From Opitutales bacterium (GTDB taxonomy: Bacteria; Verrucomicrobiota; Verrucomicrobiia; Opitutales; UBA2987): 64,000 bases of DNA. Shown here piece by piece: positions 1 to 64,000 of the stretch. The stretch spans positions 416,001 to 480,000 of the forward strand of contig CBDDEL010000015.1 of NCBI GenBank assembly GCA_965226885.1, given 5' to 3'. The position numbers and the translations under genes were made by a program. The notes below the pieces were generated by a model that saw nothing but the letters and a program-made list of their open reading frames with translations, was not told where the DNA came from and did not search any database. The first letter of the stretch is position 1; each line of letters begins with the position of its first letter.

Positions 1-1
1 C

Positions 2-925
2 TATCTGGGTGGGCCCGACGGCTTTAGCGGGGACCACAGCTGGCGCGTCCCGGTGCCGTATCCAATCGCCGTGAACACCGCTGACCTTAATGCCGATGGA
101 TGGCTTGATTTGATTGTCTCATGCGCTGCGCATTACCACCTGCAAAAAGACACCATGCACGTCTTCTTCGGTAGCCGCGACGGTTATCGAAGCGAAAACT
201 CGCAGAAGCTGCTGGCGGAATACACCCCGATCTTCACGGCCATTGCCGATTTCAACCGCGACGGGCACCTGGACGTGGCTGCCACCGGATACTCGACCTC
301 CAAGGCACGGGTCATCCCCGCACAAGTATTCTGGGGCACCGGAAAGGCTCTTGACTGGGACCATCCGGTCAATCTGCCGGCGGAAGGTTCCGGCGCCGCC
401 ACCCAAGTGGACTTGAACCGGGACGGTTGGATTGATCTCGTCCTGGCCTGCCACCGCAATGACATCGGGCATCAGGTTGATTCCTTGATTTACTGGAATG
501 GCCCGGAAGGCTTTCTGGCCGCTCCGGCAACGCGTCTGCCGGGCTTGGGCCCCCACGGCATGACCGCCCGCGATCGAGGCAATGCCTATACCCGAGAGCC
601 GGATGAGTCCTACTTTTCCCCGCCATTTGACATGACGGACATGACGGCCAAACGGCTTCACTGGAAGGCCGATGTAATCCTGCCAGCAGAGTTAAAATTT
701 CAGATGCGAGTCGCGCCTACCAGGGAGGAACTCTCTCAGAGCCCATGGATGGGTCCGCAGGGTCCGGATACCTTCTATGAACGATCCGGTCAGAAATTGA
801 AGGGGTCCCCCCGCGGCGCCCGATGGCTGCAATACCGGGCCGTGTTTGTTTCGCCCTACGCCTGCCGATCACCCCGGCTCCATGAAGTTCGCGTAGACTT
901 CGTGCCCGTGGTCCCCAAGAGCTGA
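2..925 (+). CDS. FG-GAP/VCBS-like YWG-repeat protein, paralog 1 (5'-partial, runs off window start)
   Basis: Frame is open from base 2 (YLGGPDGFSG...). It has DLNxDGxxDL plus (Y/F)W(G/N) repeats, LPGLGPH, and the same C-terminal domain (FQMR...W.GP.G...QYRA..S...P.L..V) as the paralogs at 5094, 13565 and 28367. Confidence 0.88.
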   Translation, partial: YLGGPDGFSGDHSWRVPVPYPIAVNTADLNADGWLDLIVSCAAHYHLQKDTMHVFFGSRDGYRSENSQKLLAEYTPIFTAIADFNRDGHLDVAATGYSTSKARVIPAQVFWGTGKALDWDHPVNLPAEGSGAATQVDLNRDGWIDLVLACHRNDIGHQVDSLIYWNGPEGFLAAPATRLPGLGPHGMTARDRGNAYTREPDESYFSPPFDMTDMTAKRLHWKADVILPAELKFQMRVAPTREELSQSPWMGPQGPDTFYERSGQKLKGSPRGARWLQYRAVFVSPYACRSPRLHEVRVDFVPVVPKS

Positions 926-933
926 CCGAGACA

Positions 934-1802
934 TTACTCCAGCTCCCAGCGACTCGGGTTGATGCCCGGAGCCTCCCGCGGCATGTCCGGCGGTTTATTG
1001 CCGGCTTCCGGTCGCCAGATGCGGCCGCTGCGATCCCCCATGAGCTCGCGCACCGCCTTCGGCAACCCGGCCACCTCCTGCGCGTCCCATGGCTGCACCC
1101 GGTCGGCCGGACCGGACCAGGTCGGCCGGTAGGAAAGCTGCAGAGACTCCCTCGCGTAAGTGCCCACATTTGGGTAATTGCCGTGAAACAGGTAGTGGTT
1201 GAACACTACGGCCGAACCCGCTTTGCAGGTCACCATGACCTCTTCCGGGTGCTCCTCGTAGCGCAAGTATGGATTGGCTTCGTTGTGGAAGCTCAAATGT
1301 GTCCGCGGTATGACGCGAAAGGGGGATATACCTCAGGAGTGAGATCGTCAAGATAGTAGAGGACACGGACCAATTTTGGGCAAGTATACTCGGCCGGAAA
1401 GATTTGGGAGCCCCACGGCTGGCCATCGCAGTGCAGACTGATGCCGGGGTGCCCGGGTTCGGACCGCCCGTAGTCGTATGACATCGGGACCACCTCGCCG
1501 CACAACGTCTTGAGGAATCGGATCATCGGCGGAAAGGCGATCAACTCGGTTATCGGCCCCCCCTCAAACTGCACGTTCGCGCGACCCCGCTGATGCACGC
1601 TTTAATCCACGTGCGTCGTCTCAAAGGTCGCTGTCTGCGCTTTGAGACGTCTTATGTGTCCGGCGTCGAGAAGGTTGGGAATCAGGACGTATCCCTCCAC
1701 CTCCAAGTGCCGAATTCGGTCTCCAAGGGTAAACCGGCTCCAATCGCGATCATCGATACGCGGTTTGCCGTCGGGTGTATTGGTCGCAGAGAAGTCTGAC
1801 AT
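934..1802 (-). pseudogene. Phytanoyl-CoA dioxygenase (PhyH)-like Fe(II)/2OG dioxygenase, disrupted
   Basis: Three pieces join into one protein (EGYVLIPNLL, HCD, YLDDLT, FNHYLFHG). In-frame TAA at 1602-1604 and a 2-bp duplication at about 1326-1329. Confidence 0.8.
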
Positions 1803-1968
1803 GCCTCGATTTACCAATTAGCCGTAGTCCTACATTACAAACTGATGTGAATTACCATAACCGTGGGCAGAGAGTCAATCACGAACACTTTCGCCCCCTC
1901 GCGCGCGATCAACACGGCAGTAGCCTTGCCATTCCCTCACCCGGGCCCCGAGTTGCCCAGCCACTTCT

Positions 1969-2658
1969 CTACTTTTGGGGTTCAATTCCCAACCCTTCCA
2001 AATAGCTCTGGCCCGAATCCCATTTCTCGAAGATAGCTTCTTCTTCAGCCAGGATCTCATGTGCCGCTTCGATCACGGAAGGCGCATCTTCGGCGCGGCA
2101 GAATACTATGCCATCTTCGTCCGCTATAACCAAGTCACCCGGTGTGGCTACGACACCGCCAATGCAAACCTCAACTTCCGCTTCCGCGCCAATGTAACCT
2201 TCGGGGAATCTAGGTATGACGAAGGATTCCGTCGAGATCAGCCGGTGAAACATTTGCATTCCCTGATTTTTAACATCCGCGATATCGCGAATGGTACCGT
2301 CAATGATTACTCCGCTGAGACCAGCGTGGACAAACGACCGGCAGGCGCCACCACCATAGGGTGAACGCAGTCCCAGCCGCGATTCCGTTACGAGAACAGG
2401 TGATGCCAGTTCTTTCGCCCGCTCGAATGCTTTGGCAAGAACATAAGCGAAAGATGGCTGTTCTGTTGGATAATAATCCAGTAAAACTGTCACATCTGTC
2501 CCCGCCACGCGCTTATCGGGGATGAGTGGGCGCAGAGCGGGGTCGACAATGCGGCGCGTCAAACCCAGTTTCTGCATACCGTCAGCGATAAACGGTGACC
2601 CCAGTTCAAGAAAATTTCTAATGCTGTCTTCATTATTCATATCGATTTCTTCGGTCAT
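1969..2658 (-). CDS. RraA/HMG-aldolase family protein
   Basis: GVIIDGTIRD and GGVVATPGDLVIADEDGIV motifs. Confidence 0.85.
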   Translation of the reverse strand: MTEEIDMNNEDSIRNFLELGSPFIADGMQKLGLTRRIVDPALRPLIPDKRVAGTDVTVLLDYYPTEQPSFAYVLAKAFERAKELASPVLVTESRLGLRSPYGGGACRSFVHAGLSGVIIDGTIRDIADVKNQGMQMFHRLISTESFVIPRFPEGYIGAEAEVEVCIGGVVATPGDLVIADEDGIVFCRAEDAPSVIEAAHEILAEEEAIFEKWDSGQSYLEGLGIEPQK

Positions 2659-2752
2659 AAGTGATTATAAAATATGTGCTCTTCAATATGTATGTGCAAT
2701 GTTTTCATAATGCCGATTGCCGATCGAAAAGCCTGCGTAGCGCACTGTCTTG

Positions 2753-3825
2753 ATGAACTTTGACCAAACAGGCAAAGTCCAGACCGTCCTGGGCCTCATC
2801 GATCCGCAAGATTTGGGGATGACGCTCACCCATGAGCACATTCTCCTCGACTTGTCTTCAGCGATTGAACCTCCGGAAGAACCTGCGGCGAGGGAATTCT
2901 TTTACAAACCGGTTTCCCTGGAGACGGTGGGCTATATCCGGTTTTATTCCTTCCCCAATGCCGACAATTGTAAATTGCAGGACATCGATACAGCCATCGA
3001 GGAGTTAAATCTTTACAAGCTACACGGGGGGAATTCCCTCGTGGAGGTATCCAGCGTCGGCCTCTCGCGGGACCCGGTCGGCTTGGCAAGAATCGCCCGG
3101 GCGACTGGACTTAATATCGTTATGGGCTGCTCTCATTCTATGTTGACGCGGTGCACCCACCGGACATGGATAACCGCAGTGAGGACGACCTCTGTAACGA
3201 AATCGTGCGTGACGTGACCCAAGGTCCAGGCGATACTGGCATACGGGCGGGTATTATTGGCGAAGTGGGTTGCTCTTGGCCCTTGACCCACAATGAGCGT
3301 AAGGTCTTGCGTGCCTCTGGACGAGCGCAACAGATCACCGGAGCGCCTCTGATGATTCACCCAGGCCGCGACGAGTATGCGCCCGAGGAGATCCTGGATG
3401 TGCTCGGCACGGTAGGCGCCGACCCCAAACGCATGATCATGGCTCACCTGGAACGAACCGTATTCCAGCGCAGCACTCTGAAGTGCATAGCACAGACTGG
3501 ATGCTACCTGGAGTGGGACCACTTTGGTTATGAGCATTCCTATTTTGGAAACAATCCAAAGGTTGAGCTGCCTAACGACGCTGCGAGAATGGACATCATT
3601 GCCTGGGCGATTTCAGAAGGATATGGGGATCAGATCTTGGTAGCGCATGATGTGGCGGCGAAATCGAAATTAATTAAATACGGCGGCCACGGGTACTTTT
3701 ACATCTTTCAGCACATTGTCCCGAGAATGCGCGCCCGCGGCTACAGCGAAGATGATGTGGACCGGATTTTGGTAAGAAACCCCGCATCCGCTTTAACCTT
3801 CGTCACCCCGAAGGGCCTCAAATAA
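2753..3825 (+). pseudogene. Phosphotriesterase-family amidohydrolase, frameshifted
   Basis: TLTHEH, AGIIGEVG, MIHPG, LVAHD motifs. A TC duplication at 3131-3134 splits it; removing it restores GCSFYVDAVHP. Confidence 0.88.
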
Positions 3826-3958
3826 TTGAAATCGAGTCAATACCTCAACCTTATCCGGCAACGGGCTATTCGATCCGTCGGGTGTCGGGAGCAGGACCCG
3901 GTATTGCAGCCAGGAGGATTTTTTTCCTATCGGACTTCCCGACAGGGTGATAGATACA

Positions 3959-5066
3959 TTACGAAGACCAGGCGCGCCGAAAGAATCGCAGAGCATTGCC
4001 GTGAAGTATTCCGTTGATGTCTTCCTCGTGGATTCCAGCTTTACGCAAAACCGCAGAGAAGCTTTGTAGATCCGCAATGGTGTCTACATCGGTTGGCGTC
4101 AACTCGGCGCCGAATCCGCCATCCATGTCAGTCCCGATCGCGATATTGTTCAATGATCCGCCGGCCAGATTCGCGATATTCTCAATGTGAGGTATGAGAC
4201 CGTCCATTCCGTACTTGGACTCCCACGACTTCGGCGGGGGAAGGTTTTCCCACACCACGTCGGGATCGATGAAGAACTGACAGAACACCAACCTGATGAT
4301 CCCATCACGTCGAATGACCTCGCGGATCATATCATCCGTCAGATGGCGCTGGCCTTTGACAATTGATCGACACGTGCAATGCGAGGCGAGTACGGGACCA
4401 TCCCAAAGTTCGAGCGACTCCCACACGGCCTGGGTCGGCCATATGGGTGATGTCGAGGATCATTCCGGCCTCGCGCATCGCTTGGTAGAGTGGCTTGGCC
4501 GCGGGTTTCAATCCCCCCTCCGTAAATGTGCCGTGAATATAGGTGTTGTCGCCGAAGTGCGCGGGACCGACGACCCTTAACCCCGCATCCCACCAGAAGG
4601 CGACATCGTCGGGATTTGCGATCGGATCCGCACTTTCCATGGACAGGATGTGATAAATGGGAGTGCGATCGGTCGGATTCTGCCAGACCTCGACCGCTTC
4701 GTTGAGGTCGTCCAGCCCCCCAACAGGCTTGATATCACCGCGCCGCGCCATTGCCTGGTAGTAGGCCAAATGCCCGCGCCCCGTTGCCATGGTTTGCTCT
4801 TGCGTGCGCATGCCGTCTCGCCGGCTGTCCCGGTAGCGCTGTTCAATGCGCGACATGATCGTGCTGAGCATGATGCCGACGCTTCCGCGGCGCATTTCCG
4901 GAAATGTCACCGTGCACAGTCCAGTATCAAAGTCATCCGCGACTTGGGGAATGTCGTTTTCTTCCTGCCGGCGGACCTGGTGAGCCGTCAAAGTCAGATC
5001 GCGGTTCCAAAACAGCGCGTCCCAGGCGAGGTCGAGATGCAAATCGATGATTAAAGGTTGTGCCAT
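3959..5066 (-). pseudogene. Membrane dipeptidase (peptidase M19), frameshifted
   Basis: IDLHLD, SMESAD, LDITH, ASH and IGTDMDGG motifs. +1 base at 4432-4434 (HMADQAVW restored on removal). Confidence 0.85.
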
Positions 5067-5093
5067 GGCACGCTTAAGGGCCGGCGGTAGCAA

Positions 5094-7955
5094 CTACCGG
5101 GTAGAGGTGTATTGAATCGAGACGGATCGGAGGACAGGAGAGCTGGCCGAGCCGGGGCTGATCAAGCTCGCTTTGTACTGGATCCAGCGAACCTCCGCCT
5201 CTCGTCTCGCCAAGCTGGCGCCTGACTCGGTGTAGAAGCTTTGCGGGCCGTCGGGCCCCCCCCAGGGGGCCGACTCCAGGGCCTCGCGTGTGCCGGCCGA
5301 TCGAACCTGAAACTCGAGGCCCGTCTCAAAGGGAGTGTCTCCCTCCCAGCTGATGGCCTCCAAGCGAACCTTGGACCCCGTATCAAAGGACGGGGAGACG
5401 TAGTCGTAGCGGTCTCCTCGATCATAGACGTGGCCGTTATCGGATGTCAAGTAATGGGGACCTAACCCCGGCAGAAGAGTTCGCCGATCGACAGAGAAAC
5501 CGTCGTCGCTTCCCCAGTAAAGAAAGGAATCGTTGCGGTGGTTGCCCTCCTTGGAGTGACAGGCGAAGAGAATGTCGGCGCGATCATCTCCGTCGAAGTC
5601 GTTGACATAAATGCCGGAGGCCGAATTTGTGGGCAGCAGGGTCATTCGGGAAGCCTCGAAGCCCGCGGCGCTGTTCCAGTAGATCGTGGAAGGATGGCTC
5701 CGGGTATAGCCGGCGTGGTAGCTGGAAAGGACCACGTCCAACATACCGTTGCCGTTCAGATCCGCTACCGCTACGTCGGCATTTCCCACCGAGGGAAGGA
5801 TCTGCCGGCGGGATGCGTCATACCCATCGGGCCCGCCCCAGTAGATGAAGGTGTCACCCTCGGGGGAACCCCCGAAAGACTGGGGCTTGCCGGGAGCGGG
5901 ATTGGCGTCGTAGAGATTAGGCACGATCAGGTCCAGAAACCCGTCTGCATTGAGGTCTGCAACCTCGACGGAAGCGGAGACTCTCGACGGCAGAGCGGTC
6001 TTGCGGTCATTGTCGAAACCCAAGGGACTGTTCCAGAATATGACGAGCTGGTCGATGGTGGTGCTGAAGAAGATGTCCAGCCAGCCGTCGCGATTCAGGT
6101 CTCCGGTGGAGTGGACGCGGATGCTGCCAATCTCGAATTCGAATCGGTTGTTTCCCGTGAATCCCGATGGGCCGCCCCAGTAGAGGCTGGTAGATTCACT
6201 GCCGGGCTCCCACTGGCTGAGAGAAATGTCCAGGTAACCGTCCCGGTTGTAGTCGGCCACCCGGGAGGAGAACCCTCCGAGGTCCGAGAGTAGGTGCCGG
6301 TTGCCGGACGAATATCCATCAGGTCCTCCCCAATAGATACCCGAACCGCTGCTTTCTTCGTCCTCGATCGATGCAAAGACGAGGTCCACGTAACCGTCCT
6401 GATCGATGTCGGCACTGTCGTAGAAGCTGCCGCCAGTGGGCAGGTCCTGGCGGCGCCCGGAATCGAACTTCCCAGCCTCGTCGCCCCAGTAGATGTAGGA
6501 GGGAGTGGGTCGGTTGAAGTTCGATGCGTTGACGAAGACCAGATCCGTGAGTCCATCTCCATTCAAGTCTCCCGTCTGCACACCCGTCGCTTCCGAGGTG
6601 GGCAGTTCCGTCCGCCGGTCGGTACTGAAACCGTCCTCTCCTCCCCAGTAGAGGTAGGCTCGGGGCTGCTTGTAGAGGCCGGCGTTTGTCTGGGCGAAGA
6701 CCAGGTCCATGTGGCCGTCCCCATCCAGATCCACGATGGTGCAGCGGGTCGGGTTCCGCGTCGGCAAGGCCGTTCGTTTGTTGGGGCGGTAGCCTTCAGC
6801 CGTGCCCCAGTAGATGTAGGATGTGTTGCTCGACTTGTTGGCAAATAGCAAATCGGGCCTGCCGTCCCGATTCAAATCGGACGCTGCCACATCGGAAGCT
6901 CCCACCGTAGGCAGCGATGTCCGTGACTCGACCGAGTAACCTTCCCTGGATCCCCAGTACACGTAGGAGTTTACGGCCACCGTGTCGAGGATGTTGTACA
7001 TACCCATTTCCCGCGTTTTTAAACGATAGGAATTTGCCAGGACGATTTCAGGAAAGCCGTCCGCGTTCAGATCGGCCACGGCCACGGCCGAGGTTCTCTC
7101 CCCCGGCAGGTGGGTGCTGGGGCGGTGAGCGTAGTCTCCGTTGCCCCCGCCCCAATAGAGGAGCGCTCCGCCTTCTGCGTCGGTGTTCCCCTCGTTGGCA
7201 AAAACCAGGTCCAAATGGCCGTCTCCATCCAAGTCGGCCACGGCCACATCTCGACCATTGACGGTCCTGAGCGCCAGGCGACGGTCGGGCGAGTATCCTT
7301 GCGCAGAGCCCCAATAGACGAAGGACTGGTTATCGCGATCTACCGACACGTGATAACCGAGGCCACTGTTGGCAAACACAATGTCCAGATGGCCGTCCTC
7401 GTTTAGATCCTCCACCGCCACGGCTCGCGCTCCCCTGGTGGGAAGACCGCTCCGGGTGGAGGCGTCCAGGCCATCTGCACTTCCCCAATAGATGTAGGAT
7501 TCCAGGTCCGTCCTGGTCCCATTGAAGTTATTGGCGACGATCAGATCGGGATAACCGTCGGCATTCAGATCGGCCACGGCTCCGTCGCTCCCGCCGTTCG
7601 TAGGCAACTGCATGCGGCGCTGGGACGAGAACCTGTCGCCACCCCAGTAAATAAACAGGTCTTCCTTCGCGATGGGATCATGATCGTTAGGCAACACGAT
7701 ATCGATGCTGCCGTCGCCATTCAAGTCCCTGCGATTGATAAGCATCACCTCCCCGCCTGTCGTAACGAAGGTGTTGACGCCCCCGTCGCTAAAGCTACCG
7801 TCAACCAGGTCCAGAAAAGTTGAGGTGGTCCACAATTTCGCGTCGGCCCCCACTACCGGGACTGAGGAGACCAGGAATGCCAGCAGGGCCAGTCCCGCCG
7901 TTCCTGCAAGTTTGATGGAGATCCTATGATACTTGATGGAGATTCTATGATACAT
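5094..7955 (-). CDS. Secreted FG-GAP/VCBS-like YWG-repeat protein, paralog 2 (953 aa)
   Basis: Hydrophobic signal peptide, 14 DxNxDG...YW(G/N) repeats and a conserved C-terminal domain. In-frame 21-bp duplication (YHRISIK x2) at the N-terminus. Confidence 0.9.
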   Translation of the reverse strand: MYHRISIKYHRISIKLAGTAGLALLAFLVSSVPVVGADAKLWTTSTFLDLVDGSFSDGGVNTFVTTGGEVMLINRRDLNGDGSIDIVLPNDHDPIAKEDLFIYWGGDRFSSQRRMQLPTNGGSDGAVADLNADGYPDLIVANNFNGTRTDLESYIYWGSADGLDASTRSGLPTRGARAVAVEDLNEDGHLDIVFANSGLGYHVSVDRDNQSFVYWGSAQGYSPDRRLALRTVNGRDVAVADLDGDGHLDLVFANEGNTDAEGGALLYWGGGNGDYAHRPSTHLPGERTSAVAVADLNADGFPEIVLANSYRLKTREMGMYNILDTVAVNSYVYWGSREGYSVESRTSLPTVGASDVAASDLNRDGRPDLLFANKSSNTSYIYWGTAEGYRPNKRTALPTRNPTRCTIVDLDGDGHMDLVFAQTNAGLYKQPRAYLYWGGEDGFSTDRRTELPTSEATGVQTGDLNGDGLTDLVFVNASNFNRPTPSYIYWGDEAGKFDSGRRQDLPTGGSFYDSADIDQDGYVDLVFASIEDEESSGSGIYWGGPDGYSSGNRHLLSDLGGFSSRVADYNRDGYLDISLSQWEPGSESTSLYWGGPSGFTGNNRFEFEIGSIRVHSTGDLNRDGWLDIFFSTTIDQLVIFWNSPLGFDNDRKTALPSRVSASVEVADLNADGFLDLIVPNLYDANPAPGKPQSFGGSPEGDTFIYWGGPDGYDASRRQILPSVGNADVAVADLNGNGMLDVVLSSYHAGYTRSHPSTIYWNSAAGFEASRMTLLPTNSASGIYVNDFDGDDRADILFACHSKEGNHRNDSFLYWGSDDGFSVDRRTLLPGLGPHYLTSDNGHVYDRGDRYDYVSPSFDTGSKVRLEAISWEGDTPFETGLEFQVRSAGTREALESAPWGGPDGPQSFYTESGASLARREAEVRWIQYKASLISPGSASSPVLRSVSIQYTSTR

Positions 7956-8083
7956 GGTGCTACTCCCTCAATAGAGGTTTATGGGAAATTCAATTCCGGG
8001 AACGGATAACTTTATTCAGAAAACAAGAAGCATCAGGAATCAAGGCCAAGCACTTGTCAAACTTTATCAACCATTCTATTTTA

Positions 8084-9936
8084 GAGGCTGTCCCAATAAG
8101 AGGCTGTCCCAATAATATAAAGATTTTATAGTCAACTGGATGACGTTGATAAAAAGAGCCGGAAAGAGCAAGTTTTTGCTCGATCCGGCCAAAAAAGGGT
8201 TCTATAATTGAGTTAGCGAAAATCAATATAGCCCTTTCTATGCCCTTTCTATGAAAAATATAGCCATCCAATGCCTCCTGCGTCCAGCTTTAACTGTGGT
8301 CGACCGGTGCCTCGATTACGATAACTTCCGCGCCACCATTGATCGAATCGATCGGCTGCTGATCGACTCGGAGGTGGAATCGCAGGCCATTGAGCTGGCC
8401 TTGGAGGGGTGGCCGCCAATGGGTCTAAAGGCCCGGCGGCAGCGGGCCAGTTTTGCCATCAAGGCACTGCGCATGGATACGCTGGGCCGTCTGCTCGGAG
8501 GGATTTCGTTTCGGCATTTGTCGCGGGCTCTGGGCAGCAGCGATCTGTTGGCCGACTTTTGCCGTGTCCGGCAGATCGATGGCATCAGGGGCATCTCCAA
8601 AAGCACCCTGGAGCGGGCCTCGAAGTTTTTCAGCGAAGAGCAGTTGAGGGCCTTGCACCGGACCTTGACTGAGGTGGTGGGCGATGCCCTTCTGGCCCGG
8701 CAGGTGGGATTGGACAAGCCGATTGACCCCACCATTTGCCTGATCGACGGCACCTGTTTGGAGGCTAACATTCATTGGCCGACGGACTGGGTATTACTCA
8801 AGGATGTAGCCGGCACGTTGCTCAAAGCGATCCGGCTGATCCGCGAGAAGGCCGGTGTGCGCCATCGCATGCCGATCGAACCGGAGCCCTTGGCTCGGCA
8901 GATGAATCGGCTGTGCATACAGATGACCCACAGCCGGCGGCGAAAGGACAGCGCGCGGCAGCGCAAGGGTATCTTGAGGCAGATGAAAAAGCTGCTCAAA
9001 CGGATCGGTGAGCATGCCCGCAGTCACCGGGAATTATTGCAAGCCTGCTGGGAGCAAAGCGATTACAGCGAAAAACAGGTCCAACAGATCCTCGCCCGGA
9101 TGGAGCGCATGAGCGAGCAAATCCCGGTGGTCATCAAACAGGCGCACGAGCGGATCATTGGCGGCCGCCAGGTGAAAAACGCAGAGAAAGTCTTGAGTGT
9201 TTACGAACTCGATGGGCAGGTGATTGTGCGAGGTAAAGCGGGCCAAGAGGTCGAGTTCGGCAACACCCTGTTTTTGGGAGAAAGCGTTGAAGGGTACCTG
9301 CTGGACTGGAAACTCTACGGCAGCCGAACTCCAAGCGAAAATGAACAAATGCAAGAGAGTTTGCAAAGACAGAACCGCTTCAACCTGGAAGAACCCATAG
9401 CGGCCATGTGCGCGGACCGGGGATTTGCCTCCCAGCGGGCCCGCCGGCAGTTAGCCCAGGAGGGAATCTACGACGCGCTCTGTCCACGCGATCCGAAGCA
9501 GTTGAAAAAACGGATGGAGGAACCACTGTTCAGACAATTGCAAAAGCGCCGGGCCAGCACCGAAGGGCGGATCGGGGGGATCGGGGTATTGAAGAATCGC
9601 TGGCAGGCCGGGCGGTTGCGCAGCAAAGGCTTTGCCAACCGCTCGATCAGCGTAGCCTGGTCGGTACTCTCGCACAACCTATGGAAAGTAGCCAAGATGC
9701 TGGCCCAGCAAGACGAACTAAAAACCAAAGCGGCGGCCTAGAGAGCGGAAAAGCAAGGACAATACTTTTTCACAGCCTTACTGTCGGCTCATACAAAGAA
9801 AACCAGGCAACCGGACCCCAAAACCAGTATCCTAACGTCATAGGAGAGCAAAGTTGATACTCTCCCAAATGCAAATACCTCTAAAATGAGCGCCTATCAA
9901 AAGCCCTCGCAAAAATCACCCTTTTGGGACAGCCTC
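8084..9936 (+). mobile_element. IS5/ISNCY-like IS, copy 1 (transposase 8251-9741)
   Basis: IRs GAGGCTGTCCCAA/TTGGGACAGCCTC with flanking repeat TATTTTA. DDE transposase motifs IDGT..PTD, GK..VEFG, ADRGF, TEGRIG. Family assignment is tentative. Confidence 0.92.
8251..9741 (+). CDS. DDE transposase (IS5/ISNCY-like)
   Basis: 496-aa ORF, near-identical to the copies at 25190-26675 and 36025-37500. Carries an in-frame 9-bp duplication. Confidence 0.9.
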   Translation: MKNIAIQCLLRPALTVVDRCLDYDNFRATIDRIDRLLIDSEVESQAIELALEGWPPMGLKARRQRASFAIKALRMDTLGRLLGGISFRHLSRALGSSDLLADFCRVRQIDGIRGISKSTLERASKFFSEEQLRALHRTLTEVVGDALLARQVGLDKPIDPTICLIDGTCLEANIHWPTDWVLLKDVAGTLLKAIRLIREKAGVRHRMPIEPEPLARQMNRLCIQMTHSRRRKDSARQRKGILRQMKKLLKRIGEHARSHRELLQACWEQSDYSEKQVQQILARMERMSEQIPVVIKQAHERIIGGRQVKNAEKVLSVYELDGQVIVRGKAGQEVEFGNTLFLGESVEGYLLDWKLYGSRTPSENEQMQESLQRQNRFNLEEPIAAMCADRGFASQRARRQLAQEGIYDALCPRDPKQLKKRMEEPLFRQLQKRRASTEGRIGGIGVLKNRWQAGRLRSKGFANRSISVAWSVLSHNLWKVAKMLAQQDELKTKAAA

Positions 9937-9975
9937 TATTTTAACCGGCGACCAGGACAAATTTTTCTAACTCTG

Positions 9976-10995
9976 CTAAGATAACGGCACCAGTCTGAGG
10001 GAATTCTGCGAGAGGATTTTGTCGAGGACAGAATCCGGCAATTCCAGGTCTTTGAGGAACATGAGATGGAAGCCCTCAAAATTATCCCGGCCAAACAGAA
10101 TGCGATCCTGGTACGAGATGAGAAAGCGACGAGCGTTTTCCGCATCTCTCTTGAGGGCATTCAATCCCGAACCGGCGGATATGTCACAGTAGAGATTGGG
10201 ATACTTGTCGAGCAGGGAAATTAACTTTCCGCCCGCTACTACGGGACCGCCGGGATACATCTCGAGGACTTGCTCCGAATCCCCGCTGATCTCCCGCCAG
10301 AATCCCGGGGCGTGACCGATGAAGTTGGTATCCGGGCAACGTTGTAATACGCGTTCGATGGTATCGATCTCGCCGCCCCACCAATAACGCCGCGGCGAAT
10401 CTTTGAGATCGACCCTCAGCTGGCCCGTCGGGTCCGGAAGGATGACTTCCAAATGAAACAGCACCGGCAGTCCCAGTTCACCGCAGAGCTCAAACATTTC
10501 AATCAGGTCCAGGTTGTCGTACATGAGGCGAAGCTTGAGCTCACCATAGACGCGAACATTATAGGTTTCCACGGCCGCGCGGAGGCGATCTTTAGCCTGG
10601 GGAAGGCGTGGATCGGTGACCCAGGCGGCCACAAAACGATCGGGATACAACTCTGTTGCAAGGATCACATCCTCGAAAGGTAGTCCCAACTTGTGTGGAG
10701 AGAGGTCGAGATGAACCCATGGGGGAAATTCCTCGCGCGGTCCTTCCCAAGGAAGCAACCAGGCGACATCAATGCCCAACCGGTCCATGTTTTCAACGAC
10801 TTCGTGGATGTTATAGCCGTGATAGTTCACATGGGTGTGAACATCGATGATGCGTTTGCCCTGGAAGGGGGGCTTGGCCGGACTGGCAGCAAAAGAAGGA
10901 GACCGAAAAGCCAGCCCCCCCGCAGCACCTAGCAAACCCATGCGCAGGAACTTCCGTCGATCAATTTCAAGCGCATTCATCCGAGAAATCCTCAT
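9976..10995 (-). CDS. Amidohydrolase family protein with Tat-type signal
   Basis: DRRKFL followed by a hydrophobic stretch; IDVHTH, PVLFH, FIGH, ILFGRD motifs. Confidence 0.87.
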   Translation of the reverse strand: MRISRMNALEIDRRKFLRMGLLGAAGGLAFRSPSFAASPAKPPFQGKRIIDVHTHVNYHGYNIHEVVENMDRLGIDVAWLLPWEGPREEFPPWVHLDLSPHKLGLPFEDVILATELYPDRFVAAWVTDPRLPQAKDRLRAAVETYNVRVYGELKLRLMYDNLDLIEMFELCGELGLPVLFHLEVILPDPTGQLRVDLKDSPRRYWWGGEIDTIERVLQRCPDTNFIGHAPGFWREISGDSEQVLEMYPGGPVVAGGKLISLLDKYPNLYCDISAGSGLNALKRDAENARRFLISYQDRILFGRDNFEGFHLMFLKDLELPDSVLDKILSQNSLRLVPLS

Positions 10996-11090
10996 TAGTC
11001 GAGGGGATGTTGAAAGGGAAATGGAAAAATGGCAAGATCGTTAAAGAACGATGAATCAATGAACTCACCGGGCTGTCTTACGCACCTAAG

Positions 11091-11728
11091 TCACTCCACG
11101 ACGGCATACTGAACAGTGAGCTTCTTCAGTTGCTCGGGAACAGGTTCAGAAATGCTGTTGAAGGGGCAAACGCTCGGCAATCCGGCCTCTGAACGATGCA
11201 ATTCAAGTGGCGGGCACGAGAGGTCCTGGTGGTAGAAACGACTGCTGGGAAAGATGTCGGCCGGGTAGGTGAAATAATCGAGCATCCCCAACGCGCTGCA
11301 GATCGCACCGCCGGTAGCGCTCTCGAGCATACCACCCACCCAGCATGGGATACTTACGTCGTGGAAGATGTCGTGGATCGCTACCGTATTGGTCAAACCA
11401 CCGGCCCTCTCGGGCTTGATATTCACGTAACGGCAGCTCTTCAGCTCGACAGCCTGCTCGGCATATCTCGCCGAGGTCATGCTCTCATCGAGACAGACTG
11501 GAGTCTTGATCCTCACCTGCAACCGCGCATGGTCCACCAGATCGTCGTGCTGCAAGTGGTTGCTCGATCATGGCAAGGTCAAACTCGTCAATCTTTTCAA
11601 AAAGAGCGAAATCGGAGAGGCGGTAGCCGCTGTTGCAGTCGATGTGGATGATTTCTTCAGGAAACCGGCGGCGCACTCTCTCCAGGACAGGCATGTCCCA
11701 CCCGAGGCGGAACTTCAGCTTGAGTAGG
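11091..11728 (-). pseudogene. o-succinylbenzoate synthase/N-acylamino acid racemase-like enolase-superfamily remnant (5'-truncated, frameshifted)
   Basis: KLK, IDCN, IEQPL, CLDES, NIK and WVGGMLES motifs. +1 base near 11554; the N-terminal capping domain is absent. Confidence 0.8.
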
Positions 11729-11800
11729 CATGAAGTTGTCCGAAATTGCTTTTTGGCCTGTCGAATGGGTGGGCGTATTAGCGCCATATCGAAGCCGTGA

Positions 11801-13276
11801 TTAAACGATTTCTTCAAATGGAAACATCGGTTTTCGTCGATACCGATATGCAAACGTCCGCATATCGGCCGCCGTCGCCCCGGTCGTGTCGACCCGAATC
11901 AGCGCCCTGCAAACCGGCTCATACGCCGCGACGGGAGCGTGAACACCTTTGGCCACCAGAATCTGAAAGTCGGATGGTTCCAATCCAATGCTCGTGACGA
12001 CTCCCAGACTGACCGGCACAACGCGCAAACTCGTCAGACTGATCGTCAGTCCGGTTTCCATCGTCACGATGGCAGTTGGACCCATATTGAAATGTGTGTA
12101 GCCACCGTGACGGACTGCCGGCTCTTCGAAATAGCCATCGTGCAGACCCCTGACGGTCACTTCGGCTATGAGCGGTTCGCCGTGTCGATCGTCCGTCTTC
12201 CCGCCCATAGTCAGCGTCAGGTTACTGCCAACGCCTGTCTCCCGCGCTTGTTCCTGGGACTCTGGATCGTATAGACAGACGAATCCGGTGGTATCACTAC
12301 GCCGATGGATCTCGTGAGCGATCAACGTGCCGTCTGCCGCCGATCCGCCCCCTACGTTGTCGCCCATATCCAGCAAACAAACCGGACCCGGCATCCCGAC
12401 CGCCTGGTTGACGGCCTCCTCGATTGTAGTGTATTCCCCGACGAATTCCTCTTTGTGCGCCAACATGTAGCCAGCCAATTCATCCGCCAGCCGTTGCGCG
12501 AGATCGGGATCGTCATCAGTCACGACGACAGCGGACGAGCCCATCTCTTCGACGTCTGCGTAAGGGAATCCGAGGATAACACTGTTGGAGAGAACACCGG
12601 TCTCATTCAATTGGCGATTCGACAGTTCATAGAGCGGAAGGCACGGCCATCGGTTGGTCCCTTGCCTCTCGATATTGATCGCGAAGGCAGGGAACGACGC
12701 TTTTTGAATCGGCTTGATTTCTCCCCGGAGCGTCCGAACCATCAGATCAGCCGCTTCCAGACCCCGCTCCTTCTGATCCAGATGTGGATTCGACCGGTAG
12801 GCGATGGTCGCGTCGCACACGTCAATCATTCGTTCCGAAAGATTCGCGTGGGGATCGATGACACAGATAATCGGTGTTTCCTGCCCGACACGTTTTCTCA
12901 GCTTGGTCAGCCAGAATCCATCAAGGTCCCGATAATCGGAACCCTCACCAGCATTGGCTCCGTGAGGTGATACCAGATACCCGTCGAGTGGCCCCGCATC
13001 GTCCAGCGCCTCGAACATCAATCGGATCAGTTCTTGGCATGTCTCCTTGGTGATGGTCCCGGAGGGCGATGTCGAGGCGTAAAAAATCGGGACGGCTTCA
13101 ACACCCACGCTCTTCAGACCTTCAAAGAAACCGCTGATCTGATGGTGCCCACCCTCGAACTCCCGACGAACTTCCTGGCCGATCAGAAGGTTGTCCCGGC
13201 GAAAGAATTCGCTCGTCGTTGGAGTGACGGCGAATGTATTCGATTCGTGAATAAGCGACAGGATTCCGACACGCAT
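11801..13276 (-). CDS. M81 metallopeptidase (MlrC-like)
   Basis: HESNTF, HGA, DPHAN, YRSNPHLD and GDNVGGG motifs. Start taken at MRVGILS. Confidence 0.9.
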   Translation of the reverse strand: MRVGILSLIHESNTFAVTPTTSEFFRRDNLLIGQEVRREFEGGHHQISGFFEGLKSVGVEAVPIFYASTSPSGTITKETCQELIRLMFEALDDAGPLDGYLVSPHGANAGEGSDYRDLDGFWLTKLRKRVGQETPIICVIDPHANLSERMIDVCDATIAYRSNPHLDQKERGLEAADLMVRTLRGEIKPIQKASFPAFAINIERQGTNRWPCLPLYELSNRQLNETGVLSNSVILGFPYADVEEMGSSAVVVTDDDPDLAQRLADELAGYMLAHKEEFVGEYTTIEEAVNQAVGMPGPVCLLDMGDNVGGGSAADGTLIAHEIHRRSDTTGFVCLYDPESQEQARETGVGSNLTLTMGGKTDDRHGEPLIAEVTVRGLHDGYFEEPAVRHGGYTHFNMGPTAIVTMETGLTISLTSLRVVPVSLGVVTSIGLEPSDFQILVAKGVHAPVAAYEPVCRALIRVDTTGATAADMRTFAYRYRRKPMFPFEEIV

Positions 13277-13564
13277 AACTGAAGGAAAAATGTATTCAGC
13301 CAGTGTCTTGTCAAAAGTGTTTTTGCGGTATCCGGAGGATTCGAAGCACGCCGCCACCGTCTGCTATCCCTCGAAATCCGGATCCGGTGTAGGAATGCAT
13401 CATGTATATATCGATAACATCCGTTTGCAGGCGCTCCAGAGGCCCTTGACCGCCCGGTGGACGTTGGCGGCCTGGCCGGACAAGAAACTTTCAGTGGACA
13501 AAATATCTATCCAGCCTAGTAAGATTGACTATGCCAACACAGAATCCAACAATCAAGGGGTATA

Positions 13565-16399
13565 GTGACCTTGCGACGAACGGCGATTGTTTCCCCAATT
13601 CTACTCGGAATTTTCCTCGCCTCTGTGTCAGGGGTCTATGCGACCGAAACCTGGACCGTTTCGACCTTCCTCGAATTCAGCGAAGGGACCCTCCAAGACG
13701 GCGGCGCCAACACCTATGTGACCGCAGCGGGGGAGATCCGCCTGGTTAGCCAGTCGGACCTGAATGATGACGGATTTCTCGACATCGTATTTGCCAATAC
13801 CCATGACAACAACACCCAAATCGACCTCTTCATCTACTGGGGAGTTGACGGTTTCGAAGTAGGCCAACGGACGCGATTGCCGAGCGATGGAGGCCAGGCG
13901 CAGGCCATCGCCGATCTCAATCGCGACGGGTTCGAAGACCTCGTTGTCGTCAACGGAAACAACGGGGTAAAGTCGAACACCAACTCCTACATTTACTGGG
14001 GAAGCCAGGATGGATTCGACGAGGAGCGTCGGGCGGAACTTCCGACTAACGGAGCCACCGGAGCAGCTATCGAGGATCTCAACGCGGACGGATTTCTCGA
14101 TCTGGTCTTTGCCAACAGCGCGAATACGAAGGACACGTCAATGAAACCGGGGAACTACTCCACCATCTACTGGGGCTCAAAAGAAGGTTTCTCAACCAAG
14201 AAACTCTCCCACCTCCCTACCCAGGCCGCTACCGACGTTAAAATAGCCGACCTGAACACGGACGGTGCGCTCGACATCGTTTTTTCGAATCAAGGCGATG
14301 GACAGCAATCGGGCAACGTAATGATTTATTGGGGAAAAGGGCAGGAGAAATATTCCGAAAAGCGGCGGACGACTCTCCCTGGCGAGCGGAGTGCCGCCCT
14401 CGCCCTCGCAGACCTCGACGGCGACCGCTTCCCCGATATCGTGGTGGCCAACCGTTACCGCCCCCTCAAACGTGACCCGGAGGAGAAACGCGAACTGGAC
14501 ACGGACTCTGTCACGGACGCCATCTCTTCCTTCATATACTGGGGTTCCAGAGAAGGTTACGAGGCGGCACGCCGAACCGAATTGCCGACGCTGGCGGCGG
14601 CAGGAGTGGCGGCGGGCGACCTCAATGGAGACGGTCTCATCGACCTGGCATTTGCCAATGGTCCGCAACTGACCGGCCACGCCGCCGCGTCTGCTGGAGC
14701 CGGCTCCTATGTCTACTGGAACAGCCCGCAGGGCTTCCAGGCTCACCGGCGCAGCACCTTTCCGACCCTCAATCCCCAAGATTGTCTGATCGACGACATC
14801 AACAACGACGGCCACCAGGACCTCATCTTCGCCAACGATAACGACGCGCGGTCGCATCGCACGACATCCTACGTTTACTGGGGAGGGTCGGATGGGCTTG
14901 ACAGCGGCCGCCGGCTGGATCTGCAGACTGTAGGCGCCGCGAGTATCGCCGCGGGCGACTTTGACAAGGACGGAAAGAAGGATCTTGTCTTCATCAACGC
15001 GATCGACGGCTCCGCCGGCGCGCCGATACCCGCCTACATCTACTGGGGCAATGAAACGGGGGATTACTCCGTCGATCAGCGTTCGGACCTCTTGCACCCC
15101 TACGGTTCTCCGGCCGAAGGACACGCCACCTCGGATATTGACAACGACGGATATGTCGACCTGTTCCAGGGGGGGGCCGAGAGTGCGGTTTACTGGGGCT
15201 CGAAACAGGGGTACTCGACGGGCGACAAAACCTTGGTCTCGTCTAACATGTCCTTCAGCGGCCTTATCGCGGATTACAATCGTGACGGCTACCTCGATAT
15301 TTCCATCAGCGATTTCGCGGCGGGCGGGGTGGCCAGCCTGCACTGGGGCGGCCCGATGGGGTTTGCGGGCAACAATCAATTCATTTTCCAAGCCGACGGA
15401 ACACGCTGCCAATCGTTTGGCGACTTCAACGGCGACGGTTATCTGGATATCGTTTTTCCGAACGTCCACAGCGAGTTGGTGATCTACTGGAACGGTCCAA
15501 ACGGATTTGACAACGTGCGAAAAACCATACTCCCGGCAGCACTGACGGTGGCCACAGAGGTCGCCGATCTCAATCGGGATGGTCATCTCGATATCATTTC
15601 GTGCAACCTGACAACCGCGGATGGCGACTATAAAGCGGGCACCTTTATCTACTGGGGAAGCGCGGACGGTTTTTCTAAGTCACGGAGGCTGGTCCTGCCT
15701 ACCGTTGGCAATGAAGACGCCGCCGTGGCGGACTTGAACGGCGACGGCCACCTGGACCTGGTTCTGACCAGTTACCACGCAGGGGAAACGCGTTCCCACC
15801 CCTCCAGCATCTACTGGAATAGCGATCAGGGGTTCGACCCCGAGCGGGTTACCATGATGCCGACCAATTCAGCCTCCGGCGCCACCGTAGCGGACTACAA
15901 TTACGATGGATTCCCGGACATCCTCTTCTCCAACCACCGCCTGGAGGGGAGCCATCGCAACGATTCCTTTCTCTATTGGGGAGGGCCGGATGGCTTTTCT
16001 CCGGAACACCGCACACTTCTGCCCGGCCTAGGGCCTCATTTGTTGATGGTGAACGACATTGGCAACATCGCTCACCGGGGCGAACGATATGATTACATCT
16101 CCAGGGTCTTCGACTCGGAACGCGCCGCTGACTTCGAATCACTGGACTGGGATGGCGACACTCCCTTTGCCACAGGCATCGAGTTTCAAGTGCGCGCCGC
16201 TCCTTCCTCCGAAGCGATCGAGAAGACTCCCTGGGCAGGGCCGGAGGGACCCGGGAGCTATTATCGCAAGCATCACTCTCTCCTGAGTGGTCTGGCCAAG
16301 GACGCCCAGCATTTCCAGTTCAAGGCGAGCCTCATTTCGCCCAACGGCGCCAATACCCCGGTGCTTCGTTCAATTTCCGTCAACTATCGGCATCATTAA
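13565..16399 (+). CDS. Secreted FG-GAP/VCBS-like YWG-repeat protein, paralog 3 (944 aa)
   Basis: Signal peptide, 14 repeats and the conserved C-terminal domain. Colinear with paralog 2. Confidence 0.9.
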   Translation: MTLRRTAIVSPILLGIFLASVSGVYATETWTVSTFLEFSEGTLQDGGANTYVTAAGEIRLVSQSDLNDDGFLDIVFANTHDNNTQIDLFIYWGVDGFEVGQRTRLPSDGGQAQAIADLNRDGFEDLVVVNGNNGVKSNTNSYIYWGSQDGFDEERRAELPTNGATGAAIEDLNADGFLDLVFANSANTKDTSMKPGNYSTIYWGSKEGFSTKKLSHLPTQAATDVKIADLNTDGALDIVFSNQGDGQQSGNVMIYWGKGQEKYSEKRRTTLPGERSAALALADLDGDRFPDIVVANRYRPLKRDPEEKRELDTDSVTDAISSFIYWGSREGYEAARRTELPTLAAAGVAAGDLNGDGLIDLAFANGPQLTGHAAASAGAGSYVYWNSPQGFQAHRRSTFPTLNPQDCLIDDINNDGHQDLIFANDNDARSHRTTSYVYWGGSDGLDSGRRLDLQTVGAASIAAGDFDKDGKKDLVFINAIDGSAGAPIPAYIYWGNETGDYSVDQRSDLLHPYGSPAEGHATSDIDNDGYVDLFQGGAESAVYWGSKQGYSTGDKTLVSSNMSFSGLIADYNRDGYLDISISDFAAGGVASLHWGGPMGFAGNNQFIFQADGTRCQSFGDFNGDGYLDIVFPNVHSELVIYWNGPNGFDNVRKTILPAALTVATEVADLNRDGHLDIISCNLTTADGDYKAGTFIYWGSADGFSKSRRLVLPTVGNEDAAVADLNGDGHLDLVLTSYHAGETRSHPSSIYWNSDQGFDPERVTMMPTNSASGATVADYNYDGFPDILFSNHRLEGSHRNDSFLYWGGPDGFSPEHRTLLPGLGPHLLMVNDIGNIAHRGERYDYISRVFDSERAADFESLDWDGDTPFATGIEFQVRAAPSSEAIEKTPWAGPEGPGSYYRKHHSLLSGLAKDAQHFQFKASLISPNGANTPVLRSISVNYRHH

Positions 16400-16426
16400 T
16401 GCCGGACATGAAGAATCACCTTCGAC

Positions 16427-16750
16427 TCAACGTGGGGTACCGACATACACATTGAGGTTGCGAATACCTTCGCCACCGACTTCACCGCTTGGGATTAAAT
16501 AACTGTGGCCCCATTTGGTGGCATTTGTCACGATTTGATTGGAAGGTATTTCACCACTGGTCGACCATGTATCGATTTCGGTATTATAGATAAAGGTATC
16601 GCGGAATAGACCTACTGGCATTGCCTTTTCTTCTTCACTGCTGCCGGTGTCGGCCCCTTCATAGCCACCGCAAATTGCGATCTGTGATTCTCCAAGATCA
16701 TGTGCGGCTGGGACACGGAAGACGATATCAGGCAGTTCGTGGCCGATGCC
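16427..16750 (-). pseudogene. 3' remnant of a Kelch/NanM-like beta-propeller gene
   Basis: Frame reads ...IAICGGY...FIYNTEIDTW...LIPSGEV..GIR...VY. An upstream in-frame stop is present and no 5' part is visible. Confidence 0.5.
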
Positions 16751-16854
16751 CTAGAATTGGCCGGGATAGAGAAAAGGTAAAGGTTCGGGTCGCAGTGGTG
16801 CTGTTTTTCAGAGCCATTCCGGTTTTACCCCATTTTCTGTCCGAGTTTTTACCA

Positions 16855-17919
16855 TTACCAGTCGACCCGCAGTTTGGTCCAACGGATACCAAAAGGTCCC
16901 TCCTCCTTGCACCAGTGCGTCGCCAGGATGGTGCCATCTTGCAATTTGATCGCCGTCGGGAATCCAAACATAAAGCTATCAAACACCTCCACTCCCGTCT
17001 CCGCGTCCTGTTGCCGTTCGCGCCGGGCCCCGCCGTCGTACATCAGTCCTTCATAATGCAGGTTCCAGGCGCTGTCGGTGAAGGTCTCCAGGTTCATGAC
17101 AATGCCTTGATCCCCATAGCGACGGTTATAGAGGACCAGGAGCCGGTCCCCGCCGAGGGGAATCGGGGTCATGGTTTGGCCCCATATGCCGGTGGATCGG
17201 GGCGGGCTCCAGGTTGATCCATTGTCGCGGGATAGCACGAAGCTGTCGGGCTGGTCAACCGCATCACCCAGAGTCACGGTCCAACAGGTTGCTATCAACA
17301 GGTCCGGGGAGACTTGCGCCAGCTTCTGCTCCAGGTAGCCGAATTTTTTTTCGGGATCCTCGAAAACGACGGCCAGACGCGGCCATGTTTGACCGCCGTC
17401 ATCAGAAATGGATGCCAGCACTTGCTCTCCCAAACGGTCTTCAGTCGGCAGGGTAGCAGATGGCGCCAGGATACGTCCGGATTCCAGCGCCAAAACTCCA
17501 TGGGAAATCTCGATGCGGGAATGCCCGCCCATGGGAACTGCCTGAGGTCCCGACCATGTGCGACCCCCATCGGCCGAGCGGAGCAGCACCGGTTCATTGG
17601 TCCCCTCCCCGAATTTGGCTTGGCCCTCACGAAAGTAATGCCCACCGTAGGCAAAAACGGTTCGTCCATCGGCGGCAAGACTCAGCTTGAGTGCATAGCT
17701 AGAAGGTGGGTTCGAGGTGGGCGAGACAAGAGTCCCTTCGAGCATCCAAGACTCACCATTGTCCGTTGAGCGGGCCCAATCGGAACCACCAGTGACAAAG
17801 GGACCATCCCCGACGTTGAAGGAGCAGAGAAGATCGCCGTCGGGCAGTTGTACCGCCTGGGGGAACGCCGAATCACGTTGATCGACCCAACCAGTTCCGA
17901 GTAATTCTATCGCGGGCAT
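16855..17919 (-). CDS. Sialidase-like (BNR/Asp-box) protein
   Basis: Four Asp-boxes (STDNGESW, SADGGRTW, SDDGGQTW, SRDNGSTW) and an N-terminal AFP motif. Confidence 0.85.
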   Translation of the reverse strand: MPAIELLGTGWVDQRDSAFPQAVQLPDGDLLCSFNVGDGPFVTGGSDWARSTDNGESWMLEGTLVSPTSNPPSSYALKLSLAADGRTVFAYGGHYFREGQAKFGEGTNEPVLLRSADGGRTWSGPQAVPMGGHSRIEISHGVLALESGRILAPSATLPTEDRLGEQVLASISDDGGQTWPRLAVVFEDPEKKFGYLEQKLAQVSPDLLIATCWTVTLGDAVDQPDSFVLSRDNGSTWSPPRSTGIWGQTMTPIPLGGDRLLVLYNRRYGDQGIVMNLETFTDSAWNLHYEGLMYDGGARRERQQDAETGVEVFDSFMFGFPTAIKLQDGTILATHWCKEEGPFGIRWTKLRVDW

Positions 17920-18127
17920 CGGGAATTCCTTGTTTTGAGATTTAAGTTCGCAGAGAGCGCTTGTTCGAGAATCTCCTTCAAAAACGCCGCTCTGAGCTGT
18001 AATTAATCATCCATAAGTAAATACCTATTGCAATACTCTACATTCGCATCCAACGATAGCTTGCCAGAAAGGTGATGTGGCCGCCAAAAACACGACCATT
18101 GTCAGTGAGAGTTTTTTGGCGGTCAGA

Positions 18128-18904
18128 TCACATCGCATAAACCCTCCCGAGAAATTCCGAAAGCGCCCGATTCACCGCCTCCGGCTGCTCCAGGTTCGCG
18201 ATATGACCCGCCCGCGGTATCTTTGTTAAAGTCACATCGGCCATAGCCTCCAACATCGGTAGCGCCCACTCTGTCAGATAAGCTGTTTCCTCCTCCCCCT
18301 GCACAATCAGTGTCGGCACCCGGATGTCCCCCACCAGCGCTGACAAATCAGCCTTGTATATCCACGTCATCCCTTGATGATATACCGTCCGTGCGCGCGC
18401 CTCGGTCCAACGGTCCGTCCAGAAGTCGATCAGGGCACGGTTTTTCGCAAACGTAGTTTGCCCGAACACCACGTGAGCCGTCTTTACCGCCCATGTGAGC
18501 GGCACAGTACCTTCGATGTCCAGCTCCGCAAAACTTTCACCTGTAATTTCCTGTATCTTCTTCGGAAATGCCGCCGCCCCAGCGCCGGTCACCACCAACC
18601 CGTCCAGCCGTTCCTGATATTTCAGCGCGAATGAAATCGCCATATGGCCTCCCATCGACATTCCCACAAGCACACATCGCTCAATATTCAATCTGTCCAG
18701 CAAAGTACGGCAATCTTCAACCAGATCGTCCAGGTTGTGCTGCGTGTCCGGCTCGGCCCACGTCCGGTTGTTGTAGGCAATGACACGGTATTTCCGCGCC
18801 AGATATGCCATCTGTGGCTCAAACATCGAATAGTTCATCATCGACCCGTGACTAAACACCACCACCGGTCCTGAACCCCTTTCGATATATAAATCCTGAG
18901 TCAT
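18128..18904 (-). CDS. Alpha/beta hydrolase
   Basis: FSHG oxyanion loop, GMSMG nucleophile elbow and AGH catalytic His. Confidence 0.9.
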   Translation of the reverse strand: MTQDLYIERGSGPVVVFSHGSMMNYSMFEPQMAYLARKYRVIAYNNRTWAEPDTQHNLDDLVEDCRTLLDRLNIERCVLVGMSMGGHMAISFALKYQERLDGLVVTGAGAAAFPKKIQEITGESFAELDIEGTVPLTWAVKTAHVVFGQTTFAKNRALIDFWTDRWTEARARTVYHQGMTWIYKADLSALVGDIRVPTLIVQGEEETAYLTEWALPMLEAMADVTLTKIPRAGHIANLEQPEAVNRALSEFLGRVYAM

Positions 18905-18970
18905 TGTTCTAGGGTAGATTAATGGTGGATAGGCCAGATCATTCTCAGCAGTTTTCCTGTCACCGGAAGT

Positions 18971-20690
18971 GGTCGGACCCCATCTTTGCTACCACTTTAT
19001 GTGAGAGTCCTTCCCGTTGGGTAGGTGTTCATTAATACTTATCGTTTTCAATTTTTCTATTGTGTTTGGACAGAACGTATTATCTTTTCTATTATCGCAT
19101 TGGTTCTTGCCGCTGATTCTCCGGTACTGGGTTGATCTGACCGCCGAAAACACGATCATTGCAAGAGTGAAGTGGACGGGGTTGTTTGGACAATTTTGAC
19201 GTGGGATTAAGGTGGAAATCGTGTTCATATTATTTTTTAAAAATATATTTTGTCCTTAGCCAAAGACGGGCACGCAGGTGCCCGCAAGCTGTATTGGCGG
19301 GGAGGTTGGTTTTGCTCCGATTGCATGGACTTCGGCCGGGGTCCGGTAGCCCAGGGCTTGGTGGGGGCGCAGGTGGTTGTAGAAGTCCAGGTAGCGGGCT
19401 ATCCCTTCGCTGGCTTCCTTTGCCGTGGCGTATTCGCGCAGGTAAATGTCTTCATACTTGAGGGTTCTCCAAAAGCGTTCAACAAATATGTTGTCCAGGT
19501 AGCGGCCACGCCCGTCCATGCTGATGCGCACCCCGGCTTGCCCCAGCACCGAGGTGAACTCGCTGCCGGTAAACTGGCTGCCTTGATCGGTGTTGAAGAT
19601 TTGAGGTTGGGCCCGCCTCAGAGCTTCCTCCAGGGCGAGCACACAGAAGCGGCTCTCCAGGGTGTTGGAAAGCTGCCAGCTCAACACGTAGCGGCTGAAC
19701 CAGTCCAACACCACGGTCAAGAAAAGGAATCCTCGGCTCAGCCGCAGGTAAGTGATGTCGCTGCACCATACCTGGTCGGGCCGCTCGACCGCCAAACCCC
19801 GCAGCAGATAAGGGAAAATGCGGTGCTGCCGGTGCCCCTGGCTCAAGTTTCGACGCGGATAAATAGCCTCCAGGCCCATTTGGCGCATGAGCCGCTGGAT
19901 GCGGCCTCGTCCCACTGCATGGCCCTCTCGACGCAGCCACTGGGTCATCCGGCGAGAACCAAAAAACGGATATTGGGTGTAGAGCTCATCCATGCGATGC
20001 ATGTAGAGAACGTTCTGCTCGCACTGGGCACGGGCCCGATAGTAATAGCTGCCGCGGGCCAGCCCCAGCAACTGACATTGCCTGCCGATACTGATTTTTC
20101 CTTGAAGTGGTTGCACCATCTTGCGCCTCTCACCAACCGAATTGTTCAGACTTTTTTTTTAGCCAATCGCATTCTACTTTCAGCTTTCCAATCTCCTGGT
20201 AAAGGTGATCTTTTTCCGTCTCGTTGTCCTTGCTGAGAGTCTGCCGCTGGCGCGAAAACAGCTCCGTTGCTCCCTGCAAAAGCTGCTTCTTCCATTGGGT
20301 CACCTGGTTGGGATGCACCTCAAAACGACCGGCGATCTCGTTGATGGTATGAGCGCCCCTGATGGCTTCCAGGGCCACTCGGGCTTTAAACTCAGCACTG
20401 TATTGTCTTCTCTTTCGTGATTTAATAACATTCATAGGTTAGCGGATTTAGTGGTTCAAGACCACCTTATTCCACTGTCCAGTTTTCCCCGTCCATTTCA
20501 GAGTGAGTCTTTATGGGGTGTTTTCTTTTCAATTTCGCGCAAATACACGGAAAGAGGCGGTGATTGGTTCCGCGAGTCAGTCTCCAGCTATTTTGACTCC
20601 CTCCACTCCCTGTATAATCTACAATAATCTACAATACCAAACCCGCGGAAATACTCTCACTTAAAGTGGTAGCAAAGATGGGGTCCGATC
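18971..20690. mobile_element. Putative non-autonomous MITE-like element (~385 bp after removing the nested IS3)
   Basis: 18973-19008 and 20653-20688 are a 35/36-identical inverted repeat (TCGGACCCCATCTTTGCTACCACTTTAwGTGAGAGT). No credible internal gene. Confidence 0.6.
19168..20500 (-). mobile_element. IS3-family element A, copy 1 (orfA 20130-20435, orfB 19256-20119)
   Basis: TG...CA ends, 3-bp TSD GAG, integrase core WCSDITY / NTDQGSQF / ERFW. Length 1333 bp. Confidence 0.95.
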
Positions 20691-21305
20691 AAAACGCCCT
20701 TTCCTTCCTGTCCCTGCCAAACGTTAGCACACACCATCCCCATTGCCAAGGCAGAGACCAGGCAGGGAGGCACGATTGAACCATTGGTTCGCTGCTTCTT
20801 TGCCCCGTTATTTTTGCCGGCGCGGGATTATCTAGAAAATTTAAAACCTGAGTCTAAACCGACCGGAGAGCCTCTTTGATCGGGGTATTGCCATCCAGCA
20901 GGCTGAAACACTTGCCAACGGTGTTTTCGAGACCCAGACACATCACCAGCGTGGTGGCGAGATTATCCCGCGAAGTCTTTCCAGCGCCTTTCAACTCAGG
21001 GCTGACCATCACATTACCTGTGCCCGGATCGTCGGTCAGCCCGCCCGGGCAAATAATCGTGTAATCCAGATCGGTCTGACGCAGGTGGTTGTCTGCGTGC
21101 GCCTTGGCTTTGTGATAATGAGCGATGCGTGATTGACTATTAACGTCCGCATCGATCGAGCTGAGCATAATGAACCGTTTTACACCATGTACTTGGGCCG
21201 TTACCATTGCCCGAATGGCGCCGATGTGGTCAATCAGCACTGTTTTATCCTTTCCGGTATGCCCGCCGGAGCCGGCAGCAAAAATAATCGCGTCGCAGCC
21301 TTTAG

Positions 21306-23703
21306 CCCGGATATTTCATGAAGGGTAAAGTTTGGCTCGTTATTGCTATTGGAGATGGATTTCTTTGTATTTTGAGCAGATCGTCTTGATTTTTAGGTGT
21401 TTTTCAGGGTGTAGAGACACTGCCCCCTTTCCCCCATTGGTTCGGTAGTGCCGGGGGCAGCACCAATGCACCCTTTAGGTTGGCACCAATCGGCGGGCCG
21501 CATGGTTGAAAAGACTGGCCCAAGGATAACTCTCACTTAGGTGAAAGTGAATCGTTCGGGTGTTGCGCACGATGACCGCTCCGATCTTGATTAATTTGAG
21601 CCGCAGGGTGTGGCATTGGGCCCGCGCCCACTTCGTCCCTTTTAAGGCTAACCGGCGCATGGCTTCCATCAAGGTGTAGGCCAGCGCCGACAAGAGCAAT
21701 CGCCACTGATTGGCCCACCATTGATGGGCGCTGGTGCGCTCGCTGAACAATTGCATCTGTTCCTTGATTCGGTTCTCCATTTCACCGCGGCCACAGTATA
21801 CCTTGTCGTAAAGCTCCTGGGGATCGCCCGGCAGGTTCGTCACCACGAAGCGCGGGTTGGACCCCTGTGCGGTGTGTTCGGCTTTATGGATGACCAACCG
21901 CAGCCATCGCCACGAATCGGCAGCATAGACGAAGTCCTGGAATAACCGTTGTTTTTTACCCCTTAGTTCGAACCATTCTTTGGCCTGCTTTTGCAACTGC
22001 TGGGCGTCTTGCTGCAAGCGTGCATTGCGAGCCATCCCCACGATGTAACTAACTTCGTTGCGGTCGCACCAAGAGAGTATCCGGTCTCGACAAAATCCAC
22101 TGTCGGCGCGCCAAATAATCCGCGTACGGGGCCAGCTTTGGCGCATCCGTTTAACCAGCAATTTGAGGATGGCCCCGGCATGCTTGCTGGCATCGATCTT
22201 GCTCGGCCGCAGGTAGGCCACCAGCAGCTGATCACCGCAAAAAACATATAGCGGCAGAAAACAGTAATGATCATAATAACCGTGGAAAAAACGTCCCTCC
22301 TGGAGCCCGTGCACCGGATTGTCGGTGGCGTCAAAGTCCAGGATGATCTCTTCGGGTTCCTCGGCAAAGGAGCCCATGAACTGTTCGACCAACAGCTCGT
22401 TTACCGCAAAGGCCGCCCGCCGATCCTGCCCGTTTTCAAAACGACACAAAGTCGGCGCGCTGGCCAACGTTTCAATGCGCCCCGTTACCGTTTGCAACAA
22501 TGGATCGTGGCGCAGGGTATCAAAGTCGTTCAAATCCTCATAGCCCGCCACCAGCCCGTAAACGCGCTGCCGCAGCATCCCCAATACCTCATGGCGTACT
22601 TTGCCCTTCTGCCGTTTGTCCACTAACTGTCGGGCCGCTCGTTCGGTCAAGCCCAACTGCCGATCCACTTCCCGGATCAAAAGCAGTCCGGCATCCGAAG
22701 TAACCTCTCCGCCCTTGAAATCAACCCGCACACGGCGGCCTGGCGGCCTTTTACCCTTGTCAACTGGGTAGTGTATAAAAAAAGAATGTTATTTTGTATT
22801 TTTAGCTGTACAAATAGCGTTAGGCAGTTTATTCTTAGTGCATGGTTACTAAAATTATTAATTGTCGGCACTGTGGAAGTGAAAATATCATTAAATTTGG
22901 CAAGACGCCCAACCATAAACAGCGCTACCGCTGCCATGATTGTGGTAAACAAAGCCGCGAAAACCCCACAGTGAAATACACCGAAGAGCAAAAAGAAATG
23001 ATCCTTCGAGTCTATCAGGAACGCAGCAGTCTACGCGGTTTACAGCGCGCCTTCGGGGTGAGTCCCAACACCGTTTTGAGTTGGTTAAAAAAAACGACAA
23101 TCGCTGCGACCGCTCAAAAGCACGATTCTTGCGGCCCGCCGCCATGATGTCATTGAACTGGACGAACTGTGGTCTTCTGTGGGGCGCAAGAGCGATGCCC
23201 AATGGGTTTGGATCGCTCTTTGCCGACGCACCCGTCAAATGCACCCGTCAAATCCTCTCCTATGCCATTGGGCCTCGGGATTGGTATCGTTGCCGGGAAC
23301 TTTACGAGCGTCTGCCACGGGCCTACAAAAGATGTGCCACCTACAGCGACTTTTGGAGCACTTATGATGAAGTCTTTCCTCATAACCGATCCGTGGGAAA
23401 AGAAACCGGTGAAACGGCCCATGTGGAACGATGGAACAATACCCTGCGCCAACGACTGGGTCGTTTCACACGCAAAACCCTCTCCTTTTCCAAGCTTAAG
23501 AGTATGCATGAAACCTGTCTGAGACTTTTCATTCATCAATATAATCAAGAATTAGCCACCATTCCTACTTAATACACTACCGTCAACTGTAGCTTTAATT
23601 GTTTACCTTTTGTCATCGCTGATATTGCTTTAATTATTGATCTATCCTGCTGTATATCAGCAGTTAAGCATATCAACGATACTTTTTTTACGAAATATCC
23701 GGG
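21306..23703 (-). mobile_element. IS1380-family element, copy 1 (inactivated by nested IS1 and an 8-bp duplication)
   Basis: IR CCCGGATATTTC, TSD TTAG, transposase motifs LDFDATD, RADSGF, RGEMENRIKE. Confidence 0.95.
22767..23581 (+). mobile_element. IS1-family element, copy 1 (nested in IS1380; insB frameshifted by a 13-bp duplication)
   Basis: Ends GGTAGTGTAT/ATACACTACC, 8-bp TSD GTCAACTG, InsA CxxC..CxxC finger, InsB ELDELW..SD..ERWN. Confidence 0.95.
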
Positions 23704-24173
23704 TTAGCCGCATGATCGATGGGATACTCAAGATCGGCCAGAACCGTCGGCACACCCATATCGTCGAACTTAGCCCGTTGGGCCGTATTTCGAATCATTG
23801 CCAGCGGTTCATGCTGACCACTCTTTAATTTCCGCACCACACGTGTTGCCGTGTTTCCATTTGCGCCTATGACCAGTACTTTCATAGCTCTCTCTTTCTT
23901 TTTTTCGAATTACATAAATTAAATTGGCTGCCAGCCTGCTTTGCCATCCGCCAGATTTAAGTGAAGGATCTTCTGACTGTCGGGATTATGCCACGCCTGG
24001 ATTTTGAAAGGGATCATGCCGCGACTTTTTGAATTAACTTTTTAAGTTTCACTATTGTCGAAAAATAACAGTTTAACCGAGATTTCCCATACAAACTTTC
24101 ATAATCGTTGAATAAACCGGTTACCTGTGCTATATATTCCATCATCTTAACCCCTGAACTACACCCAGCAACC

Positions 24174-24521
24174 ATGATCAGTATTTACAAACCGGGTGCC
24201 GGCAGCGAACCGTCGCGGTTGTTTTCCCCCGGCGACATTGTTAAGCACAAACGCTACCATTACCGTGGGGTCGTTGTCGAATTCAATCTGGTCTGCCAGG
24301 CGGGTGAGAGCTGGTACCAGTCCAACCAGACGCAGCCCGATCGCGACCAGCCCTGGTACCGTGTGCTTGTGGACGGCAATTCCGCGACGACTTACGCGGC
24401 CCAGAGCAGTCTCGAACCCGACGATTTCGATGCCCCCGTCGACCACCCCCTTGTCGAGGCCTTTTTTGCAGGTTTCATGGACGGCGTCTACGTCCGCAAT
24501 GACACCCCGTGCCCGACGTAA
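24174..24521 (+). CDS. hspQ: Heat shock protein HspQ / YccV-like domain protein
   Basis: F..GDIVKHKRYHYRGVVV...QPWYRVLVD...YAAQ..L...HP pattern. Confidence 0.8.
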   Translation: MISIYKPGAGSEPSRLFSPGDIVKHKRYHYRGVVVEFNLVCQAGESWYQSNQTQPDRDQPWYRVLVDGNSATTYAAQSSLEPDDFDAPVDHPLVEAFFAGFMDGVYVRNDTPCPT

Positions 24522-24671
24522 CAGTCTGGATAGGAACACGGAAACTGGGTATTATTTCATTGCAGGTAATCGTCAGAGCCTCGAGGGGAAGCAAAGGCCT
24601 TTGGTTGGGCTAGCCTTTCGGGTATGTCTAAATTTGCATCCGCCACGCACGGCGTCGCCGAAATCTACGTA

Positions 24672-24971
24672 TCAACGAGCGTCCGGATTAACGCAACTCG
24701 GCCCCAGGAGGGGCTTCTTGGTTTCGTTGATCATCGGATAATTCTCTGCTTCCTCATTTTTCTCGATCCACTCCTCGTATTCATCCGGAACCTCGGAATC
24801 CTGGAAGATGGCGTCCACCGGGCATTCAGGCACACAGAGATCGCAATCGATGCAGGTATCCGGATTGATGTAGAGACGGTCGGGCGCTTCATGAAACGCC
24901 TCAACAGGACAAACTTCAGCACAATCAGTGTACTTGCAATCGACGCATAGTCCCGTAACAACGTAAGTCAC
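24672..24971 (-). CDS. 7Fe/8Fe dicluster ferredoxin
   Basis: GTG start gives MTYVVT; motifs C.DCKYTDC..VCP and CIDC.LC.PECP. Confidence 0.9.
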   Translation of the reverse strand: MTYVVTGLCVDCKYTDCAEVCPVEAFHEAPDRLYINPDTCIDCDLCVPECPVDAIFQDSEVPDEYEEWIEKNEEAENYPMINETKKPLLGPSCVNPDAR

Positions 24972-24994
24972 AGGTGGTTGGTGGTCCTTAGTTA

Positions 24995-26815
24995 GAGGCT
25001 GTCTCAAAAGGGTGATTTTTGCGAGGGCTTTTGATAGGCGCTCATTTTAGAGGTATTTGCATTTGGGAGAGTATCAACTTTGCTCTCCTATGACGTTAGG
25101 ATACTGGTTTTGGGGTCCGGTTGCCTGGTTTTCTTTGTATGAGCCGACAGTAAGGCTGTGAAAAAGTATTGTCCTTGCTTTTCCGCTCTCTAGGCCGCCG
25201 CTTTGGTTTTTAGTTCGTCTTGCTGGGCCAGCATCTTGGCTACTTTCCATAGGTTGTGCGAGAGTACCGACCAGGCTACGCTGATCGAGCGGTTGGCAAA
25301 GCCTTTGCTGCGCAACCGCCCGGCCTGCCAGCGATTCTTCAATACCCCGATCCGCCCTTCGGTGCTGGCCCGGCGCTTTTGCAATTGTCTGAACAGTGGT
25401 TCCTCCATCCGTTTTTTCAACTGCTTCGGATCGCGTGGACAGAGCGCGTCATAGATTCCCTCCTGGGCTAACTGCCGGCGGGCCCGCTGGGAGGCAAATC
25501 CCCGGTCCGCGCACATGGCCGCTATGGGTTCTTCCAGGTTGAAGCGGTTCTGTCTTTGCAAACTCTCTTGCATTTGTTCATTTTCGCTTGGAGTTCGGCT
25601 GCCGTAGAGTTTCCAGTCCAGCAGGTACCCTTCAACGCTTTCTCCCAAAAACAGGGTGTTGCCGAACTCGACCTCTTGGCCCGCTTTACCTCGCACAATC
25701 ACCTGCCCATCGAGTTCGTAAACACTCAAGACTTTCTCTGCGTTTTTCACCTGGCGGCCGCCAATGATCCGCTCGTGCGCCTGTTTGATGACCACCGGGA
25801 TTTGCTCGCTCATGCGCTCCATCCGGGCGAGGATCTGTTGGACCTGTTTTTCGCTGTAATCGCTTTGCTCCCAGCAGGCTTGCAATAATTCCCGGTGACT
25901 GCGGGCATGCTCCCCGATCCGTTTGAGCAGCTTTTTCATCTGCCTCAAGATACCCTTGCGCTGCCGCGCGCTGTCCTTTCGCCGCCGGCTGTGGGTCATC
26001 TGTATGCACAGCCGATTCATCTGCCGAGCCAAGGGCTCCGGTTCGATCGGCATGCGATGGCGCAAACCGGCCTTCTCGCGGATCAGCCGGATCGCTTTGA
26101 GCAACGTGCCGGCTACATCCTTGAGTAATACCCAGTCCGTCGGCCAATGAATGTTAGCCTCCAAACAGGTGCCGTCGATCAGGCAAATGGTGGTGTCAAT
26201 CGGCTTGTCCAATCCCACCTGCCGGGCCAGAAGGGCATCGCCCACCACCTCAGTCAAGGTCCGGTGCAAGGCCCTCAACTGCTCTTCGCTGAAAAACTTC
26301 GAGGCCCGCTCCAGGGTGCTTTTGGAGATGCCCCTGATGCCATCGATCTGCCGGACACGGCAAAAGTCGGCCAACAGATCGCTGCTGCCCAGAGCCCGCG
26401 ACAAATGCCGAAACGAAATCCCTCCGAGCAGACGGCCCAGCGTATCCATGCGCAGTGAGTGCCTTGATGGCAAAACTGGCCCGCTGCCGCCGGGCCTTTA
26501 GACCCATTGGCGGCCACCCCTCCAAGGCCAGCTCAATGGCCTGCGATTCCACCTCCGAGTCGATCAGCAGCCGATCGATTCGATCAATGGTGGCGCGGAA
26601 GTTATCGTAATCGAGGCACCGGTCGACCACAGTTAAAGCTGGACGCAGGAGGCATTGGATGGCTATATTTTTCATAGAAAGGGCTATATTGATTTTCGCT
26701 AACTCAATTATAGAACCCTTTTTTGGCCGGATCGAGCAAAAACTTGCTCTTTCCGGCTCTTTTTATCAACGTCATCCAGTTGACTATAAAATCTTTATAT
26801 TTTTGGGACAGCCTC
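24995..26815 (-). mobile_element. IS5/ISNCY-like IS, copy 2 (transposase frameshifted by a 4-bp duplication at 26454-26461)
   Basis: Same IRs as copy 1; flanking repeat TAGTTA. Confidence 0.93.
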
Positions 26816-26884
26816 TAGTTACATTTAAATCAGAAAAACCGGATCGCCTGGGACTGCATCCGGGTTATTTCCATAATTCTAACT

Positions 26885-27193
26885 CTAAACTTCGATTTCA
26901 ACGTCTTCGTTCGTCACGCGAACGTTGTAACTGGAAACATGAGCTGCCGCCGGTAGGCAAAGCACCTTGCCTGTTTTTATATTAAAGGTTGCTCCATGCC
27001 AGGGGCATTCGACTTCATCATTTTCAATCAGGCCCTCCGAGAGTGGACCGCCCGCATGGGTACAATTGTTATCGATCGCGTAAAATTCTCCTTCGAGGTT
27101 AAAGAGGGCGAGTTCCTTTCCTTCGACTTCGATCATTATAGCTGATTTGTCAGCTACGTCTGATTTTCTAGCAATTTTAATAAATCTCGACAT
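26885..27193 (-). CDS. Rieske [2Fe-2S] ferredoxin
   Basis: CTHAGGPL..G and CPWHGATF motifs. Confidence 0.9.
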   Translation of the reverse strand: MSRFIKIARKSDVADKSAIMIEVEGKELALFNLEGEFYAIDNNCTHAGGPLSEGLIENDEVECPWHGATFNIKTGKVLCLPAAAHVSSYNVRVTNEDVEIEV

Positions 27194-27361
27194 TGCCACT
27201 TGGATCTTGAATCTCGCCAACCATAGAAATTTGCTGGGCTTGCGCTGACTTAATTATTCAGTGGACCATCGCTTGTCAAATCGAACAGTAACTTTTTCTT
27301 TTTCCCGGTCGAAAACAGGAATCCCTGGCCCTGGATTTTCTAGTAGGAATATTCTCCCAGC

Positions 27362-28163
27362 GGTAGTGTATAAAAAAAGAATGTTATTTTGTATTTTTAG
27401 CTGTACAAATAGCGTTAGGCAGTTTATTTTTAGTGCATGGTTACTAAAATTATTAATTGTCGGCACTGTGGAAGTGAAAATATCATTAAATTTGGCAAGA
27501 CGCCCAACCATAAACAGCGCTACCGCTGCCATGATTGTGGTAAACAAAGCCGCGAAAACCCCACAGTGAAATACACCGAAGAGCAAAAAGAAATGATCCT
27601 TCGAGTCTATCAGGAACGCAGCAGTCTACGCGGTTTACAGCGCGCCTTCGGGGTGAGTCCCAACACCGTTTTGAGTTGGTTAAAAAAAACGACAATCGCT
27701 GCGACCGCTCAAAAGCACGATTCTTGCGGCCCGCCGCCATGATGTCATTGAACTGGACGAACTGTGGTCTTTTGTGGGGCGCAAGAGCGATGCCCAATGG
27801 GTTTGGATCGCTCTTTGCCGACGCACCCGTCAAATCCTCTCCTATGCCATTGGGCCTCGGGATTGGTATCGTTGCCGGGAACTTTACGAGCGTCTGCCAC
27901 GGGCCTACAAAAGATGTGCCACCTACAGCGACTTTTGGAGCACTTATGATGAAGTCTTTCCTCATAACCGATCCGTGGGAAAAGAAACCGGTGAAACGGC
28001 CCATGTGGAACGATGGAACAATACCCTGCGCCAACGACTGGGTCGTTTCACACGCAAAACCCTCTCCTTTTCCAAGCTTAAGAGTATGCATGAAACCTGT
28101 CTGAGACTTTTCATTCATCAATATAATCAAGAATTAGCCACCATTCCTACTTAATACACTACC
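27362..28163 (+). mobile_element. IS1-family element, copy 2 (802 bp, apparently intact; no TSD)
   Basis: Both IRs present; insA 27437-27742, insB frame 27684-28154. Flanks CTCCCAGC and GACCAGCC differ. Confidence 0.95.
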
Positions 28164-28366
28164 GACCAGCCTGACCTAATTGTTTTCCATCAGGCGGTAA
28201 TAATGCCACATATCATTTTGCTCCTTTACAAAAAGCACTTTTCGATCCTATTGTCGAACAAGTAATTGCGAATATTATTGAAAATTCGGAATTTTCATTT
28301 TCTGTACGTTTCAAATTTACAATTATTTCAATTGCGAATATATACCTGGCAACAAATGAAAGGAAG

Positions 28367-31240
28367 ATGTTTTCTGCATTGAGCATGATTAGAGATATCA
28401 CGAAAAGCTTGAGCCTGACTCTGGCCTTCCTGGGCGCATCCTGCTTTTGCCTTGCGGAAGTTTGGCGGGAAAGCTCCTTCGTCGACTTCGCCGACGGCAC
28501 CTTCGGAGACTCGGGGGCCAATATTTACATTTCCGCCGCGGGCCGCATGCAAACGGTCAATCGCTGGGATGTGAATGGAGACGGGCATATCGATATTCTC
28601 AGTGTAAACAGTCACCCGTTGATCGAGATGCTCGACATGTCGCTCTACTGGGGAAACGGCAAAGATTTCAGCATAAAGAGACACAATTACATTCCCGCCG
28701 ATGGTCCCATGCGCCTGGCGGCGGGTGACCTCAATGGCGACGGCTGGGCGGATCTGGCTGTGGCCAATTTTTCCAACGGCACCTGGACAAGCATGGATTC
28801 GTCCGTCTATTGGGGAAATCCCCGGAAATTAAATAAAGACCCGGACGGGAACCAGTGGTTTGCTTACCCATTTACGGGTAAGACCGATTTGCCGGCCAAA
28901 AACACCCAGGGGGTGGCCATTGCCGATTTTAACCGGGACGGGTTTCCCGACATTGTTTTCGCCTTTTCCTCCGGCTACTGGGAATACCGCGGAGAAGCAG
29001 GCGAGTCGCCATCACGAATATACTGGAACGGGGGCGGTGAATTCGATCCAGCCAATTTTACCGAATTGGGAACCAAAGGCGCCGCCGATGTGGCTGCCGG
29101 AGATATTAATGAGGATGGCTGGCCGGACCTCGTATTTGCCAACGGATCGGGCGATTATTCCTATCTTTATTTAGGCGGCAAAGAAGGGTTTTCCACGGAA
29201 CGGCGAATGGAACTACCGACCCGCAAGGCTCACGCCGCAGCCATTGCAGACGTGAACAACGACGGCCGCCCTGACCTCCTTTTTGCCAACGAGTCCGGCG
29301 GGACATCTTTTGCCTACATAAACGAAAATGGAGAATTCCCCCTGGACAAACGGTTGGAGTTTACCACCCACACGGCCAAGGATGTTCTCGTTACCGACTT
29401 CAACAAGGACGGCTTTAACGATGTATTTTTTTCCAACCATCTGTTCTCTATTACCGGCAAAGCGCGATTAGGAAACCGTTTGATCGAATCGTATCTCTAC
29501 TACGGTTCCGCCGATGGTTTTTTGCAAGAAAATCGCATAGACTTGCAAACCATCGGGGCATGGGAAGCCAGCGCGGCCGACTTGAACGGCGATGGCTGGA
29601 CCGATTTGCTGATTTGCAATTTTAAGGAACACTACTCTTTCGAAGTCCCGTCTTTCATTTATTGGAATGGCCCCGATGGTTTTGAAATCACCAGGCGAAC
29701 CCCGCTTTACGAGCACGGCGCCCAGGGCAATGTCATCCACGATTTCAACAATGATGGAAACCTGGATATTATCATCACCTCAATGATGGGCGCCACACGG
29801 GGCGAGTACGATCCGTCTTATCTTTATTGGGGAAACCCTGACGGTAATTATAATGCCGCCAATCGTATTTCGCTGCCCGGACGGGAAGCTTACGAGCAAG
29901 GGATGGCAGACCTGGATGACGACGGTCAGGTCGATATACTCCTGCTCAACCAGGGAGAAGTGACCCGCTACGAGAACGAAATGTGGATTTACTGGAACGA
30001 AAAAAACCAATTCGATCCCTGGCGCATAACGGGCCTTCCCGCCCATGCCGGGGTGGGCGTCGAAGTGGCCGATCTGGACCGGGACGGATACATCGACGTT
30101 ATTATTTCCAACAACAAAGATTATGAAGATGCGGATTTGAGTGAAGAAGGCGCTTTCCCCGCAACGAAGCCCGGCTCCTACATTTACTGGGGTGGGAAAA
30201 ATGGTTGGGTAATAACCAATCGCACAACTCTCAATATCTCCCGCGCCCGCTCGCCATCCATTGCCGACATCAATCAGGACGGTCATCTCGATCTCGTCTT
30301 CGCGGGTACGGGCGCTTCCATTTTTTATGGAGACGGAACGAGAAATTTCAGCGACCAAAGGCGTCAAAAAATACTCGGCACATTAGGTCAACTTAATCAT
30401 CAAACCGAGGTAGCCGACCTCGACAAGGATGGTTATCTCGACATTGTTTTCGCCGGGCCGAAAGTTCTCATTTATTACGGAGACAATTCCCATTCCTACT
30501 CGGCAGAGAAAAAAATCACACTGGAATTACAGGCCAAAACGATGAACATTGCGGATGTCAATGGAGACGGCTGGCTGGACCTGGTTTGTCCCCTATACAA
30601 ATTAGACGGGCGGCGTTCCCTCGACTCCAACATTCTGCTGGGAAGCTCCCAAGGTTTCTTCCTCGAAAAGCGCATCTCCCTACCCACCGATGGCGGCACG
30701 GGCAGCCTGGTCAGCGATTTTAACGCGGATGGTTATGCCGATATTTTCTTTTTCTGCCATCGCAAAGACGGAAGCGCGGAGGAAATCGGAAATTTTGGCG
30801 ATCATCATACCAATTCGCGGCTTTACTGGGGAAGCGCCAACGGTTTTAAACGGAATTATTTTTTAGCCATTCCCAGTGTCGGCGCACACTACGATGCGGG
30901 GATGGACATCGGCCATATAAAGGATCGGAGTTTCAAGTGGGATTACACATCTTCTCCCTATTTCACCAAGGATAAACAGCTGCTTTCGATCGATTGGGAG
31001 GCGGAAACGCCCGGATCTACCTCGGTTAAATTTCAAGTGCGTATTGCGGAAACTGAATCCGCCCTCAATCAATCGCAATGGCTTGGCCCAAACGGCCCCG
31101 GCTCCTATTTTACAAAAAAGAAAAGCTCAATGGAAAATCTTCAGACAAAAAACTGGATGCAATACCGGGCCATTCTGGATACCGCAAACGGCGCCAATTC
31201 TCCTGTATTACAAACGGTGGAAATTGAGTTTAAACCTTAA
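28367..31240 (+). CDS. Secreted FG-GAP/VCBS-like YWG-repeat protein, paralog 4 (957 aa; start may be 28385)
   Basis: Signal peptide, 14 repeats, and the same N- and C-terminal segments as the other paralogs. Confidence 0.9.
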   Translation: MFSALSMIRDITKSLSLTLAFLGASCFCLAEVWRESSFVDFADGTFGDSGANIYISAAGRMQTVNRWDVNGDGHIDILSVNSHPLIEMLDMSLYWGNGKDFSIKRHNYIPADGPMRLAAGDLNGDGWADLAVANFSNGTWTSMDSSVYWGNPRKLNKDPDGNQWFAYPFTGKTDLPAKNTQGVAIADFNRDGFPDIVFAFSSGYWEYRGEAGESPSRIYWNGGGEFDPANFTELGTKGAADVAAGDINEDGWPDLVFANGSGDYSYLYLGGKEGFSTERRMELPTRKAHAAAIADVNNDGRPDLLFANESGGTSFAYINENGEFPLDKRLEFTTHTAKDVLVTDFNKDGFNDVFFSNHLFSITGKARLGNRLIESYLYYGSADGFLQENRIDLQTIGAWEASAADLNGDGWTDLLICNFKEHYSFEVPSFIYWNGPDGFEITRRTPLYEHGAQGNVIHDFNNDGNLDIIITSMMGATRGEYDPSYLYWGNPDGNYNAANRISLPGREAYEQGMADLDDDGQVDILLLNQGEVTRYENEMWIYWNEKNQFDPWRITGLPAHAGVGVEVADLDRDGYIDVIISNNKDYEDADLSEEGAFPATKPGSYIYWGGKNGWVITNRTTLNISRARSPSIADINQDGHLDLVFAGTGASIFYGDGTRNFSDQRRQKILGTLGQLNHQTEVADLDKDGYLDIVFAGPKVLIYYGDNSHSYSAEKKITLELQAKTMNIADVNGDGWLDLVCPLYKLDGRRSLDSNILLGSSQGFFLEKRISLPTDGGTGSLVSDFNADGYADIFFFCHRKDGSAEEIGNFGDHHTNSRLYWGSANGFKRNYFLAIPSVGAHYDAGMDIGHIKDRSFKWDYTSSPYFTKDKQLLSIDWEAETPGSTSVKFQVRIAETESALNQSQWLGPNGPGSYFTKKKSSMENLQTKNWMQYRAILDTANGANSPVLQTVEIEFKP

Positions 31241-31266
31241 ACTATATATATCAATTACGATTTTAA

Positions 31267-32949
31267 ATGATAAATAATCACGAGAAATTTCTGAACCGAT
31301 ACGTCACATTAACCGCTTCCTTATGCTGGCTTATTTTTCTATTGCCGGGAATTATGGCCGGGCAAGAGGCCGACAATGGCCTCGATATAGCAAGGGTGGG
31401 GCCCCGAACGGTAGAGGTAGCGATTGAGGACTACGCCGGGCTCCAATATGTATCCACGGCAAACGGTTCCGATAAAAAGGGGGACGGCACGGAAGAAAAT
31501 CCATGGGCTTCAATCGAGGAGGCCTTGAGGGGGATCAACGATGCCAGGGCTTCAAAGCGTTATGCCGTTCTCGTCGCAGCCGGAACTTATTTCCGGGGAA
31601 CCATCCAGATGCAGGAGCACGTCGATCTTTACGGCGGATTCGATCCCGAAACCTGGAAGCGCGATATTTTCAAGAATCCCACCATCCTTGACGGGCGGGA
31701 AATTCGCAGGGTAGTGATCGGCGCGAGCAATAGCCGCCTCGACGGGTTTATTGTCACAAGGGGCCGCGCCCAGGGTCCGGGCGGCGGCATTCTCTGCGAT
31801 GGAACTTCGCCTCAAATAACCAATAACCGGATCACCAATAACGCGACCGTGGCGCCCTCAAACCTTCGATCGGATATAATCCACCAGGACGGGAATATCG
31901 GGGGAGGAATGGCTTGTTTTTTCAATGCCGTTCCGCGAATCGCCAATAACGTATTCAGCGAAAACATAACCGAGGTGGGCAATGGCGGAGGTCTCTCCAT
32001 TTATGGTTGGAACCGGCTTCCCAACCGGCCGCGGGCGGTCGTTGAAGATAATGTATTTGTCGGAAATGCCTCTGGAGTAAAAGATTTTTATCGCACCCGC
32101 AGCAGTAGCGGCGGTGCCATCTCGTGCAGCCACGAATCTATGCCCTTAATCAGGAATAACGTCATCGCCTCCAACCGGGCTGGAGGTCGCAGCGATGCCG
32201 GTGGCATCTATGTCCAATATTATTCCAGCCCGGAAATTGTCGGCAACTGGATCGTCGGCAATGTCAGCGATGACGACGGCGGCGGATTTTACACCATGCG
32301 TTTGGGCGAACCGATTCTTATTAATAATATCCTGGCTGGAAACTGGACAACCGGGGGCGGAGTCGGTGGAGCCCGCGTCAGCAAAGAAGGCCGCGCCGTC
32401 CTCATAGGCAATAGAATTGTGCAAAATCTGACCGGTGGCGGTTTGCTCAGTGTGGACAGCCGGGTGGTTCTGAAAAATAACGTTATCACGGACAACGAAA
32501 AGGGTCCCGGTTTCGGTTACCGGCAGAATTTCGATTACTTCCAGGCTTCCCTCATCGAGGGAAATTATTTTTTCGGAAACGAGCAAGGTAGTCTTTCCAT
32601 TGAGGCGGCAATAGGAGAAAAACTGGTATTCAATGACAATTGGCTGGAAGAAGAAAATAGTTCTGAAGGGAATACCTCTAATCCACGAAAAGCGGTTGTG
32701 ACCGACGATGGGTTAAAGGTGGAGATTGTTTCCAGTCGATTCAATGAATCCAATACCACCACCTTGATCGAATTGGCCTCCGGTGATAAACTTTCCGAAT
32801 ACCTGGAGGGTAGAATCCTCCATCTGGATGATCGCTGGGCGGTTGTTCAAAGCAATGACGCGCACAGCATAACGGTTTGGGGAAATATCGCCGCTCGGGA
32901 CGAAGACAGTACAACCGCTGAGATTCTGCCGACTTATCGGATTCGGTAA
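31267..32949 (+). CDS. Secreted right-handed parallel beta-helix protein (DUF1565/pectin-lyase-like fold)
   Basis: Signal peptide, YVS...GSD..GDGT..NPW.SI..AL, VAAGTY, and repeated GGG...P.I.NN.I..N turns. Confidence 0.8.
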   Translation: MINNHEKFLNRYVTLTASLCWLIFLLPGIMAGQEADNGLDIARVGPRTVEVAIEDYAGLQYVSTANGSDKKGDGTEENPWASIEEALRGINDARASKRYAVLVAAGTYFRGTIQMQEHVDLYGGFDPETWKRDIFKNPTILDGREIRRVVIGASNSRLDGFIVTRGRAQGPGGGILCDGTSPQITNNRITNNATVAPSNLRSDIIHQDGNIGGGMACFFNAVPRIANNVFSENITEVGNGGGLSIYGWNRLPNRPRAVVEDNVFVGNASGVKDFYRTRSSSGGAISCSHESMPLIRNNVIASNRAGGRSDAGGIYVQYYSSPEIVGNWIVGNVSDDDGGGFYTMRLGEPILINNILAGNWTTGGGVGGARVSKEGRAVLIGNRIVQNLTGGGLLSVDSRVVLKNNVITDNEKGPGFGYRQNFDYFQASLIEGNYFFGNEQGSLSIEAAIGEKLVFNDNWLEEENSSEGNTSNPRKAVVTDDGLKVEIVSSRFNESNTTTLIELASGDKLSEYLEGRILHLDDRWAVVQSNDAHSITVWGNIAARDEDSTTAEILPTYRIR

Positions 32950-32998
32950 GGAAAGATTCAACTCCTTCCCTGAAGCACCGCTCAGGCAGTTTCAAAAG

Positions 32999-34234
32999 CT
33001 ATTCAAAAAATCCGGAACCCTCCGCCAGGTTTGCCCGGCAGACATCTTCGTTCAGTTCAATTCCGAGGCCCGGTTTATCGGAAAGCTCGAGGTAACCGTC
33101 GTTGAAGATGGGCCCGTCACGCACGATAATATCCTGCCAATGGGGCACATCCACACTATCCGATTCCAGGGCGATGAACGATTTGATGTTGGCGCAGGCA
33201 TGCCCCGAGGCGATGGTTCCCACCGGCGTACACCCATTGTGGCAAAGCATGCTCATGTAATAAACGTCGGCCCAGTCCGCTATTTTTTTCATTTCCAGCA
33301 AACCGCCGCATTTCTGGGCGTCGGGATGAATCAGGTCGCAGGCCTGTTTTTCAATAAAGGGCCGGAATCCCTGTCGGCCAAACAGATTTTCACCGGTTAA
33401 GATGGGAATCTTGCTGGCCGCGGTGAGCCGTGCGAAAGCATCCGCGTTTTCAGGCTGCATGGGATCTTCCAGAAACCATAAATTCAAAGGTTCCAGTATT
33501 TGGGTTAATCGCAAGGAATCCCGGGTGTTGTACCTCCAATGCAAATCCACCCCGATGGGAAAATCGGGCCCCAGCGCCTCCCTTGCGGCCTCAATGATTT
33601 TATACCACTTCCTCATATCCTGAAAGGGAATGGTGCCGTTCCACTTGTCGCCGCTTAACCGGCTCAGGCTGAATTTTAAGGCCTTGAATCCGTATTCCTT
33701 GGATTTTAAAGCTTCCTCGGCCCAAGCTTCGGGCTCGGTTGTTTTGGGCGAGGCGCTGTCGTGATAGAGCAGTAATTTGTTGCGATACCCACCCCCACCC
33801 AGCAGTTGATAAACCGGAACATCGAGAATTTTTCCCGCCAGGTCCCACAACGCGGTTTCGATCCCCGATATCGCCCCGGAGAGTGCGCCGGTGCGCGAGC
33901 CCCGCGAGACATAGGCCTCCGTCAATCGATAGTGCAGGTATTCTACCTGTAGTGGATCCCTACCGATGATTCTCTCTTTTATGGTTTCGATATCCTGGGC
34001 CACTTCCGCCTTGGGATAGGCTTCCCCTAAACCATACAAGCCGGAATCTGTAGTCACCTTTACCAGGTGGGTCTTGTATTTAATGTTAATAGCGGCTGTT
34101 TTTACATCCGTTATTTTGACTTTACCGAATTCCGATTTCGCCTGCGGCGCGGCCCGGAGAATTTGCGGGGCATTGGCAAGGGCTCCAGCCGTTGTCAAAC
34201 TGGCCGCCCAAAAAAAATTTCTACGAGTTAGCAT
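32999..34234 (-). CDS. Mandelate racemase/muconate lactonizing enzyme family protein (probable sugar-acid dehydratase) with Tat signal
   Basis: TRRNFF Tat motif; G.YGLGE, IETALWDLAGK, VDLH, FLEDP, TGENL motifs. Confidence 0.9.
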   Translation of the reverse strand: MLTRRNFFWAASLTTAGALANAPQILRAAPQAKSEFGKVKITDVKTAAINIKYKTHLVKVTTDSGLYGLGEAYPKAEVAQDIETIKERIIGRDPLQVEYLHYRLTEAYVSRGSRTGALSGAISGIETALWDLAGKILDVPVYQLLGGGGYRNKLLLYHDSASPKTTEPEAWAEEALKSKEYGFKALKFSLSRLSGDKWNGTIPFQDMRKWYKIIEAAREALGPDFPIGVDLHWRYNTRDSLRLTQILEPLNLWFLEDPMQPENADAFARLTAASKIPILTGENLFGRQGFRPFIEKQACDLIHPDAQKCGGLLEMKKIADWADVYYMSMLCHNGCTPVGTIASGHACANIKSFIALESDSVDVPHWQDIIVRDGPIFNDGYLELSDKPGLGIELNEDVCRANLAEGSGFFE

Positions 34235-34425
34235 GCTGCAATTCAGTTAAATGTTTCTATTCTTTAAGAAATATATAGACCCCACCTTATTCTGAAAATC
34301 TTTTTTTGTTTTTTTATTTCTGGAATCACCATAAAGTGCGGTTGTATGTTGAAATTGACCTCCAATGTTTAATAATATCTCTTTTTGCTATATTCACTTT
34401 TAATGCTGATTGAAAGTTTGGCATT

Positions 34426-35758
34426 TGAAATGGACGGGGAAAACTGGACAGTGGAATAAGGTGGTCTTGAACCACTAAATCCGCTAACCTATGAATGTTA
34501 TTAAATCACGAAAGAGAAGACAATACAGTGCTGAGTTTAAAGCCCGAGTGGCCCTGGAAGCCATCAGGGGCGCTCATACCATCAACGAGATCGCCGGTCG
34601 TTCTGAGGTGCATCCCAACCAGGTGACCCAATGGAAGAAGCAGCTTTTGCAGGGAGCAACGGAGCTGTTTTCGCGCCAGCGGCAGACTCTCAGCAAGGAC
34701 AACGAGACGGAAAAAGATCACCTTTACCAGGAGATTGGAAAGCTGAAAGTAGAATGCGATTGGCTAAAAAAAAAGTCTGAACAATTCGGTTGGTGAGAGG
34801 CGCAAGATGGTGCAACCACTTCAAGGAAAAATCAGTATCGGCAGGCAATGTCAGTTGCTGGGGCTGGCCCGCGGCAGCTATTACTATCGGGCCCGTGCCC
34901 AGTGCGAGCAGAACGTTCTCTACATGCATCGCATGGATGAGCTCTACACCCAATATCCGTTTTTTGGTTCTCGCCGGATGACCCAGTGGCTGCGTCGAGA
35001 GGGCCATGCAGTGGGACGAGGCCGCATCCAGCGGCTCATGCGCCAAATGGGCCTGGAGGCTATTTATCCGCGTCGAAACTTGAGCCAGGGGCACCGGCAG
35101 CACCGCATTTTCCCTTATCTGCTGCGGGGTTTGGCGGTCGAGCGGCCCGACCAGGTATGGTGCAGCGACATCACTTACCTGCGGCTGAGCCGAGGATTCC
35201 TTTTCTTGACCGTGGTGTTGGACTGGTTCAGCCGCTACGTGTTGAGCTGGCAGCTTTCCAACACCCTGGAGAGCCGCTTCTGTGTGCTCGCCCTGGAGGA
35301 AGCTCTGAGGCGGGCCCAACCTCAAATCTTCAACACCGATCAAGGCAGCCAGTTTACCGGCAGCGAGTTCACCTCGGTGCTGGGGCAAGCCGGGGTGCGC
35401 ATCAGCATGGACGGGCGTGGCCGCTACCTGGACAACATATTTGTTGAACGCTTTTGGAGAACCCTCAAGTATGAAGACATTTACCTGCGCGAATACGCCA
35501 CGGCAAAGGAAGCCAGCGAAGGGATAGCCCGCTACCTGGACTTCTACAACCACCTGCGCCCCCACCAAGCCCTGGGCTACCGGACCCCGGCCGAAGTCCA
35601 TGCAATCGGAGCAAAACCAACCTCCCCGCCAATACAGCTTGCGGGCACCTGCGTGCCCGTCTTTGGCTAAGGACAAAATATATTTTTAAAAAATAATATG
35701 AACACGATTTCCACCTTAATCCCACGTCAAAATTGTCCAAACAACCCCGTCCACTTCA
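34426..35758 (+). mobile_element. IS3-family element A, copy 2
   Basis: 1333 bp, near-identical to 19168-20500; TSD ATT. Confidence 0.95.
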
Positions 35759-35875
35759 ATTTTTATTTTGAAACTATAGATCCATTTTAATTCCTTATAT
35801 TAATGAAAATTGGATTAAATACAGCTCCGCCTTTATTCTGGGTCCACCTATTAGGTGTGTGGTATTCCATTTTTT

Positions 35876-38495
35876 GGTAGTGTAGAGGCTGTCCCAAAAA
35901 TATAAAGATTTTATAGTCAACTGGATGACGTTGATAAAAAGAGCCGGAAAGAGCAAGTTTTTGCTCGATCCGGCCAAAAAAGGGTTCTATAATTGAGTTA
36001 GCGAAAATCAATATAGCCCTTTCTATGTCTATGAAAAATATAGCCATCCAATGCCTCCTGCGTCCAGCTTTAACTGTGGTCGACCGGTGCCTCGATTACG
36101 ATAACTTCCGCGCCACCATTGATCGAATCGATCGGCTGCTGATCGACTCGGAGGTGGAATCGCAGGCCTTGGAGGGGTGGCCGCCAATGGGTCTAAAGGC
36201 CCGGCGGCAGCGGGCCAGTTTTGCCATCAAGGCACTGCGCATGGATACGCTGGGCCGTCTGCTCGGAGGGATTTCGTTTCGGCATTTGTCGCGGGCTCTG
36301 GGCAGCAGCGATCTGTTGGCCGACTTTTGCCGTGTCCGGCAGATCGATGGCATCAGGGGCATCTCCAAAAGCACCCTGGAGCGGGCCTCGAAGTTTTTCA
36401 GCGAAGAGCAGTTGAGGGCCTTGCACCGGACCTTGACTGAGGTGGTGGGCGATGCCCTTCTGGCCCGGCAGGTGGGATTGGACAAGCCGATTGACACCAC
36501 CATTTGCCTGATCGACGGCACCTGTTTGGAGGCTAGCATTCATTGGCCGACGGACTGGGTATTACTCAAGGATGTAGCCGGCACGTTGCTCAAGGCGATC
36601 CGGCTGATCCGCGAGAAGGCCGGTGTGCGCCATCGCATGCCGATCGAACCGGAGCCCTTGGCTCGGCAGATGAATCGGCTGTGCATACAGATGACCCACA
36701 GCCGGCGGCGAAAGGACAGCGCGCGGCAGCGCAAGGGTATCTTGAGGCAGATGAAAAAGCTGCTCAAACGGATCGGGGAGCATGCCCGCAGTCACCGGGA
36801 ATTATTGCAAGCCTGCTGGGAGCAAAGCGATTACAGCGAAAAACAGGTCCAACAGATCCTCGCCCGGATGGAGCGCATGAGCGAGCAAATCCCGGTGGTC
36901 ATCAAACAGGCGCACGAGCGGATCATTGGCGGCCGCCAGGTGAAAAACGCAGAGAAAGTCTTGAGTGTTTACGAACTCGATGTGCAGGTGATTGTGCGAG
37001 GTAAAGCGGGCCAAGAGGTCGAGTTCGGCAACACCCTGTTTTTGGGAGAAAGCGTTGAAGGGTACCTGCTGGACTGGAAACTCTACGGCAGCCGAACTCC
37101 AAGCGAAAATGAACAAATGCAAGAGAGTTTGCAAAGACAGAACCGCTTCAACCTGGAAGAACCCATAGCGGCCATGTGCGCGGACCGGGGATTTGCCTCC
37201 CAGCGGGCCCGCCGGCAGTTAGCCCAGGAGGGAATCTACGACGCGCTCTGTCCACGCGATCCGAAGCAGTTGAAAAAACGGATGGAGGAACCACTGTTCA
37301 GACAATTGCAAAAGCGCCGGGCCAGCACCGAAGGGCGGATCGGGGTATTGAAGAATCGCTGGCAGGCCGGGCGGTTGCGCAGCAAAGGCTTTGCCAACCG
37401 CTCGATCAGCGTAGCCTGGTCGGTACTCTCGCACAACCTATGGAAAGTAGCCAAGATGCTGGCCCAGCAAGACGAACTAAAAACCAAAGCGGCGGCCTAG
37501 AGAGCGGAAAAGCAAGGACAATACTTTTTCACAGCCTTACTGTCGGCTCATACAAAGAAAACCAGGCAACCGGACCCCAAAACCAGTATACTAACGTCAT
37601 AAGAGAGCAAAGTTGATACTCTCCCAAATGCAAATACCTCTAAAATGAGCGCCTATCAAAAGCCCTCGCAAAAATCACCCTTTTGGGACAGCCTCTAGTG
37701 TATAAAAAAAGAATGTTATTTTGTATTTTTAGCTGTACAAATAGCGTTAGGCAGTTTATTTTTAGTGCATGGTTACTAAAATTATTAATTGTCGGCACTG
37801 TGGAAGTGAAAATATCATTAAATTTGGCAAGACGCCCAACCATAAGCAGCGCTACCGCTGCCATGATTGTGGTAAACAAAGCCGCGAAAACCCCACAGTG
37901 AAATACACCGAAGAGCAAAAAGAAATGATCCTTCGAGTCTATCAGGAACGCAGCAGTCTACGCGGTTTACAGCGCGCCTTCGGGGTGAGTCCCAACACCG
38001 TTTTGAGTTGGTTAAAAAAAACGACAATCGCTGCGACCGCTCAAAAGCACGATTCTTGCGGCCCGCCGCCATGATGTCATTGAACTGGACGAACTGTGGT
38101 CTTTTGTGGGGCGCAAGAGCGATGCCCAATGGGTTTGGATCGCTCTTTGCCGACGCACCCGTCAAATCCTCTCCTATGCCATTGGGCCTCGGGATTGGTA
38201 TCGTTGCCGGGAACTTTACGAGCGTCTGCCACGGGCCTACAAAAGATGTGCCACCTACAGCGACTTTTGGAGCACTTATGATGAAGTCTTTCCTCATAAC
38301 CGATCCGTGGGAAAAGAAACCGGTGAAACGGCCCATGTGGAACGATGGAACAATACCCTGCGCCAACGACTGGGTCGTTTCACACGCAAAACCCTCTCCT
38401 TTTCCAAGCTTAAGAGTATGCATGAAACCTGTCTGAGACTTTTCATTCATCAATATAATCAAGAATTAGCCACCATTCCTACTTAATACACTACC
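35876..38495 (+). mobile_element. IS1-family element, copy 3 (left IR interrupted by the IS5-like copy 3)
   Basis: GGTAGTGTA|IS|TAGTGTATAAAA; length 2620 = 802 + 1811 + 7. No matching TSD. Confidence 0.92.
35885..37695 (+). mobile_element. IS5/ISNCY-like IS, copy 3 (transposase 36025/36031-37500)
   Basis: IRs present, flanking repeat TAGTGTA. In-frame 12-bp deletion and a 6-bp duplication at the start codon. Confidence 0.93.
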
Positions 38496-38672
38496 GCCAA
38501 GTGTTGGGTAGAAGCCCTGGAAAAAGGAGGTGCAAAGGTCGATATTTATGACTTTTCAGGACTGACCACCGACACAGGGGAACCGGTCAATGATTTCAGG
38601 GATTTCCTTCGGGTTTCAGTGGACGATTGGGAAGCAGACCTAGAGGTAAGGGAGGCCATCCCCTATGAGTAG
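38496..38672 (+). pseudogene. 3' gene remnant resembling the end of a TOPRIM/primase domain
   Basis: 58 open codons (AKCWVEALEKGGAKVDIYDFSGL...GEPVNDFRDFL), followed by an overlapping ATG at 38665 that is cut by IS21. Confidence 0.35.
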
Positions 38673-38886
38673 AATCAAAACGAATATTAAAGATCATAGC
38701 CTCGCCCACAAGTTGTAAACGCCGGGATGAAACCGGTACGGGGGTCGGGGTAAAACCGGTACGCTTGGAATAAGGTTTAGGTTAGTAATTGCAGGTACGT
38801 CAAGGTTTAGGGTTTGGGAGTTGGTTTTGGGGATTGGCTTGGGGTCGGTGAGGAGGCCGGAGGCCGACGAGCCGGGCCCAAGGCGT

Positions 38887-39654
38887 TTATTGTTTTGTGC
38901 CACGGCGACGGCGTCGAGCATCGCGCAAGCGGTAGCTTTGCCCGTTGGCTTCGAGGATATGCACCCGATGGGTGAGTCGGTCCAGCAGAGCTCCGGTGAG
39001 CCGTTCGGAACCGAGCACTTCGATCCAGTTCTCAAAGGGCAGGTTGGTGGTGACGATGAGACTGGTGCGCTCGTAAGCGCGGCTGACCACGTCGAAGAGC
39101 AGTTCGGAACCGGTCTTGGAAAAAGGGACGTAACCGAGTTCGTCGAGGATGAGTAGGTCGAGCCTTTCGAGTTGCTTCATGAAGCGCTGCAGGTCGTGGT
39201 TGTCGCGTTGCTCGAGCATATGGGTAACCAGGGCGGTGACCCCGAAGAAACGGATCCGCCGGCCCTGGGCACAGGCGGCAAAGCCCAGGGCGGTGGCCAG
39301 GTGCGTTTTACCGGTACCGGCGTTACCGAGGAGCAGCACGTTTTCGCGCTGGTCGACATACTCCCCGCGCATGAGCTCTCGGATGAGCGCTTCGTTGATC
39401 GAGGGCTGCGCTTCAAAGGCGAAGCTCTCGAGGGTCTTGAGCACGGGGAAACGGGCGTTTTTGATCCGCCGCTGGGCGGCCCGCTGTTCGCGTTCAATGA
39501 GCTCCCGTTCGACCAGATGCAACAAAAAGGCGGCGTAATCGAGCCGGTCCCGGGAACAAGCCGCGGCCACCGCCGGCCATTCGCGCAGGATGGTGGGCAA
39601 CTTCAGTTTCTTGAGGTGATGGTGTAACAGCAGCTGGTTTTTTTCTTCCTTCAT
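38887..39654 (-). CDS. istB: IS21 AAA+ ATPase IstB
   Basis: GNAGTGKT Walker A, LILDELGY Walker B, ALLDRL.H. ATGA-type 4-bp overlap with istA (ATAA/ATG). Confidence 0.95.
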   Translation of the reverse strand: MKEEKNQLLLHHHLKKLKLPTILREWPAVAAACSRDRLDYAAFLLHLVERELIEREQRAAQRRIKNARFPVLKTLESFAFEAQPSINEALIRELMRGEYVDQRENVLLLGNAGTGKTHLATALGFAACAQGRRIRFFGVTALVTHMLEQRDNHDLQRFMKQLERLDLLILDELGYVPFSKTGSELLFDVVSRAYERTSLIVTTNLPFENWIEVLGSERLTGALLDRLTHRVHILEANGQSYRLRDARRRRRGTKQ

Positions 39655-41156
39655 AAAGCCCCTCCTGGAATCTTGAGCAGTTCGCTGTAGGCACCGAGGT
39701 CAGGGGCGGCCACACGGACGTGACGCAGGTGTGGATGGCCGTCCAGCCGGAAGGTTCTGCTCCCGTAGTCTTCCTGAGGATAGAGATACTGGGCGATGGC
39801 CTCACGAGTCAGTCCCCCCACCCGCAGGGCCGAGACGACGGCCTGCTGCAAGGCCGCCATGGGGTGTTTCTCCAACAGCCGCAGCACCCGGATATACTCC
39901 CGGGTGCCTTCGCCCCCGCATTGGCTTTCGAGCCGGCGTCTGAGGACCTGCAGGCACTGCGGCAACTGCCAGCCCGAGAGTGGGCGGGCGAAGTCCAAAG
40001 CGCCCGGTTTTTTCTCCAGCAAAGCCAGGTAGTGCACCGGCTCGAAAGAGACTTGCTCTTTATCCCAAATGCGGCGGTGCCGGGCCACCTCTTGGCCCCC
40101 ACAGAAGATCACCACCTGCCGACAGGACCCTTCCACCACCACCGGATGGTGGGCGCAGCGCACCGGCACCGAATAGTCGTTGCACTCGAAGCGCACCAGC
40201 GAGAGGCTGCTGACGCAGGTCGAGCGTTTGCGGCTCGCTTCAAAGGGTATGGGCGGCAACGCCAGCATGACGGCGCGCTCCTCGGCCAGCAGTTCCTTTT
40301 TCACCGCCCTTTTCCCGCGTAATTTACGCTCCATGTCCCGCTCACATGCCTCCAACAGCTTTGCGTTGAGTTCCTCCAGGTCCCGAACCTGCGGTACCGG
40401 TACCAGGAAGTTGGCCCGGGCATAACGCACGATCCCCTCGACCACGCCCTTCTCGTTGGGCCGGGCGGGCAGACAGAAGTGTTCCTCGAACAGGTAATGG
40501 CTCTGTAGCTGCAGAAACCCGTCGGTCAGCTTGCGTTCACGCGAACCGATAATCTTACCCACCGCCACCTTCGAGTTGTCATAGCTGATGCGCCGGGGCA
40601 CCGCCCCGAAAAACTCAAAAGCTCGCAGGTGCCCCTCCCAGAAGCTCTCCGTGCACTCCCGTTCGAACACCTGCACGAAAAAGGCATCGCTGTAGGGCAG
40701 GCTCATGGCAAAAAATGGCCGCCTACGCAATTGCCCCGCCTCCTTCACCAGGGCATGACCGAAGTCCACCTGTCCCTCCCCGGGGCGGTGCTCCAGCGGC
40801 ACGAACACTTCCCGCCGCCTCGCTCGCAGCTCGGCCACCACCTCCTTGACCGCCGTGTAGCCCCCTTGGTAGCCCTTCTCCCGACCCAAACGCTGGTAGA
40901 TCCGTTTGGCCGTATGGCGCTGCTTCTTGGGCACGTTCCGGTCCGCTTTGAGCACCTCCTCGATCCAGCCCACATACGGATCGATCTTGCGCTCTCGCCT
41001 CTTCTTGCGCCGGTATCCCGGCGGCTGGGAATAGGCCAGCATCTTTCCCAGGGTCTCCCAGTGCAGTCCCTCTTCTCGCATTACAGAGCGCTTGCTCTGC
41101 TTGTCCCGCAGCACTTTGTGCCGCACTCTTGTCCATTGCTTCATATCTCGATACAC
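39651..41156 (-). CDS. istA: IS21 transposase IstA
   Basis: QVDFG, YDN and NEKGVVE DDE motifs. Confidence 0.93.
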   Translation of the reverse strand: MYRDMKQWTRVRHKVLRDKQSKRSVMREEGLHWETLGKMLAYSQPPGYRRKKRRERKIDPYVGWIEEVLKADRNVPKKQRHTAKRIYQRLGREKGYQGGYTAVKEVVAELRARRREVFVPLEHRPGEGQVDFGHALVKEAGQLRRRPFFAMSLPYSDAFFVQVFERECTESFWEGHLRAFEFFGAVPRRISYDNSKVAVGKIIGSRERKLTDGFLQLQSHYLFEEHFCLPARPNEKGVVEGIVRYARANFLVPVPQVRDLEELNAKLLEACERDMERKLRGKRAVKKELLAEERAVMLALPPIPFEASRKRSTCVSSLSLVRFECNDYSVPVRCAHHPVVVEGSCRQVVIFCGGQEVARHRRIWDKEQVSFEPVHYLALLEKKPGALDFARPLSGWQLPQCLQVLRRRLESQCGGEGTREYIRVLRLLEKHPMAALQQAVVSALRVGGLTREAIAQYLYPQEDYGSRTFRLDGHPHLRHVRVAAPDLGAYSELLKIPGGAL

Positions 41157-41230
41157 TCCTCCTTTCTAGGATAAGCGTACCGGTTTTAAAGCGCCCTCTT
41201 TACCGTACCGGTTTTTCCCCGGCGTTTACA

Positions 41231-41833
41231 CCTGCGCCAACGACTGGGTCGTCTCACCGGTTTCTTTTCCCACGGATCGGTTATGAGGAAAGACTTCATC
41301 ATAAGTGCTCCAAAAGTCGCTGTAGGTGGCACATCTTTTGTAGGCCCGTGGCAGACGCTCGTAAAGTTCCCGGCAACGATACCAATCCCGAGGCCCAATG
41401 GCATAGGAGAGGATTTGACGGGTGCGTCGGCAAAGAGCGATCCAAACCCATTGGGCATCGCTCTTGCGCCCCACAAAAGACCACAGTTCGTCCAGTTCAA
41501 TGACATCATGGCGGCGGGCCGCAAGAATCGTGCTTTTGAGCGGTCGCAGCGATTGTCGTTTTTTTTAACCAACTCAAAACGGTGTTGGGACTCACCCCGA
41601 AGGCGCGCTGTAAACCGCGTAGACTGCTGCGTTCCTGATAGACTCGAAGGATCATTTCTTTTTGCTCTTCGGTGTATTTCACTGTGGGGTTTTCGCGGCT
41701 TTGTTTACCACAATCATGGCAGCGGTAGCGCTGTTTATGGTTGGACGTCTTGCCAAATTTAATGATATTTTCTCTTCCACAGTGCCGACAATTAATAATT
41801 TTAGTAACCATGCACTAAGAATAAACTGCCTAA
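41231..41833 (-). mobile_element. IS1-family element, copy 4 (both ends lost, internal micro-inversion)
   Basis: insA 41506-41811 and partial insB. Truncated by IS21 on one side and IS1380 on the other. Confidence 0.9.
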
Positions 41834-43396
41834 CCCGGATATTTCATGAAGGGTAAAGTTTGGCTCGTTATTGCTATTGGAGATGGATTTCTTTGTATTT
41901 TGAGCAGATCGTCTTGATTTTTAGGTGTTTTTCAGGGTGTAGAGACACTGCCCCCTTTCCCCCATTGGTTCGGTAGTGCCGGGGGCAGCACCAATGCACC
42001 CTTTAGGTTGGCACCAATCGGCGGGCCGCATGGTTGAAAAGACTGGCCCAAGGATAACTCTCACTTAGGTGAAAGTGAATCGTTCGGGTGTTGCGCACGA
42101 TGACCGCTCCGATCTTGATTAATTTGAGCCGCAGGGTGTGGCATTGGGCCCGCGCCCACTTCGTCCCTTTTAAGGCTAACCGGCGCATGGCTTCCATCAA
42201 GGTGTAGGCCAGCGCCGACAAGAGCAATCGCCACTGATTGGCCCACCATTGATGGGCGCTGGTGCGCTCGCTGAACAATTGCATCTGTTCCTTGATTCGG
42301 TTCTCCATTTCACCGCGGCCACAGTATACCTTGTCGTAAAGCTCCTGGGGATCGCCCGGCAGGTTCGTCACCACGAAGCGCGGGTTGGACCCCTGTGCGG
42401 TGTGTTCGGCTTTATGGATGACCAACCGCAGCCATCGCCACGAATCGGCAGCATAGACGAAGTCCTGGAATAACCGTTGTTTTTTACCCCTTAGTTCGAA
42501 CCATTCTTTGGCCTGCTTTTGCAACTGCTGGGCGTCTTGCTGCAAGCGTGCATTGCGAGCCATCCCCACGATGTAACTAACTTCGTTGCGGTCGCACCAA
42601 GAGAGTATCCGGTCTCGACAAAATCCACTGTCGGCGCGCCAAATAATCCGCTTACGGGGCCAGCTTTGGCGAATCCGTTTAACCAGCAATTTGAGGATGG
42701 CCCCGGCATGCTTGCTGGCATCGATCTTGCTCGGCCGCAGGTAGGCCACCAGCAGCTGATCACCGCAAAAAACATATAGCGGCAGAAAACAGTAATGATC
42801 ATAATAACCGTGGAAAAAACGTCCCTCCTGGAGCCCGTGCACCGGATTGTCGGTGGCGTCAAAGTCCAGGATGATCTCTTCGGGTTCCTCGGCAAAGGAG
42901 CCCATGAACTGTTCGACCAACAGCTCGTTTACCGCAAAGGCCGCCCGCCGATCCTGCCCGTTTTCAAAACGACACAAAGTCGGCGCGCTGGCCAACGTTT
43001 CAATGCGCCCCGTTACCGTTTGCAACAATGGCTCGTGGCGCAGGGTATCAAAGTCGTTCAAATCCTCATAGCCCGCCACCAGCCCGTAAACGCGCTGCCG
43101 CAGCATCCCCACTCATGGCGTACTTTGCCCTTCTGCCGTTTGTCCACTAACTGTCGGGCCGCTCGTTCGGTCAAGCCCAACTGCCGATCCACTTCCCGGA
43201 TCAAAAGCAGTCCGGCATCCGAAGTAACCTCTCCGCCCTTGAAATCAACCCGCACACGGCGGCCTTTTACCCTTGTCAACTGTAGCTTTAATTGTTTACC
43301 TTTTGTCATCGCTGATATTGCTTTAATTATTGATCTATCCTGCTGTATATCAGCAGTTAAGCATATCAACGATACTTTTTTTACGAAATATCCGGG
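41834..43396 (-). mobile_element. IS1380-family element, copy 2 (4-bp deletion frameshift near 43111)
   Basis: 1563 bp versus 1567 bp for the reference copy. Flanks CTAA and TTAA do not match. Confidence 0.95.
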
Positions 43397-43665
43397 TTAA
43401 AGAGAGATCCCTTGAGAATTACACCAAATCGGTTGGCAATCGTTCCATGGCCAGTCAAATGGATTTCGGAGGAACCGGTAATGATGAAAAAAGTGCATTT
43501 CGGGATAAAATAAAAAAGGCCATCGACGATTCACTGGTCATAATCCAGGAAGATCACAAAGCGGGATTGGTAGTGTATTAAGTAGGAATGGTGGCTAATT
43601 CTTGATTATATTGATGAATGAAAAGTCTCAGACAGGTTTCATGCATACTCTTAAGCTTGGAAAAG

Positions 43666-46579
43666 TGATGTGCACTGGAAAAAGTGGACACGAGATTCTC
43701 CTAAATGGAGAATCGAAGCATGGGAAGAAGACGCTTTAGTATAGAGTTCAAAAATGAGGCAGTTCAACTGATGATACTCGATGGTCTGAGCGCCACCGAG
43801 GTATCGACCAAACTTGGGGTCAACACCAACCAATTGTATAGGTGGAAGAGGCTCTATCTGGACGATCAGCAGGGCGAAGCCACCTCAAAGCGACAGAGCA
43901 GTCCGAAGGAGATGGCGGCCGAGATAGATCGTCTTCGCAAAGAGCTGCGCCGCTCGGAGCGGATCAACCAGATACTAAAAAAAACGGTGGGCTACTTTGC
44001 CAAGGACGAACAATGAAGTACCAGTTTGTCAAAGACAACGAGGGGCGCTTCAAGATCGAGGAAATATGCTCGGCGATGGGGATTTGTCGCAGTGGCTATT
44101 ACTGCTGGAGGCACCGAGCGCCCTCGGCCCGGCGGATCGAGGACGAGGGAATCAAGGGGGCGATCCTGAAGGTACACAAAGAGGCCAAGGGCCGCTATGG
44201 GCATCGGCCAATGCACCGCCATCTGAAGGATGATGAGGGCATCGATTGCGGCCGTGACCGGGCTCTGCGTCTGATGCGTGAAATGGGAATCAAAAGCACC
44301 CAGAGTAAACGCTTTAAGCCATTAAAAACCAACAGTAACCATCCCTATGGTTACAGCCCCAATGTGCTTAAAAAGCATGGCCAGCCGACCCATATCGACG
44401 AGGTCTGGGTGGCGGACACGACCTACCTACGGACCCTGGCCGGTTGGATGTACTTGGCCACGGTGATGGACCTGTTCAGCCGACGCCTGCTGGGCTGGAG
44501 CGTTTCCAACCACAACGACGCGAAGCTGGTTGGCAAGGCCCTCAAAGCCGCGGCCATGACCCGCGGCACACTGCGCACCGGGATTATTCATCACAGCGAT
44601 CGGGGCAGCCCCTACGCCAGCGACGACTATCAGAGGCTGGTCTCTGAACTAGGCATGAAGCCGAGCATGAGCGCCCAAGGCAACTGCTACGACAACGCGG
44701 CCATGGAATCGTTCTACGGCCGCTTCAAGACCAGCACGATTCGAGGCCGCCACTTTGCCGACGAGCGCGAACTGCGATCAACTGTCTTCGAATACGTGGA
44801 AATCTTCTACAACCGATATCGCAAACATTCCTCTCTGAGTTACCAAAGCCCAGTCCAATTCGAGGAAAATATTTGCCCCCCATGGGGGGCAACGAGAAAA
44901 CAAAACCCTTTACCAAAACAAGCCGCCTGACACACTAACCCGGATATTTCGTAAAAAAAGTATCGTTGATATGCTTAACTGCTGATATACAGCAGGATAG
45001 ATCAATAATTAAAGCAATATCAGCGATGACAAAAGGTAAACAATTAAAGCTACAGTTGACAAGGGTAAAAGGCCGCCGTGTGCGGGTTGATTTCAAGGGC
45101 GGAGAGGTTACTTCGGATGCCGGACTGCTTTTGATCCGGGAAGTGGATCGGCAGTTGGGCTTGACCGAACGAGCGGCCCGACAGTTAGTGGACAAACGGC
45201 AGAAGGGCAAAGTACGCCATGAGGTATTGGGGATGCTGCGGCAGCGCGTTTACGGGCTGGTGGCGGGCTATGAGGATTTGAACGACTTTGATACCCTGCG
45301 CCACGATCCATTGTTGCAAACGGTAACGGGGCGCATTGAAACGTTGGCCAGCGCGCCGACTTTGTGTCGTTTTGAAAACGGGCAGGATCGGCGGGCGGCC
45401 TTTGCGGTAAACGAGCTGTTGGTCGAACAGTTCATGGGCTCTTTTGCCGAGGAACCCGAAGAGATCATCCTGGACTTTGACGCCACCGACAATCCGGTGC
45501 ACGGGCTCCAGGAGGGACGTTTTTTCCACGGTTATTATGATCATTACTGTTTTCTGCCGCTATATGTTTTTTGCGGTGATCAGCTGCTGGTGGCCTACCT
45601 GCGGCCGAGCAAGATCGATGCCAGCAAGCATGCCGGGGCCATCCTCAAATTGCTGGTTAAACGGATTCGCCAAAGCTGGCCCCGTACGCGGATTATTTGG
45701 CGCGCCGACAGTGGATTTTGTCGAGACCGGATACTCTCTTGGTGCGACCGCAACGAAGTTAGTTACATCGTGGGGATGGCTCGCAATGCACGCTTGCAGC
45801 AAGACGCCCAGCAGTTGCAAAAGCAGGCCAAAGAATGGTTCGAACTAAGGGGTAAAAAACAACGGTTATTCCAGGACTTCGTCTATGCTGCCGATTCGTG
45901 GCGATGGCTGCGGTTGGTCATCCATAAAGCCGAACACACCGCACAGGGGTCCAACCCGCGCTTCGTGGTGACGAACCTGCCGGGCGATCCCCAGGAGCTT
46001 TACGACAAGGTATACTGTGGCCGCGGTGAAATGGAGAACCGAATCAAGGAACAGATGCAATTGTTCAGCGAGCGCACCAGCGCCCATCAATGGTGGGCCA
46101 ATCAGTGGCGATTGCTCTTGTCGGCGCTGGCCTACACCTTGATGGAAGCCATGCGCCGGTTAGCCTTAAAAGGGACGAAGTGGGCGCGGGCCCAATGCCA
46201 CACCCTGCGGCTCAAATTAATCAAGATCGGAGCGGTCATCGTGCGCAACACCCGAACGATTCACTTTCACCTAAGTGAGAGTTATCCTTGGGCCAGTCTT
46301 TTCAACCATGCGGCCCGCCGATTGGTGCCAACCTAAAGGGTGCATTGGTGCTGCCCCCGGCACTACCGAACCAATGGGGGAAAGGGCAATGGGGGAAAGG
46401 GGGCAGTGTCTCTACACCCTGAAAAACACCTAAAAATCAAGACGATCTGCTCAAAATACAAAGAAATCCATCTCCAATAGCAATAACGAGCCAAACTTTA
46501 CCCTTCATGAAATATCCGGGCTAATCAATAAACAATGAATATAAGAGAATCCCGTGTCCAACAAATCCAGTACACGTCA
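43666..46579 (+). mobile_element. IS3-family element B (orfA 43705-44016, orfB about 44013-44930; hosts IS1380)
   Basis: TG...CA ends, TSD AAG, WVADTTY / HSDRGS / ESFYG motifs. orfB is in the -1 frame. Confidence 0.95.
44939..46520 (+). mobile_element. IS1380-family element, copy 3 (intact transposase 44966/45026-46336)
   Basis: IRs present, TSD CTAA; 15-bp duplication downstream of the ORF. Confidence 0.95.
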
Positions 46580-47491
46580 AAGGAGAGGGTTTTGCGTGTG
46601 AAACGACCCAGTCGTTGGCGCAGGGTATTGTTCCATCGTTCCACATGGGCCGTTTCACCGGTTTCTTTTCCCACGGATCGGTTATGAGGAAAGACTTCAT
46701 CATAAGTGCTCCAAAAGTCGCTGTAGGTGGCACATCTTTTGTAGGCCCGTGGCAGACGCTCGTAAAGTTCCCGGCAACGATACCAATCCCGAGGCCCAAT
46801 GGCATAGGAGAGGATTTGACGGGTGCGTCGGCAAAGAGCGATCCAAACCCATTGGGCATCGCTCTTGCGCCCCACAAAAGACCACAGTTCGTCCAGTTCA
46901 ATGACATCATGGCGGCGGGCCGCAAGAATCGTGCTTTTGAGCGGTCGCAGCGATTGTCGTTTTTTTTAACCAACTCAAAACGGTGTTGGGACTCACCCCG
47001 AAGGCGCGCTGTAAACCGCGTAGACTGCTGCGTTCCTGATAGACTCGAAGGATCATTTCTTTTTGCTCTTCGGTGTATTTCACTGTGGGGTTTTCGCGGC
47101 TTTGTTTACCACAATCATGGCAGCGGTAGCGCTGTTTATGGTTGGGCGTCTTGCCAAATTTAATGATATTTTCACTTCCACAGTGCCGACAATTAATAAT
47201 TTTAGTAACCATGCACTAAGAATAAACTGCCTAACGCTATTTGTACAGCTAAAAATACCAAATAACATTCTTTTTTTATACACTACCGCGGGATTGGCGA
47301 GAATCGAGCAAAAATATTTAAATGATGTTGTGGCAGTACCCCCCGGGCAATCGGCAAGCGGGTATTTCGAACTGAGGATTCCCAAAAAAATACCCAAAAA
47401 AATAACTCTGGAAATCTCAGCCGGAGAGGAAAACATTAAATATTTATTCGATATTTCCAAACAAAAATTGTGACCTAAGCATCCGGGTTGT

Positions 47492-48432
47492 TTAGACTAA
47501 AGCTTTGAATTCACCCAATTTTTGAAGGTCATCGACGACGGCGTAGCTGTCCTCTTCGCCGAGGGATTTTAGGGGGGGCAAGACTGTTTTTCCGCACAAG
47601 CCTAGCGAATCCAAACCCGTCTTCAATGCGGCTATGGTTTGCGGTAAATTTCTTCCTTTTCTTAAAACTTCGATTACCTGGTTCATTCGGTTTTGTGCCG
47701 CCGCCGCCTCTTCCGTATTACCGCAAATGGCGCTTTCATAGAGTTGGCTTGCGCCTTCCGGATCAAAATTTCCGGAACTTGGAACAAGGCCGTCGGAACC
47801 TTCGTTGAGGACTCTTAAGGAAAGAGATGTGCAACCTACCAATATGGCGAAGTTCTCTTTTTTCCCAAGACGGTTGTTGAGTTCACTCAAACGTTCGGCA
47901 TTGAACTCGGAGTCTTTAATGCCTATTATATTGGGGTGCTCATGCAATTTTTGCAATACATCCAACGGCACTGACAAATTTGTCGTTTGCGGAATATTAT
48001 AAATTAAAAGAGGACTTTCCACCCGGTTGGCCAGCTCTTCGTAGTAGTCGTAAAAAACATCTTCATTGACGGGGTAGTAAAAGGGCGGATGAGCCACCAC
48101 GGCATCGACTCCACAATCATGGGAATGTTGCGCCAACTCCAGCGAATGCTCCAGGCAATTGTCCGCAATACCGGTATAAAAAAGTCCCTTTTCGCCAACT
48201 TCTTTTGCCGCCAGGCTGATCCCAGGCTGATCAATTGCTTGCGCATTGAAAATGGCATGGAAAGGGCTTCCCCGGTGGTCCCAAGGACAAAGATGCCATG
48301 ACATCCACCGCCCAGGATGTGTTCGATCAAACGGCAGACGGCTTTCTCATCGAGTTCTCTATTAGCGGTAAAAGGCGTTACCATGGGCACGATTACGCCG
48401 CTGTGTTTTTTCTTCTTTTCAGTTAGCATCAT
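47492..48432 (-). pseudogene. Dihydrodipicolinate synthase/N-acetylneuraminate lyase family aldolase, frameshifted
   Basis: PMVTPF, GTTGE, IYNIP and GIKDS motifs. 11-bp duplication CCAGGCTGATC at 48211-48232. Confidence 0.9.
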
Positions 48433-48752
48433 AAATTATATTAAATTAAGTTTAGTAGTTATCAATAAGCCGCTCTATAAATAGCGCAAGCGGCCTCTTC
48501 CGTACGGAAACCTTCTTCCGCGCACTGGATTACGCAACCATGCCAAACACAAGACATCCAGAATTGAGAAAATTGATGATTCGCATTAGCAATAATATTT
48601 AAACTTGGCAGTTGAAAAAATTTGTCATCCACATTGAAAGATGAAATACAATGGTGCAACTTGTTAAGTTAATTCATTATACGAAAATTGGAAATAAAAA
48701 GTATTAGCATTTCTCATTTTAACCCTGTTATTGTAATCGATTGGAGAAAAGA

Positions 48753-50255
48753 ATGAAGATTCTCATTAAATATCATGCTGCCTTACTAATTTTATGCATC
48801 AACTTGACCTGCCTTGGCGGAGACGGTGATGTTCATTTTGCCACCGGTTTTAAAATCGGTGAAGTTTCCCATCACAGCGCCATTGTCTGGACTCGGCTCA
48901 CGGCGGCTCCGCAGGCCCATAAAGATGGTGTTGTTCCTTTTCCAAAAATGAGCAGAACCAGGGTCTTCGTTGAATTTCCCGACATTCCGGCCGGTCAGTG
49001 GGAGGGCGCCGCTCCCGGCGCGCCCGGTGAAGTCAGGCTGGCATTGGCCGTAACGCCCGATTTCTCCGCACCTCAATGGACTGTCTGGAAACCGGTCGAT
49101 GCGGGGGCAGATTTTACGCATTCTTTTCAACTGACCGGCCTCGATTCCGCCCAACGTTATTATATCAAATTGGAGGGGCGTTCGGCAGCGGGAGAATCGG
49201 TGACCGAAAGCGATTGGGGGTCGTTTAAAACCGCGGCGCCTTCCGATAAGTGGGAAGATGTCTGGTTTACGGTCAACACCTGTCAGGTTTATTATCAAAG
49301 AGATCATGCGGACGGTTTTCAGGTATTTCCCGCTATGAGCCGGTTGGAGCCTCATTTCCAGGATTATCCAAACTTCAGTGTTTTTACAGGCGACAGCGTA
49401 TATTATGATCGGGATAACCCACGCGCCTCGACGGTGGATCTTTGTCGCCTTCATTGGCAGAGAATGTATGCCCTGCCGTTGATAAAAAACTATCTCCGCC
49501 ATGTGCCCGCTTACTGGGAAAAGGACGACCACGACACCTTTTTTGACGATTGCTGGCAAACTTACGACGCCCCCTGGATTGCTCCGCTCACATATGCCGA
49601 AGGGGCCGGTGTTTTTCTCGAACAGGTTCCCATGAGCCCGCAGCTTTACCGCACCTTTCGCTGGGGGAAGGGCCTTCAAATTTGGCTGGTTGAAGGCAGG
49701 GATTTCAGGTCGCCAAACGATATGCCGGATGGTCCGGAAAAAACCATTTGGGGCAAAGAACAAAAAGAATGGCTCAAGCGTTCCATATTGGAAAGCGATG
49801 CTACCTTTAAAATCTTGGTCAGCCCGACTGCCATTGTGGGACCGGACAATAGTGAGCAGGAAGACAATCATGCCAATCCGGCTTTTTATCACGAGGGTAA
49901 AGAATTCCGGGATTGGACCTGGAAAAATAAATTGAAAAATTTTTACGTCGCTTGCGGCGACCGGCATTGGCAATACATGTCCACCGATCCGATCAGCGGA
50001 CTGCGCGAATTCGCCAGCGGTCCCTCCAGCGATAAGAGTGTCCTCCAGGGACCGGGCATGAGTCCCAATTACCATTCCTTTTACCGGAACGGCGGCGGAT
50101 TCTTAAGTGTCAGCCTGAAAAAAGGCCTTCGCAAGGTTCTCGCCCATCCCCAAAGAGTGATCGAAATCGACGGCGTCCCCACCATCACCTTTCGCTTTCA
50201 CGATGTGAACGGAAAAGTCGTTTACGAATACCGCGATACCGCAACGGACTCCTGA
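48753..50255 (+). CDS. PhoD-family alkaline phosphatase / metallophosphatase, secreted
   Basis: Signal peptide; G...GEV....AIVWTR, TGDSVYYD, KDDHD and CGDRH motifs. Confidence 0.85.
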   Translation: MKILIKYHAALLILCINLTCLGGDGDVHFATGFKIGEVSHHSAIVWTRLTAAPQAHKDGVVPFPKMSRTRVFVEFPDIPAGQWEGAAPGAPGEVRLALAVTPDFSAPQWTVWKPVDAGADFTHSFQLTGLDSAQRYYIKLEGRSAAGESVTESDWGSFKTAAPSDKWEDVWFTVNTCQVYYQRDHADGFQVFPAMSRLEPHFQDYPNFSVFTGDSVYYDRDNPRASTVDLCRLHWQRMYALPLIKNYLRHVPAYWEKDDHDTFFDDCWQTYDAPWIAPLTYAEGAGVFLEQVPMSPQLYRTFRWGKGLQIWLVEGRDFRSPNDMPDGPEKTIWGKEQKEWLKRSILESDATFKILVSPTAIVGPDNSEQEDNHANPAFYHEGKEFRDWTWKNKLKNFYVACGDRHWQYMSTDPISGLREFASGPSSDKSVLQGPGMSPNYHSFYRNGGGFLSVSLKKGLRKVLAHPQRVIEIDGVPTITFRFHDVNGKVVYEYRDTATDS

Positions 50256-50308
50256 CAACACGGTCCGGCACGACCTGGTATTGCGGGGGATCTGTTGCAT
50301 GAATGCAT

Positions 50309-50350
50309 AAAAAAAACCAGCCCTTCACGGGATTACCGTAAAGGGCTGGT
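50309..50350 (-). terminator. Intrinsic terminator downstream of the TonB receptor gene
   Basis: 15-bp stem ACCAGCCCTTTACGG / CCGTGAAGGGCTGGT (one G-U pair), 5-nt loop, then a U-tract on the minus strand. Confidence 0.8.
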
Positions 50351-50433
50351 CAAATTGAAATCGCGTGCGTCGCGCCGCCCCCAATTCAGTTAGAAAGAAA
50401 CCACCAAGGGGCGCGCGGCTTGGTTTTATTTAT

Positions 50434-53400
50434 TTAGTAATTCCAGCGAAGACCGAACCTCCATACGGAACCGAATTGTTCAATCGTGTTTATGCGGCGG
50501 GCGGTGTTTCCAAACCAGCGGATGTCCTGTTGATCGGTGAGGTTGGTCACGTTGAAGTAGGCGGTCCAGTGATCGTTAATTTTATAGCTGGCCTGGGCGT
50601 CCCACTGTTCGCGGGGAGCATCGTAGCGATCGCCAAAATCATCGCCGGGATCGTCCACTTCGTCAAAACTCTCGCTTTGGTAGCGGAAGGCGACACGGCC
50701 CTGAAAGCGCCCCTTCTGGTACCAGAGGGCGGCATTGGCGATCTTCGAGGGCTGTTGGAAGAATGGAGTTTGATCGGCCAGATCGCGCCTTTCGATGATG
50801 TCAAATTCCGATTGGATGAAGGTGACATTCGCGTCAATCCCGAAACCATCCAGGGGTTGCGGAAGAAAGGAGAGGGGAAGTGCAGCAGAAAGCTCAATGC
50901 CGGTCACCCGGCCATGTTCGGCGTTATCCCAGCCCTCCATTCTCAGCTCGTTGACAATATCGGCAGGATTAAGAAAGGAGGTATTGACGATGCAAGCGCA
51001 TCTTTCCTGAATGATTTGTGTGGCATCAGCGACGGTGTTATCCGGCCTGTCGGCAAAATCCCGGTCCCTGCTTTCAAATGAGAAGATAGGATTATCGATC
51101 TCCTTGTGAAAAGCGGCAAACGAGAAGGCGGCCCCCCAGTCGGTGTAATACTCGAGCGAGATGTCATAATTATATGCGTAGTAGGGTTGTAGCTTGGGGT
51201 TGCGAATACGGGCCCGCAGCTCGTCCAGTTCGGCAGGATTATCCCCGTCGCGGGGTTCATCCAGGGTGATCTCCATGCGGGTGATGGGCGCTGCATCCTC
51301 AAAATTCGGCCGGCCGGTGGCCGTCGTGAAGGCAGCGCGCAGCTGCAGGTTATCCGATATCCTGAAGAGGGCCTGAACATTCGGGAAGATATCGTCGTAA
51401 CTAAAGCTGGATTGTGACGTTTCCAGGCAGAAAGACGATTCGGCTTCGGAGTTGAAGGTGTCGCAGGGCGAGCCAATTTCGCTCTCGAAGTCATCAAAAC
51501 GTGTCCATTGATTGGCGGTGATATCAACATCCGTGTTTTCGATCCGAACGCCGCCCACCAGAGTGAGCTTTTCCCCGATATCGACAGAGACCATCCCGTA
51601 AAAGGAAAGAATCTTTTCGTCCAGGTCGTAATCGTCCTCGATGTTGTTTTCCGAACTTTCCACTTCATTGACCACAAATGGGAAGAGAGTGCTGCCGGCA
51701 ACCGGATTGGTGCCCCCCATGGACTCCTGCCAAGGCGTCCTGAACTGTAATTCAATGCCCGAGTCGTATAAACCCAATACATTTCGCGCCGGAACCGTGC
51801 TGTTCGGGAAATCCGCCGCCGAGGGCCGGATGGCTTCGCCTTTTCTGAAGACATTCTCGCGATCCCCACATGTTTGCGGATCCACCGTTTCGGTGCAAAA
51901 TACCGGTCGGAAGGAGTTGTCGTCGATCAGCCGGTTGCGGTTGAAGTATTTGAACCCTGCCTTTACGAAACCGGAGTTGCCGCTGCCGAAGAAATTGTCG
52001 AAATCCCACTGCAGGTCAATCTTCGGGATATAGGTGTTCTCCTCGACCAGGGAGTCGTCGATTCGATTCCGGCGGTGGGCCAGACGCGAGCCGTCCGTTG
52101 CCGCTACCCTCGGAATGGTCACATTGGGAAGGGGGCCGGAAAAGTCGAAAAGGACCGGGATGGGGTCGCCGCCGGTGGGGCCGTCGATTTCAGCCAATCT
52201 TTGATTGCCCTCATCATACCTTAATCCATCGCCTTCAGGATCGAGAAAGAAGGGCAAAGGTGTGCCATTGAAATCCATAAGTGGAGCGTCGCTCGCCCGC
52301 ATGACCATCTCGCCCTCGGCCAAACGGCCCCGGAACTGGATCTGACCCTCATAGATAACCTTCTCCTTGGCGTTGGAATAGGTAAGCTCTGTGGTCACCG
52401 TGAGGTTGCCCCAGCGCTTCTTGCCGCCCACCGTGATGTTGATGAGGCTCTGCTCCCTCTTTTCTATGCCGATACGCTGCTGGAGGGCGTCCACGGAGGG
52501 AAACCACAGCTGGGTGGGGGAAGTCAGAAAAGGGGAGAGCCGGTCGTCGCGGGAACCGCCTTCCGTCAGGTAAGCCTGATCCTCTTCATAATCGAGGCGA
52601 TCTCCTTCCAGTGTGATCTCAATACCCTCTTCCCACTCTATGAACCGGTTCCAGATACCGTTGAGGTAGAACTCGGTGTCTTCATTGGGCTTAAATTCGA
52701 TCTTGGTGTTGAGTCCGATCCGTTGGCGGTTGCCGAACTCGGGAATAACTTCCAGGTCATTGATATAGGCATAATCTTCGACTTCGCCCTCAAAAACGCC
52801 GTCATTGTCGAAATCGGTCAGGAAATCATCCTTGTCCCAGCGCATATCCATGGCTTCGTTTTCGTAAGGGCGCCATTCGTAGGTCGCCGAGAGGGCGACT
52901 CCCAGTTTCCTTTCAGCTCCCATGCGCTTTGCCCAGGTGACCTCTGCGCGGTAGGGGTAATCTTCCGGTTGGTCGGCGTAACCGCCCTCAATGGAACCGT
53001 TAAAATACCCTTCTTCCCTATCGAAGGCGCTGGCCGTCTTGATTTCAATGGTGCCGCCGAGTCCCTGTGCGTCCATATCCGGGGTAATCGCCTTGATCAC
53101 CTCAAGCTGCGAGATCTGCGAGGAACCGATAACATCAAGTGGCATGGCCCGCCCAGCGCGGCCATCAACACCCGGGTTGGCCACGCTGGCCCCATTGATG
53201 GTCACATTGTTGAGGGACGGGGCGATGCCTCGAATGGAGATAAATCGGCCTTCACCATTGGACATGTCCAAAGAAACACCGGGCAGGCGCACGAGAGCGT
53301 CGGCCACGTTACGGTCCGGGATTTGTCCCACCGAATCGGCTGAAAGAATGTCGCGGATGCTTGGAGCCGTCTTTTTCTGCTGCAGAGCCAAGGCCCGGCC

Positions 53401-53814
53401 CTCGCGGTAGCCCTCTACCGTAAATCCTTCCAGCTCAACGATTGAATCTCCAATCGATATACGCGGAGTAATGGTCCCGGACTCCGGCACCTCAATCGAT
53501 TCGGTGACCGCCTCGTAACCGATAAACCGGACGATTATGGTGTGAGCCCCCGCGGGCACATTGGAGATGCGAAACTCGCCGCTGCGATCAGTCGTGGCGA
53601 TGCGCCCCAAATCGACGATGCGGACGCTAGCCCCCGGCACATAGGAATTGGTGTTGGAGTCCACAACCGTTCCGTTGATATCGCCGGCCCAGACGTTTGA
53701 AGGGAGGGCCATAAGGCAAATTAGGGAAAGAAAACAAAAAAAGGCTGAAAATGAGAAGCCTTTTGGCAGTGGGTGGGTAACAGGATTAGTCTCTGACTGG
53801 TGTGTATTGTTCAT
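50434..53814 (-). CDS. TonB-dependent receptor with N-terminal carboxypeptidase-regulatory-like domain
   Basis: Signal peptide, GTVVD...PGASV domain, plug motifs DALVRLPGV / SIRG / EVIKA, and terminal beta-strand FGLRWNY. Confidence 0.93.
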   Translation of the reverse strand: MNNTHQSETNPVTHPLPKGFSFSAFFCFLSLICLMALPSNVWAGDINGTVVDSNTNSYVPGASVRIVDLGRIATTDRSGEFRISNVPAGAHTIIVRFIGYEAVTESIEVPESGTITPRISIGDSIVELEGFTVEGYREGRALALQQKKTAPSIRDILSADSVGQIPDRNVADALVRLPGVSLDMSNGEGRFISIRGIAPSLNNVTINGASVANPGVDGRAGRAMPLDVIGSSQISQLEVIKAITPDMDAQGLGGTIEIKTASAFDREEGYFNGSIEGGYADQPEDYPYRAEVTWAKRMGAERKLGVALSATYEWRPYENEAMDMRWDKDDFLTDFDNDGVFEGEVEDYAYINDLEVIPEFGNRQRIGLNTKIEFKPNEDTEFYLNGIWNRFIEWEEGIEITLEGDRLDYEEDQAYLTEGGSRDDRLSPFLTSPTQLWFPSVDALQQRIGIEKREQSLINITVGGKKRWGNLTVTTELTYSNAKEKVIYEGQIQFRGRLAEGEMVMRASDAPLMDFNGTPLPFFLDPEGDGLRYDEGNQRLAEIDGPTGGDPIPVLFDFSGPLPNVTIPRVAATDGSRLAHRRNRIDDSLVEENTYIPKIDLQWDFDNFFGSGNSGFVKAGFKYFNRNRLIDDNSFRPVFCTETVDPQTCGDRENVFRKGEAIRPSAADFPNSTVPARNVLGLYDSGIELQFRTPWQESMGGTNPVAGSTLFPFVVNEVESSENNIEDDYDLDEKILSFYGMVSVDIGEKLTLVGGVRIENTDVDITANQWTRFDDFESEIGSPCDTFNSEAESSFCLETSQSSFSYDDIFPNVQALFRISDNLQLRAAFTTATGRPNFEDAAPITRMEITLDEPRDGDNPAELDELRARIRNPKLQPYYAYNYDISLEYYTDWGAAFSFAAFHKEIDNPIFSFESRDRDFADRPDNTVADATQIIQERCACIVNTSFLNPADIVNELRMEGWDNAEHGRVTGIELSAALPLSFLPQPLDGFGIDANVTFIQSEFDIIERRDLADQTPFFQQPSKIANAALWYQKGRFQGRVAFRYQSESFDEVDDPGDDFGDRYDAPREQWDAQASYKINDHWTAYFNVTNLTDQQDIRWFGNTARRINTIEQFGSVWRFGLRWNY

Positions 53815-53910
53815 GGCTCTAGCAGTTGATTGAGGTTTACTGGTTTGGAGGGAAAGGCAGGGTTGGGAGGGGGAATCTCTCAAGAATTCAATTTTTACCG
53901 GAAAGGCTCA

Positions 53911-53948
53911 GTTTTTGATTGAACCTTACGTTTTTGATTGAACCTTAC
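53911..53948. repeat. Perfect 19-bp tandem duplication in the divergent TonB/GntR intergenic region
   Basis: GTTTTTGATTGAACCTTAC x2. Confidence 0.95.
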
Positions 53949-54047
53949 AATTGTCAAGCCTATGGTTTGATTTTGTCAATAAAAAATAGCGTCGAAAATA
54001 AGATTTGACTCACTCTTAATGTTTAAACCGGCCAGGTTGCCCCTGTT

Positions 54048-55133
54048 TTGATCGTGAACTATGTTCCCAAATACCAGATAATCTACGACGACTTGCTGCG
54101 GAAGGTCGATAAAATGACCCCCGGGGAGCGTCTACCCAGCGTGCGCCAGTTAAGGGCCGACTACAACGTCAGCCAATCCACCATCGAACGCAGCCTCGAT
54201 AAAATGGAACGCAAAGGGCTGGTCCGGCGCCGGCGCGGCAGCGGTGTATATGTCGAAGGATGGGACTCCAACAACAACGTGATATGCGTTTTTGCCGATA
54301 TCGAAATATCCGACCCGACCAACAGCCTGTTCTTGAGCGGCGTGCGCAAGGTAGCCGAACAGAAAGGCTTTCAAGTGGCCGACTTTGGACCCAAGAACTT
54401 TTTTAGAATCCGCAGAGACATCTTACCCACCCTGACCGGTCAAAAATTTGCCGGCATCATCACCCGGCACTCGGGCATGGACACCTTTCTACTCGATAAC
54501 GACCGCCATTGGATGGAACGATTGAAAGCCGTAAGACTGCCCCTGGTCACCTGCCGGCCCACCCCCGCGGTGCAAGTCGACTCAGTCACCCCCGATTACT
54601 TCGCCTCCTTTCAACAAGTGGGAGAACATTTGCGCAAGCAGACCGCAGGGCCCATCTACTTCCTCGGAAACACCACCGTACCCTCCTTTGCCCGCTTACA
54701 AGGACTCGAAGTAGGATTAGGGGGAAAAGACCGGCTCATAGTAGATATAACCCATGGCAACAACCGGGATTTTCTGGCCAAACTGAACCAATTCAAAAAA
54801 CGCAAAATCAGCGGGCACCTGATCATCGGCGTGCCCCTGGAAGATTCCGGATTTTACGATGTCTTTCAAGGAACCACCTGGGGCCGCGACCCCAGCAAGC
54901 AATTTGTCATGCTCCTGCACGACAACCAAAGTATACCCCAAGGCGTAACCGCCAACACAATCGTAAAACCCAGCTTCGGCATGGGAATGATGGCAGCCCG
55001 CCTAATGATCCGCAGAATCCACGGCTACCGAGGAGAAATCATCCACGAAACAGTCAAACACAAGGTCATTTTGAATGCAAATCATCCCAGGAGCTCCGGC
55101 AAGATTTTGATTCCGGCACCCACACCGGTTTGA
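54048..55133 (+). CDS. GntR-family regulator with LacI/AraR-like sensor domain
   Basis: PKYQ.I...L...PGERLPSVRQL...YNVSQSTI...G.VRRRRGSGVYV winged HTH, followed by a periplasmic-binding-protein-like domain. Confidence 0.85.
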   Translation: MIVNYVPKYQIIYDDLLRKVDKMTPGERLPSVRQLRADYNVSQSTIERSLDKMERKGLVRRRRGSGVYVEGWDSNNNVICVFADIEISDPTNSLFLSGVRKVAEQKGFQVADFGPKNFFRIRRDILPTLTGQKFAGIITRHSGMDTFLLDNDRHWMERLKAVRLPLVTCRPTPAVQVDSVTPDYFASFQQVGEHLRKQTAGPIYFLGNTTVPSFARLQGLEVGLGGKDRLIVDITHGNNRDFLAKLNQFKKRKISGHLIIGVPLEDSGFYDVFQGTTWGRDPSKQFVMLLHDNQSIPQGVTANTIVKPSFGMGMMAARLMIRRIHGYRGEIIHETVKHKVILNANHPRSSGKILIPAPTPV

Positions 55134-55154
55134 ATTAAGACTCCCGCTTCCGAC

Positions 55155-56633
55155 TTAAATTTCCTTTGTCCTTCTTTGGAAATTGGGCGCCCCACCCCAA
55201 TCTGTGGCCAGGACGGTGGCGTCAAAACTTTTTTTCATAAGAGTAAGCTTCAATTCCTGGTGCGCCGGGTCGTCCCATAAATTGTTGAATTCGCCCGCAT
55301 CCTCCTCTAGATCGTACAATTCTCCCAAATCGTAACCGTGGTAAACGACAAGCTTGTAACGTTCGGTGCGTAACATCGTCCCGTAGCCCGGGTTGCCTTC
55401 CCGGTTGTTATTGGATTCTGCGTCGTAGCTTTCGCAACGGGCGAATTCCCTGAATCGATGCGGATCGGCCTGACCGAACAGGATGGGGCCCAGGGAGCGC
55501 CCCTGCATGTGCTCAGGGGTAGGTAATCCAGCTAGATCGAGCAGCGTTGGGGCGATATCGATCAACTCCACCAGACCTGAGGCTTTGGTTCCCGATTTAA
55601 AGCGCTTCGGCCAACTGAAAACCAGAGGCACACGGACCCCTCCTTCATAAAAACGGCAGCCCTTATAGATCAATCCATGGTCTCCCAGCATTTCTCCATG
55701 ATCGGAGGTAAAAATTACCACCGTATTTTCAAGCTGACCTGTATCCACCAGAATACGCATGATTTCACCAATTTGATCATCTATTTGGGTAATCAAAGCG
55801 TAATAGTGAGCTTTTAAAGCGCCGGCGTCCTTGCGACCGCCCAGATAATTTTCGGTCTGGCCCTTTCGAGTGCCGATTTCCAATTCATGAGGAGGTTTGG
55901 CTTTACGTTGAAACGGAATCAAGTCCAGTTTTTCCTGTTCTTGAAGGTCCGAAGGGCGATACAAAGGCGGCGGCATGGCGTCGGGATCGTAACGGCCCAT
56001 ATATTCTCGGGCCGGATTGAAGGGAGGGTGGGGATAAAAGAAATTCACACTGGCGAACCAAGGACCTTGGTGTTTCCTCTCTATGAAATCCCTCGTCTTT
56101 TCACCGCACCAGGTGGTATGGTGGTATTTAGCCGGAAAACCGTCGGGGTCACACAACAATGCGCTTAAATCTCCGCCTTTGGCCTCCACCCAATCCGCAT
56201 AATCATGACCTTGGGTAATCGGGTAATGGGGCTGATGCCAGTGCGGGGCATGGCTGTAATGCCAGTAGGAATAACCGTCATCCGTTCTCTTTTCCACGCC
56301 ATTGCCGACCTTGTCGAGGTGTAATTTTCCGATTAAACCGCAATCATATCCTCCATCCTGGAAAAGTTTGGATACTATGGGCACCGCGCTGGGAAACCCC
56401 TCCACTCCATTGCCATTTATATGCAGTGTGCCGGGATAAAGACTGGTCATGAAACTGGCCCTGCTGGGCTGGCAAATCGGGTTTTGACAATAGGTCCGCG
56501 TAAAGGCCACTCCCTGCTCTACCAAACGATCCAAATTCGGCGTGATGATATTTGGATTACCCAAGGCGCCGATCGTGTCATAACGCTGCTGGTCGGTGCA
56601 AATCCACAAGATATTAGGCTGCTCTTCAGGCAT
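55155..56633 (-). CDS. Formylglycine-dependent sulfatase
   Basis: PNILWICTDQ, CQPSRAS (CxPxR), GKLH, PHPP and FTSDHG motifs. Confidence 0.93.
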   Translation of the reverse strand: MPEEQPNILWICTDQQRYDTIGALGNPNIITPNLDRLVEQGVAFTRTYCQNPICQPSRASFMTSLYPGTLHINGNGVEGFPSAVPIVSKLFQDGGYDCGLIGKLHLDKVGNGVEKRTDDGYSYWHYSHAPHWHQPHYPITQGHDYADWVEAKGGDLSALLCDPDGFPAKYHHTTWCGEKTRDFIERKHQGPWFASVNFFYPHPPFNPAREYMGRYDPDAMPPPLYRPSDLQEQEKLDLIPFQRKAKPPHELEIGTRKGQTENYLGGRKDAGALKAHYYALITQIDDQIGEIMRILVDTGQLENTVVIFTSDHGEMLGDHGLIYKGCRFYEGGVRVPLVFSWPKRFKSGTKASGLVELIDIAPTLLDLAGLPTPEHMQGRSLGPILFGQADPHRFREFARCESYDAESNNNREGNPGYGTMLRTERYKLVVYHGYDLGELYDLEEDAGEFNNLWDDPAHQELKLTLMKKSFDATVLATDWGGAPNFQRRTKEI

Positions 56634-56844
56634 GGAATTACTAAAATTAAAGAATTTTCATAACACGTTGATTATGGACGATTAACCGCATACTTTATCG
56701 TCACGGTGTAAATAGATTTTATCATCTTCGGTTCCGAGTCAATGGCAAGGAGTATTGCCACTCCCAAGAACATCGCTTGTGCTGGGCAGGGTAAATCGAT
56801 CTGCATCAGGAGCGTATCGTCGATAACACTACGCTTGACTAGTA

Positions 56845-57976
56845 ATACCAAATCGCAAAAGGATTGATAAAGATTAAAAAACAGCTATAAAGGCGGAATG
56901 AGAAGATATATGGGAACCGATGAAGACCGTGAACGTATCAAGAAATTGCTCAACAAAGAGGCTATCGGCTGGCGTAAAGAGCGTTTGGTGGCATTAAAAA
57001 TGGGCTTCCAGCCGCACCACAGCATTGATGAAATTGGAGCCATCGTGGGCCGAGGCAAAGCGACGATCCAGCGTTGGTTTGACAAATATCGTGCTGCAGG
57101 GCTCGGGGCGGTGCTTACACGCGCCTACAAAGGCGGGATCAAAAGCCGTTGCGACAAAGAGGTGGAGGCCTTCTTGCTCAATGGTTTGAAGGTCGCGCGC
57201 TGGAACACAGCCGTTCAGGCGGGGCAAGAGCTGGAGCGACATTTCGGGCGCTCCTTCGCCTACAAGACGGTGTGGCGATGGCTAAAAAAATGCGCCGGGG
57301 TGCTTCGAGTCCCTCGCCCCGTGCATGAGAAACGGGACTCGGCAAAAGCGGAAGCGTTCAAGCGAGACTTTTTTAAGATCCTCCAGGAGCTTTCCCTCAC
57401 CCGAGGCAATCGGGTTCGGGTGTGGTTTGCCGATGAAAGCCGTTTTGGTTTGCTTCCGGTGTACCGCCGGTGCTGGACGCAAAGAGGGCTTCGGCCGCAC
57501 AAAAAATATCAGACAAGATACCAGTGGAGCTACTGTTACGGAGCCCTCGACGTGGTCAACGGCGAGATGGTATGCATCCAAACCCCTAGCACGAATCTAC
57601 AGTGGACGGAGGCTTTCCTCCAACAGATCAAAAAGCAATATCCTGAGGAGGAACATGTGGTTGTATGGGACGGGGCAGGCTTCCATCCGCACGACTCGGA
57701 GCACCCCAACGTCCCCCCGGGCATACATATCGTGAATTTGCCGCCGTATAGTCCTGAACTCAACCCGATTGAAAGACTTTGGGATATGATACAGGATCAA
57801 ACGGCCAACAAACTGTGGCCGAGCATTGAGCGACTCGAAGAAGTCGTCGCAACCCATCTCAAAGACTGGTGGGAGGACACTGAAAAAGTCCTCTCTTTAG
57901 TTGGCGGAGGCTGGCAGCACATTCAAGCAAACGCTTCTGCCAAATAACTTATTATCATACCTAATGAGATTTGGTA
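56845..57976 (+). mobile_element. IS630-family element (transposase 56898-57947)
   Basis: IRs TACCAAATC/GATTTGGTA, TA target duplication; FADESRFG, WDGAGFH and LPPYSPELNPIE motifs. Confidence 0.93.
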
Positions 57977-59519
57977 TAAGTTTCTCCAGCAGCGCTGTAT
58001 CGATGTATTTTTTTACCGTTCGCCGATCCAGTTTCAATTGCCTTGCGGTCTCTTCGTAATTGCGGGTTTGGGCGTATATTTTGGTCGCGTGTCGGCGAAG
58101 AAGCTGATCAGCGGTCAAGTTGGTATTTTCAGGGTTTAGGGCAACTTCCCCACTCTCATTTCTCGCTTTGTAATCCAGGTTTTGAGGTTGGTAATCCTTG
58201 TGTATCAGTATATTGCGGACACATTGCTCAAGCTCGCGAAAGTTGCCCGGCCAGTGATACCCAGGGGGCAGTTCTTTATCAATCCATGTAATTACTTCCT
58301 CGGTTAATTGATCCGCTTCGTCCACCCCTGCAATTTTTTCCGCTATAAATCGAACCAGGTAATGATATTCATTGGGATCTTCGGCGAGAATTTCTCTCAA
58401 ACCCGAAGTTCTAATGTTGTCGGCGCAAAGCCGGTAGTAAAAATCCTCTCGAAAAGTCCCGTTCCTGATTTCCGTGACTAAATTACGGTTGGTGGCGGCA
58501 AGAATTTTCCCCTGGAAACACCTGGGTTCTGTGTCGCCAAGCCGCTGAAAACTTCGAGTTTGTAGGGTGCGGAGCAGTTTTACCTGAATTTTAGAATCTA
58601 CGTCTCCGATTTCATCAAGGAAGACCGTTCCATAGGGGCCGCATTTTTCGAAGTAGCCTTCGCGGTCCTGCATGGCGCCCGTAAAGGAGCCTTTACTATG
58701 GCCGAACAATTCTGACTCGATCAGGGTTGGCGAAAGCGCTGTCAGGTTCAAGGGGTAATAAGCGTTGATGAAGTCCTCCTCGAACCTTTGCTTGCTTTCG
58801 TTAAATGGGATAAATCGAGAGAGTCCAATGCCTTGGGCGACCAGTTCTTTACCCGAACCCGAAGGACCTGTAATTAATGTAATGATATCCCCCATACGAT
58901 TGGAAAGGGACCGGAAATAACGAGCGATGTCATGAGTGAAGGTCGATTGCCAGACCCGTGCTCGCAGATCTCTGGTGGCTGCAGAGGTACCGATAATATA
59001 GTGGAATATGTGATAAAAAGCTCGTCTAACCTGAAAGCCGTAAGCGAAATATTGGCTATACGAAAATGTCGCCGGAGGATAATCCCCAGTAGGTCGCAGA
59101 AAACTATCTAATTCCTGCTTAAAACGCTCGTAAAATTCAATTCGCCCGCTGGCATGTCCCTTCCGGTATGCACGTTCTATGAACTGAAGAAATTCCTTTC
59201 GGAAACGATAATAGATATAAAATAAAGCGAAATCCTGATATAGTTGGTGCTGCCGTGCCGGAGCAGACCGCGCCTTCCGAAAATTTTCCCGGCACCGCAT
59301 CGCCGTCTCCTCCAGCTTGCGGAGAAGAAGAGGGACATTTGGATCTTTCGGGTATTCCGTGGGACCCAGATTCCAAGGATCCTGGGTCGGGCTGTAAGCC
59401 GAACCAAGAGCCAGTTTTTCCAACTCAATCCTCTTTTCCAAAAAAGGATTGCAATAAAATAGCTGCGATACCGCTTCGACAAAAGGCAGGTCGTCCGGAG
59501 ATGTGATTACTTGCGACAT
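57897..59519 (-). CDS. Sigma54-dependent transcriptional activator (last codons replaced by IS630 read-through)
   Basis: GPSGSGKE, ESELFGH.KGSFTGA, FLDEIG, WPGNFREL and a C-terminal HTH. Start taken at MSQVIT. Confidence 0.9.
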   Translation of the reverse strand: MSQVITSPDDLPFVEAVSQLFYCNPFLEKRIELEKLALGSAYSPTQDPWNLGPTEYPKDPNVPLLLRKLEETAMRCRENFRKARSAPARQHQLYQDFALFYIYYRFRKEFLQFIERAYRKGHASGRIEFYERFKQELDSFLRPTGDYPPATFSYSQYFAYGFQVRRAFYHIFHYIIGTSAATRDLRARVWQSTFTHDIARYFRSLSNRMGDIITLITGPSGSGKELVAQGIGLSRFIPFNESKQRFEEDFINAYYPLNLTALSPTLIESELFGHSKGSFTGAMQDREGYFEKCGPYGTVFLDEIGDVDSKIQVKLLRTLQTRSFQRLGDTEPRCFQGKILAATNRNLVTEIRNGTFREDFYYRLCADNIRTSGLREILAEDPNEYHYLVRFIAEKIAGVDEADQLTEEVITWIDKELPPGYHWPGNFRELEQCVRNILIHKDYQPQNLDYKARNESGEVALNPENTNLTADQLLRRHATKIYAQTRNYEETARQLKLDRRTVKKYIDTALLEKLIPNLIRYDNKLFGRSVCLNVLPASAN

Positions 59520-59805
59520 AGGGAGAGACAATTTATCTCTGTGCTGGCCTACTGCATGACTCCGGCAAAAAGGAGGTAATTTTCCCGGTGATTGGAAAGA
59601 CTGAAGCAATGCCCTGGAAGATTTCCCACATGGCTCTTTAGAAATGTTTAAATTAGTTACCTTCTGATAAAACGATTTCATGGTAATTAATTTAAACTCT
59701 TTGGCAATTATATCTCGTTTCCGTCTGGAATCAGCTCCCAGTTAAGAAATGAGCACTGGAAAAGGAAAGACAGGCGCCTGCCGTTATAGTCGCAAAAAAT
59801 GGCAT

Positions 59806-62800
59806 TCACTTCAATAAACCGGGCAAGGCCAGGGTTAAGATGAGGACATAAGTTATGAGGAGAACCCCGGCCAGAAGCACCAATAGCATTGGGATGACTG
59901 ACCGGTAAACATAAGGGAGCGATTTCTTGAAGCGCATGGCCGATAAAAACAGATTCATGCCCACGGGTGGTGTCAGATAACCAAGCTCGAGATTGGCCAG
60001 AAAAATGATTCCGAGGTGTATCGGGTCGACCCCAAAGGCCAGCCCCATGGGGATAATCAAAGGCACGACCACTATGATAGCCGAATAGCCGAGTATATGT
60101 CCATGAGGCAGCCCACCAGCAGGAGAAAGAGGTTCAGGACGAGCAAAAACACCCAGCGGGACTCGATTGTCTGGCTCACCCATTCAACCGCGCGATCTGG
60201 AAATTGCTCAGTGATCAGGTAATTATTGAAGCCCATGGCCACCCCAAGAATAAGAAGCACCCCGCCCACCAACAGGCCGCACTCGGTCATTACGCGCGGG
60301 ATGTCGCCAAATAATTTAAGATCCCGGTAAATAAAAGTTTCCACCATAAAGGCATAGAATGCGGTAACGGCAGCCGCCTCCACTGGGGTGGCGAATCCAC
60401 CGAATAGCGCCGTGAGGGCAACGACTGGCAAAAGCAACTCCCATTTTGCCGCCCAAATCGCTCGATTTGCGACTTTCAAATCGAATGGAGGAAGCTCCTC
60501 CTTATTGCTTATTGAGGGAGCCCGGAGCACTCCCCAACAGGCCAGCAGACCGACAAGCAGGATTCCCGGGCCGATTCCTCCCAGAAATATCTCTTTAATG
60601 GTAATGCTGGCCCCGATTGAGGTGGCCACGATGGCGTAGAGGATGAGGGGAAGGCAGGGTGGAAAGAGCAACCCTAGGGATCCGGCTGCGGTGAGGAGCC
60701 CAAGAGAGTCCTTTTCGCTATATCGAGCGGAAATAAGAACCGGCATGAGGAGTCCCCCCAGGGCCAGAATGGTTACCCCTGAAGCGCCCGTAAAGGTGGT
60801 GAAAAACGCGCAGACCAGGACGGTGGCGATGGCCGGACCCCCTTTGATTCTCCCTACCAGGGCTTGGAATACACTGATGAGGCGTTGCGAGGCGCCTCCC
60901 TCGGCCAGGAAATAACCTGCCAGGGTGAATAACGGAATGGCCGCCAGAGAAGGATTCACAACCATGCGGTAATGATCGATGGCGATTGAGGCTATGGGGT
61001 ATTGCCGTCCCCAAAATAAAATCAGGGCGGCTCCGCCCAAGGCTGAAAAAATAGGGGCGCCCAGGACAACGGCGATGATCAAGAGCCCCAAGGCCGGTGC
61101 AGTTAGCCCGGATATTTCATGAAGGGTAAAGTTTGGCTCGTTATTGCTATTGGAGATGGATTTCTTTGTATTTTGAGCAGATCGTCTTGATTTTTAGGTG
61201 TTTTTCAGGGTGTAGAGACACTGCCCCCTTTCCCCCATTGGTTCGGTAGTGCCGGGGGCAGCACCAATGCACCCTTTAGGTTGGCACCAATCGGCGGGCC
61301 GCATGGTTGAAAAGACTGGCCCAAGGATAACTCTCACTTAGGTGAAAGTGAATCGTTCGGGTGTTGCGCACGATGACCGCTCCGATCTTGATTAATTTGA
61401 GCCGCAGGGTGTGGCATTGGGCCCGCGCCCACTTCGTCCCTTTTAAGGCTAACCGGCGCATGGCTTCCATCAAGGTGTAGGCCAGCGCCGACAAGAGCAA
61501 TCGCCACTGATTGGCCCACCATTGATGGGCGCTGGTGCGCTCGCTGAACAATTGCATCTGTTCCTTGATTCGGTTCTCCATTTCACCGCGGCCACAGTAT
61601 ACCTTGTCGTAAAGCTCCTGGGGATCGCCCGGCAGGTTCGTCACCACGAAGCGCGGGTTGGACCCCTGTGCGGTGTGTTCGGCTTTATGGATGACCAACC
61701 GCAGCCATCGCCACGAATCGGCAGCATAGACGAAGTCCTGGAATAACCGTTGTTTTTTACCCCTTAGTTCGAACCATTCTTTGGCCTGCTTTTGCAACTG
61801 CTGGGCGTCTTGCTGCAAGCGTGCATTGCGAGCCATCCCCACGATGTAACTAACTTCGTTGCGGTCGCACCAAGAGAGTATCCGGGCTCGACAAAATCCA
61901 CTGTCGGCGCGCCAAATAATCCGCGTACGGGGCCAGCTTTGGCGAATCCGTTTAACCAGCAATTTGAGGATGGCCCCGGCATGCTTGCTGGCATCGATCT
62001 TGCTCGGCCGCAGGTAGGCCACCAGCAGCTGATCACCGCAAAAAACATATAGCGGCAGAAAACAGTAATGATCATAATAACCGTGGAAAAAACGTCCCTC
62101 CTGGAGCCCGTGCACCGGATTGTCGGTGGCGTCAAAGTCCAGGATGATCTCTTCGGGTTCCTCGGCAAAGGAGCCCATGAACTGTTCGACCAACAGCTCG
62201 TTTACCGCAAAGGCCGCCCGCCGATCCTGCCCGTTTTCAAAACGACACAAAGTCGGCGCGCTGGCCAACGTTTCAATGCGCCCCGTTACCGTTTGCAACA
62301 ATGGATCGTGGCGCAGGGTATCAAAGTCGTTTAAATCCTCATAGCCCGCCACCAGCCCGTAAACGCGCTGCCGCAGCATCCCCAATACCTCATGGCGTAC
62401 TTTGCCCTTCTGCCGTTTGTCCACTAACTGTCGGGCCGCTCGTTCGGTCAAGCCCAACTGCCGATCCACTTCCCGGATCAAAAGCAGTCCGGCATCCGAA
62501 GTAACCTCTCCGCCCTTGAAATCAACCCGCACACGGCGGCCTTTTACCCTTGTCAACTGTAGCTTTAATTGTTTACCTTTTGTCATCGCTGATATTGCTT
62601 TAATTATTGATCTATCCTGCTGTATATCAGCAGTTAAGCATATCAACGATACTTTTTTTACGAAATATCCGGGTTAGCGCTTCCGTGGCAATCGGCGGAT
62701 ATAGCCCGATTGCCACCCATAGGCCGCTCAGGCACAAGGTGAGGAAACGCCCTTTCCAGGCGTCTGCACTATGGCGAAACAGCCGCCAGGCTATTGCCGT

Positions 62801-63202
62801 GAAGCCAAGAGGCATGACCAGTTGCACCACCCACACGGGGATTTCGTAGGCGAGGATCTTGCCCGCTTCCCGGGAAGTGCCGACATACAGGAATCCCGCC
62901 ACGACCAAACCAATGCTCATGGCAATGGCAAAAGATGAGCCGCCAATTGAGGCTGCCGTTTTCCACCGGCCTTTAAGAAAGGTTTTTAAGGTGGACATGG
63001 CGAGGAGGCGATCCTCTCTTGCCGCAATGGCCCCGCCGAGCATGGCCGCAACCAGCACCAAATGTTGAACCATCGCGGTGACGCCGGAAATACTTGTGTG
63101 GAATAGTTTCCTCAGGACGATCTCGGCCAAGGGCAAGCTAACCATCAAGGCAAGAGCAAGGGTAACCAGCAGATTCTCACCCTGGTGCAGAATCCTGCTC
63201 AA
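59806..63202 (-). pseudogene. Fused TRAP transporter small/large permease (DctQ-DctM), disrupted
   Basis: LAAIPLF, GSLGLLFPP, ATPVEAA and GYLTPPVG motifs. Split by IS1380 at 61107-62673 and by an 8-bp duplication at 60077-60092. Confidence 0.9.
61107..62673 (-). mobile_element. IS1380-family element, copy 4 (1567 bp, intact transposase ORF 61276-62646)
   Basis: IRs CCCGGATATTTC; TSD TTAG. Confidence 0.95.
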
Positions 63203-63249
63203 CCTCGGAGAGCCTTATTTCTCAGCATCCTGCGGCTTGGTTTCAGCCT

Positions 63250-64000
63250 TCATTGGGTTAAAAGGATTCTGCTCTGCCGGTATTCTTTTAACTGGCGCTG
63301 GACTTCGTCGAACATCTCGGCGGGAACGATATTTCCGCGAACATAATCGTAAACTTTCTCCGCCTCTTGCCGCCACAGGGTTTCCACCTCGACCGAGACC
63401 GGCTGAACTTTCATTCCCCATTTATTTTGCATGGCTAGCACCGACTCAACGCTTTCCCGACGACCAGCCGATTTGATTTCCCGTCCGGCCACTCGAGCGG
63501 ATTTCACCATTTCCATGCGTATGGGAAAGGGTATTTCCTCCCAAGCTTTTTGAGTGATTACGAGCGCGCCTATGAGGGGCGCCCATTTGAGCTCAAGCAT
63601 GTTCGGGGCGGGCATATAAACTTGGGTGGCCAGGGCTATGGCGGGAGGCATGGGGGCGGCGTTGATAAGGCCGGTTTGCATGCTGGTAAGAATATCGTTG
63701 GCTTCCAGCGGCACCACGGTAAATCCAGCTGCCCTGAAAGTGTCGGACGTGGCCGTATTTCCAATCCAGGTGAAAAGCTTTGTTTTCCGCACATCATCCG
63801 GCGTAATTACAGGATTCTTGGTAAGGAAGCGTACCCAGCCCATATCCGCCCAAAATAGTGCAATGAAGCCTTTTTCCCGCATTCTTTTTTCCAGCATGGG
63901 GCGCAGTTTTTCGCTCACGTAATCGACCTCGTCGAGGTTTCGAAACATCATGGGCATAAACTGCAGGCCCGATACCGACGGCTCGATCTCACTGAGGCCG
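63250..64000 (-). CDS. dctP: TRAP transporter substrate-binding protein DctP (5'-partial)
   Basis: PMMF....E.DYV, GW, P..TPDD....K and SMQTGLINA motifs; lies directly upstream of dctQM. Confidence 0.8.
   Translation of the reverse strand, partial: GLSEIEPSVSGLQFMPMMFRNLDEVDYVSEKLRPMLEKRMREKGFIALFWADMGWVRFLTKNPVITPDDVRKTKLFTWIGNTATSDTFRAAGFTVVPLEANDILTSMQTGLINAAPMPPAIALATQVYMPAPNMLELKWAPLIGALVITQKAWEEIPFPIRMEMVKSARVAGREIKSAGRRESVESVLAMQNKWGMKVQPVSVEVETLWRQEAEKVYDYVRGNIVPAEMFDEVQRQLKEYRQSRILLTQ

Follow-up and report, generated by a model that had tools for sequence, protein, structure and literature searches.

Flap-type duplication mutators are known from yeast (rad27) and from E. coli (polA exonuclease mutants). 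Their duplications, 5-100 bp long and formed on one nascent strand, are bounded by short direct repeats. The duplications described here are likewise a matter of one nascent strand, but unlike those of rad27 and polA they have no bounding direct repeats. Microhomology-free tandem duplications are also the product of bacterial NHEJ, through Ku/LigD fill-in of 5' overhangs, and of paired nicks in plants, a case mentioned in the PMC6954433 Discussion. In E. coli, topA R168C produces repeat-independent tandem duplications of 2-19 bp with hotspots (Bachar et al., Nucleic Acids Res 2020, PMC6954433), and the study found no motif at them. The genome studied here shares with that mutant short de novo head-to-tail duplications (mostly 4-45 bp here), repeat independence, hotspots and a tie to a type IA topoisomerase, a causal link that is genetic for topA R168C and inferential here. 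The topA R168C case is a laboratory point mutant of the canonical Topo I, whereas here a natural lineage carries a TopB-type enzyme only. Also unlike topA R168C, the residue equivalent to R168 is unchanged here, and both boundaries carry a strand-specific C at -5.

Tandem duplications in the window and across the genome

The genome is that of an uncultured marine Opitutales bacterium; it is transposon-rich, with 31% repeats and at least seven IS families. We analyzed a stretch of 64,000 nucleotides (the window), for which the original prediction had listed 15 adjacent duplications. All 15 were recovered from the sequence, 14 of them exact and one (7912-7953) with a single mismatch, and the observation as a whole was confirmed. 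The two 2-bp cases (1326 and 3131) are uninformative, because by our own arithmetic about 1 in 16 positions matches by chance. Three duplications beyond that list were found at 629-646 (9 bp), 47381-47404 (12 bp) and 56112-56127 (8 bp). Compared with 100 shuffles, the window held 13 duplications with units of at least 8 bp (shuffled mean 1.02, maximum 4) and 8 exact duplications with units of at least 10 bp (mean 0.07, maximum 1). The features are collected in Table 1.

Table 1. Duplications and related features in the window, with the bases at their boundaries
Feature	Position	Strand	Boundary or remark
9-bp duplication GACATGACG	629..646	.	1 bp microhomology; top-strand outer CATTT in one of two possible registers
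21-bp duplication, one mismatch	7912..7953	+	outer top-strand 5-mer CAAGT, C at -5
16-bp duplication including left terminal inverted repeat of IS-A copy	8084..8115	.	microhomology 1 bp
IS-A copy carrying three of the duplications	8099..9938	+	consensus 1821 bp; 115 full-length copies aligned
11-bp duplication GCCCTTTCTAT, IS-A hotspot region	8231..8252	.	same event in 2 copies genome-wide
9-bp duplication in IS-A	9569..9586	-	bottom-strand anchor CAATA^; 9-bp form in 4 copies
10-bp duplication	20614..20633	.	microhomology 3 bp
8-bp duplication GGCGGCCT, end of truncated IS-B copy	22734..22749	+	outer top-strand CACAC
13-bp duplication in IS-C, unique to its copy	23228..23253	+	top-strand C at -5 at both ends (CCGAC and CAAAT)
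4-bp duplication in IS-A (2 copies genome-wide)	26454..26461	-	outer bottom-strand CAAGG
6-bp duplication TCTATG, IS-A hotspot (5 copies genome-wide)	36022..36033	+	top-strand C at -5 at both ends (CCCTT and CTATG)
12-bp deletion GGCCATTGAGCT in IS-A copy 35883-37699	~36155..36166 (approximate, derived from consensus position)	.	between GGCC repeats (4 bp microhomology)
15-bp duplication in IS-B (2 copies genome-wide)	46372..46401	-	bottom-strand C at -5 at both ends (CTGCC and CATTG)
12-bp duplication CCCAAAAAAATA	47381..47404	.	motif-free
11-bp duplication, unique DNA, strain-polymorphic	48211..48232	-	bottom strand: CAATT^ outside, CCTGG inside
15-bp stretch, single copy here, duplicated in tandem in a strain of run X8	48821..48835	-	bottom strand: CAAAA^ outside, C at -5 inside (by eye)
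19-bp duplication, strain-polymorphic, immediately upstream of TonB-dependent receptor gene	53911..53948	-	outer bottom-strand CAATT
8-bp duplication GGTGGTAT within sulfatase ORF	56112..56127	.	close to chance expectation at such length
8-bp duplication, frameshift in conserved gene	60077..60092	+	outer top-strand CTATG

Genome-wide we counted 605 exact duplications with units of at least 10 bp. Zero microhomology was found in 0.54-0.58 of the events in length classes of 10 bp and above, where random ends would give 0.5625. Junction microhomology is at the level expected without homology, and the junctions do not show the direct repeats expected of slipped-strand or microhomology-mediated duplication. 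For the 13 listed duplications of at least 4 bp, ten had been scored as free of microhomology; re-scoring gave nine, with 1 bp in two, 3 bp in one, and the imperfect duplication at 7912 unscorable.

The density of these exact duplications was 110/Mb in this genome (G000) and 56/Mb in the congener G004 (22 in 392 kb). There were 4 in 342 kb of G001 and 3 in 235 kb of G002, both fragmented assemblies sampled at 235-342 kb only. For G005, G008 and G019 the counts were 0, 1 and 2, each in 400 kb, and G006 had 3 in 300 kb. Microhomology-free duplications of at least 10 bp numbered 324 in 5.48 Mb of this genome and 13 in 0.39 Mb of G004; five other Opitutales genomes together held 1 in ~1.68 Mb, or 2 if an internally repetitive 14-mer of G002 is included. 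Of the genomes sampled, this one and G004 alone showed a high duplication density.

Alignment to the IS consensus sequences upheld the earlier copy-length bookkeeping: relative to consensus, the window copies are +11 and +9, +4, and +6/-12 for IS-A, +15 and -4 for IS-B, and +13 for IS-C. The duplications had been called private to one copy, which holds inside the window and fails genome-wide, where six of the seven scorable duplications recur in other copies (Table 1; the 8-bp duplication GGCGGCCT is found in two further full-length IS-B copies elsewhere in the genome). The 13-bp duplication in IS-C was the sole unique one. The 16-bp duplication at an IS terminus lies outside the IS alignment and hence is not among the seven; both of its units depart from the IS consensus by the identical A>T substitution. 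The 661 aligned full-length IS copies contained 92 distinct insertions and 20 distinct deletions of 4-45 bp, which bears out the proposed excess of insertions. Standing variation in the IS copies comprised 831 substitutions, 141 insertions and 47 deletions, each counted as distinct events. Exact tandem copies made up 72 of the 95 insertions of at least 4 bp, and 40 of these 72 had zero microhomology. Microhomology of at least 3 bp was present in 8/72 duplications vs 16/25 deletions (Fisher p = 7.5e-7), in agreement with the proposal that deletions are microhomology-mediated and duplications are not. The 12-bp IS-A deletion GGCCATTGAGCT, present in three copies, is typical of deletions in this genome.

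Public sequencing runs from other studies contained strains without two of the duplications and one strain with an additional one. The 11-bp copy at 48211-48232 was present in contigs of run X4 and absent from X7 (6.07 of a depth of 6.07) and X8 (6 of 9.9). The 19-bp copy at 53911-53948 was missing in X6 (3.57 of 5.57) and X8 (4.91 of 4.91), and no X4 contig there (depth 9.2) was without the 19 bp. A strain in X8 has its own 15-bp tandem duplication at 48821-48835, a single copy in the reference window. An independently built X4 contig spanning 47300-48449 showed 0 differences and carries the duplications at 47381 and 48211. The possibility that source-sample reads lack the duplications is contradicted at three sites; X4 may itself be that sample. 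At 60077 the 8-bp copy was absent from the orthologues in all three congeners (G001, G002 and G004), and the claim that the duplications are derived gains was supported. The duplications are therefore real, derived and polymorphic, given their presence in the sequence, their excess over shuffles, their no-homology junctions and the strain differences in public runs. Hundreds of head-to-tail duplications of 4-45 bp are accumulating by a genuine mutational process that needs no prior repeat.

Bases at the duplication boundaries

Motif statistics were compiled for 349 de-duplicated, unambiguous duplications, that is 698 boundaries. An outer C at -5 was present at 310 boundaries (0.444 vs 0.262 background, p = 4e-25) and outer CWWW at 162 (0.232 vs 0.030). 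Inside the opposite unit end, C at -5 was found at 259 of the 698 (0.371, p = 3e-10). The C enrichment was restricted to offset 5. Motif pairs on the same strand co-occurred (odds ratios 1.8 and 2.2), while outer motifs on opposite strands were mutually exclusive (odds ratio 0.35, p = 2.8e-6). The result stood both outside repeats (279 duplications) and within them (70). Both boundaries of a unit thus tend to fall 5 nt 3' of a C on one and the same strand (CWWWN^), seldom on opposite strands, a pattern that is new here. About a quarter of the duplications (86/349) were without an outer C(-5) on either strand.

For unambiguous events in IS copies, an outer C(-5) was found in 34 of 40. In IS-B, duplications of 20, 11, 10 and 6 bp have a common ^TATTG boundary; so do those of 7, 8 and 9 bp in IS-A, the 9-bp form being the one at 9569..9586. 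At least ten different duplications overlap the IS-A hotspot region to which 8231..8252 belongs. The IS-A and IS-B boundaries hence recur with variable unit lengths, the behavior of hotspots.

The resident type IA topoisomerase and a proposed nick-extend-religate reading

PF01131 had one match in the genome. The protein passed the NCBIfam DNA topoisomerase III equivalog (1072 vs a cut-off of 1058) and failed topA_bact (237 vs 456), and by phmmer its E-value was 5e-86 against the Topo III of E. coli and 4e-35 against Topo I. Judged by these scores, the sole type IA topoisomerase of the genome is a TopB-type (Topo III) enzyme. The base favored at -4 by Topo I is C, and the corresponding pocket residues are different in Topo III (PMC7587558 and PMC3467081). 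In E. coli Topo III (EcTopo3), R178 makes a base-specific contact with the -5 base; the accessible sections of that report describe the sequence preference as weak, with G, C or T tolerated at -5 and A disfavored, and within them no C preference at -5 is reported (PMC13476441). In our alignment the R178 equivalent of the resident enzyme is a conserved arginine. The residue in the position that we take to be EcTopo1 R168 is likewise arginine and does not show the causal substitution of the topA R168C mutator. The only lineage-specific substitutions, A18T (adjoining the TOPRIM glutamate), K772N and L800V, are only candidates for a change in the lineage.

The boundary pattern resembles type IA cleavage selectivity in that one base is preferred at a set distance 5' of the break, only on the 3'-OH strand, in an A/T-rich context prone to being single-stranded. 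Its offset of 5 is unlike the C at -4 of Topo I and reverse gyrase; the resident enzyme is of the Topo III type, and the base that EcTopo3 contacts specifically lies at -5. The mark points to the sole type IA topoisomerase as the duplicating enzyme, although we infer both the agent and the order of steps. Our best reading, which we rate slightly better than even, is topoisomerase cleavage followed by 3' extension and religation. The enzyme would cut single-stranded DNA at TTnCAATn^ consensus sites, where the break falls 5 nt 3' of the cytosine, and would remain linked to the new 5' end. A polymerase would then extend the freed 3'-OH end and displace the enzyme-linked strand, and the enzyme would religate its 5' end onto the extended 3' end once a C at -5 again fills the binding groove. 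The loop left by religation would become a tandem duplication at the next replication.

Against the topoisomerase reading, the other Opitutales genomes searched have the same enzyme type without the phenotype. Also weighing against it are the quarter of duplications that have no outer C(-5), the weak preference reported for EcTopo3, the motif-free hotspots of the E. coli study, and the failure to find a family A polymerase domain in the genus. Because these relatives lack the phenotype and the key arginines are unchanged, something other than enzyme type must differ in the lineage. That this is a natural, long-standing nick-extend-religate mutator, in which a Topo III-type enzyme as the sole type IA enzyme writes tandem repeats at CWWWN^, is a tentative proposal whose chances we place somewhat short of even. 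If true, a type IA topoisomerase would for the first time be seen to have left its footprint in the sequence at the two ends of a mutation. It would also show concretely how tandem repeats can be born where the DNA was not repetitive, and would be a major way in which a bacterium turning host-restricted loses genes.

Other sources of the duplications

Lagging-strand maturation could err if an Okazaki 5' end, defined by the start site of primase, were displaced as a flap and ligated in rather than removed. Such events would be single-stranded with one sequence-defined end, as here, and the error would fall in a lineage with only a stand-alone 5'-3' exonuclease (a 317-aa ORF) and no Pol I polymerase domain, family A polymerase (PF00476) being found in 0/5 genomes of the genus. 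We regard this explanation as unlikely. Flap mutators give repeat-flanked duplications, whereas microhomology here is at chance level. A primase site leaves unexplained why the second (3') boundary has C at -5, and where the primer would start (-4), G is the least common base (0.04). Moreover, G001, G002 and G019 share the gene set yet lack the phenotype.

The motif and strand logic require just a transesterase with a 5-nt offset, and a different site-preferring nicking or strand-transfer enzyme that cuts at CWWWN^ and rejoins the ends (an HUH nuclease, a recombinase, a nicking restriction enzyme or an IS-encoded protein) would supply one. Many ORFs in this genome of 31% repeats and at least seven IS families are uncharacterized, for example a 214-aa ORF of IS-C with no Pfam match, and high density in G000 and G004 only would suit a gained mobile gene. 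We nevertheless regard such an enzyme as unlikely: no candidate was identified in the genome, where no type IB topoisomerase was found either, and neither the ends nor the target duplications of the IS agree with the motif or the lengths. The low information content of the site (C plus A/T-rich bases) also resembles a topoisomerase preference more than a nuclease site.

The original prediction had attributed the duplications to nearby opposite-strand nicks giving a staggered break that is filled in and blunt-joined, by NHEJ-like repair, or to IS excision or abortive transposase cuts. Its account of gains, microhomology independence, insertion bias and gene breakage stood, and this interpretation of them was largely refuted; we consider it very improbable. 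Staggered breaks can in principle yield microhomology-free tandem duplications. However, Ku (PF02735) and ATP-dependent ligase (PF01068), the latter including a LigD-type ligase, had 0 matches in this 96%-complete genome, and Ku was found in 0/21 Opitutales genomes. The boundary motif lies on one strand only, and its exclusive outer occurrences on opposite strands are not the paired marks of staggered breaks or paired nicks. As for IS cuts, target duplications, scored for the six families IS-A to IS-E and IS-G, are 3-6 bp long vs duplications of up to 45 bp, and density is about equal outside repeats (115/Mb) and inside (100/Mb).

It is equally far-fetched that these are ordinary background duplications surviving under relaxed selection while a genome full of IS degrades, or that they are artefacts of assembly or sequencing (X4 may, after all, be the sample that was assembled), since the density gap to other Opitutales exceeds the difference in unconstrained DNA, drift alone is not expected to give a sharp strand-specific motif, and both alleles are present in independent runs of other studies. 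ORFs of at least 200 codons hold 43% of the duplications vs 82% of random unique sites, as relaxed selection would have it, and this under-representation of duplications in long ORFs indicates that selection shapes the sites at which duplications persist.

Genes are broken, as had been proposed: outside repeats, 41 of 297 frameshifting duplications regained at least 100 codons after removal of one copy. In the window, the duplication at 7912..7953 sits where a minus-strand FG-GAP repeat gene (5094-7955) has its 5' end, and that at 60077..60092 frameshifts a conserved minus-strand gene (ORFs 59806-60183 and 60072-61091).

Tandem duplications in the window, the genome and other strains

All 15 adjacent duplications listed in the original prediction were found in place, 14 of them exact and one (7912-7953) with a single mismatch. 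The two listed duplications of 2 bp occur at chance level and carry no evidential weight. Three duplications that had been overlooked, at 629 (9 bp), 47381 (12 bp) and 56112 (8 bp), were recovered with Tandem Repeats Finder and our own scan. The window holds 13 exact head-to-tail duplications with units of at least 8 bp, against a mean of 1.02 and a maximum of 4 in 100 shuffles, and 8 with units of at least 10 bp (shuffle mean 0.07, maximum 1; 100 shuffles). Throughout the assembly of the Opitutales bacterium under study (G000; 5.48 Mb in 17 contigs, 96% complete), 605 exact duplications with units of at least 10 bp were counted (110 per Mb), the chance expectation being about 7. The window corresponds to positions 416001-480000 of its contig C15. 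The two-copy state was observed in 839 of the 870 G000 rows with units of at least 8 bp. A count of near-exact duplications (1-2 mismatches) for dating the events was set aside because it is confounded by shifted windows adjoining exact duplications.

The duplications are real; they are derived and vary among natural strains. Public sequencing runs from several studies contain the part of the window from 47300 to 56800. A contig of run X4, built independently of the assembly (although X4 may be the source sample, and hence possibly not independent of it), spans 47300-48449 with zero differences and thus includes the duplications at 47381 and 48211. Other strains lack copies: the 11 bp at 48211 are missing in runs X7 (6.07/6.07 depth) and X8 (6/9.9), and likewise the 19 bp at 53911 in X6 (3.57/5.57 depth) and X8 (4.91/4.91). 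A further duplication is peculiar to run X8, in which 15 bp inserted after position 48820 repeat window 48821-48835 exactly and in tandem. Three congeners have orthologues that lack the 8 bp at 60077, by which a conserved gene is divided into two ORFs in G000. Orthologues of window 7500-8080, which spans the 21-bp duplication at 7912, were not found in the congeners G004 or G001. A polisher window artefact was rejected, as the spacings between neighbours (172 bp and 147 bp) are not a multiple of a polisher window.

Two local features were also recorded. The 10-bp duplication at 20614 sits in a short repeat with matches at many places in G004; about 70 bp beside it (20619-20692) match at least seven places there at 91-95% identity and are possibly a miniature mobile element or the end of an IS. 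At 50378-50434 the X4 and X8 contigs have 11 other letters in place of 55 bp, reflecting either strain variation or another allele within the source sample.

Junctions and the spectrum in IS copies

Microhomology, meaning extra matching bases at the junction, was absent from G000 duplications in fractions of 0.55, 0.55, 0.58 and 0.54 for units of 10-12, 13-16, 17-24 and at least 25 bp, the expectation being 0.5625. One extra junction base was present in 0.20-0.26 of events in the same length classes (0.281 expected). The independence from microhomology that had been predicted thus holds, since junction matches follow the distribution expected for ends placed regardless of sequence. Outside repeats, unit lengths did not favour multiples of three (136, 159 and 138 duplications with remainders 0, 1 and 2).

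Repeats with three or more copies make up 31% of the G000 genome. The window carries at least seven IS families (IS-A to IS-G), with genome-wide matches of 233, 432, 254, 51, 94, 388 and 49, respectively; its IS stretches lie at 8099-9938, 19168-20501, 21303-23715, 24993-26817, 27362-28164, 34426-47290, 56845-57978 and 61104-62677. IS-C (802 bp, 254 matches) has terminal inverted repeats and 4-bp target duplications, and its 214-aa ORF (window 27486-28130 and other copies) matched no Pfam family.

The alignments covered six families, with full-length copies numbering 115 (A), 211 (B), 176 (C), 45 (D), 67 (E) and 47 (G). IS-F was left out, being full-length in only 5 of 388 matches under the reference boundaries used. 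Relative to each consensus there were 831 substitutions, 141 insertions and 47 deletions as distinct events, and in the 4-45 bp range insertions outnumbered deletions by 92 to 20, which upholds the predicted insertion excess. Exact tandem copies of adjoining sequence account for 72 of the 95 insertions of at least 4 bp and near-exact copies for 5; the other 18 are mostly triplications or alignment splits of neighbouring duplications. Microhomology of at least 3 bp was found at 16 of 25 deletions in the IS copies, versus 8 of 72 duplications (Fisher p = 7.5e-7).

The copy-length arithmetic of the original prediction also held on alignment to consensus. Its statement that the in-IS duplications are private to one copy failed genome-wide, as six of the seven scorable ones recur in other copies. 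Inheritance could be separated from recurrence by shared substitutions in three of nine groups of duplication-sharing copies, namely the AAAT subfamily (13 copies), the GACTCACAG group (3) and the TCTATGAAAA group (4); the remaining groups are without diagnostic substitutions. A diverged IS-A subfamily of 13 copies, marked by a 4-bp insertion and by 12 or more substitutions exclusive to it, is clustered in a 140-kb stretch (G000:C17:721661-862254) and on the 30-kb contig C4. This region may be a separate replicon or a recent acquisition.

A boundary mark on one strand

The boundaries were examined in duplications with zero microhomology and units of at least 9 bp, identical events being counted once (349 duplications, 698 boundaries). 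With ^ marking the unit boundary, the five bases outside the duplicated unit (outer) read C-W-W-W-N. The outer C lay 5 nt 5' of the boundary, C(-5), at 310 of the 698 boundaries (0.444 vs 0.262, p = 4e-25), and the full outer CWWW occurred at 162 (0.232 vs 0.030). Enrichment of C was confined to offset 5, neighbouring offsets being depleted. Outer motifs on opposite strands were mutually exclusive (odds ratio 0.35, p = 2.8e-6 for C; 0.29 for CWWW). On the same strand, a C(-5) inside the other end of the unit (inner) was present in 259 of 698 cases (0.371, p = 3e-10), and same-strand outer and inner marks co-occurred with odds ratios of 1.8 and 2.2. At least one strand carried an outer C(-5) in 263 of the 349 duplications (chance 0.455), the other 86 unambiguous duplications having it on neither strand, and both marks fell on one strand in 137 (chance about 0.13). 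The result stands for the 279 duplications outside repeats and for the 70 inside repeats, each set taken alone. After orientation by C, the anchored-site consensus was TTnCAATn^.

Within the window, an outer C(-5) accompanies 11 of the 12 duplications that show zero microhomology or a mismatch. Both strain-polymorphic duplications read CAATT^ on the bottom strand; the X8-specific one, read by eye, shows CAAAA^ outside and a C at -5 inside, also on the bottom strand. IS copies contain hotspots at which several unit lengths share one boundary: units of 20, 11, 10 and 6 bp end at ^TATTG in IS-B, and 7-, 8- and 9-bp duplications have a common boundary in IS-A. No transcription-strand bias was evident within IS, in small numbers (IS-A 8 top and 5 bottom, IS-B 5 and 4). 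GC skew was too weak and scrambled in all nine G000 contigs longer than 100 kb, and assigns no replication strands.

The boundary motif is a new result of the present analysis. A literature search for it, or for other topoisomerase-linked bacterial duplications, matched only the study of the E. coli topA R168C mutator (PMC6954433), which is the closest precedent. From the accessible part of that study, the mutator makes tandem duplications of 2-19 bp that do not depend on repeats and have hotspots, and the authors regard the de novo origin of tandem repeats from unique sequence as an open question. That part reports no boundary motif, in contrast to the C(-5) mark in G000.

Possible causes, the type IA topoisomerase and gene loss

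Loss of a repair gene was considered as the cause of the high duplication density and rejected, as no gene checked separates G000 and G004 from the rest (see table). Both carry MutS, MutL, RecQ, RNase HII and a stand-alone 5'-3' exonuclease, as do their relatives; in G000's genus the exonuclease ORF is about 300 aa long. Genomes that show the phenotype and genomes that do not are alike in missing DNA_pol_A and RNase HI. PF00476, the family A DNA polymerase domain, was found in none of five genomes of the genus and was also not found in 8 of 16 other Opitutales searched; among 21 Opitutales, full-length Pol I (941-957 aa) occurs in genus g2 only, and RNase HI (PF00075) was found in one. The xseA gene (exonuclease VII large subunit) is broken in G000 into frames of 166 and 206 aa, with a stop near the N-terminus (G000:C11:253533-254476), and it is intact (418-483 aa) in 16 relatives including G004. 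No duplication of at least 8 bp was found at the G000 xseA break.

Exact tandem duplications in G000 and its relatives (relatives sampled at 235-400 kb each; two are fragmented assemblies)
Genome	Relation	Exact duplications (units at least 10 bp)	Sequence	Remark
G000	genome under study	605	5.48 Mb	110 per Mb
G004	congener whose topoisomerase is 92% identical	22	392 kb	56 per Mb, with the boundary motif in evidence
G001	same genus	4	342 kb	none with zero microhomology
G002	same genus	3	235 kb	
G005	same family	0	400 kb	
G008	same family	1	400 kb	
G006	same family	3	300 kb	
G019	same order	2	400 kb	

The original prediction had offered IS-excision footprints as one source. This reading was rejected, since target duplications in the six IS families measure only 3-6 bp; duplication density is also as high outside repeats (115 per Mb) as inside (100 per Mb). 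NHEJ-like repair, also suggested there, is not supported, as neither Ku nor an ATP-dependent ligase was found in the 96%-complete G000 assembly; Ku was found in none of 21 Opitutales genomes.

In the duplications a 3' end 5 nt after a C is joined to a 5' end 5 nt after another C of the same strand. Such a junction is the expected trace of a site-preferring cleave-and-rejoin enzyme acting on one strand. G000 has one type IA topoisomerase (G000:C16:753075-755567; L002:1045-3534), of the TopB/Topo III type with C-terminal Toprim_Crpt repeats, and no type IB enzyme was found in it. The protein passes the NCBIfam DNA topoisomerase III equivalog (1072 vs a cut-off of 1058), fails the bacterial topA model (237 vs 456) and is much nearer to E. 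coli Topo III (5e-86) than to Topo I (4e-35). Each of 20 Opitutales relatives has at most one PF01131 match, and none of the five Opitutales genomes searched, one in a single contig and one in two, has bacterial topA (TIGR01051) above cut-off. According to the accessible parts of two studies (PMC3467081, PMC7587558), Topo I and reverse gyrase prefer C at -4, and the residues behind this preference are missing in Topo III. The base-specific contact of E. coli Topo III is described, in the portion available, as R178 to the -5 base (PMC13476441). By residue count in an alignment, the matching arginine is conserved in the G000 enzyme.

The C(-5) junction on a single strand, the sole TopB-type enzyme and the R178 contact at -5 together lead us to propose a cleave-extend-religate model. 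The type IA topoisomerase would cleave at CWWWN^, the freed 3' end would be extended, displacing the enzyme-linked strand, and religation would follow once the new 3' end again presents a C at -5. Such a course would explain why microhomology is lacking, why the pattern follows a single strand and why both ends share one motif, together with the fixed-boundary hotspots, the length spectrum falling with size and the few matching deletions. From sequence comparison, A18T (adjoining the TOPRIM glutamate), K772N and L800V, which set the G000 and G004 topoisomerases apart from at least 16 of 18 others, are only candidates for the substitutions behind the phenotype. The genus-wide P217R/K and Q769E were dropped, because G001 and G002 carry no phenotype.

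The natural events available in G000 number several hundred and bear a clear boundary mark specific to one strand, which turns a vague link between topoisomerase mutants and duplications into a testable model of offset-defined cleavage, 3' extension and same-offset religation. The motif can be used to search other genomes and mutation-accumulation data. The case is also one of a bacterium whose indel bias is not towards deletion, and it identifies a source of pseudogenes in a degrading genome other than IS insertion.

Long ORFs contain fewer duplications than random placement would give: 43% of the duplications lie in ORFs of at least 200 codons, versus 82% of random unique sites. When one copy was removed, 41 of 297 frameshifting duplications regained at least 100 codons. 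The duplications therefore contribute genuinely to gene loss, next to IS insertion, in agreement with the pseudogenisation originally proposed. Among the genes of the window are three paralogues of about 950 aa encoding FG-GAP repeat proteins (5094-7955, 13565-16399 and 28367-31240); their neighbours include MlrC-like peptidase, amidohydrolase, enolase-superfamily, sulfatase, PhoD and TonB-dependent receptor genes.
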